Shown here piece by piece: positions 1-61,330 of a DNA stretch of 61,330 nucleotides (positions are counted from its first letter, which is position 1; each line of letters opens with the position of its first letter). The translations under genes and the position numbers were made by a program. Source of the stretch: Rozella allomycis CSF55 (Eukaryota). The stretch covers positions 124,001-185,330 of the forward strand of contig KE561300.1 of assembly GCA_000442015.1 (NCBI GenBank), read 5' to 3'. Under the pieces are notes generated by a model. It was not told the DNA's origin and did not search any database. It was given only the letters and a program-made list of their open reading frames with translations.

Positions 1-1
1 A

Positions 2-73
2 AACTTTGAAATTGAATTCCCAAAGTATTTGAATGATGAACAAAAACAATACATTCATAAAGCGCTTAAATAA
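2..73 (+). CDS. 3' end of a class-B DnaJ/Hsp40 gene (possibly DNAJB13/Sis1-like), truncated by the window start
   Basis: Frame 2 reads NFEIEFPKYLNDEQKQYIHKALK*, resembling the FxIxFPxxLxxEQK C-terminus of DnaJ-C domain proteins. Confidence 0.55.
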   Translation, partial: NFEIEFPKYLNDEQKQYIHKALK

Positions 74-177
74 AATTTACCACTTCGAATTTTAGTAATA
101 TTGTAATTTTCATCAGATCTAATGCCATTTTTAGATCGACATTATTTTAGCTTCGTACCCCTGCAGTTTCATTTGAA

Positions 178-2831
178 ATGGCTACGACCGTACCTACGGG
201 AGCTTTATCGTCCTTGACTTTGTCTGACCTTCCAAAACGCCCTGATTATGGAAAGGTGGGTAAAAAGATACGTTTGAGAGCAAATATGCTAAAGGTAGTA
301 ATTTGTAAATAAGGCATAATAGATCCCTTCTTTTACCAATGGTACTATTTATCACTATGACGTGAACTTTGTTGGAGTTAGAAGTGGTGAAAGGTAAACT
401 TTTAGGTGGTCATCGACGGTAGGCGTATTTTTACTGAATTTCTTGCCCAATTTAAAGAGATTCATTTAAAGGGGATTAGTGTAGCGTTTGACGGAAAGAA
501 AAATTTATATACTTCTGCTAAAATTAATCGAATTTCTGGTAGACAGCCTTTGGTTGTTGAGTTTACAATTCAGGATGGCGCTAGGAAAAAAGATTTTAAG
601 ATTGAGATAAAACATGCAGCTGATGTAAACATGGCTGTACTCCATCAATTTTTTGAGAAGAGAATTGGAATGGTTCCCCAAGAATGCATTCAAGCATTGG
701 ACGTTATCATTAAACAAGGTCCATCAGTTAGTGGAAGATACACTTTGATAGGTTCATCAATGTACATGAGAGAGAATCCAGCTTCGTTAGGTAGTTGCAT
801 CGAAGTGTGGCCAGGGATATTTTTATCTGTGAGAGCAACACAAAGTGGACTTGTTTTGAATGCTGATACTGCAAACAATGCTTTTCTTGAGCCGTTGATG
901 ATATTAGATTGTGCTGCTAAAGTTGTTGGAGCAAGAAGTGCGTCTGATTTGAATTGCAAGTGGCATCCTGATGATATTAAAGAACTTGAGCGAAAATGGA
1001 GAGGAACACAAGTTCAAGTGACTCATTCCAATATTCCAAGAAAATACAAAATATTCGGGATAAAAAATATGTCTGTTAGAGAAATCAAGTAATTCTGTGT
1101 ACTTGTAAAAATATAGATTTAAGATGGAAGATGGAACGAATGTGTCTGTCTATGATTATTTTCAAAATCATTATAATAAGAAATTGGAATTTGATAAATG
1201 TCCTTGTTTAGCTGTTGGGCCTGAAGGCAAAACATTTCTTCCAATGGAAGTTTGTAAAATTGTGCAAGGGCAGCAGTAACAATACCTACAATTATCTTGT
1301 TTAGATATCGCAAAAAGTTAAATGAAGAACAAACGACGAATATGCTTGCTTTTGCTACTTTGAAACCAGAGGCTAGATTTAATCGCATTAGGACCAACAT
1401 GGCGCCAATGGTTGCAAACATGTCTGAAAATCTGAAAGGATTTGGAATAAATCTGTCTAATCAATTCTTGGAATGCGAAGGCAGAGTTTTAGATCCACCT
1501 GTTGTTCATTTTGGTGCAAATTCAACTTCAAGACCATCAGGAGGTGTTTGGAACATGAAAGACAAAAAATTGAATAGCACTGGAGCAGTTGAAAGTTGGG
1601 CTGTCGTTTCGTTTGATAATCGCTCTCGTCCAGATAAAATTTATGAATGGTTGGATGAATTTGGCAAAGTTGCTAGAAGTATGGGAATGGATGTTAAGTC
1701 AAGCAAGCCTCCTGTTCTCTCTGGTCGTCCAAATGAAGTTAAGAATGTCTTAAGAAAAGCCATTGATGATGCTGAGAGAATGTTCAAGAAGCCTTGTCAA
1801 TTTCTTCTTTGCATAATGCCACCCAGTGGTGTTTATGAAGATGTCAAAAAAATTATGGACTGTGAATTTGGTAAAGTGTCTCAATGCATGAAAGGAAAAC
1901 ATATTGGTAGACCAAATGGTTCTTACATGGCCAATCTTTTGCTCAAAATCAATTCTAAAATGGGCGGGGTAAATTTCCACTTGGACAAGGGTGTACCTTT
2001 TATCCTCCAAGAACCAACCCTGGTCTTTGGCGCAGACGTCACACATCCAGCCCCTGGTGAAAATTCATGTTCTATTGCAGCTGTTGTTGGTTCAACTGAT
2101 CCAAAGGTCACAAGATTTGTTTCTTCATTGGCTATTCAAGGGTCCAGGGTTGAAATTATTGATACTTTGAAAGATATGGCCAAAAATATTATCATGCAAT
2201 TCCGCGCCAAAAACAGAATTTTGCCACGCAGGATTATATTTTATAGGGATGGTGTAAGTGAAGGACAATTTAATGCAGTTCGTTCAAGCGAAATTTCTGC
2301 TTTGAAGAGAGCATTTGGAGAAATTGAAAAAGATTACAATCCAAAGCTCTTGTTTATTGTCGTTCAAAAGAGACATCATGTGAGATTTATGGCTGACCGT
2401 GCTGATTGTGACAGAAGTGGAAATGTGCCAGCAGGAACCGTTGTTGATAAAGAAGTCACTGCCCCTGATCGTTTTGAATTTTACTTGAATTCCCATGCTG
2501 GGCTTCAAGGTTGCAGTCGTCCGTCTCTTTATACTGTTATTTGGAATGACTTTCCTACGCTTACTTCTGATCAAATTCAAGAAATGACGTACAGAATGGT
2601 AATTACTTAAACTTGCGATGACTTTAGTGTTATACTTATGTTCGTTGTACGCGTAGTGTTTCTGTGGTTCCACCGGCTTATTATGCTCACCTTTTAGCTT
2701 TCCGTGCTCGCTTTCTTTTTAACGTTGAAAATGATCCTAATCGTATTCTCTCCCGTGAATATGTTGAAAAGGTTAGAAGTAAAATTCCACCTCTTTCTCC
2801 GGACATGATGAGAAGAATGTTTTACGTTTAA
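178..2831 (+). CDS. AGO1: Argonaute (N, PAZ, MID, PIWI), 5 introns
   Basis: [11 protein letters not shown]-terminus, [38 protein letters not shown]-terminal MFYV*. Introns 295-322, 394-422, 1089-1116, 1276-1304, 2599-2627 (28-29 nt) restore one frame. Confidence 0.97.
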
Positions 2832-2911
2832 CCTTGAATAAACATGAATTCACGTGCAAAGTATTTAATATTAAGGTTAACAATGTTTTATTTATTGCTT
2901 GCAACATTTCT

Positions 2912-4861
2912 TCATTCAAGTGAATGACTAGCTATCGTATCCAAGTTTCCATATCTTTCTCTTAAGTGAACCACTAGTGACTTCTTCAAGTTCGGGTCTC
3001 CAAGTTCTAAAATATCCATCGCAGTATCAAAGTCCATCCAACCTTCATAAGCTTCAAGTAGAATTCTCGCAATTTTTGAATTGACCAAATTGGAAGTTAC
3101 TGCTATCTTGCAAGCTCTCTTATACAGACTTGTGTCAATCATAATTCTCTTAGTAAACGAGTGATCTTCTGGATGTAAAAACGGTGAGCGCCGAACTATA
3201 CGAACACCCATTTCAGCCAGCACACTTCGTATAAACCTTTCATTGTTTGTCTTCATGACTAAAACCACTAGATCCAACATTTCTTCATTATTGGATGGCT
3301 CAACAATGCTTTGAAGAACCATGTTGAAGCAGCTGATGTAATTGTAATCACTAAGAACATCTTCTTCAACATCAACTAATAATGATTTCAGCACGTCAAC
3401 TTTATCACGATCTCCCTTGACAAATGGAATAATTAATTTGAATGATCTTTCAATGGAATATCTCATTTTCTTTGAGAATATTTTCATTAACAGCAATTCA
3501 GGCTTTGGCACGCCATCGCATAGTTCAATTAAGATTCTCAAGAATTTGCTTCCTTTAACATTATCAAGCGATTGGTTGTGAAAGTTAATAGTAAATAAGG
3601 TATCGTTGGTATTTTTGAAATATGCGAATAATTTTTTGTAAAAGTTAAACCTCGCCGTGTTCGTAGACATTGCAAGTAGTTCAAGAAAATATATCCAATC
3701 TACAGGGATAGTCCATGATATATCAACATCTTCAATGGACGATAAAAGCAATTCAAATGATTCTGTGCTGTTTTTCTCCCCAAAGGTCGTATAAAACAGA
3801 CTCTGCCAAAAACTTGTCAATTTTTGTTTACGTCGCTCAACTGAAAATAGCTTGGAATTCTTTAATAAATTGTATGCGAAATGATTGCTTTTTGTAAAAG
3901 TTATATTATATATTAAATCGCCGTCGTAAGGAAAGCTCTTTAAAATGTCCAACAGAGTTGCACTTTCATTTTTCACAAAATCATGATCACCAATTAAGAC
4001 TTTAAAGAGTTTGATTTTGTCGTAATAATGCATTTCATACTTAGTTTGTAACACTTCCTTCATTACTTTTGCGATAGGAGTAGCATTTGAATTATACACC
4101 AATAGTTCAGCTACGAATCTGTGAAACCTTGTTTCAGACAATGCATTTAAATGATTATTCAACATCCAAACTCCTAAATTCACTGCATTTGTATTATTAA
4201 GTTTCATGGCAACATTCAAAAGAACTGTTGACATAGTCACCTGATCAATGGGCTGCTTCCTAACGAGTTGAGTGGCAAAGTATGAATTAAGCATGACCTG
4301 ATTCAAACTTGGTATGAGATGTTCCCTTATGTACTCAGTATTTCTTTGCATATCGTCAAGGAATGGATTATCGCCATTAACAAATGCAGTAGCATTCTGC
4401 ACATTTTCAACATAAAAATGACGTCTACGTAATATTCTGATACAGTCGTTCATTTGATGTTTGATGCAAAATGTTAAAGGATCAGTACTGTAATAGCTTT
4501 GAGTGTAATAGTTATAGGGAGTGAATTCTTGTTGCCTAACTAGAAGTCCAATTAAATCCGGGACCGAAATTTCGTTAGTTTGCGCTAGTTGTCTCTCTGG
4601 ATCCAATACTCGTACATGTTTTGAATAAAATTCTTGGATTCGTACAGGTGAGCAATGAATTGACCCTTTCAAGCAAGATTTGTACCACAAGAATATAGTT
4701 TCCCCGTTTAGTTGAAGATTATTATAATGGAATTTATCTGCTTGGCGAAGACTGTCAGATGTAGCCGAATCAATAAAACGGTTGATATTCTCATACACGT
4801 CAAATGGAAGTTTGCTGCCAACTACGCAAACTATCAACAAATAAAGTTTTAAAAAGTCCAT
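2912..4861 (-). CDS. Intronless secreted protein: signal peptide, F-box-like motif, helical C-terminal region; paralogue of 19516-21264
   Basis: 649-aa ORF; hydrophobic N-terminus MDFLKLYLLIVCVVG; LPFDVYENINRFIDSATSDSLRQADKFHY; blocks shared with the paralogue (QPIDQ, LGVWML.NH.NALS, GVPKP..LL). Confidence 0.8.
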   Translation of the reverse strand: MDFLKLYLLIVCVVGSKLPFDVYENINRFIDSATSDSLRQADKFHYNNLQLNGETIFLWYKSCLKGSIHCSPVRIQEFYSKHVRVLDPERQLAQTNEISVPDLIGLLVRQQEFTPYNYYTQSYYSTDPLTFCIKHQMNDCIRILRRRHFYVENVQNATAFVNGDNPFLDDMQRNTEYIREHLIPSLNQVMLNSYFATQLVRKQPIDQVTMSTVLLNVAMKLNNTNAVNLGVWMLNNHLNALSETRFHRFVAELLVYNSNATPIAKVMKEVLQTKYEMHYYDKIKLFKVLIGDHDFVKNESATLLDILKSFPYDGDLIYNITFTKSNHFAYNLLKNSKLFSVERRKQKLTSFWQSLFYTTFGEKNSTESFELLLSSIEDVDISWTIPVDWIYFLELLAMSTNTARFNFYKKLFAYFKNTNDTLFTINFHNQSLDNVKGSKFLRILIELCDGVPKPELLLMKIFSKKMRYSIERSFKLIIPFVKGDRDKVDVLKSLLVDVEEDVLSDYNYISCFNMVLQSIVEPSNNEEMLDLVVLVMKTNNERFIRSVLAEMGVRIVRRSPFLHPEDHSFTKRIMIDTSLYKRACKIAVTSNLVNSKIARILLEAYEGWMDFDTAMDILELGDPNLKKSLVVHLRERYGNLDTIASHSLE

Positions 4862-5360
4862 AGAAGAAGTGTTATTACCACACGTGCTCGACCATGGCGG
4901 ATGTTAGAATTTTAGAACTTCCTCATTAGGAAGGTACTTGATACCCTTGCTAGTTGAAGTAAAACCCGCTCATATATATTCATCATTTCAACTTGACTCT
5001 TTGAAAAAAAGCTATGATGCTATCCAATTCAAAATACATCTAAGGATTTTTATGAAAGAGTTTCAGCATTTTCATTCCAATTGAAGGCTGCATTTTCAAT
5101 TTTGACACTAAAGTGGTTCCTAACTTCCTATTGTTAGATGTGGTATAATGTTTAATTTTACCGTCTTTCAGTTTCTGCTTAATTGAGCTCAATAGAGATG
5201 CTTCCTGTCGTCTGCGCATGGAGACGTAGCATCTTCGTCAGCGACTCTATTATCAGCTTGTAAGTTGTAAGTAAAGCCCCAACTCCTTAGAAATAGAACT
5301 GTCAAAATACATTTAGCATAACAGAAAATTTACTCAGTTAACTCCAAATTTTCGTAAATA

Positions 5361-6431
5361 ATGAGTAACACGAATTCGCATTTATCTGGTGTTGCTCAGA
5401 CAATGCTAGATACCATAACATATCTTTCAGACGAATCAAAGAATCCGTCTCCAATTTGCAGCTCGTCCTGTATCAAACACCGATCATCCTTTCAGGTTGG
5501 CTTTGTTGAAGACAGGAATAAGAGACATCGTAGACATATGGAAGTAATTGTTCAAAAATCGTCTAATCAAACAGGATGCACATTGTTATGAATATGATTT
5601 TGGTGACGTCCCAGATCAGGGATTCTTTGCTATTTTTGATGGTCACGCTGGTCATGCTGCTGCAAAGTGGTGTGGTGAAAATTTCCATCACGTAAATAAC
5701 TTTTAGTGGCATTTTAGCTATTCTTAAAAAATCTCATCGAGCATTCCGAATTAAGCATCCCAGAGGTACTTAATCGGACGTATCAAGATGCAGATTCAGT
5801 TCTTGATGAAAAAAATGGTTATAAGTCTGGATGTACTTCAGTGACCTGTTTCTTAAGACATGAACGAATTTTGGTTAAAGATTCAGATGGAAGTTCAACA
5901 CCAGTCACTCGGACAGCAGTACGTCTATTCTTCAAACTTTCTAGAGAAAGCTGTATACTGCTAACGCTGGTGATGGAAGAGGAGTATTGTCGTAAGTATT
6001 TAATAGGTATAAAATAGTCGATCGGGCAAAGCAATTCGTTTAACATACGATCATAAAGCCAGTGATCCAACAGAAAAGCAGAGGATTATTGAAGCAAATG
6101 GACATGTTATAAATGACAGAGTTAATGCCGTGCTTGCTGTAACTAGAGCCCTTGGTGATTCTTACTTAAAGGAACACGTAGTAGGGCTTCCATTCACTAC
6201 CGAAGTTGAGCTAACTAAAGATGATGAATTCATTATTATTGCCTGTGATGGAGTAAAGGCGGATTTTCGTTTACATAGCTTTGGGATGTGTGTTCAGATC
6301 AGAATGCAGTGGAGTTAATTGGGCACATTGAAAATCCTCAAGAAGCAGCGAAAAAACTGTTGAATTTTGCATTAGAAAATTGTTCGACTGATAATATATC
6401 CGTGATGGTTATTCGCTTAAATTCGAAATAA
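5361..6431 (+). CDS. PTC1: Protein phosphatase 2C (Ptc1-like), 5 introns
   Basis: [39 protein letters not shown] and TDNISV motifs after removing 26-31 nt GT-AG introns. Confidence 0.93.
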
Positions 6432-6451
6432 ACGCTCGTATTTTGTTGTCT

Positions 6452-8306
6452 TTATTTAGGTTTGGAGCTAGAAGTTGTAGTTGTGCCAGTTTTCTTCTTT
6501 TCTTCGACTTTTGTAACGTTGCTCGAGGATTTATTTCTATCGCTATTCCTGCGGAACAATCCTGGCCTTGGTGGCGGCATTTTTTCATTTTTCAAGTCTG
6601 CTTGCCTTGCTTGCTCAAAGGATGTAATAGCACGTTTGATACCCTCTGCACCGAGTGCAAGCCTTTTGAATTAAAGATGTGACCTTACATTCCTGCTGGA
6701 AGTTGCTCTACTCCCATGGCGTGTTTCAGTTCATTTATACTTTCTCTTTCAGCACTGAATTTCAAAAAATGATTCGCATTACCGTAGAACAGAAAATACC
6801 CTTGCCATTTTCCCGATAGCTTTAATCTTGTTCCTTATAACGTCCTTGCGCAATGCCTTTTCATTTTCTTCGGTATCTTCATCGTAATCGTCAGTCTTTT
6901 CATTTTCATCTTCTATCGCTATGTGGTACTTTAAACAAGCCCATACTTTCATGATATATTCCATCAGCCGCCAACTCCTCTTTCGTGCAAGAATTCAAAA
7001 CTGCCATAAGCATTTCCGTTACTTTAAAGTACTTTTTAAAATTTTACTCTTTTCACCTACAAAAGGCAAGGACCATGTAAATACATTTATAAAATTTGGA
7101 AGCCAGTATGGATGCTGTGAGCTATTGAATTGCCTTATATTCATCACATTGTTTTCATATTTCATGATGGCCGCTGAATGGATGCAATATGAACCAATTA
7201 CCTTTATTGTTATAGACATCAAGGTAATTTGGTGCTGAAAAAATAGTAATCACCGAAGGGAATCCTGTTGATTTAGTTTTTCTGTACATTCTATAACCAG
7301 CATCTTGGGCCTCATGTGCACGGATCATGCATAAAAGATTATTTTTATCAAGAAAGTTGCATACAGCCTGATAACTGTAGAAAAAAGAGCACCCTCTGAC
7401 ATGATTATGAGTATAGTATTCATTTGACTTTTCTTGGCCATAATCTTCTGTAGGATCAGACCATAATATATCACACATCAGACCATGAGTTGGTGGCTCC
7501 TTAAATCTGTTTAGCTAATTAATCTATTTCTTTCTCATTACATTTCTAAGATCTTCGAGGGTGGTAAGTTCAGGTGAAAGACCCCCGTGGATACAAAAGA
7601 ATTGCTTGTTCATAATAGCAGCCAAAGGCAGGGCACAACAAGAATCCATCGCAGCCTCATAAACTTTTTCAGAGTACTTATGCTTGCCTTTTAAACACAT
7701 GAAGGAATGTTACACTCCAGTTTAAAAGTGAAATAGTCCGTCAAATGTCGACATTCATGGTTACCACGTAAGAGATAGATCTTTTCTGGATAATGAATTT
7801 TCAATGACCATAAATAAAGCATGCACTCCTATGAAGAAAGTTATATGTTTACTTCTATGGAAAAGTATCCTCTATCGACGTAATCGCCAAGAAAGAGATA
7901 TCTCGTATCACCAGGTGTACCCCCAACTTCAAAAAGTTTCATCAAGTCATAGAATTGTCCGTGGATGTCACCGCACACTGTAATAGGCGCGTCAACATCT
8001 AATATATTGGATTCCTTTTTTAATAGGTCCGTTCCCTTTTGTATGATAAATATTGCCTGATCTTCTGTTAGGCGCCCTTCTTGGAGGAAATGCTGTTTTA
8101 AAAATTCATGATCTGGTTTTCCATTCAATGATTTAGGAAACACTTGCGAATCAGAGGGGACCAAATTTGTTGGCGGGGCAACATCAGCTTGACATGACAT
8201 TTGTGATATTACCTTTGCACACCCGCTCTGTAGTTGGGACTTTGTCGATTTCAATCCATGAATTAACAAAGACATTTATCTTTGGACTAGCAGAATTTGT
8301 TGACAT
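6452..8306 (-). CDS. CNA1: Calcineurin catalytic subunit A, 9 introns
   Basis: [36 protein letters not shown], calmodulin-binding [19 protein letters not shown] and autoinhibitory [13 protein letters not shown]. Confidence 0.97.
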
Positions 8307-8417
8307 GGGGATATACCGACTTCACAACAAAAAAGGGGATGCCCAATCTAGACTCATCATCATGAATGGAATTATTGCATCATTATTGGTATTTAATATT
8401 CTTAGGTGAAAGATTTA

Positions 8418-8657
8418 TTATTTTTCAATTAACGTCCATGGAAGAGCCATGTCTTCTTTCTTCATCCAGGGAAGGCAATTCTTTGAATCATCAGCGACAC
8501 AATCGATCATTTCGGATTCTAGTGAAGTGCATTCCCAGCCTCGAACAGCTCTGTTTGAATTTCTCATGCAATCAATGTACTTTTGGATGTTTTCCCAGCA
8601 GTCAGTGCGACGAAAAGCGGTGTACAATTGAGACTCATAATTTTCAGGAGTAGACAT
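8418..8657 (-). CDS. Small twin-CX9C (CHCH) protein, probable mitochondrial intermembrane-space protein
   Basis: C-WENIQKYID-C and C-TSLESEMID-C, both exactly CX9C, in a 79-aa ORF filling the intergenic gap. Confidence 0.7.
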   Translation of the reverse strand: MSTPENYESQLYTAFRRTDCWENIQKYIDCMRNSNRAVRGWECTSLESEMIDCVADDSKNCLPWMKKEDMALPWTLIEK

Positions 8658-8704
8658 CGTCGAAATGTAAACTTTGTAAATTTAGAAATTTCGCTTTATT
8701 TTGA

Positions 8705-10522
8705 TTAGACGAATGGTTCCAAGTCGATTTCCAGAGCAGAGCAAACAAATGGAATTTCATAATTTTTCAATACTTGAGGATGAAGAATGCCAAAGTAACC
8801 GATTTTAGAGCCCTTGTAAATAACGTCCATACGCCTTGACGGAAACAAGAAAGGCTCGTCAGAGGGAACAACAGAATAATCATCGAATGAAACATTTAAA
8901 ACAAGCATAATACGATCTAATAAACCATGGATTTCCTATATATTTAAAAAGTAAAACCTTACTTCGTGACCGGATGTCTTATTGCAATACAAGGCAGCGA
9001 TTTTCCTTTCATTACGAGCTCTAACATCTTTGCTCTCATCTAGCAAAACTACGTCCGCAACTTCAAAGAGTTTAATAGGCAATGGACATTTGATATTGCT
9101 GAAGAGTTTCTTCAAAAGGCCTGGAAGAAGGCTGGTACGAACAACTTGATATTCAATTGACTTTGGATTTGACAAAGTAACGGCGGTCTTTCCATCATCT
9201 TTTTTCAACAAGTCATCAAAGTTTTCGGCCAAAGAGCACTATTTTTTAATATTTGATATTAAATACCAACGTGAGGGTTAAACCTTCAGTATAACCTGCA
9301 AAAGCAATTTCTCTTCGAATTGCGTCAGTTATTTTATTTAACATGAAAGGCTTTCCGATGGTGTTTGTTGGAGGCAAGACTTTTGGAATGTTGTTGTAGC
9401 CATAAGCGATAGACAAATCTTCACAGATATCGCAAGCATGAAGAATATCGCTTCTTGTTGGTGGAATGATCGCTACAACTTCATTTTCATTTTTCACGTA
9501 AGAATCCAATGACATTTTTGTCAATAGCTCGGAAGCTTTTTCAGCAGTCAAAGGAACTCCAATAAATCTTATCAATTCTTTTAATGGCACAATTTCTTGT
9601 CTGTAATCGAATTCAGGATGGATGAGAGTCTTCTCATCATACTTGATCGTCACTTGTTCAACTGTGAACTTTTCTTTGCAATATTCGGCAAACATACACA
9701 CCATTGTGTCTAAAACCATTTTAGCCTTTGTAAAATCAGTTGCAGTACACTCAATAAATACATTTTTGGTACTTAATGTAATTTTGCTATGATCGCCATT
9801 AATGATTGGTGGTAGTGATAACACAGTTCCATTAGCGTCAGTGATAACTGGAAACACTGGAGAATCCCTGATTAAATGCAGAAAATGTTTCAAGTGATTA
9901 TCAGTCTAAAATACATAACAATAATCAACTTTACTTGGTAAAATTCCATTAACCTGTTTCCGTCCATCTTTTCTTTTTGATTCAGTGGAACGAAAGAAAT
10001 ATCTTCAGGTTTCTTAGCCTCGTACTTGAAAGGTCCTTGAATAGTATCAAGATCATGAGTTCCAATAGCCACCAATGAACGCTTTCTGCAAAGATTTTGA
10101 TGCAACTTTTCTTGCAAGTAAATAAAACTGGCATAGTTGGTTTCATTAAAAGTAACATTTCTCAAAACAGCAGCAACACAGTATGGTCGAATTACTTTAG
10201 TGGACGCGTCAACTTTAAGCTCCAATTTTGGCGGTATGGTCTTGTATTTCTCGGCTTTGCCTCCAACGAAAATTCGAAGGGCCCTTCCCAAACCTTCAAC
10301 ACATAACAAGTCATAACTAATCAAAAATACAAGATAAACTTACCGATTTGCTGGAATATCAATTTTATAAGCATCCTCAAGGATTTCGTCGACTTCTATT
10401 CCGAAATCAAAGCACAGCAAGTCAAAGTCCTTGTCGCCTACTTAAATCAAAATATAAGAATTACTGTATTCTTTGCCGATACGATCAAATAATTCTTTTT
10501 TCTTAACTTCTATAGAAGGCAT
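8705..10522 (-). CDS. FRS1: Cytosolic phenylalanyl-tRNA synthetase beta subunit, 5 introns
   Basis: [61 protein letters not shown]. Confidence 0.96.
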
Positions 10523-10633
10523 TCAGAAAAAATTCTATCCCCTGTTTAGGAAATATCCGAAACAACAACATGATATGTTCATGTATAAAAATGATTACAC
10601 AATCATATCAAATTTATTGATTTAATTCATATT

Positions 10634-11073
10634 TCATTCTCGGTAAAATAAACTAGATACTGAATTGGAAACTATCATAATTGAAACCAATGTTTTACTT
10701 CTTTCGGTAAGTGATGGCTTTCTTCCTCTTAAATGTAAATCGTCACTTGAAGTACGGTTTGCTCCAAATGGATATGCTATTACATAAAATATATTGTACA
10801 TTACGAAATAGTTCGGACAATGATATGTCTCTTTCATATCTACTTCTTGCATGCACTTGATCATTCCAATGCAATTCTTTTGGATCATAGGCATCATCAT
10901 TGGACTCCAAAACTAATAAATTGTAAAATTAACAACCTACTCCAATGATCTGGTGCATCTGGAATCATAGTAGATTTTTGACCGGACATTGCTAATTTGG
11001 CATCTTCCTTAATCTTTTGTATCATTTCCTTGGTCTTGTCATTCATTTGGGGAGATTTCGTGTGTAAGGTCAT
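10634..11073 (-). CDS. Small hypothetical protein, 2 introns
   Basis: ATG at 11073; two 28-nt GT-AG introns join three exons into one open frame ending in a moderately hydrophobic tail; no homology recognised. Confidence 0.5.
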
Positions 11074-11220
11074 TAGAGATTAAATCTTGATACGATCAGA
11101 TTTAGCGGGCCTAAATTCAATACATATTGCATTGCGAGAAAAAATCAAATATGTTAAACATTCTATATAAAGATAACTTGAAATAAAAATGTAATTTGAA
11201 GGAAATGTTTATTAAAATAT

Positions 11221-12413
11221 TTAGATATCCTTCTTGAGGGTTCCCATAAATGCTTTCTTTTCTTCTGGCGTTTGGAAACGTCCGTGACCAAATTTGGAAG
11301 AAGTGTCGATAAATTTCAAGTTAACCTTTTCAGTAGCAGCACGAGAGGTTGGGGTAATCAAAGACTTTCTCAAAGTGAGAACACGCTTCTTAACACCAAC
11401 ACAGCATCCCTTGATAATCAAGAAGTCTTCATTGACAACACCATATCTTGGAAAGCCACCCATTGGAGTAATGGTTTTCTTGGTCAAATCGTACTCAGTG
11501 GATGCGGAAGCTTCATCACCTTTCTTTCCAATGCGGTAAACCTTCTTGTTAATTTCGGTACGATGATGGTAACCGCGTTGACCAGCACGAGGAACAGAGT
11601 ACATAACACGACTTGGATGCCAAGCACCAATACAAGCAACTTTACGAATACCACGATGAGTTTTTCTTGGAAGTTTTCTGGTTCCCCAACGAGCGGTGAC
11701 ACCTTCATAACCATGTCCCTTGGTAGTTCCAATAACATCTAAAAGTTCATCTTGAGCAATAAATTGTTCAACCTTGACTTCCTTTTCGAAATGAGCGTAA
11801 GCCCAGTCAACTTTTTGAGCAACAGAACCTCCATTCAATTGAATTTCCATCAAATGAGCTTTCTTTTGACCAATCTTCAATTTGCTCATTTGAGTGTGGG
11901 CAAGAACACGGATGACTGTGCAGTATTTCTTCAAACGATCCATTTCACGAGTAATATCCTTAGCACCGTCTTCATATTTCTTTGCATATTTAGTGAAAGC
12001 CTTCTTCTTTGAACGTGTCCAGTTCTTGTAAAAACGACGTTTAACTTCATCAGAAAGATGTTGAGCCCAGACAGTGGTCAATGAACGTAGACCTCTTGGG
12101 GTTTCAAGATATCCAATAACACCAACAATGACCATTGGTGGAGTTTCAATGACAGTAACAGCTTCAACAATTTCCTTCTTGTGCATTTTGGAGCCTGGAC
12201 GATCAAGATCACGAACGACGTGAGTCATACCAGCTTTGTATCCGATGAAAGCAGTCAAGTGGACTGGTTTGCTTGGGTCATCCTTAGGGAATGACTTGCA
12301 CTTTCCGCGATGGCGACGAGAGCGCTTACGTGGAGAAAAGCCAAGAGAACCATGACGTGGAGCTTCGAATTTACTAATATAACAAACCAAATAATAAAAT
12401 ACCGGTGAGACAT
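11221..12413 (-). CDS. RPL3: 60S ribosomal protein L3 (uL3)
   Basis: MSHR + 29-nt intron (12374-12402) + [12 protein letters not shown]; full-length conserved L3 sequence. Confidence 0.99.
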
Positions 12414-12427
12414 ATGAAAATGTGTTT

Positions 12428-12436
12428 TACCAGGGT
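12428..12436 (-). promoter_or_regulatory. ACCCTGGTA start-proximal motif (RPL3 copy)
   Basis: Same 9-mer just upstream of the CHD1 ATG (22802-22810) and the 31987 ORF (31998-32006); ACCCTGGT before RPL38 (38890-38897). Confidence 0.55.
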
Positions 12437-12892
12437 CGCCGCAAAAACGAAGAAAGGAATTTCGTAAAGTCAAGCCACTTAAACTTGTAATATTCGGGAT
12501 TTTTGATTTGAATGATATTTTGGACCTAATTAAAATGGATTCATGGAATTATGTACCATTTTCATATCAGCTGTCACTGAATAGTTCTTGATTGTTGTAA
12601 ACATTAGTTTTGTGTTAAGCGCTTTGAAATTTACGTAAGGTGAAAACCAAAGTATTTTTTATTTCCAAATTTTGAAAAATGTATTATTGTATTTTCTACT
12701 TTCTAGGCTGAATAATGAATTTGTTTTGAAATTGAAATATTTTTGACAATTTGCAAATAGCAATGCTACAAGTACAGCTATATTATAGCATCGTAAAATA
12801 AAATGACAGGGTCACAGGAAAGATTGATTTGAATTCTTTCAATTTTTTTGTTTCGCTTATATCTCGCTTCGTATATTTTGGCAAAACTGGAA

Positions 12893-14457
12893 ATGTGGGA
12901 AATTGAGGAGACCTTTGAAAACCTTATATTACGTGATATTCCTTACAGAATATGCATGAGGGCCAACTCCAATAAAATTTACATCCAGTTATTGGATAAA
13001 TTTACGGGAGATCTATTTTCTAATGAATTAAATGCCGAATGTAACGTAAAAGATATGTTTGGAATTCATAGACATCGAAGAAATGACCAAAAAGACTGGA
13101 AATTATAAAAAGTTTAACCTGTTTGTCGATATGGTTGCATCAGCAATACACAGGAAGGTAATATACATAGAAACGCATATTGGCAAGAATTCTACGGTTG
13201 GCTTTGACCTATTAAATCCAAGTGATATAGAAACATTGAAAGGGACAAAAAGATCGTCCATAAATACTGATCTTGACAGGTTAAAGAAGTATCTGGTCTT
13301 GAATTACGCAGTCGCATATGATAGGTACCATTATTTCCAAAATGGTTTCAGGGTTCATTATCCGTTGCCCTTAATTTTAAACGAAGAAGAAAACTGTCAA
13401 AAAGAAAACATCTTTCCTGGATCTCCAAACTTTCGAAAAGAACCCACTATTAAGGAAACATTAAGAACTTTGCGAAAAGAATATCAGCAGCTAGAATATG
13501 AATATCAACTAACAGTCGATAAATTGTCTGAAGTACTGTAATAGTTAATCACTTTATAGGTTATGCTGGAGAATGACAAACTCAGACACCAATTAAAGAC
13601 AAATAAACCAAACCCAAGGTAATAAAACACAAAGAATAGAAAACTAAAAGATTAAGCAGCATTTTAAAAGAGAAAGAATTAATTGAAAAAGCGTTTGATG
13701 ATTACAAGGATTACGCGGAACATGAAATCGGAGTGCTAAAAAATGAACTACGACAGTTAAAGGTTTTGAGAGCAAAAGAAAAGGAATACATAAGTATTAT
13801 AAAAGAAAAGGACAATAATATTGGAAGATTAATAGCAGAGTTGGACGATTCCAAGTCTCACGGCAAGAAACGGATATCAGCGGCGACCAATCCACGTAAA
13901 CGCAGCTCTAGCCTTAGTAGCTTAAAAAGCACTTCAAGTGATAGAATAAATCAACAAATATTACTCCCCGAAACTCGCTTACGACGCCCATCCCCTATGG
14001 CAAGATTTGATCCTACTCAATACATAAGGGAAAAAGAAAGAAAGGTAGAGAATTTGAGAAGGTAACATATTATTTTAAAATTTATATGCCGATCGAGGGA
14101 TTCAATGCGACCTCCAAAGAGGTCTTCCTCAGTGGAGTCGAGACAGTCAACTTCGTCCATCAGAAGCATGGCTTCTACGAGTAGAAAGTATTTTATTTTA
14201 TTAAAGGATCGAAAGGAAGCAACATTGGAGAAAGCGTCTTCGAACGCCTTTACAGTCAACGGAAGATTTTTAACAATAATTCTTATAACAACTCTTCAAA
14301 GTTTTCTCATGAAAGGATATATGATTCGAGCTTAGGTAGTTAGATTCTTAACCATTCAATAGGAGCGACGTCTATAGCCAGGCCTACAACCTTGACCATT
14401 GAAGAACGTTTAGCCAATTTACAAAAAATGATAGCAAAATCTAAGTTACAATCATAA
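12893..14457 (+). CDS. CCDC61: Centrosomal/basal-body protein CCDC61 (VFL3), about 8 introns
   Basis: YIEEMTKKTGNYKKF, KKYLVLNYAVAYDRVHYPLPL, RFDPTQYI and IEERLANLQ match CCDC61 conserved blocks. Confidence 0.88.
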
Positions 14458-14521
14458 ATAAAATGAATTTTACCAGTATTTTTTCATTCCATTTAGGTGT
14501 GTTTCCAATGTAAACATAAAC

Positions 14522-15255
14522 ATGCCAGAAATTGCTTCCAGTTCAGATTCTTCTTATTCCAGATCGTTCATTATATTAAAGCCGAAATGTGTGCCCTATC
14601 GACAAACTGTTTACGTGGAATTGATAAAGAAAGGATATGAAATTCTAAAAGTACAGTTTACAATGATACCAAATAGTCACGCCATTGTTTGTTATCGGAA
14701 GAAGTGGTCTATGATTTTCTTTGTACAATGAGAAGTCAGCCGTTAGATACTCCACTATCTTTAACTGTCGAAGATAAAGCTTTCATAAAAGAATTGACGT
14801 CAGGGTAACATATCTCGCGCTACATACTTTAGCCCCGTGGAGTTGATTGTAATAGCGAAAAACAAAGCAGCTGAAAAGTGTCCGTTTGATTTAGGACTCT
14901 GCGAAGAAACAAATATTTCCATTGCAACATTGATAGGGTCAATTCCAAGCGAGATTTTCTACGCACCCAAAAATGCAAAGGACGTCGAAAGAGACATTTC
15001 TTTCTTTTTCAAGGGGAGTAAAGCTTTTTCATATTCGAAATAGCATTCACAGACCAATTGCCGACAGAATCTGACACGTCATTGTTCATGGAGAAGTTTA
15101 TTTACCCATCCCTTTCAAAAGGTTTAACACAGCTTTGCAAAGAAAAACCGGCTGATCCAGCAGTAAATTATCACATATTAAAATGTTTTCAGGTTTGGCT
15201 GGGAAATTGGCTTTTGCAGAACAATCCTCGCCAACCTATTGTCGAAGAGCCCTAA
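14522..15255 (+). CDS. NME5: NME5/RSPH23-like nucleoside diphosphate kinase-Dpy30 radial-spoke protein, 4 introns
   Basis: SFIILKP, LTSGP, ERDISFFF and C-terminal Dpy-30 motif PSLSKGLTQLCKEKPADPAVWLGNWLLQNNP. Confidence 0.82.
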
Positions 15256-15387
15256 ATAAATTGTTCACAACATCTGCATTGTATTATATAAAGCTTAAAA
15301 ATGATAATTTTATTTATTGTCAAATTTACTTTCTTGATATGCGGATAACATCTGACTTAAGTGAGATGGCTACGCCACCTCATTTAA

Positions 15388-16643
15388 ATGAAAGCATTGA
15401 TACTCGTTGGTGGTAACGCATGTTTTGTTTTACGCATTAATAGGTTTTGGTACTCGATTAAGACCATTAACACTGACCTTACCGAAACCTTTGGTTCCAT
15501 TTGCCAATAAGCCTATGATCCTACACCAAATTGAAGCCCTAGTTAAGGTACCAAGAAGACTCTTCTAAAATAGGCCGGTGTAAAAGATGTAGTACTAGCT
15601 GTGAACTACAGACCGGAAATAATGGTTAGTCATGTTCAACAATACGAAGAAAAATACGGCATAACCATAACCTTTTCAGTTGAAAATGAGCCTCTGGGTA
15701 CTGGTAAAAATTGGTGTTTATATTTTATAAATAGCTGGCCCTTTGGCTTTAGCAAAGGATGTCCTGGGAAAAGATGATGAGCCCTTTTTCGTTTTGAATA
15801 GTGATGTTATATGTGATTTTCCATTCCAAGATATGATAAAATTCCATAAAAAACACGGGAAAGAGGGAACTCTTGTGGTATGAGAATCATGGCAGACACA
15901 TTGTTAGGTAACAAAGGTTGAAGACCCAAGCAAGTACGGGGTCGTTGTTTGCCAACAAGACTCGCATGAAATTGAAAGGTTTGTAGAAAAGCCCAAAATT
16001 TACGTTTCCAACAAAATCAATGCTGGTTTGTACTTGTTCAACCCTTCAGTTTTGGATAGAATTGAAGTAATTAATTTGCATCCTTCAATATAGCTCCGCC
16101 CGACTTCAATAGAAAAGGAAATCTTCCCCAAAATGGCTGCAGATGGACAACTTCATGCTATGAATCTCGATGGATTTTGGATGGACGTTGGTCAACCAAA
16201 GGACTACTTGACTGGAATAGGATTATACCTGAACTCTCTTTCAAAAAGCAGTCCATCTGATATGGCCACTGGAGATAACGTAGTTGGAAATGTTCTTATT
16301 CATCCTTCAGCAAGAATAGGCAAATTCTGTAAAATTGGGCCCAATGTCGTCATTGGTCCAAATGTTGTTGTCGAAGATGGAGTTAGGCTTTCAAGGGTTG
16401 CTGTTATGGAAGGGGCTAGAATCAAAAGCCATGCATGGATAAACTCTACTATTGTTGGATGGAATTGTACAGTTGGTAGATGGACTCGCTTAGAAGGTGT
16501 CACGATCCTTGGTAAAAATTATTCATTAGAAACATATAGGCGACGATGTTTCTGTTTGTGATGAAGTCTATGTTAATGGGGGATGTGTATTGCCACACAA
16601 AAGCATCGCTTCTAACATTAGTGAGCCTCAAATTATCATGTGA
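15388..16643 (+). CDS. MPG1: GDP-mannose pyrophosphorylase, 6 introns
   Basis: [38 protein letters not shown], left-handed beta-helix repeats, VLPHKSI...IIM*. Confidence 0.97.
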
Positions 16644-16915
16644 GAGGACAATTCGCAATTAAATAAACGTTAAATTTAATCAAATATTTTTATAGTTGTG
16701 ATTAAAGTCATCTCTAATGATTCGTGACCGTTGTTTCACAGCTATTACCTATATCTTTACGCAAAAAATAAATACGTAAATACGTTCAATATGGATTTCG
16801 CATATCGAGAAAATTGTTCAAAGAAACAGATTTGAAAAAAGAATTAGTTATGTCAGAAATCAGGCGAAAAAATAGGTTTCTTTTCAAAAAAATCATTTTT
16901 TCCGGGGTATTATAA

Positions 16916-19390
16916 ATGACGCTGTCCATGGCTGTATTTATATGCAGCAAGCCGCCGAAATCTTTCGCGAAACAGATAAAAGGGCACTCAGTTGATATTA
17001 TAGCATCAAGATTATGTCGCGTGATTAAAGAAAAGACACTTCTCAAGGAAGAAGAAGTCGCAATAACAGTTTCGGGGCATTTTAATTGTACTTCATATGC
17101 TTCCAAGATTTGTGGTCCAGAGGAAGCAGATGAATATTTTTCGGAGCTAGCCTTTTTGGTCTCCGATTGGGAGGGAGTGGTTGTAGAGAAGATAATCACA
17201 AATCGAAAATTAAAAAATTTAAAGGTTCGTGGATGGAGTTTTCAAATTTCTCTGTTTAATTGTGCCGAACATGAAAGGTTATTCGGAGGCAGAGAGTATG
17301 AGGGGAAGGTTTTTCTCGAGTTTAGTGAAACTGCTATCAAGCTACCAGTTTCTATCTTCCAGGACTTAAATGAGCTACGAGAAAGATTTGGAATTGTGGA
17401 AGATTCTCCCATAGAATTAAGGTATAATGGTCGAAGAATGAAAGGCCATGAATGTAAAATAAAATCCTACCTTTCCGCTTTTCTTTGTGGGTATAATTCG
17501 GGAAGGATTATATATGTATTTATTGACCAGGATGCAACTGAAGCAGAAGAGATGCTCTCCCAAGACAATGAAATTAGCCTGCTTTTTTCACTTCAGGACC
17601 AGATGTTATTGCAAAGCAACGAGACCGCATCATGTTTGAATGATAAAATAATCGACTGCCCAATAGAAGAAACAAATGGGAGGGGTCTTGTATATTTGGA
17701 ATCAGAATTACAACAACATCGCGAGTCTGTTATACAAGAATATCGCATGGCCTTTAGAAATCAAGTTGAGGAAGTGAAAAAGATATTGCCTGTCGATGTT
17801 GTTACTAAGTCTATTGAGTTGTTGTGCGGTCGTTTATCCGATACAAATGAACCTACTGATTGGTTGCATTCCTTTGCAACTGCATTAAATGTTTTGGATG
17901 TCGATCCTATATTTTTAGTACAATCTTTCCGAGCGCTTTTAGGGACTATGAAAAGGTGTGACATGGATCCCCACGTGGATTATTTTCACCGACTTCTTGA
18001 TTCACTTTATTCAAATGTCTATAAGAAGCGCAAGCCTTCAAACTCTGCGGTTTCTGATTGTCATAGTGCAGGAAAGGTATTGCTGAATATGATTAGCTTT
18101 GTTTCAGATGACCATCACCAAACTTTATCGCTTCCATTGTTGCTAGTTGAAGAGAAAGCCCAGCGATGGGTCGAAAGTAACTGGAAATCGCGTAATGTGA
18201 CTTGGGATAGCTACTATGAGAAAAAGGCTGCATTTATCAGAAACGCAAGGAATATGAAAGTAGTACTTAATAGAAGAAACGATGAAAATCCTTCAGTTTT
18301 TGGTGCGTTAATGTTGGGTGAGGACTATGGGCTATATCAAATGGTTCGTTTTAAAGGAAGTTTTATGTGGCTATTAGAACTTCAAAAGAGTGGGTTTATT
18401 ATGGGAAATATGACTTCTGCATACAATGCTATTTGTGATTTCTTGGCATTAAAAATTATTCTGAAAAAAGAATCAGATCAAGCGAGCTTTTTAAGTCCAA
18501 TGGAACAGTTGAAGAGGATATCCGGAGATCCTAAACCAACTCCAAAACGTGAAAATCGCGTTAAAGTTCTTGAAAATGACAACCCTGAAATTGCAACTGG
18601 CAATGAATTGACACCACCACGAGATCCTACAGTTATAGTCTCCACGAATAAGCAGTACAATGTTCTTGGTTATTTTCATCATTCGAGACACTACCCCCAT
18701 TTGTTCAAGGCTAAAAGAGTCACTGATGGTTTATCAGTTGTTTTAAAGAGAAGTGTTCATTATATTATAAAAGATGAAACTTACTTGCGAAATACTATTA
18801 GAATGTCTTCCGCGCCCCATGCCACTCCTTTGATCGACTATTTTTGGGATACTGGCACTGCTGACATTTCGCAACTTGGTTTTAGATGTTTTAGGGTGTT
18901 TGTGTTTCCAGAAATGACTCCACTGATGATTGAAGATTCATTAACCGTTAGCATTAGTTTTGAATTATTGGCCAAAATATTGATATCCATGGCCTCGTTT
19001 GTAAATTACGTTCATAAAGTTCTTTACTTGGCCCACTCCGATATCCACCCTTGGAATCTCCTTGTATCAAATAATGAAATTTTTATTTGCGATTTCGAAA
19101 ATGCCATGTGTTTGGGCGATGAAATTTGGTATCCTATTGGGAAAACAGGCTTTGTCCACAATGATGTCGAGTACTTGAATGGCGAAGCATTTATTTATGT
19201 GGAAGAATATTTGGATGTATATTCTATCGGAGCCACCCTCAAATTTTTCGCCAATATGTTGAACGACTCTGGATTAGAAGAATCGTTATACTTTTTGAGT
19301 CTTTCTGAAAGAATTATGAAGGAATGTAAAGTCATTAATCTAAGTGAAGTTATTTGTGAAGTAAAAGAAAAGTATTTTAAGGGACTCTAA
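16916..19390 (+). CDS. Intronless 824-aa protein with PD-(D/E)xK nuclease-like and C-terminal kinase-like domains (Crinkler-type architecture)
   Basis: Kinase motifs VVLK, HSDIHPWN, ICDFE, DVYSIG; nuclease-like SDC...LLLVEEK...FGALM; possible Ubl segment IELRYNGRRM. Confidence 0.7.
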   Translation: MTLSMAVFICSKPPKSFAKQIKGHSVDIIASRLCRVIKEKTLLKEEEVAITVSGHFNCTSYASKICGPEEADEYFSELAFLVSDWEGVVVEKIITNRKLKNLKVRGWSFQISLFNCAEHERLFGGREYEGKVFLEFSETAIKLPVSIFQDLNELRERFGIVEDSPIELRYNGRRMKGHECKIKSYLSAFLCGYNSGRIIYVFIDQDATEAEEMLSQDNEISLLFSLQDQMLLQSNETASCLNDKIIDCPIEETNGRGLVYLESELQQHRESVIQEYRMAFRNQVEEVKKILPVDVVTKSIELLCGRLSDTNEPTDWLHSFATALNVLDVDPIFLVQSFRALLGTMKRCDMDPHVDYFHRLLDSLYSNVYKKRKPSNSAVSDCHSAGKVLLNMISFVSDDHHQTLSLPLLLVEEKAQRWVESNWKSRNVTWDSYYEKKAAFIRNARNMKVVLNRRNDENPSVFGALMLGEDYGLYQMVRFKGSFMWLLELQKSGFIMGNMTSAYNAICDFLALKIILKKESDQASFLSPMEQLKRISGDPKPTPKRENRVKVLENDNPEIATGNELTPPRDPTVIVSTNKQYNVLGYFHHSRHYPHLFKAKRVTDGLSVVLKRSVHYIIKDETYLRNTIRMSSAPHATPLIDYFWDTGTADISQLGFRCFRVFVFPEMTPLMIEDSLTVSISFELLAKILISMASFVNYVHKVLYLAHSDIHPWNLLVSNNEIFICDFENAMCLGDEIWYPIGKTGFVHNDVEYLNGEAFIYVEEYLDVYSIGATLKFFANMLNDSGLEESLYFLSLSERIMKECKVINLSEVICEVKEKYFKGL

Positions 19391-19515
19391 GTTTCCACAG
19401 CTTTGACAGGTTTCACTGTTCACATGTTTATGCATTAAAGGCAAAAGCTCGTCTTTAAATAAATATTCAAACATTAATATATAGAAGATATAATATTCGC
19501 CAGCTTTATTAATCA

Positions 19516-21264
19516 TTAATAATTGTCAAGAAGTTCTCGCATTTTCTTTCTCTTTTCAAAATTTACTTTGTTCGGTTTCATTTCCTCGGCATACTGGAAT
19601 GTTTCACGTTTCTGAGGATCCAAAATACTATGAAAGACAATCTTGAAGCACGACAACCGGCTAGATTCATTAATATTGTTATGGATTTGTAGCGTACTAA
19701 GTAAATCAACTTTTTCATTGTCATCTTCAAGAAACGGTACCACCAATTTAAATGCTTTTTCAAGAGGAAATTCCAAATTTTTTGTAATTAGATTTGACAA
19801 TAATATTTGTGGTTTAGGAACACCCCCGACCAGTTTGATCAGAAATTCCAAGTTTCTGTCACCTCTTTGTGGGTTCAAAGAAGCTTCATGGAATTTCAAT
19901 ACAAATAGATTGTAATTATTATCTTTTTCATAATGTAATATTTTTTTGAAAAGGTCGGTTCTTCCTTGATCATCGCCACCGGAATAGTTTTCAAATATAT
20001 CCATAAACTTAATGCCATATAAGAAAGCCTTGTCAACATCATCAAAAGAAGCTAATAACAGGTCAATTTTTTCAACTTCCTTTTCTGAATTATCTCCTCT
20101 CAGGATATCTTGGAATAGATCTCTCCAGTTTCTTTGCATTTCTTTATATCCATAAAAATGAAAAAATATATTGGACTGTTTCAGTAACTTATATGCGGTT
20201 GGATTGCATTCTGAGAATGCTAACTGGGCTAGTAATTGTCCATCCCGGGGAAAGTGCTTTATGATTTCAAGAAATGTTTCCTTGTGATCAGTCAAGACAC
20301 TTCGATTTAAGAAATATTTCTTAAACAAGTAAACTCTATAAATATGTTTCATCTGGAAATTGGTTTTAAGAATTTCTTTCATTAGAATTGCTATAACAGT
20401 AGGATTTAATGTATTGTCATGAGTCCATGCATGTATGAAATCTCGACTGAAATAAATAGATTCAATGAGCTTATTAAACCCTGAATAAGACAAGGCATTA
20501 ATATGATTTTGTAGCATCCAAACACCCAAACGAAGTAAATTTGAGTCCGGGCTGGTGCTCCTACTCGCAGTTTTAAGAACATTTAACATTGTTGTTTGAT
20601 CAATAGGTTGTAAGTTCACACTTTGCTTTTCTGTGTATTTTCGGAGATCATATTGACTCAAATCGTCATTCGAAATCATGCTATCAATAATGGCAATATT
20701 TTCTAGCGCTTCTTCAGTAAAAAGATTGCTACTCGGAATTTGTTGCATTAATGTGGTCATTGACTCCACATAAAACCCACGACTTTGTAATATTTGTACG
20801 CAGTCTTCTATGTTTTTTAGCATACAATATTCCAAAGGATGAATAGCTCTTAATTTCGATTCGGCGTTGTAAATGTAACAGTTGAATGGCGTGAATTCTC
20901 TTCGTTTTATAAGCATTCCAATAAAATCTTCCTTTGAGATGTTGTTATTTCCAAAGTTGTCGTTTGGATCCATAACGTTCTTGTATTTTGAATAGAATTT
21001 TTTAATAGCGCTTTGGCCGCAATTAACACCATTAAAAAAGGGCCCACATTTGCCAAACCAATGAAATAGAACATCAGGATGCAGCTTAAGGCTACGGTAA
21101 AGATATTTCTTTGCTGATCGAAAACGAGCACTAGTCTTCACATCCGCGAAATCATTGATACGATCATAAATGTCAAATGGCAAGGTCTCTTTGGAGTGCT
21201 TTGTAGAGACATCTGTGGCAAAAGCAGATCTAGCTACGAGAAAAAGTAGGACGATGATGTTCAT
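19516..21264 (-). CDS. Intronless secreted protein: signal peptide + F-box-like motif; paralogue of 2912-4861
   Basis: MNIIVLLFLVARSAFA signal peptide; LPFDIYDRINDFADVKTSARFRSAKKYLY; colinear similarity to the 649-aa ORF. Confidence 0.8.
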   Translation of the reverse strand: MNIIVLLFLVARSAFATDVSTKHSKETLPFDIYDRINDFADVKTSARFRSAKKYLYRSLKLHPDVLFHWFGKCGPFFNGVNCGQSAIKKFYSKYKNVMDPNDNFGNNNISKEDFIGMLIKRREFTPFNCYIYNAESKLRAIHPLEYCMLKNIEDCVQILQSRGFYVESMTTLMQQIPSSNLFTEEALENIAIIDSMISNDDLSQYDLRKYTEKQSVNLQPIDQTTMLNVLKTASRSTSPDSNLLRLGVWMLQNHINALSYSGFNKLIESIYFSRDFIHAWTHDNTLNPTVIAILMKEILKTNFQMKHIYRVYLFKKYFLNRSVLTDHKETFLEIIKHFPRDGQLLAQLAFSECNPTAYKLLKQSNIFFHFYGYKEMQRNWRDLFQDILRGDNSEKEVEKIDLLLASFDDVDKAFLYGIKFMDIFENYSGGDDQGRTDLFKKILHYEKDNNYNLFVLKFHEASLNPQRGDRNLEFLIKLVGGVPKPQILLSNLITKNLEFPLEKAFKLVVPFLEDDNEKVDLLSTLQIHNNINESSRLSCFKIVFHSILDPQKRETFQYAEEMKPNKVNFEKRKKMRELLDNY

Positions 21265-21687
21265 TCCTAAAGAAAAGGTACCGGGGTATGTGTTTTTGCG
21301 TAATTATGAATTTATGACTAGCACGCACAGCCACGTGGACTTTAATGTGCTTTTTAAGTGAATAGTCATGCTGCATGCAAAAAAATATGTAAAAGTTTTA
21401 AAAGTCTGCCAAATATTGTTCATCAAATAAGGCTAGATATGAATAATCAGTACTTTGTTAATCATTTAATCTCAATTAAATAAAATTAAATAGATTGAAA
21501 AGTCTATTATAGTTGACATAACGCGCCTGGATTGCAAATGTGGTACACTTGGTGGATAATTATAGCGTTGGTCTTACTAATTTTTGGTAAAAACATTTAT
21601 TTAGGCATATAATCGCCCCAATGTAATGATTTATGGTATAAATAAGGTTCATTCTTGATTGATCTAAATAATATAAATTTCATTTCA

Positions 21688-22011
21688 TCAATTCATAGTT
21701 TTCAAAGTCCTGTGCAATGATTCCTGTGCATCCTTATTTGATATACCTGTAGCTACTTTGTGAAACAAGGCCTTTTGACTATTTTTCTTCCCGTTTTTCT
21801 TTTTGTGTTTTTTTAAAAGTGTATTTATATAATCGAGCTTATCTTGCGCTTGACAAGGTTTAACAATAGGGTATTCCGTTATAGTTTGATGATTTCCAGA
21901 ATTATTGGAAGATTCGGAAGGTATTGAATTTGAAGCCAAGTTTAAATTCTGCTTGCTGTCTCTATTTCTTTTCCTTTGATACGGTTGAATCATTTTAGTG
22001 GCTGTGTTCAT
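21688..22011 (-). CDS. Hypothetical basic protein
   Basis: 107-aa ATG-started ORF with a Lys-rich NLS-like stretch, in otherwise empty space; no homology recognised. Confidence 0.35.
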   Translation of the reverse strand: MNTATKMIQPYQRKRNRDSKQNLNLASNSIPSESSNNSGNHQTITEYPIVKPCQAQDKLDYINTLLKKHKKKNGKKNSQKALFHKVATGISNKDAQESLHRTLKTMN

Positions 22012-22649
22012 GGCAGGCTGGTCAACAAAGTCAAAAAGCAAGAAAAAAGGTAAAAGATACTATTTCAATTTATAAAGTTCAAAGAAATGTAGTTCAGTGT
22101 GGAGAAATAATAGAAGATCCATCAGCCGAAATTATTGCTCGATATTCCAAAAACACACTAAAGACACAAGAAAATGACTCTACAGATTCCAAAACAGCAG
22201 TGCAAAATGTAGAATTCGAAAAGAAGCCCAAAATACACAAGCTATTAGAAGAAATAGAAGAATACAGTAAATAGCACGTTTAGTTATGAATAGATGTGTC
22301 TACATATGATGGCACTGACAGAAAGCGCCATTTAATACAAAAGGCAGTGAGCAAAGGCATGCAACTAAAAAATACAAAGATCCCACATAAAATACGAATG
22401 GGCATGTTAAAGAAGCATGAAGAGCGCATGAAAAGAGTACAAGAGCAAGATCCAACGACCAGAATGAGTTTGAAGCAGCTATCTCGGCAGGCTATTGATG
22501 GTCGTTCTCCATTGTCGACGAGCCGACAAGTAGCGCAAAAGTTTATCGAGAAGCGCCTGGAAAAGGATTATCGCCAGCGCGGTCTGAAAGCATCGTTTGG
22601 CAAATACAAGAATGGTGTCTTGTATCTATCAAAGGAGGAAATCAAATAG
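22010..22649 (+). CDS. FAF1: Faf1/C1orf131-like 40S biogenesis factor, 2 introns
   Basis: KIPHKIRMGMLKK and RQRGLKASFGKYKNGVLYLSKEEI; 28- and 27-nt introns link back to the ATG at 22010. Confidence 0.72.
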
Positions 22650-22816
22650 GCGGGACTGGAAACCAAGCCACGTTTTATAAATGCATGTGTAAACAGAGTT
22701 TTAAATTTGAGAATTTTATTTTTTGTATATTTTTTAAAAATTATTTTTTTTTCGTTTTTAATGGATTGAGAGTTTAAATTTTAGCCCTTTTTTCTATTTG
22801 AACCCTGGTAGTTGTG

Positions 22817-27590
<4,774 letters not shown>

Positions 27591-27660
27591 AAACATGTTG
27601 ATCTTTAAATTTAATTTTATAGTTATTAATTTGAATATCTTTATTTCATATTTTGTATTT

Positions 27661-29032
27661 TTATTTCTTTTTGAAAGCAAATGATGAATACAATGCTATC
27701 ACCTCCCAATCCTCTGGATCAATACTCCCTTGCTTGTTTAACACATTCATTCTAGTCAACATGGACTGAAATGGCTCCTCTGCACAAAAGTCATAATACA
27801 TTTCAGTAAAATTCTTCCAATACACTAGCTCTAATCCCTCTTCTCTAGCTATCCTCTCCAATGTTTCTTTATACACTAAATACTCTGGAACACTCTCAAC
27901 CGCTTCCTTGAGATTAAATGTATATTCACACCCAAACTCTTTCTTTTCCTCTTCCTCATCAGCAAACGTAATCTTTCATTCTAATCCATCAATCTTACTT
28001 TGAAATATTCATTCCCAAAAGAATTGCCTTCCGCTTTCCTTCTAATCCTACATCCTACAATCACATCATCCTTACATTATCTCCTCAGCATTAGGTATAG
28101 TCCCTAAAACAAACACTCCACATCCACGTACCTATAAAATGTCCTCCAGGCAACATCACGTACGAAATATTCTTCATACACTGCCTAGCGCTTTCTTCAC
28201 TCTTAAACGCATAATGCAGCGAAAACTGGCACGACACAGTATCAAAAAACGCCGGGGTTATCTCATTCCACTGGAGCAGCTCCTTCCACACCCAACCATC
28301 AACCAACTCTTACCGAAAACGCATCACACGCTCTAAACTTTGCATCAAACGGCTTGCGACGCATACTTTCGTAACGACTCGTCGCTTCTTGCACAGATTT
28401 CGCAGACAAGTCTTTTAAATTGCACAAAATAGGTTACCGACACCGACCCACAGGGATATGTTGCGGAAAGACCATTTCTTCAAGTCTCCGCCTCGGCCAC
28501 ACGCAAGGTCAAGCACTCGGTCGCCGCGGCGCGCGTACTTGTGGATCAGAATCGACTTGATCCAGTTGTTGAAGGTGCGGATATGAAGGATCGATGAACT
28601 TTCGCGAGGTGGGACAGTGCGAGTTGTTAGGTCGTCATAGTGCAGGCGGATTTGGTCGTTGCAGGCAGGACTCTTAAACGATTTTTGTGAGGGAGATTCT
28701 ATATGCGATTCGTTATTTGGATCCACATGGGATTCTTTATCCGCATTGAGATTTACATCCAAACGGGGTTCTTTATACACTTGGGCATGCGATTACATAT
28801 CTTCTTTGAGCTTTTTGGAATCAGGAATGTTGGGTCCTGATGTTGGGTCAACTTTGGGCTCAGAAAATGATCGCTTTCTTGGGCGTTTTCTTTGCAGCGT
28901 TTGTTCAGACACCTCAAGTGATTTTGATAGTATATCCTTTGTTTCGTTGGCTTCAACGGCTTGCTTATTTTCGCTTGCATCTTTAACAGTCGAATCTATT
29001 GTTGTAGTCTCTTTTTTGGTTTTCTGATCCAT
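27661..29032 (-). CDS. ABD1: mRNA cap guanine-N7 methyltransferase, about 7 introns
   Basis: RTFNNWIKS, VLDLACGRGGDL, FDTVSCQFSLHY, PGGHFIGT, VPEYLV, LYSSFAFKK. Linking the 5' exon needs a non-canonical intron (see findings). Confidence 0.92.
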
Positions 29033-29098
29033 AGTCTAGAAATTTAGAAGCGGGAAATTCACAAATTAAACAATTTTTTTACAAAATGACAAAAAGAA

Positions 29099-29146
29099 TG
29101 CCTTCTGGGGGATTCGAACACCCGACCTCATGCTTACTAGGCATGC
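29099..29146 (-). tRNA. tRNA-Thr(AGT), 3' part only (5' part lost at the contig join n29147)
   Basis: Minus strand: anticodon arm CATGC-CT-AGT-AA-GCATG, T-loop GTTCGAATC, acceptor 3' strand AGAAGGCA, followed by a T-rich Pol III terminator. Confidence 0.85.
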
Positions 29147-29147
29147 N

Positions 29148-30863
29148 CAGAAAACAGCGCTCATAACTCCACTAATACCTCTGCGTTTAATAGTGTGGTA
29201 GATCTAGTTGATTGCCTATTATCGAATGGCCCCTCAGAAACATTCAAAAGACTCTGCAAAATAAAGGTCACCCCAGATTTTTGGAACTATCGACTCGCTT
29301 AGCAGAAGAAGCATTAAAACTCAACGATATTAATGCAGTTGAAGAGATTGTGGAATCAACCTTGGAATGGATCAGCTTAAGAAATTATTCGACATTGAAC
29401 CCGTGGTCTGTTGGTGAAGACGATTTTGAAGAACCCCGAGATGAAAGAGTTGAAAGAAAAGAAACTGAGTTTAAAAGACAAAGCGAAGTTAAACCACACA
29501 TCGAAGTTAAAAGACATGATGAAAAGAGAAATTCATTTTACGCGCGAAAAAAGAGAAGAATATTAAAGGGCAGGGGATATAGAAAATTAAAGAGTAAAAG
29601 TGAGAGTGAAATAGAGCATGAGAGTAGTGATGTTAAAATTGGAGGTGAGATTGGCAAGACTGTTGCTTTAAGTGATGAGAGTAGATTTGATAAGGAGAGT
29701 ATTTTTAGTGGAAGGAGTAGTAGAGAAAGCAGTGTTAGTAGAAGTCCAAATAGAACTAGAAGGGAGAGTAGCATTATTAGAGATAGTGAAAGTAATAGAA
29801 GGGAGAGTACAAGAAGGGAGAGTGAAAGTATAAGAGATACTGCACATACCAATATTGATCATCATAGACAAAGTGCACACCCTCATAACAAATTGAGGAA
29901 ATGCCAAGAAAAGGCAAACAAAAAGATAAAGATAATGATAATAATGAGAATGATGATCTATGTATTCAAATTTTAAACCTTTTACCCTTAAAAATTTTTT
30001 AAACAATTCTGATGCATCCACTAGTGGAGTGTCAGAATCATTGTAACATGTTTGAAATAACATCTTTCGCGAGCTTGAATCTTCGCGGTTTAAAAAACTA
30101 TAATGATTTACTTTTTTTAAAACATTTCTTTGAAAATTTTATAAAAAATCAGATAAAGATTTTATGTATTCAAGATCATCATTTTGTAGATGATTTTCCT
30201 ATTGATCTTTTCCCTAATAGTGTGTGGACGTCAGCAAACTCCAGTCATCATGGAGGAGTAGCTATAATATCTTTTGATCAATCTATTAAATTTAATATCA
30301 TTCAATCTTCTTCAAATTATCTTTTAGCAAATATTACAGCTAATTATATTGATATTCAAGATTTATATATATTAAATATTTAGGGTCCTCCCCAAAAAAC
30401 TTTAATTACGGAATTTGTAAAGACTTTACCGGATATCAAAAAATATACCAATCTTGTAGTCATGGGTGATTTTAATTGTACGACATATATAAATGACCGG
30501 ACACCTCAAACTGGTGTAGATCAAAGATATTGGAATTATTGGAGCAATTGGCTAAATGGATTGACAGATGTTTTTGACTTGTGTGGACAACATGAATATA
30601 GATTTACATACATAAATGCTTCTCGAGAAAACTCAAAGAGTAGAATAGACAAATTCTTTATTTCTGAAAATTTAAAGACACTTTTAGAGAAACCTTTAGA
30701 ACATATATATTACCCACGATCAGACCATATGATAATCACAATGGAATTAGGTTCTCGAAATAGGCATGAATATGGAACAGGATTTTGGAAAATGAATAAT
30801 TCTGTATTATCTGAATTTTTTTTAAATATATACAATTAAGTCAATAATCGTATTTATTAAGGA
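29148..30863 (+). mobile_element. Non-LTR (L1/Tx1-like) retrotransposon fragment: ORF1-like region + APE endonuclease, inactivated
   Basis: SLNLRGL, ILCIQD, GGVAII, MGDFN, SRIDKFF, SDH, GFWKMNNSVL; in-frame TAG at 30381-30383; bounded by n's. Confidence 0.8.
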
Positions 30864-31722
30864 NATTGATACTCTCTACGATTCAAGGATTGAAACACTA
30901 GATCTTTCAAATCAAGATATGGTTTGCAGGAATCAAGTGGATACATTATCCCAGCAGGGTTTGGAAAATTTGGCTCAGGCAATGATAAAATCAAATATTA
31001 AAAACATCGATATTCGATGTGCCGGATTTTCGTTAAATGATCTCACGTGTCTTTCGAATATACTCTCAGGAAAAGTCAATTTATTGTAAAAATAAAATTA
31101 CTTGCAATAATCATTTCGTTTCATACTCACTTTCAATCTAAGAGCTTTTAAACTTAAAGGTTCTTTTTTCACAGGTTAAGAACTCAAAAAGAACCAAATT
31201 TCATTCTACTACCATACTATAAAATTCTGTTTGTCGACTATTCGAATTAGTGAATGGGGCGCTATTCGTTAAGAATTTGAAATTAACAGTCGCCATCTAT
31301 TCAATTTTCCAGTCTTCATACGAGTAAGCTAACGAAATACCCTCTGGGCTCATATGACTTTATGTGACTAATAAATTTTTTTTTAATAAGTTAAAGAATT
31401 TATTTATAATAATCTTTCAAATCAGNAAGCCACGCCCACGATGAATGAAAAACATTGGAAGGGATATTACTAGTCTAAATCAATTAAGTTATGCGCCAAA
31501 GCAAATGCATACTTTCGAAAAGAGCAAGTCGAAAAGTCAGGCAAGAAATTCCAGCTTCAAGATTATGAAAATGCTTTAAAAGAATTTACAAAACCTATTC
31601 AGCTGATATGAATCATATTTTGTATGATTGTAGAGCCGAAGTTTTCGAGCGTTTAAAAGATTAAGAGACAGCGAAAGCAGTGCTTTGAACACAATAAAAT
31701 ACCTCACGTATAGCTAGTACTN

Positions 31723-31987
31723 TAGCCTCATGTATCAAATCCTTGTAGACTTGAGCTAAAAACGTAGCTGATTGGCCATATTTCTCTATTTTTTCCAATT
31801 TTTCAGCATATTTTATTATATCTTGTTGTATTTTATCAATTTCAACCCGTTTACGTTCACTCACTTGTCGGGCTTCCAGCAGCCCTAAAACGCTTGCCAA
31901 TAAGTCTGCTATTTTCTCTGGGGCTTTTTCATCTATTTTTCTTCTCTTGGAAAAGTTGGTGGTTCCACTTGCACTTGTAGATGCCAT
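31723..31987 (-). CDS. 5' fragment of a hypothetical gene, cut by contig join n31722
   Basis: ATG preceded by the ACCCTGGTA motif; NLS-like KRRK; helical composition. Confidence 0.45.
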
Positions 31988-32093
31988 CGTTTGTTATTAC
32001 CAGGGTGTCACAAAACTATTTTATAGACTTTGAAAACATTCAATGCGTAAGTTTGCAAATAACCGTCCTTTTCATAAAAATAAATAAAATTAG

Positions 32094-32187
32094 AATCAAT
32101 TTTGAAAGCCAAACTTTTTATTAGCATGATAGTATAAAAATATTTAAAATCAATTTTGAAAGCCAAACTTTTTATTAGCATGATAGT
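32094..32187. repeat. Perfect 40-bp direct repeat (2 copies, 14-bp spacer)
   Basis: aatcaattttgaaagccaaactttttattagcatgatagt at 32094-32133 and 32148-32187. Confidence 0.9.
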
Positions 32188-32663
32188 CGTCTAGTACCAC
32201 TCACTGTGTCAGTATGCGACTCGTGAGTCTGTATCATAAAAATCATAATANAAGTTAATTATTCGAATGTGTGTAAAGGGATAGTAACAGTATATTGACA
32301 CCAAATTTTAGTCCGCGACTTTGTTTTTGACCTATAGGGAGGCATTTTAGGGGTTAGTTTGGCATTTGCTCAAAACCTTTATAGTAGCGTCCTGTGCAAA
32401 ATATTGAACGTAAATGTCGGGTCTCTGCCAAATATTGAAATGCTAAAACTGCCTGAAGAGGTCATTGTCTATAGGTCATACATATGAATTTCAAAGTTGA
32501 CGTNGATATCAAGAATTTTAAGTTTATGAGCGTGCAATGTTCATTCTAAAGTTTGAAACTACCAAGGCGCTAGCAAAGTATGAAAGGGTGTCGCTCAATG
32601 CGCTCACAGTATCTTAATCCTCATAAATTGGATAGTAAATCCAAAGATAAAAGAGTAAAATTN

Positions 32664-33333
32664 AAGATCAGACATTGACAACTTAATTGATTTTATTTTG
32701 GCGATTCCGAACCCTGAGAAGCTGAAGACGTTGCACTTGGCGCTTTACGGTGATTGCGGGCACGAAGACATGATATTTTTTGTAGACGAGAATGGCATTT
32801 TAACAAAGAGAGCATTGAATCTAACGAAGATGAAGGTGAATTGGATAATGAAGATGATTATGATTATGAGAACGACGGTGGAAATGTATCACTTTTATCT
32901 TACCTCAAGCGATTTTCCAATGTTGAAGAGTTCAGTGCCCCTTGGATTTACGAACAAGAAGATTGGGAAGTACTTGGATCATTTACTGGATTAAAGAAAC
33001 TTTTTCTGATGGCTGGTAAAAATGGGTCTGAATTATGTTATTTAAAGACATATTCGCCTGTATTGCTTTACTCCGGGACAGTCATTGGATTTTGTTGAAA
33101 AGTTGAATGCCCCACTAGAGTTTGTTGAAATAGTCCTCGAAGAAAATGAAGCATATTATTGTGGCTTTGGTGAAGATAATAGCAAAATGTATAAAGCACT
33201 GTCTGAAAAATATCCAAATGCTCGTATCGTCTGTGATATGACCTATACTAACTGGCATGATATTGCCGATGATTTGTTGCTCATATTGCAGCGTCCATTC
33301 AATAGTGGGTATAACCCTTCCATTTTTGAATAA
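32664..33333 (+). CDS. 3' part of a leucine-rich-repeat-like protein or pseudogene
   Basis: LKTLHL, FSNVEEF, FTGLKKLFL, PLEFVEI motifs spread over three frames; I could not fully resolve the splicing. Confidence 0.4.
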
Positions 33334-33947
33334 ATTGATTTCTGACAATATTTTTTTTCTTTTTTAATAAGTTAAAAAATTTAAATTATTTAATGAGTAA
33401 ATTTTTCTTCAAAACTTCAAGAGCGTAGGAATGAGGCTCATTCAATGAGCCATGAGATTGAGGATGTCTATTTCTTCCTTCGAAGGCTTCCCTAGGGTTA
33501 AAGTTTCAAAGAAAATTTCAAAATTATTTATACCGATAGACTAGACTCTTGCACATTTATGTAATGCATAAATTGTATCCAATAAGGTGCGCTGACTTCA
33601 GGACATTCAAAAAATTTGTGTATGGCACAAATAAAGAACACCTTGTACATTTTTTTGATATATTTTGATCAAAATTAAACAGATTTTAGATGTCCTCCAT
33701 GGTCTAGCATCTAACCATATTGTCGCTCCATGCGCTCATAGAACTTTAATCCTCGTAAATAGGATAGTAANTTAAGATGTTAAGAATGGGATGTCTAGTT
33801 AACTCCATTGTGAATTTTCGAGATTGAAAGACACTTGACTAAAATTTTATATTTATTCTTTGGAAGCTAATATATGCACCATGAATCAGAAGAAAGAAAC
33901 TTAGAGGCCTCTTAAAAGTCAACTCAAAAATCTCCGAGTAGATTGAA

Positions 33948-35224
33948 ATGTCTACTGCGTATTGTCTTTCAATTTGCCACGGTAAAGCGTGTGAATATGA
34001 AAACTTTGAATTCTTTGATGAAAATGATAAAAAAAATCTAGCGTTTCCATTCTTCAATTCAAATTGGTAAAGTGGTTTCATGTGATCAACAAGGATAAAT
34101 GAAAACGTGTTAGCTATGCAGCGGCCTTCCGAGAGTTTAATAAAACAAATCGATTTATTAAAAAGATTCAAAGACTGTGGCATTGGAGCCATTTTTAATC
34201 TTCAAGAGCCCGGAGAACATGCATATTGCGGTGATGGGATAATTGAAAAAAATGGCTTCTCGTATGACCCTCGGGCATTCATCAATAATCAAAGTAATTT
34301 TTTTGACTCTTTACGATAGTAAACTTTTACAATATTTGGTGGTAACGTTAAACCGCGCAAGTTACAAGGAAAGACATGAGTACACCGGATTGTGAAAAAA
34401 TGCTTAATATTGTTCAAATTATGGATGACGAAATATGCAAAAATCAGAAAAAAGTTGCTGTTCATTGTCATGCTGGTCTTGGTAACTTATGGTATATGAA
34501 TTCAAAGGTCGGACTGGTGTTGCAATAGCGTCATATTTGGTTTATTCCAACAAAATCAACGCAGGTGTAGCAATTCAACAAGTTCGTGCAAAGAGGTATT
34601 AAGGTTGCCCATAAAGAATAGACCAAAAGCATTACTAACAAATAAGCAATGCGAATTTATTCAAGAATTTCAAACCTTTCTAGGTCAATTAAGATTGACA
34701 TTTCCAATAGGCACACAAAAAATTGAATATTCAGACTTCTTGAAGCGACAAAAAATGATACTACGCGGGAAAGAGGCCATAAAATACAAGTCGATTCCAA
34801 AGGTACGATATCGATGGAATCTAAAAAGTTTCTAGAATTATTCGTCAACAGGATTTTTAAGGAAACAGATTTAGGCTTTAAAAATATCGACGACTTCTTG
34901 GTGCTTTCCAAAGGAATCGATATAAGTGACGAAAGATCTTTATTAAACAATCAAGACTTCAAATTTATTGAAATTGCAAAACCCATCAAATTGTTTACAA
35001 TCATTGATTCTTGGCTGAGGTCTTTGGATGTAAGTAAAGGACTTACATGGACATTAGATTTCTTCAAGTAAAGACGAGGATTATCGTTGCTTTTATGAAT
35101 TGTTGTTAGCGATTTATTCTAAAGTAAAAATTTCCCTTGATTATATTAGGCATTTCAAATGAATGATGCCAATACCAGCGAAGTGTTAAAAAGAGAATAC
35201 AACATATACTCGAAATTGAAATAA
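33948..35224 (+). CDS. PTPDC1: Protein tyrosine phosphatase domain-containing protein 1, 8 introns
   Basis: CHGKACEYEN, LAMQRPS, NLQEPGEHAYCG, GFSYDP, catalytic VHCHAGLGRTG. Confidence 0.9.
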
Positions 35225-35234
35225 ATGTTTTATT

Positions 35235-35756
35235 TTACAGCATTTTAAAAATTCCATTCATTAAGTGTTGTTGGGTCATTTTCAAAGCGCTTTCCAACGA
35301 TTGTTTATTTCCTTGTTTAACCTCTTCCAAAGATCTGTTATCAGCTGAGGCATGTTCAATTTCATTCGCTTTACGAGATAGATATTCTATACTGTGTCCA
35401 GATTCCTTAGTCGAAGTCCATTGGTTGGGCAAACTAGGTGCAGAAAACCATTTCAATTCCCCATCCACCGAATCAAACACATTCAAAATCTATACCAAAA
35501 GACCTGATTTATTTACATCTTCGGGTACATTAGGATTGGCTTCAGGTAAGGCTTCAAAGGTAATAGGATATTCAGCAGCTGGGATTTGTGAGGGAGTCCT
35601 CAAACTATACGTGGCAAAACTTGTAAATGGTGTTCTCGGAAATGAAAAAGGAGATGGTAGACTAGAAGAGTATGGCATAGAAGTCATCATAGGTGCATAC
35701 TTTTGGTTTTCAACCAGTGGGGGCTTAGACATGTGGCGAATTGGTAAAGAGTACAT
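35235..35756 (-). CDS. Small protein resembling the C-terminal region of fungal Rsc1/Rsc2, 1 intron
   Basis: After a 27-nt intron: ANPNVPEDILNVFDSVDGELKWFSAP...GHSIEYLSRKA; similarity recognised from memory, not searched. Confidence 0.5.
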
Positions 35757-35786
35757 TTATTAAATATCTATATGAACAATTATGTA

Positions 35787-36284
35787 TTATTTCCATCGAT
35801 GTACTTCTGTTAGGAGCTCTTCATCAACTATAAATGAGGCATCACCGACATTAAGGTGATCCTCAGATGACTTTTGCTCATCAATTTGTTTCAACTGATC
35901 ATCAATCGATGGAAGACAGAACACTGGTTCTTCCTCACTTTCTTCTTCTTTGGGATCAAATGCGTGTAGCTTTACACGCCATGCTCTCACTAATCCAGCC
36001 CATTGACGAGTCGAAAGTTTTCGCGTTCTATCTGGAGTAGAAGGATGTACACCACGAATCCTTGACTTCTTTGGAATAAGATTTACATAGTTTTGGTATG
36101 CCTTGGTATTCTTTCCAAAATCTATTTGTTTTTGTCTTTGCTTTAAACGATGAGCATCTGTTTCTCTTTCCCTTTTGTAAGGATGATTACTGACGACGGG
36201 TTTTTTCTTTGTTTTTTCTAGAGGGCTTTCCATTCTTAATGGAGACGATGGACAATTATCTTTTAATATTGGGGATTCGCTCAT
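35787..36284 (-). CDS. SLBP: Histone mRNA stem-loop binding protein
   Basis: ETDAHRLKQRQKQIDFGKNTKAYQNY...HPSTPD...STRQWAGLVRAWRVKLHAFDP = SLBP RNA-binding domain; alternative in-frame ATG at 36317. Confidence 0.9.
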   Translation of the reverse strand: MSESPILKDNCPSSPLRMESPLEKTKKKPVVSNHPYKRERETDAHRLKQRQKQIDFGKNTKAYQNYVNLIPKKSRIRGVHPSTPDRTRKLSTRQWAGLVRAWRVKLHAFDPKEEESEEEPVFCLPSIDDQLKQIDEQKSSEDHLNVGDASFIVDEELLTEVHRWK

Positions 36285-36315
36285 CGCAAGGTTGACGAAA
36301 ATTCCAAGTTGCCCC

Positions 36316-36536
36316 ATGGATTTTGAGGACGACTTTGAAGAAGTTCTTGATGAAGTACAATTGGAATCGACGAAACAAGCGTTAAAAACATTCTATTTAG
36401 TCGCCCCTATACTTGGATTGTTCTTGGGCAAACGGCTAGTTCGAAGTTGTAAACTATACAATCAAAATTATGACTAGTATGTTGGCATTTTATCGGCAAT
36501 GTTCCCATATTTTGTTTTAAATACCTAAAGAAATAA
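36316..36536 (+). CDS. Small membrane protein, Mim2-like (mitochondrial outer-membrane import), 1 intron
   Basis: Acidic N-terminus then ESTKQALKTFYLVAPILGLFLGKRLVRSLCW after a 29-nt intron. Confidence 0.5.
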
Positions 36537-36587
36537 TACATGCACTGCGCAAAAGTAAATTCTCCTAATTTTCTTAATTTTTCATCT

Positions 36588-38526
36588 ATGATTTCATTGT
36601 TCAATATTTGCTTATCATACCTCCTCTTTAATATCATATGTTGTGACCATTCATTTCAACAAATTTATGTAGAAACCTGCCCGTTAGTCTTAAACCAAGA
36701 AAGGAAGTACGGATGTTTGGATGGGTCATTTGTATTGGAAGGACCAATAATATGTATGGAGACAGCTGAAAAAGCTTATAACTTATATAAATCTTCAAAT
36801 ATTCGCCCATGTGTGGTAGTGTTTAAAAATCAACTTCCAGAAATACGTCAATTGGCGAGTTACGACATAAAACCGCTCTCCGTTGTTATTTTGAACAAAA
36901 CTTTGGAAAATTATCCAGACAACAACATTGAAATTTCTAGTCTTTATGAATTTCACAGTTCATTTCCCATTGTTTATGTGAGAAATGAAAAAGATGTTCT
37001 GAAAGTTAAAGATTCATGTGAAAAAAATAAAAAATATAGTTTATAAACTTCACCGAACATTGGTAGAGTACTTTCCAGAATGGATGCCTCAGGATCCAGC
37101 AGTGTGCTGTCCTGTTTATCTAGAGGTATATGTGTTCATTGATGAATACAGGATTTTGCAAGCCAATAGGAGGCCAGAATATATTAAGCTCATTAAAAAA
37201 TGTCGAAGAAACAGGGTTTTTGTTAACCGGGTTACTGGATTCGCGTTCACTCTTTCCATATCTTACTGAAGGCGTTTATTCACATGTTTCATCCTTAGTT
37301 TTACTGTTGAGTGTCTTTGAGGCTTTAAGTAAGGTAAAATCACCTGTTGTGATCGAAACAAGGTGACAAGATCGGACTTTAAGCACAACGTCCATTTCCT
37401 AGCGCTTTCCGCTGAGCAATATGGTCAAACTGGCAGCAAGAGATTTTTGAAAGATTTACATGATTGTAATAGAGACCCAAATTTATACCATTGTCAGTCT
37501 AAATTTATTTCAAATACTGAATATCTTGCTTTTAATCATTCAAAATTAAAAGGGATTATAGATCTAGGAGCCCTTAGAAGCAACAAACCATATATTAGAT
37601 TTAGTGATTCCAATTCACAATTTTTGGTAGAAAAGTTACAAAATATCTCCACCCCTTCTATTGTATATCAGCCAATTCAGATTGATTCTTATGAATTTTT
37701 ATCGTCTTTTAACTCTAAAATTCCGAAAATATCACTTAGCGACGTTTCCAAAGTAAAAGAGACACCATTAAACTTTGCCTTCCTTGATGACTTGGAATCA
37801 TATTTGCAAGATCAAAAAGACCAAGTTATTTCTAATTTATGCCAAATTGGAACTAATGTGGCCACTTTATTATATCAACTTTCTACTGAAAAGTTGACTA
37901 GCGTTACGGTGGATTGTAAACTGGTACAAACTCATTAATAACACTATAGATCGAAGATTTTTTACATTGCTTCTCTTCAAATTTCAGTTGTCCTATTATT
38001 ACAGATTTATACCCGGTTGGTACGTTCTTCATTTTATTATTAGAGGCACTGAACTACCAAGGAGAGTGCTACATAATCCCCGTGTGTTTAGACCATTTCT
38101 ATTTTCTTCTTTAACCGAGGCAGTTTTCTTATATTTTTCAAAGAAAACAGTAACAAACAGTACTGATATATCATGCAAAGATCACAGTGATTGTAGCGGG
38201 ACGGTAATATGGCATCGAATAATTTAATATTAAGGCTGTGTGTTTTGACAATTTTTGCAAAAATACACAAACTTATAATATAAACAGTTATGGACCGGGC
38301 ATTTATTTTGATAATGATGATGGTTCATGGAAGGCAACAAACGATGAAGTTGGATACGTAACTAGCACGTAAAGATGTCTTTCTCTACAAACAAAGATTT
38401 GATTCTCCGATTTTAGAAGTTGTAGTAATCCCAAGCACACCGGTATACGCTATTCAAATCTGTGCGTCGTTATTTGTAATAGTAATTGGAACACTAGTAA
38501 TGAGCCAAATACTAAAAAGGCTATAG
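36588..38526 (+). CDS. NCSTN: Nicastrin (gamma-secretase subunit), about 7 introns
   Basis: Signal peptide; CPLVLN...YGC, CKPIGGQNI, LDSRSLF, LLSVFEALSK, AEQYGQTGSKRFLKDL; C-terminal TM helix. One junction (about 37039-37068) is uncertain. Confidence 0.85.
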
Positions 38527-38556
38527 TATTAATTATGAAAATAAAACCTTATTTAT

Positions 38557-38875
38557 TTATTTCTTTCCAGACTTCTTGATTTCAACTGGTTCAATGGCTG
38601 AAAGTCAAAATAAATGATATAGCTTACTGTGGGGAAGAGATTCTCTTAGTTTTTTAGCCTTAGAAGGATCATTTAAAACCAAAGTGTATAAATACTTTGA
38701 ACAGCGAACCTGAGGTGAAAAGAGATAGTGACGAATACCTTAAATTTAACTTGATTCTTTTCATTCTTTTTGATTCTGATCGATTTAACGTCAGCTCTTT
38801 TGGTGATGTTAATAAATTCTTTTAAATCGTAGACTTGTTTTGGCTTATATAATCGCAAACAAAACTTGTTACCAT
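38557..38875 (-). CDS. RPL38: 60S ribosomal protein L38 (eL38), 3 introns
   Basis: [12 protein letters not shown]...[15 protein letters not shown]...[10 protein letters not shown]. Confidence 0.96.
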
Positions 38876-39116
38876 TTTTTTTCAGTCCGACCAGGGTAGG
38901 GAGAAATTTCATAAATGGTAGCAGCAGAAAAATTGTTATCTTTCGAAACCACTTCTTCTTTCTGATTATTTGTTGACTGTTACCTTCTCGATGTATGATA
39001 TTTTTTCATTCGCATTTTTTGATACAAAGTTACAAACCAATGGATTGAGGACATAATATACAGACTACAGTTACACTCAACTTTTGGCATTTCTTTATTA
39101 AATCTATTAATTTACG

Positions 39117-39649
39117 ATGGCTAATTCCCTTGAAAAGCAAATTTTCGAAATGAATCGAATTCAATTTGGAATGTCTCAAAATAGCAAAACGGTCTTAACT
39201 TTAGTCAGATTCAAATCATTTCGATTAAAAGATGTAAAAAATAAGTTTTTTTGTAGTAGTCTTACGAGCCCCATGAACTGGCTGCCTTTTCCAGGAAGAC
39301 AATCCCAAATGTGAGACAACCACCCATTAAAGTCAAAAAACTAGATTTATTTAAAATGTTTCATGTGCCATTAAGATTACAGTATAAGGTACTTATTATG
39401 ACTAGTCATCTTATCGGAACCTTGAATTGTGCAATAGATTTGTCGACAGTTTGGGACGTATTCAAGGGAGACATATCACTGGCTTGGAACATTATCAACA
39501 CAGAGCCGCAGAACGTGCAGTAAAACTCGCGCGCCATTTCGGTACTTAATTGATTTGATGAATCAATAGGGGTCATGCCTTATACATATAAAAAAGAATT
39601 CACCATGGAATCAGTCTTAAAATCTAGTCACGAGAAACCTAATGAATAA
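39117..39649 (+). CDS. RSM18: Mitochondrial ribosomal protein bS18m, 3 introns
   Basis: YK|NLELCNRFVDSLGRIQGRHITGLEHYQHRAAERAVKLARHFGVMPY matches the S18 core. Confidence 0.8.
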
Positions 39650-39711
39650 ACTCATTTGTATTTACTGCTTATTGAAAGTGAATTTTGGAATTTCGCAGTC
39701 GCAATTAAAGT

Positions 39712-40843
39712 ATGGTTCATAGCGATATTTCTTATGACGAGTCCTTTATTGAGAAAATTGATTACAAATACATCGAGAATGATGCAACTGCTGATGAGTT
39801 AGATAAAATGGTTACCCTTCTCCGGTAAACTTAGCCGCGTGTTCATAAATAAATAGGTCAGGGAAAATAGGATTTTATCCAGACCTTCTAAAGCAAGCTG
39901 AAGCAAAGTTACTCATATTAAGACCCGAAAAATGGTTTGAAATTGTTAGGTAACAGCTAATTATAAAAAACAAGAGTCCAGAGAATAGAAATAGGATCGA
40001 CATGGAAGATCTAAAAGAAATTAATATGGATATTCTAGTAATTTGACATATTGTGTAATTACAGGATTGGGCTTCCAAAATTCCTTCGAGTCAATTTACT
40101 AAGAATTCGGTCCTTTCGAACCAATTAAGGATAAAAGGAAACGAGGCTTTGAAATCCAATGATTTAGATGAGGCCATTAATATGTACAGTGAGAGTCTCA
40201 AATTGAATGAATCTTTTGTAACCTTGAATAATCGATCTTTGGCTTATTACAAAAGGGAGATGTTCAAAGAGGCTGAAATGGATGCTGAAAGATCGCTGCG
40301 CATAGAAAACACCTCATTAAATTATAAGTGTTTTCTAAGAAGGGGCGCGGCGAGAATTAAATTGGGAAAGTAACCACACCTTATAGAATTGTTAGGTATT
40401 ATGAAGCTATAGAGGACTTTCTTCAACTTTTATCTATAGAATATCATGAAGAGTATTTAAAATATCTTGAGGAAGCAGAAGATAAGTACATTGACGCGGA
40501 AGGTGTTCGTGGAAAAGATCTACCAAATGGATGTACAGAAAAAAATATACAAAGACAAAAGAAACTAAAAAGTTTGTTTAATAGTAAGAAAAAAGCGAAA
40601 CCTCAAAAAATTCACATTATTGAAATCGACGATGAGACCGAAAAGGATACCGATAAACCCCTACTCAATGATTCTGCAAAGCAAAGTAATTTTCTGGATG
40701 TTGATCCTCGACTGAAATCAATGGAAAGTATGCTCATTATAAATAAAAATGCGGAAAGACATGAAGACCAAGATACATTTTCTTTGAAGACTGACAAATC
40801 CAATGTGACTTCCAACCCGAAAATAATTGAAATTATTCCTTAA
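39712..40843 (+). CDS. SPAG1: SPAG1-like TPR co-chaperone (dynein-arm assembly), 4 introns
   Basis: N-terminal IDYKYIE...LRSGKIGFYPDL block typical of SPAG1, then a TPR clamp KGNEAL...NNRSLAY...KCFLRRG. Confidence 0.75.
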
Positions 40844-41059
40844 TCTAAAAATAAAGCCAATTAATTTGAAAACTTGATATCTTTCTATATTTTATTCCGA
40901 GCACTTTGCTTTGTTATAGGTTTTTTACCAGGGCCCAGGGTAAAATCCAGACTATATAGCAACACAAACCTAAAACTATATGGGATCTGGAATATCACTG
41001 TTGTCATCTCTTATTTTTTATATTTTGTTGAGGGTTGTCATAAAGACAGGGGTGCTGGA

Positions 41060-43041
41060 ATGACGTCCAGATATAACTTAATTCTAAAGAAAAAGGACAA
41101 CGTATGAAAATTATACTCTTTAAATTTTAGCCTCGATGGTTAAACGAATTGTATAAACATCCTGAAACTGGGAATACACACTATGAAGGAATCGATCTTT
41201 TTGATGATCAAGACATTAATCCAAGCGACAAAATCATTAAAATTGGTGATATTGTGTACTTGTTAAATATTAACAATCAAAATTTTCCTTATATCGGTCT
41301 CGTAAAGGACTTGTATGAGACGAATGACAAATTGAAATGTGTGCAGACCCAATGGTTTTATCGGAGAATGGATATAGAAAATTTCAGTGACAGGGTGCTC
41401 GTGAATCCCTTAAATGGAAATGTTATAACCAATGAAAAGTTCGTCACAGATGACAATGAGATATTTTTGAGCGAGCATTGCGACATTAATTATGTCGGTT
41501 CAATAACGAGGAAATGCTATGTATATCAAGATAATGTTGAAGCATTACAAGCTTCACTTCGGCAGGGCGCATACAATTCAAACGAAAGCATAGAAAAGTT
41601 TTCCGGGATGCTAGAAAATGATCAATATATTAAATCTAATCTCGTAAATCCTTTTCCATTTCATATTTGTAACTTGAAATACAATGTTGGTGCAAAAGCG
41701 AGTCCCCCGGAATTCTCCATTTTGGACGAAATAAATAAGATAGATTTTGTGTCCCAATTAAAAAATATAGAAGAAAACCATGATAATATTGAAAAGGAGA
41801 ACATTAATGAGATTTTCATGCCCATTAACAAGGAGGGGGACGATGCTACCGAATCGATGAAAAATAGCACTGATATAATTGACAAAGAAATAAATCACAA
41901 TCCAACAGAATTTCAAAATGATTTCAAAAAGAAGAGAAAGAAAGTAAAGGATTCTGAAGACGAAGAATATGTACACAATTTACAAGGTACTCTTTTTGGC
42001 ATTCCTATGAAAGTAGAATTTGAAAGCGATTATGAAGAGACATTAAATAATGCTTTAAACACAAAAAGAAGATCAGTTTCTGAGAAAAGGCTAATACTGA
42101 CATCACAAGAGCAACCAAAACAAAGCGAATCAATAGAAAAATACTTAGAAGAGCTTTATAAGATCAAGACGATGCTTTTTGAGCTTTATGACAAAGTCGC
42201 TACCAAGGAACTTAATGCGCCACTGTTGAAAACCAACCACATCCAAATCGACGATAAATTTTCCAGGTAAATCATTTGCCGATTTTAAACGAGAAACAAT
42301 ATTTATCACAGCAATCAAATGATGGATGTTCAAAGTTTTGTTCAAGTTCCAAGTCGCGATGCCCAAAATCATTCTGCGCGCATGGCGACAAATTCTGTTC
42401 TCAGAGATCATGTGTTTGACAAATTAAAGAGAATGGAGTTCAAAAATCATAACGAATGTTTAGATGACATTTTATTAGACAAGATTCAGAAAATCAAGGC
42501 AAGAGCACCAATCGCTCCAATTTCCGTGGGTCAAAATAACTACTCGTTCAATAGCTGCCATTCTGGTTATAATATGACCTCAAACATTCCTTCTACTTCT
42601 TTTTTTCAATCTTATGGTCCAAATAACCAGTATAGCTATTCTGGACTACCCAGACCGTTTTCCATGCCTAATGCGGCTTCCGATGTTGAAAACAATATTC
42701 TTCCTAGCAATCAATACACACAACCTAGATTTTCTAACAATATGATACCTCCAATTACCCATAATCATAATAATGCTCTTAGACCGTCACAATTTGGAAT
42801 ATCTAGTAAACAATTTTAGTAATTTTCAATAGCACCAACAGCCACAATCGCCGATAAATTGAATATTTTGAGTAAATTAACTGCAAAGCGCCTTTTGTCC
42901 GACGATTTAAAGAGAAAGTGCAAACAACTTTTGTTCAACACATCTGATCCCCAACACCCTTGGCTAGATGGAGTTCTTTCATTGTGCGTAGAAACAAACG
43001 ATTTTCAGGAATGCGCGGAATCTCTGCAAATGATTCAGTAG
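41060..43041 (+). CDS. BAH-domain chromatin protein, 3 introns
   Basis: IKIGDIVYL, PYIGLVKDLY, QWFYR, NEIFLSEHCD, SITRKCYV. Confidence 0.8.
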
Positions 43042-43104
43042 TTTTGTTAATAAATATACTTATTCAATAATTACCTACCTATTTTAGAAGTAAGACCCCT
43101 GCGA

Positions 43105-44313
43105 ATGCGCATTACTAGAGCTCTATTTCTAGACTTGACAAAACCTAGGAATGGAATTGAATTTAATTGCCATTATGACTTCAATAGGGTGGATCACAGG
43201 TTAAGAAAGCATTGGGCTACACAGTTAGAGAAAATGCACAAAGCATCAATTACACAAGTAGAAAAACATTTTTGCGAAGAGCAATATAAAAAATATGCTA
43301 ATCCGGATGAAATGATTAAGAAAATAGGGCCTTCAGCAACACCAAAGGTGAAACAATGGTTTAAGAATAACATTAATAAAGTGCTTGTAGACCATTCCCC
43401 TACATCATTTGAATCGTGGAGAGATTGGATGAAAGAGATGAAAAACGCTGATGACATCAAATTACTTAAAGATTTTATGTTGAATAATAGGTTTGGTGCA
43501 TGTCAATCTTACGATCCGTTTAAATCCTACTCAATTATTAAAACATGTATTGATTCTGCAGAAATTGAGCATTTAATGGATATTCTAATCTCAAGACACA
43601 TTTATTCTCTCAATCCAAATGAAGAAGGGTTTTTTCTGATACTTAACTTTTGTTATCAAGAATGTCTAAATTCCCTCAATGAAGTCAATGATGATGTATT
43701 TTTAAAGAAATTTTATTCACTTTTACAATTGTTGCCTTTATATAATGATTATTTAGGCAATGTCCCTCCAATAGCTTATAGCGCAATTCTAAGTGTAATT
43801 TCCAGACAGAAATTGCCCCAATTACATGAGCTGGGAGTGAATATTGTTGACCACCTTATTGAAGTTGACTATGCCAATGCCGAGCATGTTTTGCTTGGGA
43901 TAAAATCCTGCATAGTTTCATCTAATACTGAGAAAATTTCTAGTTGGATATTACATGCGAAAAACTTAGTTAAAGAAGAAAAATGCGTTGATTTTAACTT
44001 TTTTCGTTTAATGGAAAAGATGCACCAGAATAATCACAGAGATTTTGCCCTTAATTTATTAAAGGATGATAAAATTTACGTGGCAGGGGATAAGGCTTTT
44101 GGTGACATCTTAAAAAATAGGGAATTCGAATTGTCCAATGAAATTACCGCCTTATTAAATTATAACTTGCCTGAATATCTGGAAAGCAAAAGACTCGAGT
44201 ATTCATCAACTGTTACTCCTAAAATGCATGAGGAAGCTTTGCAATATGAATTAGAAACATGTAGAATACTAGAGCAAGAAGAAAATGAAATCGATAAAGA
44301 TTCTGATAAATAA
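43105..44313 (+). CDS. Hypothetical helical-repeat protein, possibly mitochondrial
   Basis: Intronless 402-aa ORF; Arg-rich N-terminus MRITRALF; ACCCCTG motif upstream. Confidence 0.65.
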   Translation: MRITRALFLDLTKPRNGIEFNCHYDFNRVDHRLRKHWATQLEKMHKASITQVEKHFCEEQYKKYANPDEMIKKIGPSATPKVKQWFKNNINKVLVDHSPTSFESWRDWMKEMKNADDIKLLKDFMLNNRFGACQSYDPFKSYSIIKTCIDSAEIEHLMDILISRHIYSLNPNEEGFFLILNFCYQECLNSLNEVNDDVFLKKFYSLLQLLPLYNDYLGNVPPIAYSAILSVISRQKLPQLHELGVNIVDHLIEVDYANAEHVLLGIKSCIVSSNTEKISSWILHAKNLVKEEKCVDFNFFRLMEKMHQNNHRDFALNLLKDDKIYVAGDKAFGDILKNREFELSNEITALLNYNLPEYLESKRLEYSSTVTPKMHEEALQYELETCRILEQEENEIDKDSDK

Positions 44314-44388
44314 ATTATTTAATTGTTATACTCGCTATTTTTGACCTTTTTGATTTCATTAAATGGGATTTGGAAATTTCAAAGCTCG

Positions 44389-45844
44389 ATGTCTACTGTG
44401 ATACCGTCCCAAGAAGCAGATAATGGCATATCAGTGACACCGGATGATGTTCTATTAAAATCAAATGTCGATTTAAAAGATAAGTAACCATTTACTTATG
44501 ATATGACAGGAACAAGGCAGAACTGAATTCAAAGACCCAGCCGTACATGATTATTATAGACGACTGTGTTCTTCAAAGTCTTATACGGTTAGGTTTATCA
44601 GATAAGTATATTCCTTCAGTCGGAATTTTGGGAGGAAAGTTTTATCTAGAGAAACAGATTTTTCACATTACTGCCGCATTTTTAGGCCAAAAGTATAAAA
44701 TTATAATAGGTCTTTTATAGGAAAGTCAGGGAAGTTTTGAAAAAGGACATTCAGCAAATTACAAATCTCGAAGAAATTAGATTGGCTGCAAAGAAATTTG
44801 GATTAGAATTAGTCGGATACTTTCACGCGTAAGCTAACTACTCATTTTGAGCATAAATAGCGATAACTACAATAATGAATCCAATTTTAATGTTAGTTCA
44901 CTTTTTACCACAGAGCTGCTACCTTCAATTTTTCTTAAGGTCACCTTGGATTTTGATATCCATCAAGCTGACAAGGAATTACTATTTTCTTTATCAGCTA
45001 TTTTAAACCATGGAAAGGTAGATCATAAATCTAACAAGTTTGCCTTCAAATTAAGATCGACAGGTTATAAGACCTTGGATTTCCTGAGGATCGAGTATTT
45101 TAATTTTAAAGTAAATTTTGTTAAATATTTTGTTTAGGTTCATGAAAATGAAATGTTTGACTACTTCAATGTTTCTCTGGAAACTTCTTCAAACCAAATA
45201 GACAAATTTTGGATTAAAAAATCAATAGAAAATAAAAAGATTGAATTTTTGAAAGAAAAATCAAGATCGGTAACCTTTAAATACAAGAAAAATTATAGTC
45301 GATAATGATGATTCGAAATGAAATTTCACGACTTAGAAGACTTAAAATGAATGTTCAAGAATCCATATCTACAAAGTTGCATGATCTTAAAAACAGTTTG
45401 TACGATATTTCTGATTATGAATTCTCATTATCGCTGGGTCAATTAATACGATCCTCAACTGAAAAGCAAAAGTTTCATGACGCTGCCAATCGTAACTATG
45501 AGGTGATGGCTCTACTTGACTCAAATTTCATTGAAAAAGGGATGAATAACAAGAAGCAGAAGATTTCAAAAACTTTTAAATCGAAAGATCCACACCCATA
45601 CACCCCAACATCTTATGTCCCTCCTTTTTCTCGATCTTTTGCGTCCATGCCACTTCTTCATCACGCGCCATTGTTTCATGCCCCACCATTGTTTGGATTC
45701 GGTGATTTCTCAAACACTAACAATTCAATGATTTCAACAAGCTCGATGCTATTTCCTAACTCGGCCAAATTTACTTTCAAAGATATCCCAGGATCGATGA
45801 ATGTACAAGATTCGGCCTCTTTTTTAAATGCGAAGACGGCGTAA
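44389..45844 (+). CDS. MPN/JAB-fold protein with coiled coil (BRCC36/Abraxas-like, JAMM motif degenerate), 5 introns
   Basis: IIIDDCVLQ...SVGILGG...FHIT...LELVGYFHA; 26-32 nt introns give one open frame. Confidence 0.55.
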
Positions 45845-45878
45845 GATCAAATTTAATAAACAGATTAAATTAAACGAT

Positions 45879-46406
45879 TTATTCTGATTTAGAAGTCTTG
45901 ACACTTTTCCATTTCCATTTGGTAGCACACGTGAATATAAGCGTCCCAATTGTATGCCCCATGGAAGCCCCTATTAATGCTGGTATAGGCCAAACTTGCC
46001 AATCCCTTTCCCAATCTAATGGTACCACAATAGCACTTGACCACGCACCTAATATAGCTCCATAGATTCTATAATCATTTTCAGTTTTTAGAATATTAAA
46101 TTCACGTGGCCAAATAGAAATAGTATCAATCAGCGAATACGTTCTCTGTGACATGAAAAGGCAAAACATTAAAGTCCTGAGAGTAGGGAGTGATTTAATT
46201 GGCAACCCGAACAGAAAAGCTATAATGATCCAATACACTGCTGCTAATAGCTGTTGTTTTATAAATCTTTTGTTTTTCTTCTTCGCTTCATCAAAAAATA
46301 TGAATGTTTGAAAGATTGCAACGTAAATTGATAAACGATGGATATTGTAAGGATAAATGCAGAATATAATAGCCAAGACGTCGATGAACAGATTTAGGAA
46401 ATTCAT
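45879..46406 (-). CDS. GPI11: GPI biosynthesis protein PIG-F/Gpi11
   Basis: LFGLP and GAILGAWSSAIVVPLDWERDWQVWPIP. Confidence 0.9.
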   Translation of the reverse strand: MNFLNLFIDVLAIIFCIYPYNIHRLSIYVAIFQTFIFFDEAKKKNKRFIKQQLLAAVYWIIIAFLFGLPIKSLPTLRTLMFCLFMSQRTYSLIDTISIWPREFNILKTENDYRIYGAILGAWSSAIVVPLDWERDWQVWPIPALIGASMGHTIGTLIFTCATKWKWKSVKTSKSE

Positions 46407-47524
46407 GACCAAAATTGTAGTTCAGGTTAATAACACGAAGAATTCTCCGATGATTATGAAAGAGTTTAACTTACCAAGTTTTCTTGAACGCGTATTCTCG
46501 TATATATTTATTGTAACATTAAACATTTGATTCTGACAGAGTAGAAAAAGAGGCCGCCATAAGCCAAAAAATATTTTTGATAGACTGATTAGCAAAGTAC
46601 AGTCTCTTTTGTGTAATGATAGACTATTGGCTCTTGGACACCAAAGGTGTTTACAGTAATGTTCTTCTTGTGCGTATCGTATTCCCTTCATTCCACTTGT
46701 CTAGAAGAAAAATACATCAACGATGAAGAGGAGAAAGTATGTAAAATATTAATGCCTGTTTTTCACGCTGCCTTCCAAGGTTTCACAAGCCTTTACCATG
46801 AAATACTTAAAATTGTTCTAAGCTTTCACATCAATGATGTACAGATACAGAAATATGTGCCACTGAAATTTATTGGTGATGCATTGAATGTTATGAACAT
46901 TNTCTTCACTTCATCAAAAAATATGAATGTTTGAAAGATTGCAACGTAAATTGATAAACGATGGATATTGTAAGGATAAATGCAGAATATAATAGCCAAG
47001 ACGTCAATGAACAGATTTTGGAAATTCATGACCAAAATTGTAGTTCAGGTTAATAACACGAAGAATTCTCCGATGATTATGAAAGAGTTTAACTTACCAA
47101 GTTTTCTTGAACGCGTATTCTCGTATATATTTATTGTAACATTAAACTTTTGATTCTGACAGAGTAGAAAAAGAGGCCGCCATAAGCCAAAAAATATTTT
47201 TGATAGACTGATTAGCAAAGTACAGTCTCTTTTGTGTAATGATAGACTATTGGCTCTTGGACACCAAAGGTGTTTACAGTAATGTTCTTCTTGTGCGTAT
47301 CGTATTCCCTTCATTCCATTTGCCTAGAAGAAAAATACATCAACGATGAAGAAGAGAAAGTATGTAACATATTAATGCCTGTTTTTCACGCTGCCTTCCA
47401 AGGTTTCACAAGCCTTTACCATGAAATACTTAAAATTGTTCTAAGCTTTCACATCAATGATGTACAGATACAGAAATATGTGCCACTGAAATTTATTGGT
47501 GATGCATTGAATGTTATGAACATT
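46280..47524. repeat. About 620-bp near-identical duplication across n46902 (probable haplotype/assembly overlap)
   Basis: 46280-46901 matches 46903-47524 with only scattered substitutions. Confidence 0.9.
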
Positions 47525-47623
47525 TTTTGGAACGTGTCATTTCCTTTACTACATTCAGTCATTAAACATTTCACAAGATTGACACTGGCACATCTATCGT
47601 CATATTTGAAACTGATAACCTAA
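47073..47623 (+). CDS. Hypothetical membrane protein, 2 introns (partial duplicate from 46450)
   Basis: ATG 47073; 27- and 26-nt introns join to the 47270-47623 ORF, which has hydrophobic segments. Confidence 0.55.
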
Positions 47624-47669
47624 AAGAAACAGAATTTCTTTCTTGAGAATATAGAAGCCGAATAAATGT

Positions 47670-48708
47670 TTATTTTTGTAAGTGGTGCAAATGTATTGAA
47701 AATAGTTTCTATATCTTTGATTGAATACCCTTACGATCATCGATCGGTCATATTTTCTAGTGATGTACTTTGGAACGACCGTGATGTCAATATCATGAAT
47801 AGTTAGCTTAAAGAATCTGTCGGAAAAACAAAATGGCTCGCATATTCTTGATTTGAAAAACTCAAAAAATTCGTTTTGAGGTTTTAATGATTTTTTTGTT
47901 AATATGACTCTACAATTTACTCATTCGCATCTTAATACCTGTCTTCCTGAACTATCCATACACTTGTTTTTAAGTTTGCCAAAAATCTTCGCGACAAGGT
48001 AAACTGGAGCACGAAGATAAAAGCTTCTGTCAAATAATCATCATATACAACTGATCTTAAATTTCTACATGTGAATACTATCAGATGCTACAATAGCTGT
48101 ATAATTAGAGTGAAGAATATATCGCAAATCATCTTCGGATATGTCATCCATCGACCCGGCACCTGTTAATGAGTTGCTTAAAAATGATTGAACCCAATCT
48201 AAACATTTCGCGACTACATTTTTGTATGCACTGAGATTCGACTTGCAGTTTTCGATGACTTCTCTAGTGTCCAAACCAAAAATACGAATATTTTTACCAG
48301 TAACATAAACTACGCCTCTACAGAGAATTCCGCACACTGCCCCACATAAACCGACTCCACTTCCTAATTCTAGAATACATTCAGCTTGCTTTATTTCATT
48401 ACGATTATGTACAAGCCATTCCATTAGCATTAGACTAGACTTCCAAGGCTGTGCCTAAAAATACAAACGTTTACCATAAAACCAACTTCATTGAGGTTAG
48501 TTTTTACTTTTAGATCACTATTAAATTGAATTTCATGATGTTCATCATAAACATAATCCCCATCTGCATCAATAAAGGGAGTTTCCAGAGGGATCCTTAT
48601 ACCGATGTTTAATGTTGATTCATCCTCATAAATATTTAACAATTCATTGTTTATATACTCTACATTATCTTATGAACACTATTAAGATTATATACTTTGT
48701 GTGGTCAT
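47670..48708 (-). CDS. Seven-beta-strand lysine methyltransferase, METTL22-like, about 6 introns
   Basis: DADGD, EVGFMPWKSSLML, ILELGSGVGLCG, CLDW, IVASDIVYDDYLTEAF. Confidence 0.8.
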
Positions 48709-48901
48709 ATGTGATCAATCTTCTTTCGAATTTTTCCATGTTGGTATCGTAAATTCGTAATAATCATTGAAGTTTTTAAGGATTAATGATTTTATAGGAG
48801 TAAATACTAAATTTATAGCCTAGAACTTTAAAAGTATTATCAATAATGTTAACAAAATATTGAATAATAACCTCTGTGGCTTGACTCCAAAATTCTTAAC
48901 C

Positions 48902-49698
48902 ATGAGTGACACCAGTGAAAGTGAAGATACTTATTATTCATCTTCAGATAATGAAAGCGGAGAAGTATTTATATTTATTGCCCTATATTTTAGAGCCAAA
49001 ATGATACAGGTACACTTTCGGCACTAACTTTTGGCGAACTAGCTGGTCTTAAAGAAAATTTAGGCGACAAAGCATTTAGGCATGCGATAAATGAATCTAA
49101 AGAAATAAAAAGAAAGAGAAAATCCAAGAACGCACCTCAAGAGATTTCATGCAAAAGACCGGTTTCAGTGATCAGAAACGACCAATCAAAAAAGATGAAA
49201 TCATACGATCCTAGATTTAATAGGTCTCATGGTTCATATAATGAAGATTTATTTAAAAAATCATACGGTTTTGTGAATGATTTGCGACGACAGGAAATGA
49301 AGAAATTGGAAGACCAAGTTAAGAAAGAAAAAGATCCGATGGTTAAAGAGAAAGCTAAAGAATTACTATTATCTTTGGTAAATATATCATGAGCAAAAGA
49401 TGTAGAAAAACAAAGAGATAAATGAAAAAATAAAGGAATCAAAGAAAGATGTTTTGAAACAACACAGAAAGAAGGAAATTGAGCTTGTAAAGCATGGAAA
49501 GAAACCTTTTTATCTGAAGAAATGTAATGAATATAGTTTTATGCTAATATAGCGGACCAAAAGAAGTTGCTGATGGCAGAGAAATTCAAGGCCATTAAGG
49601 AAAAGGGCGGTGATGCAGCAATTGATAAATATATTGAAAAGAAAAGGAAGAAAAATGCTTCAAAGAAGAGGAAAGAGTTACCCATGCTTTCTTTGTAA
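48902..49698 (+). CDS. RRP36: rRNA biogenesis protein Rrp36, 3 introns
   Basis: KNAPQEISCKRPVS, DPRF, FKKSYGF, GKKPFYLKKSDQKK, IEKKRKKNASK. Confidence 0.92.
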
Positions 49699-49899
49699 TA
49701 AAAAATCGTTCGCGGTTCAGTAGTAGTTAAAGTTAATTTATATGCATCGACATAAAAATTAGCGTCATGAATATCAAGTTTACTATTATCGGACTGGGAG
49801 GTACGACCCGGACTCCAGACACGATTTGTGGAATGGTTTATGTGGGTGTGTGTATGTATGTCCTTGCAAATTCAGTTTTTCATCGTAAGGCCACAAAGN

Positions 49900-52800
49900 C
49901 AATCTATTTCCATGTACTGACGTAGTTAATTCCGTCCCATCCAATTTAGCCAGCGTGTAACTTCCGTTCCCATGGTGTCGAACAATCATGTAGGGCCCTC
50001 TATAGCGATTCTTGAATTTTCTTCCAACATTGATGGCTCAAAACATTCTTCAAAAATCAAAACCAAATCTCCCTCAATAAATGGATTTTTTCTTATATTC
50101 TTTTTATCATTGTACCATCTCATATTCTTTATTCTCGACTCAACAATATTCTCCTTTGCTATTTCTAAATCTTCTGGCAACTTTGCCAATTGCTTTATTC
50201 TCAATTCCAACAATTCTTCTCTAAAACCGCCACTCTAGCGCATACCACGACAAGATATCCATCTCGGCAGGTAAAATACAATTTCGACCGAACATTAGAG
50301 TAAAAGGAGCATATCCAGTAGACTTCTTTATGGTCACATTATTGGCCCAAAATGCCGAATGGAGATATTCCGGCCACAAACCTTTCTTCTCTTCCCCAAG
50401 CCATCTGCTTAATGCCTTCACAAGAGGCTGATGCCCTCTCTCAACCACTCCGTTCGCCTGTGGGTGATACGCGGTCGTAAATACAGTAGGAATTCCGTAA
50501 TTTTCCAGAAACAAATTTATCTCTTCTTCATTCATCTCTCCATTGTCTGCAACAAATCTTCCCACACAACCATATCTCGCAATGTATACTTTTAGGAACT
50601 TAGCCACTCCAGAACTTTTCTTCGATTTTTAAGCTTTTCCATCAACAAAACCAGTAAGAGCATCCCTAGCGTTTACGAAATAGTTCTCCCCATTCTTGCC
50701 GTTCGGCATCTTTACTAAATCAACGTGAACAATATGTAAAACTCCGGTATTAAATAAATTATGGTTCAATGGTTCTTCGACTGACAACAACTGGCATTCA
50801 ATACAGCTCTTTATATAATTCGCGACATCAATATACATGTTTTCCCAATAATAATTCAAAGTTAACTCTTGTATGTTCCGTCTCTTTCCCTATGTCCTCC
50901 TGTTACTCCTTCATGGAATTCGGCCAGTTATCTCATTTTTAAGTCTTCATCCAGAATCACTCTACTCGGCGGCAAATTAAAAGACGCCGATCTTTTCCAC
51001 AACAAACCATTACTAATAAATAAATCTTGACTCATCATTTTTATTTTTTCAAACTCTTTGTCCGAAAGATGTTCCGGTTTAGATAATGTCATTAAATACT
51101 CGCACAAACTTTACCATATTCCAGTATAATTCGTAAGGTCCAATGTAACATGTCTAACAAATATATCTAAATTCGCAATCCTTTTCTCTTTTAATAGCAT
51201 TGTCATTGCGTCTGCTTCCTTATCAATATCTTCTTTCTCAACACAAGCATAGCGTCTCCGGCTTAACCCATCGGCTTTATTCTTGGCTGTGTCGACATAT
51301 CGTGCTGCAAAATTAAAGGATCGAATAAACGCAATCCACCTAGCACCGTTGGATCAGGAAACTCCTCAGCATTAAACCAGTATAAAAGTGCTCTGTTATC
51401 TACCTCTAACCTAAACTTAGTTCCAAATATATAGGGCCTAAATTTCTTTAAATTATGAACAACGGCGAGACATTCTTTCTTCACAATAGAATAATTCCTT
51501 TCGGTGGCATTGAACAACTTACCTTCAAATTTGCATGGGTGCCTCTTTCCATCTGGTTTTACCTGTTCCAAAATGCCTCCCAATCCGTCCTTGCTAGCGT
51601 CATAGGTGGTCGATTCTCAACATCATTATAGTCTAGCTCTTGAACGATCGGGTCAGAAGCCACAACTTTCTTCAAATATTCGAAAGCTCTCTCGTGCTTC
51701 TCCAACCAAATAAATTCAACATCATTCTTCAATAAATTCAGCAAGGGTGCAGCAAGCGCAGAAAATGAATAAATCAAACTTTTATAATGCTTGACAGTTC
51801 CTCAAAACGAATGTACATCCTTCGTCGATTCAGGTCTGGGCCATTCCAATATTTTCTCCCTGTTTCTTGTACATATCCTTCTGCCTTCGGCATTACACAA
51901 ATAGCTAAAAACCTCAATTTCGGGAACACAAAAAGAACATTTCATCCCACTAACGGTCAGCTTAGAACGCAAAATCCTCTCAAATATTTTCTCCAAGTCT
52001 TCCAAGTGTGAACGAATAAATTTTCGTATTCCATTTTCAACTTCATCGTTATTCGTCGTTACTCTCTCTCCTTTCACAGCAATATCATCTATATATCGCA
52101 TGTTTCCGGAATTAAATCTCGCAGCACTGTTGTGTTCACTCTCTGCGCGACAGCTACTGAGTTCGTCCAACCTTGAGGCAAGCAAGTAACACGAACAAAT
52201 CCAACCGGGGTATTCATGGCGGTCAGATCGCGATCTTTAACGTCGATAGGAATTCGATCAAAAAAACTATAAAAGTCCAACATCGAGTACACTCTTCCCC
52301 CGGCGAATCTTTCACTCATCTTGTCACAATTCGGAATATGTGCACAGTCTCGTATAGTCACTATATTCAGCGGAATAACACGCTGGATCATTCTCAACGA
52401 CCCGTTACGCTTTCGTAGAACAAACCAACGGTTTGCATACGCACTTTCACAATATTCCAGAAATCCGGCGTCCAATTTCTTCCTCAACAACGCGATCACG
52501 TCTGCCAGCTCTTTTGCAACATATTTCGGGCAAGGTCGTTTCCAGGGCGTATGTTCGACAACATGAATTCTCACAGGCTTGAAAATTTCGGATGAAAGTT
52601 TTCCTTTTAAGTTATCATCAAACGTAAAAATACTCTCGTACTTCTTCAATAAAATTCGTAATGCTTCTCGTTCTTTTTCGTTTAGCAACGTCGAACTTGT
52701 TAACATATCCAGCTGTTCGTCTGTTAATTTTCTCATACTCTCTCGTCTCTCAGCAGCCATTTCTTCCACTTGATCTAACTTCACAGCGACGTCTTCAGGG

Positions 52801-55015
52801 ACCATAGCTTGTGGGTGAATTGTCTCGTTTACTTTCTTGTGGCGTCTTTTGTTTCCGCTCGCTCTTCGGAATCTTGTTGACCTTGCCTCTAAAGCTCTTG
52901 GCAATATTCATATCTATCTCAAACAACAATTTTTCACCATTTTTAATAAATTTATTAACGTCATTTTCTTCATTTATCTCAATCTCTTCTCCGAAACTCG
53001 GACTTTTCTCACTAGACTCGACAATTTCTTCCGCAGAATCTTCTTGCATCCTGAACAACTGTGTCTTCGCGGTTCCCTTCCACGCAACCCCGTTCATCAC
53101 GTTACACTTCAGCTGGCACGACTTCCCGTCTGCTCCTTGAATGTCCAGCTGCACATCGCCATTCGGAAAATTCTGAGTTATTACCGATGCAGCACACTCG
53201 AAAGGTTTTCCTAATAAAACATTAAAAATTGACTCCCCTTGCGTGACATAACACGGGACCTCGACTGTCACCCCATGAAAAGTAATGGGTAGTGCATGAA
53301 TGCAGCCAACTGCCATTCGGATTTAACATATTTATGGTCGCCTTAGCGTCAATACCGCCTAACAACTGCAAGTAAACACTCTCACTCATGACATTGATCT
53401 CCGAGCCGGAATCAATTGTCACTTCAACCTCCACGCCGCCGACTTTGGCAGGTACTTTCACAACTTTAGTCCTGTAAATCCCTTCTGACCTAAATCTTCT
53501 CACAATTGCTTCATGCATTTCTTCCACATGCTCCATCTCTTCTTGGCTCACTGCATTCACTTTCACTGCTTCCACAGGTACTCTTATTTTTCAGAAATAA
53601 TGCCAGATCCTTCGAAATACTTGGCGATGCTCCTAAAATCTGTTCAATGCTCATCTCCACCTTCTGACTTAGAATTCTATTCATGATTGCCTTAGTGTCA
53701 ACGATTTGTTCTGCAGGACTCTTGTGCATGGTCTTCTTCTTCATCTCCAAAGCTGGTGGTCTTGGGATCGGCATTGTTTCTGGTAATTTTAATGTCACCT
53801 CCTTCTTATCTATTTTTCGTCTTTTCATTTCCTCATCCAACTCCTCGTTCATCCATTTTGCGCCATCACCTCCGCGTCGATTGTCTCACCTTCTACCTCT
53901 TTCATAATCCTCACGAAGACATCATTCTCACTCGGCATTCTTGGTGCTTCTTGCATCTTGAACAACATTGCTCTTGGCTGGTTAGTCTTCTCCTGAAATC
54001 TTCGCTCAGCTTCAACTCTCATTCCTCCGTTCCCGAAATTGATCTTCAGTCGATTCCCGTCACAGTCGCAGATAACTTTGCTTCCATCTCTCTCAACACT
54101 CTGCACAATCCCATTTTTCACTGCCGCTTCAAACAATAAACAATTCTTCAAATACGGGTTGGTGTCGCCACAGTAAATACATTCATTTGAACGTTGCCCA
54201 GTAGTTACATTTTGCGGTGCTTCCATCATTCGATCGCGCCGTGATCGCCAGCGCCATCGCCTGAAACAGTCCAGAGAGATCTGCAACAGATGCTACGGAA
54301 TTACTTGACTTCGTGACTGCGTGTACAACATTAGCTTCACCCTTCGTCTCCTGAACTTCTTTTTCTTCTACGTTCTCAAACTCGAAGGTCTTAATGTTCT
54401 TTAAGGTCGTCAACAGCTGAGTAGACTCATCGTCGATTTCTTGGTTGTCTTCGATGATGCGTATCAGGGATTTGATGCTCTGCTTCTTCACGTCATCCGA
54501 CGTGTAGTCGCCAAAGACTTTCTTCACTAATGTTTCTGGTAAGCTTAAAAACAGTAACTTCACAAGATTTCTCTCAATTAGTCAACTTCGCTCTCATCCA
54601 TACTCTCGTACATAGCCTTCAAGCTCGACAATAAAATGCTCACATCGTCCGACCTCTTGGCCAGGCTCATAAAATCATCCATTCCGTACTTTACGTCAAA
54701 CTTCCCATACTTGGCTTTTATTGACCTCGTTAATCTTCTAAAACTTCTCCCAAGTGACCTGTTCCTCTTCCGCAGCTCTCACTCGGTCAACCAACTCCTT
54801 CACATCCTCAAACAAATACTTCTCACACATGTACGGAAAGATACTAAACACTTCTTCAATACTTTTGCCTTGCATAACCATCAGCTTCTCGTACTCCCAC
54901 ATGAACTGGCCAACTTTCTTTCCTGCGAAAGGGGTAAAACCACCTTCCACGATGTTCGCACCACTTATGAAAGTGCCAGAAGGGGCGCGCGACTTAGACT
55001 CTTTAGCAGTAGACA
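49900..55015 (-). mobile_element. Degenerate Ty3/gypsy LTR retrotransposon internal region
   Basis: Order gag - protease (IDSGSEIN) - RT (LPQGW, YIDD) - RNase H (ERNYS..KECLA) - integrase (VHVDL, ADNG, YHPQANGVVER); multiple frameshifts; bounded by n49899 and n55016, LTRs not seen. Confidence 0.93.
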
Positions 55016-56377
55016 NCATTTTCCAAATTAACTTGTTAAATATATCAAGAGGATAAACTAAAGATATGAAAAAACGAAATTTGTTTAATGTGTTACTGTT
55101 GTAGCCAGTAGCACCAAGAATTTCTTGTGATTTCTTTGGAGTTTCTTCAGACAAATTCTATTTTTAGTTAATTTATCTATTTCTAGTTATTGTATTAATT
55201 AAATACTTGAATTTCTTTTTCTAATAAGTTTTGAATTCAATTCTCTCCAACAAGTCTCGCATTACTCGTTAAATCGGACGGGGAGTTTATAAGTTAAAGC
55301 TATAGAAAAGTTATAAAGCTAATTGTGGCTAAGAACGAAGATTTAGATGCTAAGGTTCAAGAAATACTTCAAGAAAAAGAAGAACGTACGATATAGAATT
55401 AGAATGTAAGCATAAAGACATTAAATAAATAGATATAATGTATTATTATGTAGGTATATATCAAGCTGGTCTATTAAATAGGAATTGAATTTTAAGAACA
55501 GGAGCTAGATGATATAGCATTGAAATATTTTTGTTGGTCGCTATAAATATCACAACATGTGCCAAGCCACACAAAAAATGTTTTTCTGGAGTCTGTTGAC
55601 ATTTGCTACGATCCTATTTAGAACTTTTGTAGCCGCATCTCCAACTCTTGGATTATCTGAAAGTGAGTTTACACGCAAACTTGACAAGTTTATTCACATG
55701 AAAGACTTGAATGATGTAGACGAAGCCAATGATATGTTAGAATTTATAGGAAGCAATAATTTACCAACAGGAATTCCTTGGAATCAATTTAAGGAAGTCA
55801 CAAATCAAATTTTTGAATGTTTGAAGGCGGAAACTCTTAGACAGCCAGCATGCAAGGCATTTGAAAAAATTGTATCGGTAGATAATAACAAATACTTTAT
55901 GTATAATGGAAGACGAAAATATGATATTAAGCCTTATATGTATAAGTTATTAGAGAACATCAATGAAGCATCCAGGTATTTAGACCAAGAGAGTCTTCTC
56001 TACGTTTACAAAAGTGTTGCGTCTATTATTGAATATGGATATGCTGGCAATAATTTAAGAGATCATGAAAATAATTATGCTAAAAGCATTATGTCTGTGC
56101 CGAATGAAATGATTGAAGAGGTGTGGAAAGCAATTCATAATGACAATACTGAAGGGGTTAATGTTTTGGATGAAAATCAAATTGATAAAATATTAAATAT
56201 TTTAAATATGTATAACGCGGCGCCTCATTATAGTCTTTTTCATCAACATATTTCAAAGAACATATTTGATTTGTTTAGTAAATTTATATTCAATAAAGAG
56301 ATTGTGGATGCGTCTGGAAAAACGGAAGAAATGATGAATGGATTTAGTAAATTTTCTTATTCTTATGTAATCAACGC

Positions 56378-56427
56378 CGGTCAGCGCAACCTCCATGCGG
56401 ATGGCCCTCAAAAGACTTAAACTACCG
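56378..56427. mobile_element. 50-bp insert with CGGT...ACCG ends, flanked by a 12-bp direct repeat
   Basis: tgtaatcaacgc at 56366-56377 and 56429-56440; n at 56428, so it may be the edge of a larger collapsed element or an artefact. Confidence 0.4.
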
Positions 56428-56617
56428 NTGTAATCAACGCTCAAAACTTTGAAGATTTATATTCAATTTTAAAAGTCATTTATAATGACGGAGCAAATAT
56501 TGACAGTTTAAAAGAATTTTTAGAGTGGATGGATTCATATTCTCAGCACATCGAGTCACTTAAAACTATCAATGATGAGGAAATGTTCAAGTTAAGAATC
56601 GCTTGGGGTATCATTAA

Positions 56618-57058
56618 TGTCGTAATGAGGCTCACCATTACGGCTTTATAAATCTAAATGAATGAAATAGAAAGAAACTTAGTTAAGAATAAACGTAAGT
56701 CGTATGAGAACGGATTATCCGTATGTTTATTTATAATATCTCCGAGCCTTTTATCTCGGTTTTATTCTATTAATAGTAATTCAGAGATCCTAAGAGATCC
56801 AGCTTGAGTCAACATCAATGAGTATGAATTCTATGTTGTTTATCACTAATAGAACCTAATATTATCGTTATTGGGGTTATGACTTCGATGTTATCGTCAA
56901 TAACCATGATTATGATTTATGTGTAGGTTTAGTGTAATTTAAGACTCTATGTACTCACTGGATGCAGGTCATAATTATCTTAATGACAACTGGTGGTATA
57001 TTAGGACCCTTATTAGGACATTAATGTCCGTATTACCCTTATTTCGTCAGGTATGACA
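56618..57058. mobile_element. Solo LTR, 441 bp
   Basis: TGTCGTA...TATGACA inverted termini; 5-bp TSD ATTAA (56613-56617, 57059-57063); excision restores ...WGIINNVNLKF. Confidence 0.85.
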
Positions 57059-59489
57059 ATTAATAATGTTAATTTGAAATTTGAGTTCAAGGATTATTAC
57101 AGGCAAGCTAGAGTTTTATTTAATGCTGTAGCCAAATCAAACAGTATATCGGACGAATTCATGGATTATTCAATTGAAATGCATAGGCAAATTATGCATG
57201 AATTTGACGTCGCAAGCTTATCCTCCAATCTCGATTCTGAATTTATGAGTGATTTGAAAGAATTTAGAAAGGAAGTAGTGGATTTTGTTATTAGAATATC
57301 TACTAATAGTAATCGACACATGGTCGTGTGTCGGGAAATGGTGTATGAAGAGATTGTCCAAAAAAAGTTTATTTTGGATGAAGATATTATCAATCTACTT
57401 CCGATTATTTTACGCGAAGATTCTCTAAGTTTTCAAGACGCGTCGACTTTTGAATCTATACTGAGCAATTTAATTGAGAAAAACTTAAAGGATGAAGATC
57501 TTAACAATGAAACTGAATCCGTTTTAAAATTTATTGAATCTCTTGGAGAATTATCACATGTTCACCCCGATCGTTTTAAAGAACTTATGGATAAAGTTAT
57601 TATTGCTTTTGGGCATCAATCTAAAAAAGTTTCCAGCGCTGGTTTAAAAGCATTTAATAGAATATTAAAATCATTTTCTCAAGATATTTTAAGTGAAAAT
57701 GTTTTAGCAAATTCTAGACGATTTTATGAAGAAAGATTAGACTCGACATTTGAACAATTCCTATTTTGTTGTACTGACAAGTTGGATAGTAATTTAAATA
57801 TTTTGATCATAAAATTAGATGTCGATCAACATTCTGAAAGTCTTTATAATTTATTTAAGTTTGCTTTGAACTACGATAAGTCGGATTTACGTCTTAAAGA
57901 AATGACAACAAAATTGTTATTGCAGAGGTTTCCTTTCTTGAAAGAAAATAATCTTGCTGATTGGGTTAATAATCTCGTCAATATTGATATTGAAAATGGC
58001 TTGGAAGCCTTTAGAGGTCATCTAGCCTTATTTAATGAATCCAAGGAAAGAAAATTGGATGGCACAAGGACATGTATAAAGGACACGATTAAAACCAGAT
58101 TAATGGCTGGTGCTGCTTTGGCCATGGGCTTTACTTCCTTCTTTTTCAACAATATTGCTACGCGTCAAGATGTTAGCGCATCTGTTGCTACCATTCCAGC
58201 CAACGCTCCTGTCGTAAGTTTACACCAAGAACCTCAAGAAGCTAAAGGTAGTGTTCAAACACATACTATGAAGCATGCTACAAAGGAAAGCAAAGATGTT
58301 ATCATCTACCAAGATCAAAAACAAGTTATTGGTATTAATATTAATGACCACAAGGTTAACGAAAAAATGCCTAGTCATCAAGCTAAGCCAGTGCCTACAG
58401 AGGATAAAATAATTACAGCCATTCATGGAGATCAAGCCAATGATAATCTCAAAAAGAGAGTCGATGAAATAATAGGCAAAAGGCTTAATAATGGTAATGG
58501 TTTTTCTTTGGCTAAAAGTACTTCAGCGATTACTATTCTTGAAGATAATATTTCTTCTGAGAACTTGCTGGATGCATATAGTCGCGCAACCACTGAAAAT
58601 CAAATGAAGGCTTGGACCTTGACAGAATCCCTTATTGTTCAAGGTCTTTTTTCCATTGCTGAAGGGTAAATGAATTTTCAATCATTGAATTTAGGTTGGG
58701 CGTTTATTTAATACTTTTGTATTACTTGGTCAATGGATTAGCTACTCTTGATTATTCATCCATTTTGAAAAGACAAAAACGTGTACCTCCTGTAGTACAG
58801 GTAGAAGAACCACCAACTAAAAGGTTGCAAATATATGAAGATTCAAATGATCAACCAAACGTTAATCAAAATCAACGTAATGACAGTGCAAACGCCGTTT
58901 TAAATCAAAGTATTGAGAAACCAAAAACTCAAAGTACTGAGGATGTAAATGTTGTTTCAAATCAAAGGAAGGAGGTAGTTAAAAAACAATGCGAAATTTC
59001 TGAATCTCGCGAAAAAGATATTGCTGAAAACAGTGATATTACTCACGAGACTCAACCGATTGACAAAGATTCATCATCCAGCATAGACGAAAATAAATTA
59101 GTAGAAAACAGCAAAGCTGATATGAATGTAGAACTAGTTAACGCAGAACAAGGAAGTAATGACATTGCCAGAAATACAGTCATTATCGTGGGAAGCATTG
59201 CTGCTAGTCTTGGATTGTTAGGTGCTGCATCTCTTGCATACAAGAAGCATAAAAAAGCATCCTTTTAACTTAATAAATCCTATCTGTCTATACTATTTTG
59301 TATTTATCGGACGGGAGTTTACAGAATTTAGGCATCATATGTCGTTTGGTTCTATATAGCCAACTTAAACTGGAATAACTAAGATAGTCGCATATTTATA
59401 ACTCTAAAAATCTTAAAATTTTTAATGATCTTGATCTGTCAATGTAATTCTTTAGCTAGGAAGTGGCACTTCATAAATACGACATCGGT

Positions 59490-61330
59490 ATGTTATCCAG
59501 CCCAGTCAAGCTTGCATTTGCAACTCTAATCTCTGTCCTAATCACTCATTCCCTAGTTAAGGTTACATTAAACCAAAGCTTTTTCTATATAGCACCAATT
59601 CTAGTCAACGAAATTACTCCAGGTAACAATTAATATCTTCGGTTAAAGATGTAAAGTACATTATTGAAAAAGAACACGAATATCTAAAGAAATTTGCATT
59701 TTCGCCTGAATTTTTTGATGAAAGGTTTTGGACTTCAATGGCGACGTCATTAATGTAAAAAATATTCTTCAATATTAAAGCTATCTGGACTCGTGTGATT
59801 CATATTTAAGTGTAAGCAGAGTTCACATTTCATTGTCAAAGTAAGGCATAATTAAGCATTCAATGGAGTGACAGTGCCGCGGAGTTCAATGATTCTGTTG
59901 CTCGACCTTCAGTTATAAGTTTCTTATTTGCGGAAGTATTAAACCAAACTTATCACAAACAATATAATACAAGCATCAGAATTGGAAACTCAAGTTACAC
60001 CTTCCCCTGCGTTCTCAGAGTTCAAATTCCACAATACAGACCTAGAAAAACAGATAAATGGCTAGTAAGTCCCATTATTAAGACATGAAAAGGGTCCTGA
60101 AGATCCAAGATTATTTATGGATCCCACGGGCATCCCTTACGTGGTGTTTAACATGGATCCAGGTCTTGGCCACCGTCGNCGAAAGATGTAAAGTACATTA
60201 TTGAAAAAGAACATGAATATCTAAAGGGATTTGCTTTTTCACCCGAGTTTTTTGATGAAAGGTTTTGGACTTCAATGGCGACGTCATTAATGTAAAAAAT
60301 ATTCATCTTCAACATTAAAGCTATCTGGACTCGTGTGATTCATATTTAAGTGTAAGCAGAGTTCATTTTTCATTGTCAAAGTAAGGCATAACTAAGAATT
60401 CAATGGAGTGACAGTGCCGCTGAGTTCAATGATTCTGTTGCTGGACCTTCAGTTATAAGTTTCTTATTTGCTGAAGTATTAAACAAAACTTATCACAAAC
60501 AATATAATACAAGCATCAGTATTGGAAACTCAAGTTACACCTTCCCTTGCGTTCTCAAAGTTCAAATTCCACAATATCGGCCTAGAAAAACAGATAAATG
60601 GCTAGTAAGTCTCATTATTAAAACATGAAGAGGGTCCTGAAGATCCAAGATTATTTATGGATCCCACAGGCATCCCTTACGTGGTGTTTAACATGGATCC
60701 AGGTCTTGGCCACCGTCGAATGTTCATGTTGAATTTGGCAACAAAAAAGATTGTAGCTCTTCGGATTGTTAACAGAAAGCAAGAGGAATGGGAGAAAAAT
60801 TGGGCCCCATTAATCAGTGAAGGTAACCTGTATTTCGTCCAACAACTGAATCCGTTAACAGTATTAAAGTGTTCCTGGTCAGGATTTTGCACATCTTTAA
60901 TGAGTCATCAAACAAAGATCGGTATTTTAAGAGGTGGGACACCATTTGTGAAATTGGCGGCCGTTGACGAAAACGAAGATTATTATGTTTCACTGGCTAG
61001 GTCAAACGTAAAATGCTTCTCATGTGCACATTCTATATACAGGCCGCACTTCTTCATAATTAAGAAAAAAGCAATGCAATTTACAACTTTGTTTGTCAGT
61101 AATGTGGTTTCATTTTCTGGATTGGTTTTTAACGAGACGGTACCAAATCAAGTTTACAACAGTGACTTAATATGCAAATATAAACGCATTATGATACCTT
61201 ATTCATTGAGCTTTGTTAACGATGATGCTATCGTATCTGTGGCCATACAAGATGTTCAAACAAAGGTGTTAGTCATAAAAGGATTAAAGAAGGAATTGAT
61301 GGCATTAATTCAAGGCGCAAATGATGAAGA
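59490..61330 (+). CDS. Beta-1,2-mannosyltransferase (Bmt, GT91)-like type II membrane protein; runs off the window end
   Basis: N-terminal TM; WTSMATSLIYL...VSRVHFS, GPEDPRL, EKNWAP, PLTVLKC, LRGGT, ARSNVKCFSC..IYRP. Confidence 0.78.
59645..60718. repeat. About 535-bp duplication across n60179 inside the Bmt gene (divergent haplotypes or tandem paralogues)
   Basis: 59645-60178 vs 60182-60718, a few percent divergent by eye, including an intronic indel. Confidence 0.88.

Follow-up and report, generated by a model that had tools for sequence, protein, structure and literature searches.

Ultrashort introns with skipped proximal AGs in nuclear DNA of Rozella allomycis CSF55

The genes in a 61,330-nucleotide stretch of nuclear DNA of Rozella allomycis CSF55, a fungus-like parasite, harbor a sharp class of ultrashort introns, in which splicing almost always takes the first AG that lies 25 nt or more from the donor, GAG included. 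This stretch (contig KE561300.1, positions 124,001 to 185,330) is hereafter called the window. A 401-residue ORF at 11221-12426 on the minus strand is 100% identical to the NCBI entry "60S ribosomal protein L3 [Rozella allomycis CSF55]", and long ORFs were obtained with the standard code.

The introns were called with a dynamic-programming gene finder whose only inputs were GT..AG ends, scores for codons, and a length prior flat over 12-48 nt, with no motif model. It returned 110 introns, 47 of which measured 26-29 nt (14, 14, 11, and 8 at 26, 27, 28, and 29 nt). Three calls fell at 24-25 nt and 11 at 30-32 nt; the remaining lengths had about 1.8 each. The window reversed but not complemented, used as a control, gave eight calls and none of 26-29 nt. 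When splice-site matrices were added, this class accounted for 75 of 171 calls versus 6 of 62 in the reversed control. The working set was then curated: 16 calls that were antisense or outside gene spans were removed, five ambiguous pairs were kept apart, the retroelement region 49900-55300 was masked, and one correction and some additions were applied. It comprised 116 introns in 24 genes (two of 25 nt, 30 of 26, 23 of 27, 21 of 28, 16 of 29, five of 30, eight of 31, six of 32, one of 33, three of 34, and one of 36). The 109 introns of 26-32 nt agree with the roughly 110 proposed by an earlier note on this DNA.

All junctions were deduced from reading frame or homology. Profiles built from fetched homologues, or alignments to PDB chains, validated twenty-one of them, all with GTA donors and lengths of 25-31 nt; the other 95 are our own gene-finder calls, the final pass of which had a length prior. 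Shorter, unvalidated candidates are 39389-39405 (17 nt), 33060-33081 (22 nt), and 36393-36412 (20 nt). The introns of the calcineurin A (CNA1), PheRS-beta, and GMPP genes are the following, the margins in bits being those over alternative forms:
8188-8212 (-), CNA1 intron 1: 25 nt, GTAA..AAG, the shortest validated
7826-7852 (-), CNA1 intron 2: 27 nt, GAG acceptor, TAG at 24 nt skipped
7688-7713 (-), CNA1 intron 3: 26 nt, ahead of in-frame alternatives by at least 9.5
7515-7541 (-), CNA1 intron 4: 27 nt, three AGs skipped (8, 12, and 18 nt), ahead by at least 22
7174-7201 (-), CNA1 intron 5: 28 nt, without in-frame alternative, agrees with the public model
7022-7047 (-), CNA1 intron 6: 26 nt, ahead by at least 9.3
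6919-6946 (-), CNA1 intron 7: 28 nt, agrees with the public model, variable region
6755-6782 (-), CNA1 intron 8: 28 nt, ahead by at least 11
6663-6688 (-), CNA1 intron 9: 26 nt, without in-frame alternative
10438-10464 (-), PheRS-beta intron 1: 27 nt, TAG, AAG at 24 nt skipped
10317-10343 (-), PheRS-beta intron 2: 27 nt, part of the tiny-intron model
9906-9934 (-), PheRS-beta intron 3: 29 nt, ahead by 11.1, identical in the public model
9239-9266 (-), PheRS-beta intron 4: 28 nt in the tiny-intron model, 79 nt in the public model
8936-8962 (-), PheRS-beta intron 5: 27 nt, ahead of the public 54-nt form by 35
15413-15443 (+), GMPP intron 1: 31 nt, without internal AG, ahead by at least 8.8
15548-15573 (+), GMPP intron 2: 26 nt, ahead by 8.2
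15704-15734 (+), GMPP intron 3: 31 nt, without internal AG, ahead by at least 10.3
15878-15907 (+), GMPP intron 4: 30 nt, ahead by at least 6.6
16067-16093 (+), GMPP intron 5: 27 nt, ahead by at least 25.7
16512-16539 (+), GMPP intron 6: 28 nt, TAG at 18 nt skipped, ahead by at least 9.6

Probing with an HMM of 70 homologues, the CNA1 model with intron 1 scored 925.6 bits and the one starting at an internal ATG 915.0, and no in-frame alternative to this intron was found within 18 nt. The floor of about 26 nt that had been proposed is thus replaced by one of 25 nt, this intron being favoured by 10.6 bits. For intron 2, GDYVDRG and RGNHE lie 31 apart in 113 of the 115 homologues with both motifs; in the public model, where the TAG at 24 nt serves as acceptor, they are 32 apart. 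Splicing at 27 nt raises the score by 5.5 bits over the 24-nt form, and removal of the 27-nt form leaves the PDB chain numbering continuous (146 to 147). The choice of GAG over TAG, already made in the earlier note, is therefore sustained by homology against the public annotation. In the variable region around intron 7, 34- and 37-nt alternatives score +1.1 and +1.6 bits, which makes this junction indecisive.

As for PheRS-beta, intron 1 scores higher at 27 nt than at 24 nt (by 6.6 bits) or at the 42 nt of the public model (by 21.2 bits), and the whole tiny-intron model reaches 773.5 bits versus 645.7 for the public model (60 homologues). The GMPP introns were compared using an HMM of 21 full-length homologues; the coding exon following intron 4 is a decoy, in that it opens with GTA and no AG follows until 27 nt.

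The FSAF1-like and CHD1 genes, the exons of which match Pfam domains, contain introns of the same size, including some in apparent tandem:
25710-25739 (+), CHD1 tandem pair, unit 1: 30 nt, PDB alignment
25740-25767 (+), CHD1 tandem pair, unit 2: 28 nt, directly after the TAG of unit 1
25906-25932 (+), CHD1 in-frame stop-free intron: 27 nt, GTAG..AAG, missed by the gene finder
23207-23262 (+), CHD1 N-terminal tandem pair: 23207-23233 (27 nt) and 23234-23262 (29 nt), frame only, low-complexity region
21990-27587 (+), other gene-finder introns of the two genes: 22050-22077, 22267-22293, 22622-22649, 24546-24574, 25046-25075, 26215-26244
21990-27587 (+), weaker calls in the two genes: 23307-23342 (36 nt, doubtful), 23390-23413/23418 (ambiguous)

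Excision of exactly 25710-25767 joins residues 637 and 639 of the PDB Chd1 chain with one split codon between them, and the same join pattern is found in the chromatin-remodeller chains compared, among those listed. In the alignment with human CHD1, a nine-residue gap coincides exactly with the GTA..AG stretch 25906-25932. The N-terminal pair is flanked by open frames of 135 and 46 codons. Each of the two candidates divides exactly into GTA..TAG units, the 56-nt one into 27+29 and the 58-nt one into 30+28, and they could equally be single introns of 56-58 nt.

Further introns, some with skipped AGs, were placed by reading frame or by the gene finder:
38020-38045 (+), Nicastrin intron: 26 nt, GAG, TAG at 24 nt skipped, frame only
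39950-39976 (+), TPR-protein ("SPAG1") intron: 27 nt, GAG, AAG at 25 nt skipped, frame only
39234-39259 (+), mitochondrial S18 candidate intron: 26 nt, in-frame TAG at 23 nt, gene finder only
42267-42293 (+), BAH-protein intron: 27 nt, GAG acceptor, gene finder
60605-60632 (+), beta-mannosyltransferase paralogue intron: 28 nt, GAG, out-of-frame AAG at 26 nt skipped

The 26-nt Nicastrin intron leads into a 52-codon exon, whereas the TAG at 24 nt would lead to a stop after about 21 codons, so that the earlier preference for GAG is upheld, by reading frame only. The frame likewise favors GAG at 27 nt over AAG at 25 nt in 39950-39976, but a 45-nt in-frame alternative also exists, and the host, previously named SPAG1, is a TPR protein. 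The 23- and 26-nt forms of the S18 intron share the same frame, in a region that is not conserved. Intron 60605-60632 is supported by the frame and by comparison with the paralogous intron 60065-60092; in 59841-59874 and 60381-60414, an in-frame GAG at 28 nt competes with the CAG at 34 nt.

The other gene-finder calls across the window are:
160-2828 (+), Argonaute gene, exons with Pfam Argonaute/Piwi domains: 295/298-322 (donor ambiguous, 28 or 25 nt), 394-422, 1089-1116, 1276-1304, 2599-2627
5452-6413 (+), unnamed gene: 5470-5495, 5544-5574, 5692-5717, 5919-5944, 5992-6017, 6253-6278
10600-11060 (-), small unnamed gene: 10672-10698, 10777-10804, 10913-10940
12875-15130 (+), two unnamed genes: 13041-13071, 13325-13351, 13533-13559, 13619-13650, 14188-14215/14219 (ambiguous), 14336-14362, 14510-14541, 14651-14676, 14805-14832, 15018-15043
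27664-28786 (-), mRNA cap methyltransferase gene, Pfam PF03291 on the first and last exons: 27973-27998, 28048-28075, 28104-28131, 28283-28313, 28412-28437
within 33993-36655 (+), unnamed gene: 34067-34093, 34294-34319, 34342-34368, 34482-34507, 34596-34621, 34803-34828, 35030-35057, 35124-35149
within 33993-36655 (-), SLBP gene, SLBP Pfam match: 35490-35516, 35579-35610, 35724-35754
within 36558-40840 (+), Nicastrin, other introns: 37334-37362, 37916/37924-37949 (donor ambiguous), 38204-38234, 38369-38396 (doubtful)
within 36558-40840 (-), small gene: 38598-38627, 38710-38738, 38958-38983
within 36558-40840 (+), S18, other intron: 39542-39569
within 36558-40840 (+), TPR gene, other introns: 39825-39856, 40038-40064, 40370-40395
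within 41024-49677 (+), BAH gene, other introns: 41102-41130, 42806-42832
within 41024-49677 (+), unnamed gene: 44484-44509, 44693-44720, 44829-44860, 45111-45137, 45270-45298
within 41024-49677 (+), duplicated gene: 46347-46372, 46513-46539, 46597-46622, 46946-46974, 47136-47162, 47220-47245
within 41024-49677 (-), Methyltransf_16 gene: 47709-47734, 47910-47938, 48051-48078, 48449-48474
within 41024-49677 (+), RRP36: 48800-48823/48834 (ambiguous), 48965-48993, 49010-49042, 49378-49405, 49524-49552
within 55617-61328 (+), exportin-like gene: 56430-56454 (25 nt, adjoins an N), 56776-56802, 56822-56852, 56934-56967, 57789-57818, 58666-58694
within 55617-61328 (+), beta-mannosyltransferase paralogues: 59300-59331, 59623-59648, 59755-59780, 59841-59874, 60065-60092, 60292-60320, 60381-60414
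Pfam matches were also obtained for the genes of 36558-40840 and 41024-49677, and for those of 55617-61328 (CRM1_C and BMT).

The introns begin with GTA(A), usually end with (A/T)TAG or AAG, and are low in G+C. Among the 58 motif-free calls of 26-32 nt, 51 have a GTA donor, as against 26% of GT sites overall, and the acceptors are TAG (37), AAG (9), CAG (8), and GAG (4), so the donor and acceptor preferences described earlier emerge without a motif model. Between these ends, the information content from +5 to -5 does not exceed 0.1 bit at any position (104 introns). No branch motif was enriched over dinucleotide shuffles in these introns, whether YTRAY (28 of 104 versus 28.1), CTRAY (2 versus 5.4), or CTAAC (1 versus 0.9), and a pyrimidine-tract consensus was not detected, as the earlier note had it. 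What is present is a weak composition near the 3' end, T-rich and then A-rich: over positions -11 to -16 the A fraction falls to 0.27 (z about -4), and over -5 to -10 it rises to 0.39 (z about +2.7), with a background of 0.34. This is the sole internal compositional signal, and its anchoring to the 3' end is not significant (mean pairwise r 0.17 versus -0.05). If the interior carries any sequence requirement, it is very weak.

Between 4 and 25 nt from the donor, the 116 introns hold 108 internal AGs. Their distribution is roughly even up to 24-25 nt, with a somewhat lower density at 20-25 nt (20 observed versus about 28 expected). At 26 nt or more, three were found in 166 available positions, where about 6 to 7.5 were expected; with so few positions, this deficit has only modest significance. 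In the 21 validated introns, 19 upstream AGs are skipped, at 4-24 nt, and two of those at 24 nt are in frame and rejected by homology (CNA1, 5.5 bits and motif spacing; PheRS-beta, 6.6 bits). GAG is the acceptor of five of the 116 introns, at 26-28 nt, one of them validated by homology. The skipping of proximal AGs is thus borne out: those closer than 25 nt are unused, good TAGs included, and poor GAGs are taken beyond that distance.

A rule taking the first AG at k nt or more accounts for all 21 validated acceptors at k=25, for 20 at k=26, and for 19 at k=19-24. The earlier idea that the 3' site is set mainly by distance holds as a description, but not as an exact threshold, a sole determinant, or a proven donor ruler. 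CNA1 intron 1 ends at an AAG 25 nt from the donor, but an AAG at that distance is skipped, on the evidence of the frame, in 39950-39976, and one at 26 nt is skipped, also by frame, in 60605-60632; a pure distance threshold would then not be exact. Moreover, AG makes up about 4.5% of dinucleotides, so a floor alone would leave a long tail, and intron length is bounded above too. The window has 766 GTA sites whose first AG lies at 25-36 nt, versus about 120 introns, and distance cannot therefore be the only determinant.

The explanation we favor, with a probability of roughly 0.55, is that these are ordinary GT-AG spliceosomal introns shrunk to the minimum of the spliceosome (25 to about 32 nt, mostly 26-29), with the branch chosen by position. 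The location of the branch and the quantity actually measured are what we infer here. Splicing would proceed in the usual two steps; the branch adenosine would be selected by position rather than by motif, within the A-rich patch that lies 4-10 nt before the acceptor; a minimal donor-to-branch path would limit how close to the donor it can lie; and the first AG a few bases downstream would then be ligated. This, in turn, would make the "ruler" the steric minimum of the donor-branch-acceptor path, and the narrow upper bound would come from a tight limit on the distance allowed between branch and AG and from selection for compactness. Very short distances between branch and acceptor are on record for fungi: in Yarrowia, a characteristic distance of 1 nt is reported, with 94.4% at 10 nt or less (PMC13309789). 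In ultrashort animal introns, according to another study, weak A residues are the presumed branch site and, in myxozoans and Dicyema, hold their distance from the 5' end (PMC13644364), which would place the branch elsewhere than proposed for Rozella.

Alternatively, a true donor-anchored ruler might operate, the second-step site taking the first AG at a fixed path length (at least 25-26 nt) largely regardless of branch position or preceding base, with a span limit of about 35 nt and longer introns removed only as sequential tandem mini-introns. The very sharp onset (two introns at 25 nt versus 30 at 26 nt), the roughly even spread of internal AGs, the use of GAG, the 31-nt maximum among validated introns, and the exact division of the CHD1 candidates all speak for it. 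Nevertheless, we consider it unlikely: the AAGs at 25 and 26 nt are treated inconsistently, the only internal compositional signal lies at the 3' end, the CHD1 pairs have the single-intron reading given above, and the chemistry of the spliceosome needs the branch first. A branch set by minimal donor-to-branch spacing, followed by the next AG, predicts the same pattern as a donor-to-acceptor ruler, and the present data cannot separate the two. Somewhat less probable still is a sloppy acceptor choice, in which proximal and distal AGs are both used, as at NAGNAG sites and at the many alternative 3' sites of Paramecium, and NMD and protein selection leave only the frame-preserving product visible. 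Frame and homology see only the productive isoform, and the AG dip at 20-25 nt looks as if near-threshold AGs were selected against; furthermore, few kinds of regulated splicing event are reported to be more frequent in Paramecium bursaria than alternative 3' sites, 479 of 512 shifting the frame (PMC12862383), and short microsporidian introns are spliced inefficiently (PMC13644364; PMC6349667). However, with nearly as many internal AGs as introns, their frequent use would waste a large share of transcripts, and the sharp length onset would still demand a physical cause. That the public acceptors are the true ones, making the pattern in part a gene-model artefact, is very improbable. The public proteins P0121 and P0241 do map with introns of 24 and 25 nt and of 42, 60, 79, and 54 nt, but the PheRS-beta scores and the CNA1 motif spacing contradict them, and a gene finder with a flat length prior and no motif model recovers the same length class.

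Tiny introns devoid of internal signals are known in Paramecium, a ciliate, and in nucleomorphs, dicyemids, and myxozoans. We rate the Rozella introns, read as minimal spliceosomal introns, as belonging to this already known kind, of which Rozella represents an additional case.

Nearly all the introns detected in the window fall within one narrow peak of lengths under about 35 nt: in our working catalogue of 116 introns in 24 genes (in all, about 120 introns in 61 kb), 109 measure 26-32 nt and 90 measure 26-29 nt, in agreement with the earlier note, which had counted about 110 introns of 26-32 nt. The standard code, applied to the window, gives ORFs of up to 824 residues, and the G+C content is 32-40% in 4-kb bins. 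Genes were named by Pfam matches on single exons, which identified Argonaute, calcineurin A, PheRS-beta, RPL3, GDP-mannose pyrophosphorylase (GMPP), a kinase-like protein, an FSAF1-like protein, CHD1, an mRNA cap methyltransferase, SLBP, nicastrin (weak matches), mitochondrial S18, a BAH protein, a TPR protein (previously the candidate "SPAG1"), a Methyltransf_16 protein, RRP36, a CRM1-like exportin and beta-mannosyltransferase paralogues. The loci to which the text refers as a whole are:

6455-8306 (-), calcineurin A (CNA1)
8708-10522 (-), PheRS-beta
11221-12426 (-), RPL3, a 401-residue ORF with 100% identity to NCBI "60S ribosomal protein L3 [Rozella allomycis CSF55]"
46316-47600 (+), tandem duplication with paralogous introns
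49900-55300 (-), G+C-richer stretch (40%) that carries a reverse-transcriptase domain (RVT_1, E 1e-10) and numerous frame breaks
59500-60640 (+), tandem duplication with paralogous introns

The stretch at 49.9-55.3 kb is a decayed retroelement in which the gene-finder "introns" are spurious, and it was masked in every intron statistic. The window also contains 13 single N's, eight of them within 29147-33771; this region (29.1-33.8 kb) has few confident genes, and a 22-nt intron candidate at 33060-33081 may reflect a sequence error. An Rfam search of the window returned zero matches and no snRNA. Among sequencing runs, a search with 36500-46400 gave no RNA run, and the single run listed, of the same species label (word share 0.00), yielded over 1-20000 two short partial contig pieces with no joints.

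Introns were called with a dynamic-programming gene finder whose codon log-odds were derived from the window's 13 longest ORFs. A prior-free pass, requiring only GT..AG ends, with a constant penalty and equal weight for all lengths of 12-48 nt, gave 110 introns, of which 14, 14, 11 and 8 were of 26, 27, 28 and 29 nt, respectively, three of 24-25 nt and 11 of 30-32 nt, with about 1.8 per length elsewhere; the control, that is, the window reversed without complementing, gave eight calls and none at 26-29 nt. With splice-site matrices added, the 26-29 nt class represented 75 of 171 calls versus 6 of 62 in the reversed control. As for the end motifs, the earlier note had described donors as almost always GTA and acceptors as TAG, AAG, CAG or GAG, and this picture emerged even from the motif-free pass, where GTA (26% of all GT sites) was the donor in 51 of the 58 calls of 26-32 nt and the acceptors were TAG in 37 cases (TAG being 22% of all NAG sites), AAG in nine, CAG in eight and GAG in four. 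As the class appears in the prior-free and motif-free passes, with the reversed control alongside, neither it nor its sharp onset and end motifs stem from our own assumptions. Passes permitting introns of up to 150 or 100 nt were discarded, as they chained genes via spurious long "introns", and a bridging open-reading-frame test of introns proved too noisy; a 68-nt Argonaute intron (2589-2656) was superseded in later passes by one of 29 nt (2599-2627).

The catalogue started from the union of three gene-finder passes (24-36 nt, GTA donor; 142 calls), from which 16 calls that were antisense or outside gene spans were dropped and five pairs with an ambiguous donor or acceptor were set aside; one intron was corrected from homology, and three GAG introns were added on the basis of frame. 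The resulting lengths are 25 nt (2 introns), 26 (30), 27 (23), 28 (21), 29 (16), 30 (5), 31 (8), 32 (6), 33 (1), 34 (3) and 36 (1). The donors are GTAA (85), GTAT (16), GTAC (13) and GTAG (2), GTA being a selection criterion of this set, so that the unbiased figure is the 51 of 58 from the motif-free pass; the acceptors are TAG (67), AAG (25), CAG (19) and GAG (5). The introns are poorer in G+C than the remaining sequence, with 29.7% against 32-40% for the whole window (4-kb bins, exons not separated). Gene-finder calls alone account for 95 of the 116 members, and four are doubtful (38369-38396, 23307-23342, 57789-57818 and 56430-56454). Introns of 27 nt are not rare (23 of 116), and the gene finder tends to overlook those that are in frame and stop-free; because it reads through introns of this kind, such as 25906-25932 in CHD1, the catalogue is an undercount.

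The interior of these introns is almost devoid of signal. In the 104 introns of 26-32 nt that were analyzed, splice signals are reduced, information being confined to positions +1 to +4 and -4 to -1, with no position from +5 to -5 above 0.1 bit. No 4-6-mer stands out in the same set, and branch motifs are not enriched over dinucleotide shuffles (YTRAY 28 observed versus 28.1, CTRAY 2 versus 5.4, TAAC 4 versus 7.4 and CTAAC 1 versus 0.9), a null result that at about 110 introns could miss a very weak signal. A polypyrimidine tract before the acceptor is absent, C being 11% throughout, and T reaches 0.39-0.54 only at about -11 to -18, upstream of an A-rich patch. According to these data, the absence of a visible branch-point or pyrimidine-tract consensus, already remarked upon from the sequence, is confirmed, and a conserved branch motif explaining acceptor choice was looked for in the 104 introns and not found. 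The sole internal feature detected is a weak compositional bias tied to the 3' end: over 109 introns, the frequency of A (0.34 in the background) falls to about 0.27 at -11 to -16 (z about -4) and rises to about 0.39 at -5 to -10 (z about +2.7). Length classes agree with a mean r of 0.17 under 3' anchoring versus -0.05 under 5' anchoring, a difference that is not significant.

The junctions were then compared with homologous proteins. Homologues were fetched with single exons as queries, and an HMM built from them was used to score, for each junction, the spliced products of all in-frame GT..AG alternatives lying within about 20 nt. In this way, or through PDB alignments, 21 junctions were validated; all have GT/AG ends, and their excision restores the conserved frame. 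The public CNA1 protein of R. allomycis (P0121) maps with introns of 25, 24, 26, 27, 28, 26, 28, 28 and 26 nt. With an HMM of 70 homologues, the 27-nt form of one of them, ending in GAG (7826-7852), scores 5.5 bits above the public 24-nt form (7829-7852); at the other junctions the public form is the best or the sole in-frame option, except for 6919-6946, where it is beaten by less than 2 bits. The spacing from GDYVDRG to RGNHE is 31 in 113 of the 115 homologues having both motifs and 32 in the public model, which therefore carries one extra residue in this conserved core, and the numbering of PDB calcineurin chains runs from 146 to 147 over the junction with no gap. Bits, spacing and structural continuity together indicate that the GAG at 27 nt, preferred over the TAG at 24 nt in the earlier note, is the correct choice and that the public model probably errs here. 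The first intron of CNA1 (25 nt), in turn, is real: it gains 10.6 bits over a model starting at an ATG inside it, and the exon upstream aligns to a conserved N-terminal block; the idea of a false call hiding the start codon was rejected on the same score.

For the public PheRS-beta (P0241, 517 residues), mapping gives introns of 42, 60, 29, 79 and 54 nt, whereas a model with tiny introns only (27, 27, 29, 28 and 27 nt; 559 residues) scores 773.5 bits versus 645.7 for the public one with 60 homologues; the public model thus falls short by 42 residues and by 128 bits of homology score. At 10438-10464 of this gene, the TAG at 27 nt exceeds an in-frame AAG at 24 nt by 6.6 bits. For GMPP, with an HMM of 21 full-length representatives out of the 150 homologues returned, each of the six introns (31, 26, 31, 30, 27 and 28 nt) beats all alternatives by at least 6.6 bits. 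Where tested, then, the junctions proposed from the sequence score better than those of the public models.

How the acceptor is chosen can be approached from the AG dinucleotides that are passed over. The 116 introns contain 108 internal AGs at would-be lengths of 4-25 nt, and 19 upstream AGs are skipped in the 21 validated introns, so that the claim that proximal AGs are skipped is supported. At 26 nt or beyond, only three internal AGs occur in 166 available positions, with about 6-7.5 expected from the intron AG density elsewhere; two of these come from the 34-nt calls of two beta-mannosyltransferase paralogues (59841-59874 and 60381-60414), in each of which a GAG lies in frame at 28 nt and may be the true acceptor. 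The rule "first AG at or beyond k" is correct for 19 of the 21 validated introns at k = 19-24, for all 21 at k = 25, and for 20, 16 and 9 at k = 26, 27 and 28, respectively, the advantage of k = 25 over k = 19 being due to the two cases with an AG at 24 nt (CNA1 7826-7852 and PheRS-beta 10438-10464). The floor of about 26 nt suggested in the earlier note is therefore not borne out; these counts, with the CNA1 first intron, place it at 25 nt. The total coding score of a rule-only gene finder did not discriminate the threshold. The length is bounded above as well, since a floor alone, with AG representing about 4.5% of dinucleotides, would give a long geometric tail, and no validated intron (n = 21) exceeds 31 nt.

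The proposal that the acceptor is set mainly by its distance from the donor is thus a fair description with exceptions, while as a mechanism it is unproven. CNA1 intron 1 ends with an AAG at 25 nt, whereas an AAG at this distance is, according to the frame, skipped in 39950-39976; an AAG at 26 nt is likewise skipped by frame in 60605-60632; and in 38020-38045, 39950-39976 and 60605-60632 the second AG of an AGAG is taken. Moreover, the two strands of the window together offer 766 sites at which the first AG after a GTA falls at 25-36 nt, among them the start, at 15908, of a GMPP exon, so that the donor triplet and distance are not sufficient to make an intron. In this exon (15908-15934, +), the initial GTA is followed by a first AG at 27 nt, but the stretch is conserved coding sequence. 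Alternative GTA donors are observed in Argonaute (295-322, +; in frame, 28 or 25 nt) and in nicastrin (37916-37949, +; out of frame, 34 or 26 nt), and the same length window may also constrain the choice of donor.

Longer gaps were found in CHD1. The 58-nt gap at 25710-25767 (+) consists of two abutting GTA..TAG units of 30 and 28 nt, the outer boundaries of which are validated by PDB alignments: excising exactly this stretch joins residues 637 and 639 of yeast Chd1, and the same junction pattern is seen in the remodeller chains compared, among the matches listed. A 56-nt gap at 23207-23262 (+), supported by frame, is likewise made of two abutting GTA..TAG units (27 and 29 nt). Donors are regenerated at both sites (TAG/GTAAAT at 25739/25740 and TAG/GTAAAA at 23233/23234), and the hallmark of recursive splicing through a zero-length exon, an acceptor followed directly by a donor (AG/GTA) within a longer intron, is present. 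On this arrangement, each pair may be excised stepwise via a zero-length exon or all at once, the mature mRNA being identical in either case. In the same gene, an in-frame, stop-free stretch of 27 nt (25906-25932, +; GTAG..AAG) coincides exactly with a nine-residue gap versus human CHD1; this intron was detected through homology alone, as that gap.

Some observations concern other genes. At the 3' end of nicastrin (38340-38530, +) the frame shifts by +1 near 38360-38370, both frames looking coding up to there; the second leads to a hydrophobic C-terminal helix and then a stop, with no space for an intron, and the candidate intron 38369-38396 was rejected as a stretch coding in another frame. 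The shift may stem from a 1-nt error in the assembly or from a structure that was not recognised. In mitochondrial S18 (39260-39405, +), the S18-domain exon opens directly after the TAG at 39403-39405 and is reachable only via a 17-nt GTAC..TAG or a 41-nt GTG intron from the upstream exon, or a 172-nt one from the first exon; homology supports none of the three, and support for the 17-nt candidate from the preceding residues was dismissed, since the PDB alignment puts the conserved motif inside the downstream exon. In the duplication at 59500-60640, the paralogous introns 59755-59780 and 60292-60320 differ by a 3-nt indel (26 versus 29 nt), and 60065-60092 and 60605-60632 have equal length with an AAG and a GAG acceptor, respectively.

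The safest reading of this pattern is conventional splicing chemistry working at its steric minimum. The branch adenosine would be chosen by position rather than by motif, probably within the A-rich patch directly before the acceptor; its closeness to the donor would be limited by a minimal donor-to-branch path, and the next AG after the branch would then be used. A branch set by position and followed by the next AG would produce a ruler-like pattern and would account for the skipping of AGs that lie 2-3 nt before the acceptor. For Yarrowia, the part of PMC13309789 used here documents distances of 1-10 nt from branch to acceptor. The same skipping of proximal AGs may instead reflect a direct ruler from donor to acceptor, or a sloppy use of acceptors cleaned up by surveillance. 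Beyond conventional chemistry, a bolder possibility, to which we assign a probability of roughly one in five, is a ruler acting on both sides: the spliceosome would excise only units of about 25-35 nt, taking the first AG past a fixed path from the donor and nearly ignoring branch and acceptor sequence, longer stretches would be chains of abutting mini-introns, and the system would be a fungal-lineage counterpart, reached independently, of those of nucleomorphs and ciliates.

Rozella, with a nuclear genome of about 12 Mb, differs from ciliates in being a relative of fungi and in using the standard genetic code. According to the sections of PMC12862383, PMC8997360 and PMC6009652 dealing with Paramecium (median 24-25 nt) and other ciliates, they share with it a narrow peak below 35 nt, GT..AG ends, reduced splice signals, introns of lower G+C than exons and an intron-rich genome; the recognition of these introns is described there as poorly understood (PMC12862383, PMC8997360; PMC6009652 citing Jaillon 2008). 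The Rozella peak lies at 26-29 nt with a floor of 25, while for P. bursaria the median is given as 24 nt and the minimum as 15 nt. The nucleomorph introns of Bigelowiella natans (18-21 nt), as presented in extracts of PMC6009652, are similar in having GU-AG boundaries and otherwise no motif, no discernible branch adenosine and a very narrow length range, and they are efficiently spliced; those of Rozella are about 8 nt longer and lie in a free nuclear genome rather than a 370-kb remnant nucleus. Myxobolid myxozoans and Dicyema japonicum (medians 22-27 nt) are, like Rozella, parasites with introns below 30 nt, reduced 5' and 3' motifs and a pyrimidine tract that is missing or very short, as stated in the portion of PMC13644364 consulted. 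Their weakly conserved A residues, presumed to be the branch, lie farther from the AG in longer introns and at a constant distance from the 5' end (PMC13644364), whereas in Rozella (about 110 introns) the sole detectable signal is anchored, weakly, at the 3' end. The lineages with introns below 30 nt named in that portion of PMC13644364 (2026) are ciliates, microsporidia and dicyemids, with Rozella not listed.

Microsporidia, the sister lineage, to which Encephalitozoon cuniculi belongs, have very few introns, in contrast to the 2.5 introns per kb of coding sequence of Rozella (extract of PMC8476143), and in the window a GTAAGT start occurs in 4 of 104 introns, with no branch motif and about 120 introns in 61 kb. 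Two introns of about 30 nt in Rozella S23 are already described in a remark of PMC6349667 as being without the microsporidian 5' and branch motifs, and fungal intron medians down to 29 bp are given for a set including Rozella in the excerpt of PMC8042348. For Paramicrosporidium, by contrast, PMC6349667 gives an S23 intron that exceeds 100 nt. In Yarrowia lipolytica the branch-to-acceptor distance is characteristically 1 nt and at most 10 nt in 94.4% of introns, and AGs just upstream of the acceptor are unusable; its introns, unlike those of Rozella, carry a strong ACTAAC motif (67.5% of introns) and are of ordinary length (PMC13309789, same part). Apart from the S23 remark, our literature search found no study of Rozella splicing signals or acceptor choice.

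These results bear on the annotation of the organism as well. The public R. allomycis gene models mishandle tiny introns, as at the CNA1 and PheRS-beta loci; this may have skewed the intron statistics and orthology sets published for the reference genome.

Rozella stands at the base of the fungal lineage, adjoining the microsporidia; the latter retained a handful of motif-rich introns, and the relatives of Rozella use strong branch motifs. Signal-poor tiny introns are already known from ciliates, nucleomorphs, myxobolids and Dicyema, and Rozella joins them. If it is true that Rozella introns are marked mainly by their length, this would imply an independent origin of signal-poor tiny introns, which, amid relatives with strong branch motifs, would make Rozella useful for asking what the minimal spliceosomal substrate is.

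What the first reader, a model, noticed from the sequence alone, without database searches (positions are those of the whole stretch)
39389..39417. Non-AG acceptor: 29-nt GT...CGG intron in mitochondrial S18
Seen: a frameshift follows TAT AAG|gtactt. The only nearby AG would give a 17-nt intron, far below every other intron here. Cutting at 29 nt (...ttatcgg|AAC) gives DLFKMFHVPLRLQYK-NLE, which fits the D.F...YKN spacing I recall for fungal Rsm18. Inference: when no AG falls in the ruler window, another NG dinucleotide is used.
Basis: partly seen in the sequence, partly recalled or inferred. Interest (0 to 1): 0.82.

Follow-up and report, generated by a model that had tools for sequence, protein, structure and literature searches.

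The report
Tiny intron apparently ending in GG
A 29-base intron in a fungal parasite's mitochondrial ribosomal protein S18 gene most likely ends in GG instead of the near-universal AG, but no RNA data were available to show which splice the cell actually makes.

Summary
The gene at 39117-39649 (+) encodes mitochondrial ribosomal protein bS18m. Its only database hit is named Rozella allomycis CSF55. The reading frame changes after ...TAT AAG|GT at 39388/39389.

Three cuts restore the S18 frame:
- 29 nt, GT..GG (39389-39417)
- 17 nt, GT..AG (39389-39405), which the deposited protein model uses
- 41 nt, GTG..AG

The GG is genuine DNA. An independent contig from another sample and study matches 39394-40237 with no differences.

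Two lines favour the 29-nt cut.
1. In 116 of 120 fungal bS18m proteins the invariant D and the N of YKN span exactly 16 residues. The 29-nt cut gives 16 and the 17-nt cut gives 20. All four exceptions have their indel exactly at YK|N. A fungal profile scores 65.9 bits (29 nt), 60.6 (17 nt) and 57.8 (41 nt).
2. The window's 46 candidate introns are 24-33 nt long, with no excess below 24 nt. Fourteen of them bypass an out-of-frame AG lying 12-20 nt from the donor.

Against it, no RNA run holds the gene and GT-GG introns are rare. The S18 core alone also aligns well with the 17-nt form. I put the 29-nt GT..GG reading at about 0.55.

The parts
39117..39649 (+). Coding span of the mitochondrial small-subunit ribosomal protein bS18m gene (ATG 39117-39119, stop TAA 39647-39649), four exons
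   Evidence: The deposited protein P0001 is reproduced letter for letter from these exons using its own intron choices. Pfam PF01084 match. Closest solved relatives are mitoribosomal bS18m/MRPS18C.
39117..39233 (+). Exon 1 (my model; the deposited model ends it at 39191)
   Evidence: The profile of 120 fungal bS18m proteins scores the 26-nt intron-1 model 4.6-4.7 bits higher than the 68-nt one (6.1-6.2 bits with the 116-protein profile). The retained residues align to the family's F-R-x4-Y-x-P-H-D-L stretch.
39234..39259 (+). Intron 1, 26 nt, GTA..TAG. An AG ending at 23 nt is bypassed, because using it would leave an in-frame TAG.
   Evidence: The indel differences between runs at 39241 and 39246 fall inside it.
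39260..39388 (+). Exon 2. It ends ...LQYK and carries the invariant D 13 residues before the Y.
39389..39417 (+). Intron 2 as proposed: 29 nt, GTACTT...ATCGG, with 3' end GG. Equivalent cut: 39388-39416.
39389..39405 (+). Rival intron 2: 17 nt, GT..TAG, used by the deposited model. It keeps 39406-39417 as four extra codons (SSYR).
39418..39541 (+). Exon 3, the S18 core, starting at the invariant N
39542..39569 (+). Intron 3, 28 nt, GTACTTA..ATAG, phase 1. It shares its first 7 nt with intron 2 and has a 7-8 bp internal hairpin (-4.4 kcal/mol).
39570..39649 (+). Exon 4 with the stop codon

Best explanation
Intron 2 of the bS18m gene is an old phase-0 intron sitting between the K and N codons of the family's Y-K-N motif. 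In this organism spliceosomal introns are tiny and uniform (about 26-31 nt), and AGs lying closer than about 24 nt to the 5' splice site are passed over. Here the nucleotide before the last G of the intron is G instead of A (CGG|AAC). The productive mRNA is made by exon ligation at that GG, 29 nt from the donor, and it joins ...TAT AAG to AAC. Shown: the letters, the frames, the GG in independent DNA, the protein spacing in relatives and the length distribution of ORF-inferred introns. Inferred: that the spliceosome ligates at GG, that distance from the 5' splice site or branch region rather than the AG decides the site, and that the retained terminal G makes this tolerable.
For: (1) Protein spacing. 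In 120 fungal bS18m proteins (best 120 of 333 hits) D and N are invariant in 120 of 120. The D..N segment is exactly 16 residues in 116 of 120. The 29-nt cut gives 16, the 17-nt cut gives 20, and the 41-nt cut by my count gives 12 (hmmalign placed it as 15). (2) The four exceptions all have their indel exactly at YK|N. P0166 has 19 extra residues that begin with V and end with Q, as a translated in-frame GT..AG intron would. P0168 has 3 extra residues ending in Q. P0124 and P0128 lack 4 residues. This points to a conserved intron at this codon boundary that annotators often misplace. (3) Profile scores against the 120 proteins are 65.9 bits (29 nt), 60.6 (17 nt) and 57.8 (41 nt). Against the first 62 homologues, found with the deposited 17-nt form as query, they are 99.2, 96.6 and 92.2. 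(4) Ruler. 46 candidate introns are 24-33 nt long. 43 of 46 use the first AG at or beyond 24 nt. 19 contain an AG ending 12-22 nt from the donor. In 14 of those at least one such AG is out of frame and so must be bypassed (positions 12-20, three of them at 17). There is no excess of AG-ended candidates below 24 nt. (5) The GG is confirmed in a contig from another sample and study. (6) The deposited model is not a strong witness. Its intron 1 (68 nt) removes conserved residues, and its overall combination scores 55.9 bits against 65.9. (7) Precedent. GT-GG was the third commonest non-canonical type (38 introns, 0.04%) in a manually curated fungal annotation (PMC11590231, abstract and passages). 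'BG' 3' sites are used in yeast lacking Prp18p (PMC10711555, abstract and passages).
Against: No RNA evidence of any kind. The one RNA run laid (X8) gave only 18-20-nt scraps elsewhere in the stretch. The only deposited protein uses the 17-nt GT-AG cut. That form places Y-R-N where relatives have Y-K-N, so the S18 core aligns equally well. The best solved relatives align 'SSYRN' to 'VDYKN', and many hits begin at residue 70. The profile advantage is modest, at 5.3 bits. It could reflect ancestry rather than present splicing if the acceptor mutated recently. GT-GG introns are rare wherever counted (0.04%; PMC11590231). AG-to-GG changes strongly impair the second step in yeast (recalled, not from a call). 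The -3 base here is C, seen in only 2 of 46 candidate acceptors. GG-ended candidates are not enriched in the window (8 of 316).
Confidence: 0.55

Rival explanations
1. The intron is the 17-nt GT..TAG (39389-39405), as in the deposited model. The protein carries four extra residues (SSYR) before the conserved N, with the new Y-R-N standing in for Y-K-N.
For: It has canonical GT-AG ends with the preferred TAG (T at -3 in 28 of 46 candidates). It is in frame with no stop. It is the sequence on record. The S18 core aligns without penalty to solved bS18m/MRPS18C chains. Having Y-R directly before N is convenient for this reading.
Against: A length of 17 nt is 7 nt below the shortest candidate intron in the window, and there is no excess of AG-ended candidates below 24 nt. 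In 14 other candidate introns an AG at 12-20 nt is bypassed. It gives a D..N span of 20 residues, seen in 0 of 120 fungal relatives. It scores 5.3 bits lower. The same deposited model appears wrong at intron 1. If the acceptor was once CAG, the R codon follows automatically from the A-to-G change, so only the Y is a coincidence.
Confidence: 0.25
2. The GG is a recent lesion of a former AG acceptor. The gene is now poorly or wrongly spliced (retention, the out-of-frame AG at 49 nt, or a mix of weak 17- and 29-nt products) and may be decaying or only marginally functional.
For: Non-AG acceptors are normally deleterious. No RNA shows productive splicing. The next AG at or beyond 24 nt lies at 49 nt, which breaks the frame.
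Against: The rest of the gene is intact. All four exons are open, conserved residues are kept, and introns 1 and 3 are canonical and of ruler length. The same GG is present in two samples. Only one bS18m-like protein of this organism turned up in the searches, so no back-up copy is evident. The genome itself could not be searched.
Confidence: 0.12
3. A 41-nt GTG..TAG intron (39365-39405) is used, deleting eight codons of exon 2.
For: It has GT-AG ends and is in frame.
Against: It has the lowest profile score, at 57.8 bits. Its GTG donor is unlike the GTA donors that define the 46 candidates. Its length lies outside 24-33 nt. It shortens the invariant D..N span.
Confidence: 0.03
4. Sequencing or assembly error: the true base at 39416 is A.
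For: The window carries 13 single N positions and differs from the contigs of X1 at 43 places in 7 kb (24 + 19 on its two long contigs).
Against: The X3 contig (depth about 255, other sample and study) is identical over 39394-40237. X1 held all 140 sampled words of 38900-40300.
Confidence: 0.02

Closest known systems
GT-GG non-canonical spliceosomal introns, as counted in the manually curated Ganoderma lingzhi annotation (PMC11590231, abstract and passages read)
   Same: The terminal dinucleotides are the same, GT at the 5' end and GG at the 3' end. Both are in a fungus and both are a rare exception among GT-AG introns.
   Different: Those cases are RNA-supported and lie in introns of ordinary fungal length. 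This one is a 29-nt intron with no RNA evidence, and the only AG nearby lies too close to the donor.
'BG' (CG/GG/UG) 3' splice sites used by yeast spliceosomes lacking Prp18p (PMC10711555, abstract and passages), and TG 3' splice sites in human U2-type introns (PMC2374985, search listing only)
   Same: Exon ligation occurs at a site that keeps the terminal G but lacks the A.
   Different: In yeast these are low-level alternative sites unmasked by a mutant. Here the site would be the constitutive, productive one in a wild-type organism. Whether this organism's second-step factors differ was not testable because no genome was held.
Uniform ultra-short introns of other eukaryotes (Paramecium about 25 nt, Stentor 15 nt, chlorarachniophyte nucleomorph 18-21 nt); recalled, from no call
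   Same: A narrow length distribution implies that spacing contributes to splice-site choice.
   Different: Those systems are described as GT-AG throughout, as far as I recall. For this organism the library yielded only a remark on two putative ~30-nt introns in its S23 gene (PMC6349667, passages).
Fungal mitochondrial ribosomal protein bS18m (Rsm18 family; Pfam PF01084)
   Same: The gene product has the S18 core, the invariant D-x12-Y-K-N under the 29-nt cut, and a Y-x-P-H-[DE]-L stretch upstream.
   Different: The nearest relative is only 41% identical. Nothing unusual about the protein itself was found.

Membership tests
Ribosomal protein bS18 / fungal bS18m (PF01084) | Match to the S18 profile above the curated cut-off | tested here: met
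   Exon 3 alone scores 37.7 bits against a cut-off of 21, E 2.2e-09. The deposited protein carries PF01084. 70 solved S18 chains match.
Ribosomal protein bS18 / fungal bS18m (PF01084) | Fungal N-terminal signature: invariant D, then Y-K-N, with D..N spanning 16 residues | tested here: met
   Met under the 29-nt cut (16 residues). Not met under the 17-nt cut (20) or the 41-nt cut. 116 of 120 relatives have 16.
Canonical U2-type GT-AG intron (29-nt reading) | GT at the 5' end | tested here: met
   GTACTT at 39389.
Canonical U2-type GT-AG intron (29-nt reading) | AG at the 3' end | tested here: not met
   CGG at 39415-39417, confirmed in independent DNA.
Canonical U2-type GT-AG intron (17-nt reading) | Length within the organism's range | tested here: not met
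   46 candidates are 24-33 nt long. There is no AG excess below 24 nt (13 of 274). AGs at 12-20 nt are bypassed in 14 introns. The range is inferred from open frames, not RNA.
GT-GG non-canonical spliceosomal introns | GT..GG termini at a junction that restores the conserved protein | tested here: met
GT-GG non-canonical spliceosomal introns | The junction is seen in RNA | not testable with these tools
   No RNA holder was listed. The RNA run laid gave nothing on the gene.
U12-type (minor spliceosome) intron | Extended 5' splice-site consensus ([AG]TATCCTT, recalled) and a branch site close to the 3' end | tested here: not met
   The 5' end reads GTACTTAT. The consensus is recalled and comes from no call.

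The most novel reading that the evidence does not exclude
In this organism the 3' splice site is set mainly by distance, a ruler of about 26-31 nt from the 5' splice site or branch region. The AG is dispensable as long as the last base is G, so an ancient intron can lose its AG and still be spliced correctly and constitutively.
Probability: 0.25. Interest if true: 0.75.

Novelty: new member of a known kind. Interest (0 to 1): 0.42.

Why it matters
If RNA confirms the 39388|39418 junction, this would be a natural, constitutive non-AG acceptor in an essential gene of an organism with unusually uniform tiny introns. That would give a direct handle on how far spacing can replace the AG in second-step splice-site choice. 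Practically, it would show that the deposited gene model is wrong at two of three introns, and that GT-AG-only annotation of this genome will misplace or invent splice sites. If the 17-nt junction is found instead, it would be by far the shortest intron in this organism. It would also show that the bypass of early AGs is competition rather than exclusion. Either outcome is a cheap and informative experiment.

Tried and rejected
- RNA evidence: no RNA holder was listed for 38900-40300. The one RNA run with the species label (X8, a metatranscriptome) laid only 18-20-nt scraps at 37502-37519 and 41615-41634. This says nothing about expression or splicing.
- Run X5 did not show a contig over the site.
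- Whole genome: none is held. Second-step factors, a second S18 copy and a genome-wide intron census could therefore not be examined.
Whether two annotation pipelines share the deposited model is unknown.
- ORF-pair scans for further non-AG junctions were too noisy. They are also blind to junctions like this one, where the upstream frame stays open past the intron. The S18 case itself was not recovered as a positive control.
- The apparent 20/23-nt intron at 1254 was rejected after reading the Argonaute motif.
- Hairpin idea: inner parts of 43 candidate introns fold no better than controls (mean z -0.35 against +0.04, one-sided p = 0.09). It was dropped as a general feature.
- Metagenome loci, to see the intron position in DNA of other fungi: the alignment was unusable, and the single-protein scan found 123 pattern matches but no confirmed relative. 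The conserved intron position is therefore inferred from protein-model anomalies only.
- Earlier notes of this scan: none for this genome or these words.
- Literature: searches found no description of this organism's intron lengths beyond the ~30-nt S23 remark. The 2013 genome paper and all supplements were not seen and may hold such data.

Full report
What is there.

The window is AT-rich eukaryotic DNA (GC about 0.31-0.43) carrying genes for an Argonaute/Piwi protein, ribosomal protein L3, a CHD1-type helicase and CRM1. The finding lies in a small four-exon gene at 39117-39649 on the + strand. Exon 39418-39540 alone matches Pfam Ribosomal_S18 (E 2.2e-09). A search with the exon found a single 139-residue protein, 100% identical, named as a hypothetical protein of Rozella allomycis CSF55 and as small ribosomal subunit protein bS18m. 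The closest solved relatives are mammalian mitoribosomal bS18m/MRPS18C chains (E about 2e-07). No competing long frame lies on the opposite strand.

The observation.

The frame of exon 2 (39260-39388, ending TAT AAG) differs from that of the S18 core, and the donor GTACTT starts at 39389. AGs downstream of the donor end at 17, 49 and 61 nt only. In the 20-36 nt range the NG dinucleotides are CG (28), GG (29) and TG (36). Three cuts restore the S18 frame:
- 29 nt, GT..GG (39389-39417), giving ...LQYK|NLE...
- 17 nt, GT..TAG (39389-39405), giving four extra residues (SSYR) before the N
- 41 nt, GTG..TAG (39365-39405)

The deposited protein equals my reconstruction with a 68-nt first intron and the 17-nt second intron, letter for letter.

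Is the GG real?

No whole genome is held. Of the public runs, X1, X2 and X4 (one sample), X3 (another sample and study) and X5 hold the stretch. All are DNA, stored as contigs. When laid on 36000-43000:
- X3's contig record 14 covers 39394-40237 with no differences and no gaps.
- X1's 6170-nt contig covers the site, and none of its listed differences lies between 38314 and 40664. Three of its 19 differences were not listed.
- X1 held all 140 sampled words of 38900-40300.

An assembly error is therefore very unlikely. The only differences inside the gene are indels at 39241 and 39246. They fall within intron 1, as expected for non-coding sequence.

Protein evidence.

An exhaustive search with the deposited protein gave 63 relatives. 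Fifteen fungal-type ones aligned without any gap between an invariant D and the Y-K-N. A profile search with that alignment gave 333 proteins, of which the best 120 were listed, all fungal bS18m-like. After aligning them to the profile:
- D and N are invariant in 120 of 120.
- Y is present in 115 of 120.
- The D..N span is 16 residues in 116 of 120.

The 29-nt cut gives 16 residues and the 17-nt cut gives 20. The four exceptions all have their indel exactly between YK and N:
- One carries 19 extra residues beginning with V and ending with Q, which is what an in-frame retained GT..AG intron would give.
- One carries three extra residues ending in Q.
- Two lack four residues.

I read this as a conserved phase-0 intron at this codon boundary that gene callers misplace in several fungi. 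It is an inference from protein letters, because I could not fetch the DNA.

Scored against the 120-protein profile, the 29-, 17- and 41-nt forms get 65.9, 60.6 and 57.8 bits. With the four anomalous rows removed they get 65.0, 59.5 and 57.1. Against the first 62 relatives, which were found with the 17-nt form as query, they get 99.2, 96.6 and 92.2. The same profiles prefer a 26-nt first intron (39234-39259) to the deposited 68-nt one by 4.6-6.2 bits. The deposited combination is therefore 10 bits below the best one and is a weak witness.

Evidence the other way.

The S18 core by itself does not discriminate. Solved chains align 'SSYRN' to 'VDYKN', and many hits begin at residue 70. The advantage of the 29-nt cut comes entirely from the fungal N-terminal spacing.

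The ruler.

I used open frames of at least 40 codons on both sides and GTA donors. Under those conditions AG-ended candidates are enriched only at 24-32 nt:
- 24-32 nt: 46 of 316 (14.6%)
- 12-23 nt: 13 of 274 (4.7%)
- 33-45 nt: 36 of 569 (6.3%)
- AG dinucleotide background: 5.5%

The 46 single-acceptor candidates are 24-33 nt long. Their counts by length are 1, 1, 7, 11, 8, 9, 3, 3, 1 and 2. The base at -3 is T in 28, A in 13, G in 3 and C in 2. There is no evident branch-site or pyrimidine-tract motif. 43 of 46 use the first AG at or beyond 24 nt. 19 contain an AG ending 12-22 nt from the donor, and in 14 at least one such AG is out of frame, so it must be bypassed for the frame to continue. 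Those positions run from 12 to 20, and three are at 17.

The one apparent sub-ruler intron (20/23 nt at 1254) was an artefact. The Argonaute motif reads through it, and the true intron is a 29-nt GTAAC..TTTAG at 1276-1304. These are ORF-based inferences with some false positives, not RNA-verified introns. Within that limit, a 17-nt intron would be an outlier, and the AG at 17 nt lies in the zone that this organism's spliceosome normally ignores. Intron 1 of the same gene shows the behaviour. An AG at 23 nt is passed over for the one at 26 nt, because using it would leave an in-frame stop.

Most likely mechanism.

The most likely account is that this ancient intron has lost the A of its acceptor. 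The simplest path is CAG to CGG, which would also explain the in-frame R codon. The intron would still be ligated at the same place, 29 nt from the donor, because spacing positions the 3' end and the terminal G is kept.

Precedents exist:
- GT-GG was the third commonest non-canonical class (38 introns, 0.04%) in a curated fungal annotation (PMC11590231).
- BG sites are used by yeast spliceosomes lacking Prp18p, which normally suppresses branch-proximal and non-YAG sites (PMC10711555).
- TG acceptors are used in some human genes (PMC2374985, listing only).

For this organism the library yielded only a remark that two putative S23 introns are about 30 nt long and lack usual motifs (PMC6349667).

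What remains open.

Without RNA I cannot tell whether the cell uses GG, the 17-nt AG, both, or neither. A recent acceptor mutation rescued by the in-frame cryptic AG is a coherent rival, and the Y-R-N it creates is convenient for that reading. GG-ended candidates are not enriched (8 of 316, about 10 expected). My scans for other cases were noisy and blind to junctions where the upstream frame stays open.

Verdict.

My probabilities are:
- 29-nt GT..GG junction is the productive one: about 0.55
- 17-nt GT..AG: about 0.25
- defective or mixed splicing: about 0.12
- 41-nt cut: about 0.03
- sequence error: about 0.02

It is a candidate new member of a known rare class and is worth one RT-PCR.

Noticed in passing
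window 39192-39259 vs 39234-39259: The deposited protein model removes a 68-nt first intron. A 26-nt intron with the same acceptor keeps 14 residues that align to a conserved F-R-x4-Y-x-P-H-D-L stretch of fungal bS18m. It scores 4.6-6.2 bits higher, so the deposited model is probably wrong there too.
   Followed up: yes
window 25710-25767: Two ruler-length units lie head to tail in the CHD1-like gene: a 30-nt GTAACC..AATAG followed directly by a 28-nt GTAAAT..AATAG. This is either one 58-nt intron or two introns with no exon between them, which would be recursive splicing.
   Followed up: no
window 21300-21358, 37005-37068, 6253-6314 (+); 10940-10877, 53581-53521, 51621-51563 (-): There are ORF-joining GT..AG candidates of 59-64 nt, roughly twice the ruler length. 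They may be a second length class or chance solutions.
   Followed up: no
window 39241 and 39246: Indel differences between runs fall inside intron 1. X3 and X5 have an extra C after 39246, and X5 also lacks one base at 39241. The intron would be 27 nt in X3.
   Followed up: partly
proteins P0166, P0168, P0124, P0128 (other fungi): Deposited or predicted bS18m models of other fungi have insertions or deletions exactly at the YK|N boundary. They look like a retained intron, an alternative acceptor and a misplaced boundary, so they are likely annotation errors at a conserved intron.
   Followed up: partly
window 36000-43000: The window differs from X1's contigs at 43 places in 7 kb (24 + 19 on its two long contigs) and at fewer places from X3. 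The window also carries 13 isolated N positions. This suggests allelic or strain variation in the material behind the assembly.
   Followed up: no
window 22000-26000 and 50000-54000: There is a strong positive GC skew (0.36-0.39) at 22-26 kb. At 50-54 kb there is a strong negative skew (-0.27 to -0.31) with higher GC (0.38-0.43). This unusual composition was not examined.
   Followed up: no
window 39389-39417 and 39542-39569: Introns 2 and 3 of the gene share their first seven bases (GTACTTA). Intron 2 holds a 12-nt palindrome centred on the bypassed AG, and intron 3 folds into a 7-8 bp hairpin (-4.4 kcal/mol). Hairpins were not significantly enriched in 43 candidate introns (p = 0.09).
   Followed up: yes

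Follow-up and report, generated by a model that had tools for sequence, protein, structure and literature searches.

The METTL22-like methyltransferase gene of Rozella allomycis CSF55 carries, at the end of strand 2 of the encoded fold, a 27-nt stretch that starts with GT, ends with GG, stays in frame and contains no stop codon. The question is whether these letters are an intron that is still removed at a non-AG end or an old intron that is now read as protein. We analyzed the locus within the window (61,330 nucleotides of GenBank contig KE561300.1, positions 124,001 to 185,330) and set it against intron predictions across 985,330 bases of the genome. The explanation that we favor, with moderate confidence, is that an ancestral U2-type METTL22 intron carries a GG acceptor and would still be spliced there in part of the transcripts.

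The METTL22-like gene and the 27-nt stretch

The RPL3 encoded in the window is 100% identical to a Rozella allomycis protein. The METTL22-like gene lies on the minus strand (47670..48708). The inferred model has seven exons (48708-48696, 48668-48475, 48448-48298, 48270-48079, 48050-47939, 47909-47735, and 47708-47670), encodes 291 aa with all six introns removed, and draws on profile, translation, and tree. Apart from the 27-nt candidate, which is the third, the introns are GT-AG: intron 1 (48669..48695, 27 nt), predicted from the sequence alone; intron 2 (48449..48474, 26 nt); intron 4 (48051..48078, 28 nt, phase 1, after the Asp of DxxY), where the isoforms P0124 and P0166 diverge and P0134 ends; intron 5 (47910..47938, 29 nt); and intron 6 (47709..47734, 26 nt). 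The start and the first intron are the least certain parts of the model. For intron 2, a 20-nt AG at 48455 is also in frame; the protein reads VGFMPW after the modeled intron, lacking the Gln that is invariant in 8/8 orthologues (G-x-Q-x-W), and VGFMAQPW with the 20-nt alternative.

The METTL22-like identity proposed in the original prediction held up. The protein matches PF10294 and scored 124 bits against a profile of eight METTL22-like sequences, and it retains motif I (ELGSGVG), DxxY (as DIVY), DW, and the C-terminal motifs; methyltransferase activity is predicted from these sequence features. A FastTree analysis (30 sequences, including other family-16 members; 211 columns; midpoint root) placed it with 16 METTL22-like sequences (support 0.87), where its branch is the longest. 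A DNA search found the gene in single copy. Among three of its four R. allomycis paralogues that were read, two have TD uninterrupted, one has QD, and none has the METTL22-like intron layout; the fourth (L016) falls outside the motif pattern used. Both public models of the gene (EPZ31187.1, 173 aa, and RKP21346.1, 181 aa; annotated as hypothetical protein) read through the 27 nt and are truncated.

By eye, a near-identical direct repeat of ~400 nt with ~620-nt spacing (about 46500-46900 and 47120-47520) lies downstream of the gene. On inspection by eye, open reading frames at about 50200-55200 resemble a Ty3/gypsy-type retroelement, those at 30000-30840 a LINE-type endonuclease, and those at 406-2610 (+) an Argonaute gene.

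Positions 48297-48271 of the minus strand read GTAAAAATATTCGTATTTTTGGTTTGG, with ACT G on the 5' side and AC ACT on the 3' side of these 27 nt. Rereading the window letters confirmed the in-frame GT...GG stretch (48271..48297), a phase 1 candidate intron inside the Thr|Asp codon junction, and translation reproduced the predicted effect of excision, which turns VYVT-GKNIRIFGL-D into VYVTD. Class I methyltransferases of this family bind SAM through an acidic residue that closes strand 2, and among the translated products of this gene that residue is present only with removal at GG. The donor, described beforehand as typical, ranks at the 72nd percentile of 684 predicted R. allomycis donors, and the acceptor flank ranks at the 27th percentile of predicted introns. 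GC content is 0.26 against a predicted-intron mean of 0.255. With its GTA donor, AT-rich composition, and length within 26-31 nt, the stretch is like R. allomycis mini-introns, and the terminal AG is absent. A donor at least as strong, followed by a 27- or 30-nt stretch ending in TG, CG, or GG, occurs 16 times in 265,409 predicted coding positions, and twice with GG as the ending. U12-type (minor) introns have the donor motif RTATCCTT; the donor here, GTAAAAAT, is unlike it, and that class was rejected. Profiles of predicted R. allomycis introns gave no clear branch-point consensus.

The GG end is genomic and not an assembly error. A single contig of sequencing run X2 (depth 297) spans it with 0 other letters; run X4 (depth 9) shows no difference across 48271-48297 yet departs from the window sequence 28 nt upstream (48325); and the window has no N in this region. 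It is accordingly highly improbable that GG stems from a sequence error or that the site is heterozygous (AG/GG), even though a single-base assembly error lies nearby (an A missing after 47626 in the window relative to runs X2, X4, and X6) and the runs differ at other sites. The confirmation comes from the contigs of X2 and X4, in which minor alleles get dropped, so that the existence of an AG allele at the acceptor is judged unlikely. Run X6 leaves the intron uncovered, as does the RNA run X8, which yielded three short, poorly matching pieces; neither run bears on expression. The extra A after 47626 falls past the stop codon of the METTL22-like gene at 47670.

Aligning the gene to family proteins bore out the expected acidic residue and revealed a conserved break at the same junction. 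Among 55 hits, 38 have [TS]-D and 1 has T-E, and these read on without an insert; 14 have T-G, of which 2 are the public models of this gene and 12 are gene calls from other genomes; the other 2 are fragments without motif I. Similarity in the 12 foreign T-G calls stops at query residue 48-65 and gives way to unrelated sequence or a stop. Two mutually close metagenome loci read ACA G|GT and then a stop at the DNA level; from these two loci, the Gly of the T-G calls would consist of the last G of the exon plus the GT of a donor. Since 12 calls break at Thr|Asp and 39 read on with Asp or Glu, a phase 1 intron at this junction appears to be common to distant eukaryotes. That the 27 nt are an intron by origin, as was first proposed, is well supported by the conserved position, the strong donor, the modal length, and the intron-like composition. 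An older AG would lie behind the GG acceptor, with a single A-to-G substitution in a TAG as the simplest route. A word-indexed search with the retained open reading frame found no close relative among longer proteins, and a metagenome scan found no rozellid homologue, giving two loci at 35-36% identity.

Competing splice ends and retention

Intron lengths were taken from a small self-trained gene finder run on 94 separate pieces (985,330 bases), counting introns whose flanking exons are at least 45 nt; all intron statistics given here are finder predictions and not RNA-mapped introns. Lengths of 26-31 nt account for 1289 of 1409 predictions, and lengths of 24, 34, 36, and 39 nt for 0, 0, 1, and 0. 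Because a trained length prior could reinforce itself, the run was repeated with a flat prior, which placed 1088/1336 introns at 26-31 nt (259 of them at 27 nt) and 11, 8, 5, and 6 at 24, 34, 36, and 39 nt. Acceptors are AAG in 214/684 introns and donors GTA in 96% (585-kb set). Stopless introns make up 38/213 of those with 3n length and 170/471 of the others in the same set, a scarcity that may partly be finder bias. At this locus the finder left the 27-nt intron uncalled, even with non-AG ends permitted.

Two AG dinucleotides follow the GG end (48262..48265), a TAG at +7 and a GAG at +9. The original prediction listed both and described their effects correctly: use of the 34-nt TAG end leads out of frame into a stop, and use of the 36-nt GAG end removes DTR. 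Its list was incomplete, lacking a 26-nt TG end, a 39-nt AAG acceptor, and another donor, at 48285. The second donor (C|GTATTT, 48259..48285) is weak and in frame with an AG at 48262 (24 nt) or 48259 (27 nt); neither product has the Asp. Ordinary GT-AG splicing by any of these five routes would keep canonical ends throughout, and two of them have some merit. The 24-nt form keeps the helix register and scored 123.5 bits against the profile of eight METTL22-like orthologues, compared with 124.1 for the GG product and 120.3 for retention, so that the score lead of the GG product over its rivals is small; the second-donor 27-nt form has modal length and the AAG end common here. We nevertheless consider GT-AG splicing very unlikely. 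All of its products lose the Asp or the frame; the length rule puts the 34- and 36-nt rivals outside the 26-31-nt range, and 24 and 39 nt are likewise rare among predictions; the acceptor flanks rank at the 1st to 10th percentile; and the second donor ranks at the 2nd percentile and lies off the conserved intron position.

The TG end sits one base upstream of GG. Splicing there (48272..48297, 26 nt) puts translation out of frame and ends it two codons later (VYVTGH*), and if it prevailed, the allele would be null or down-tuned by nonsense-mediated decay. TG is the commonest non-AG end in the genome-wide calls described below (17/22), 26 nt is also a modal length, and a UPF1 gene is present. 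Set against this, the four downstream exons are open and conserved, which is unexpected for a long-standing null, and we regard predominant use of TG as quite unlikely.

Retention is the alternative that most needs weighing. The 27 nt are 3n in length and stopless, so nothing forces their removal and a retained copy escapes decay. The acceptor would then be dead and the intron de-intronised, adding nine residues and presenting Gly in place of the SAM-binding Asp, a change tolerated under relaxed selection. A possible reason for such tolerance lies in the substrate. METTL22 is a family 16 lysine methyltransferase whose described target is K135 of KIN17; K135R strongly cuts KIN17 methylation, and the same report describes METTL22 as absent where the KIN17 lysine is unconserved (PMC3547847). 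R. allomycis KIN17 (L020:1501-1716, G000:C805) has Arg at the position of human K135, though the METTL22-like gene is kept. The long branch and the lost invariant Gln point the same way, as do the coding differences of run X4, which are 3/3 non-synonymous (47870, E234D; 47883, K230T; 48325, L111F); one further residue difference is found in the second public model. Relaxed selection on the gene is thus a real possibility, although three variants are too few to show it and the gene is otherwise undamaged. The two public models, which include the 27 nt as coding sequence, overlook ordinary introns as well and are therefore no evidence either way on splicing.

Several observations speak against retention, which we judge unlikely on the whole. 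Neither the remaining five introns nor the 291-aa frame shows damage, and motif I, DW, DxxY, and the C-terminal motifs are kept; the 27 nt preserve a strong donor, intron composition, and the exact modal length; and an insert before the acidic residue occurs in 0/39 read-through homologues. In a structural model of the retained 129-aa fragment, strand 2 ends at Gly53 and Asp62 falls within the following helix, an alignment-driven result from which retention would probably cost activity. The idea that retained IRIFGLD forms a new strand 2 was not supported by this model, which follows the alignment.

Non-AG mini-introns elsewhere in the genome

Removal at GG would be easier to accept if other R. 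allomycis introns dispensed with AG. When every non-AG dinucleotide was scored alike, the finder made non-AG calls for 50/1440 predicted introns (985 kb). Eleven were excluded for a non-GTA donor, a length outside 26-31 nt, or an N. The remaining 39 include 22 that end in TG (17), GG (3), or CG (2), where the share expected under the null is 0.128 (p ~1e-10); over all 50 calls the count is 23. These endings amount to ~1.5% of all calls. AA, AT, and AC ends number 7 and are not above background, so the excess is not random decay of AG. An in-frame GT/GC-AG alternative is lacking for 9/22 of the TG/CG/GG calls, and 0/22 have one of 26-31 nt. The other 17/39 calls, with other dinucleotides, probably reflect noise of the finder, errors in the assembly, or broken genes.

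Individual genes illustrate the class. A PHO85/CDK5-like CDK gene has a frame-breaking 26-nt GT-TG intron (L099:7157-7182, +), and only this intron restores the register: the exons end at CDK2 residue 194 and resume at 196, with the junction supplying the one residue between. In a DUF846 gene, profile positions 79 and 80 become adjacent on removal of a 26-nt GT-CG intron (L053:5749-5774, +), for which the reading frame offers no canonical alternative. A D-2-hydroxyglutarate dehydrogenase-like gene (D2HGDH) has two successive non-AG introns (L036:508-535 and 625-651, +); the first ends in TG, and the second ends in ATGG, which allows either TG (26 nt) or GG. For this second intron we tentatively prefer the TG end. 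For the GG call in PGAP2IP, a 29-nt TG end fits better, with a one-residue overlap at profile position 121, and the third GG call lies in unconserved sequence. The three GG calls in the 985 kb therefore yielded no second firm GG-ended intron, and GG is the weakest class of these ends and the rarest that is well supported, far rarer than TG.

Further TG/CG/GG mini-intron calls lie at L002, L006, L008, L023, L028, L050, L056, L058, L076, L077, L079, L081, L087, L088, and L094, and several of the genes with such calls have Pfam matches (COG4, YEATS, ECH_1, C2, and PGAP2IP). The window itself holds a non-AG call at 14062-14089 (+) that ends in ...TATGC, with a 27-nt TG end one base earlier. A search of main texts in a largely open-access collection found no paper reporting non-AG acceptors from Rozella.

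A broken spliceosome was considered as the cause and rejected. R. allomycis has Prp18, Slu7, U6 with the usual core, and a conserved U2AF1 (one copy read), all ordinary-looking in the parts read, and no absent component to blame for non-AG ends was found among them. A mechanism compatible with these observations would have the spliceosome recognize tiny introns chiefly through their GTA donor and a length of 26-31 nt, the donor of so short an intron setting a narrow window for the 3' end. Within that window the last G may be needed more than the preceding A, and the last intron G could dock against the first intron G without it. Since other mini-introns of this genome seem to do without the A, the METTL22-like GG intron is probably still partly removed. 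Removal at GG in a useful share of transcripts would restore the SAM-binding Asp; the remaining transcripts would probably be retained forms (in frame, with Gly for Asp) or forms cut at TG, with a premature stop.

A broader proposal is possible but tentative, and we would sooner doubt than assert it: with Prp18, Slu7, and U2AF1 present, wild-type R. allomycis may pick the 3' ends of its 26-31-nt introns by donor distance plus a single G, a few percent of these introns may be constitutively AG-less, and the adjacent TG and GG ends of METTL22 may act as a switch between productive and decay-bound mRNA. Confirmation in RNA would make R. allomycis a natural system for studying 3' splice-site choice by length and one base, and many public R. 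allomycis gene models would need correction. The Arg in KIN17 turns the METTL22-like gene into a test of whether non-AG acceptors are used or merely tolerated.

Comparison with known splicing systems

Annotated fungal introns are reported to be GT-AG in 98.7% of cases (PMC7072748), and the figure listed for R. allomycis is 2.5 introns per kb (PMC8476143). Isolated GT-GG introns are rare but already described; the weight of the present case comes from the percent-level occurrence of predicted mini-introns that lack the A and have no AG to fall back on. The METTL22-like intron resembles known GT-GG introns and not canonical ones. It is one of the weaker proofs of the genome-wide class, and it is the first case in this analysis tied to a conserved intron position.

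The gene itself shares with METTL22 the PF10294 domain, METTL22-type motifs, intron positions, and tree grouping; it differs in its long branch, in the replaced Gln of G-x-Q-x-W, and in the Arg that stands for the substrate lysine in KIN17.

Among described GT-GG introns, the U2-type example in human BANP has a GG that arose from an older AG (PMC4176328), six are described in Drosophila, five of them with RNA-seq support (PMC4528330), and 38 (0.04%) are given for Ganoderma lingzhi (PMC11590231). The BANP and METTL22-like introns share a GT donor and a GG end, and an older AG is proposed for the Rozella intron as well. As those reports describe them, the BANP GG is an alternative site and 5/6 of the fly cases have a similar alternative splice. 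In Rozella, by contrast, no end other than GG preserves the conserved Asp, and the intron, predicted from DNA, is just 27 nt long.

The human U2 TG-AG tandem 3' splice sites surveyed by Szafranski et al. (2007) have a constitutive AG, and that survey reports finding no constitutive TG acceptors (PMC2374985). Both systems combine a non-AG end whose last letter is G with an AG close by (7 and 9 nt downstream in Rozella). In the METTL22-like gene, by contrast, use of the nearby AGs would cost either the reading frame or the Asp, and 9/22 other calls have no in-frame AG alternative to turn to.

In Saccharomyces cerevisiae lacking Prp18, Roy et al. (2023) describe activated BG 3' splice sites (UG, CG, and GG), with UGG among the better used, and explain them by the final G of the intron pairing with its first G (PMC10711555). 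Rozella shares the UG/CG/GG spectrum, but yeast needs the mutation for it, whereas R. allomycis has Prp18. Aroian et al. (1993) reportedly described non-AG acceptors in short introns of Caenorhabditis elegans. For short introns of the same worm, Ragle et al. (2015) report that AG can be dispensable, with reliance on a UUUC tract adjacent to the site (PMC4484395). Unlike those of the worm, the Rozella introns show neither a UUUC tract nor a clear branch motif in profiles. At the far end of the range stands Fritillaria borealis, where 95% of introns are reported to escape GT/AG and U2AF is duplicated and divergent (PMC13326754). Fritillaria borealis and R. allomycis have in common a genome-wide relaxation of the AG rule, which in Rozella reaches only ~1.5% TG/CG/GG calls and occurs alongside a U2AF1 whose one copy read is conserved.
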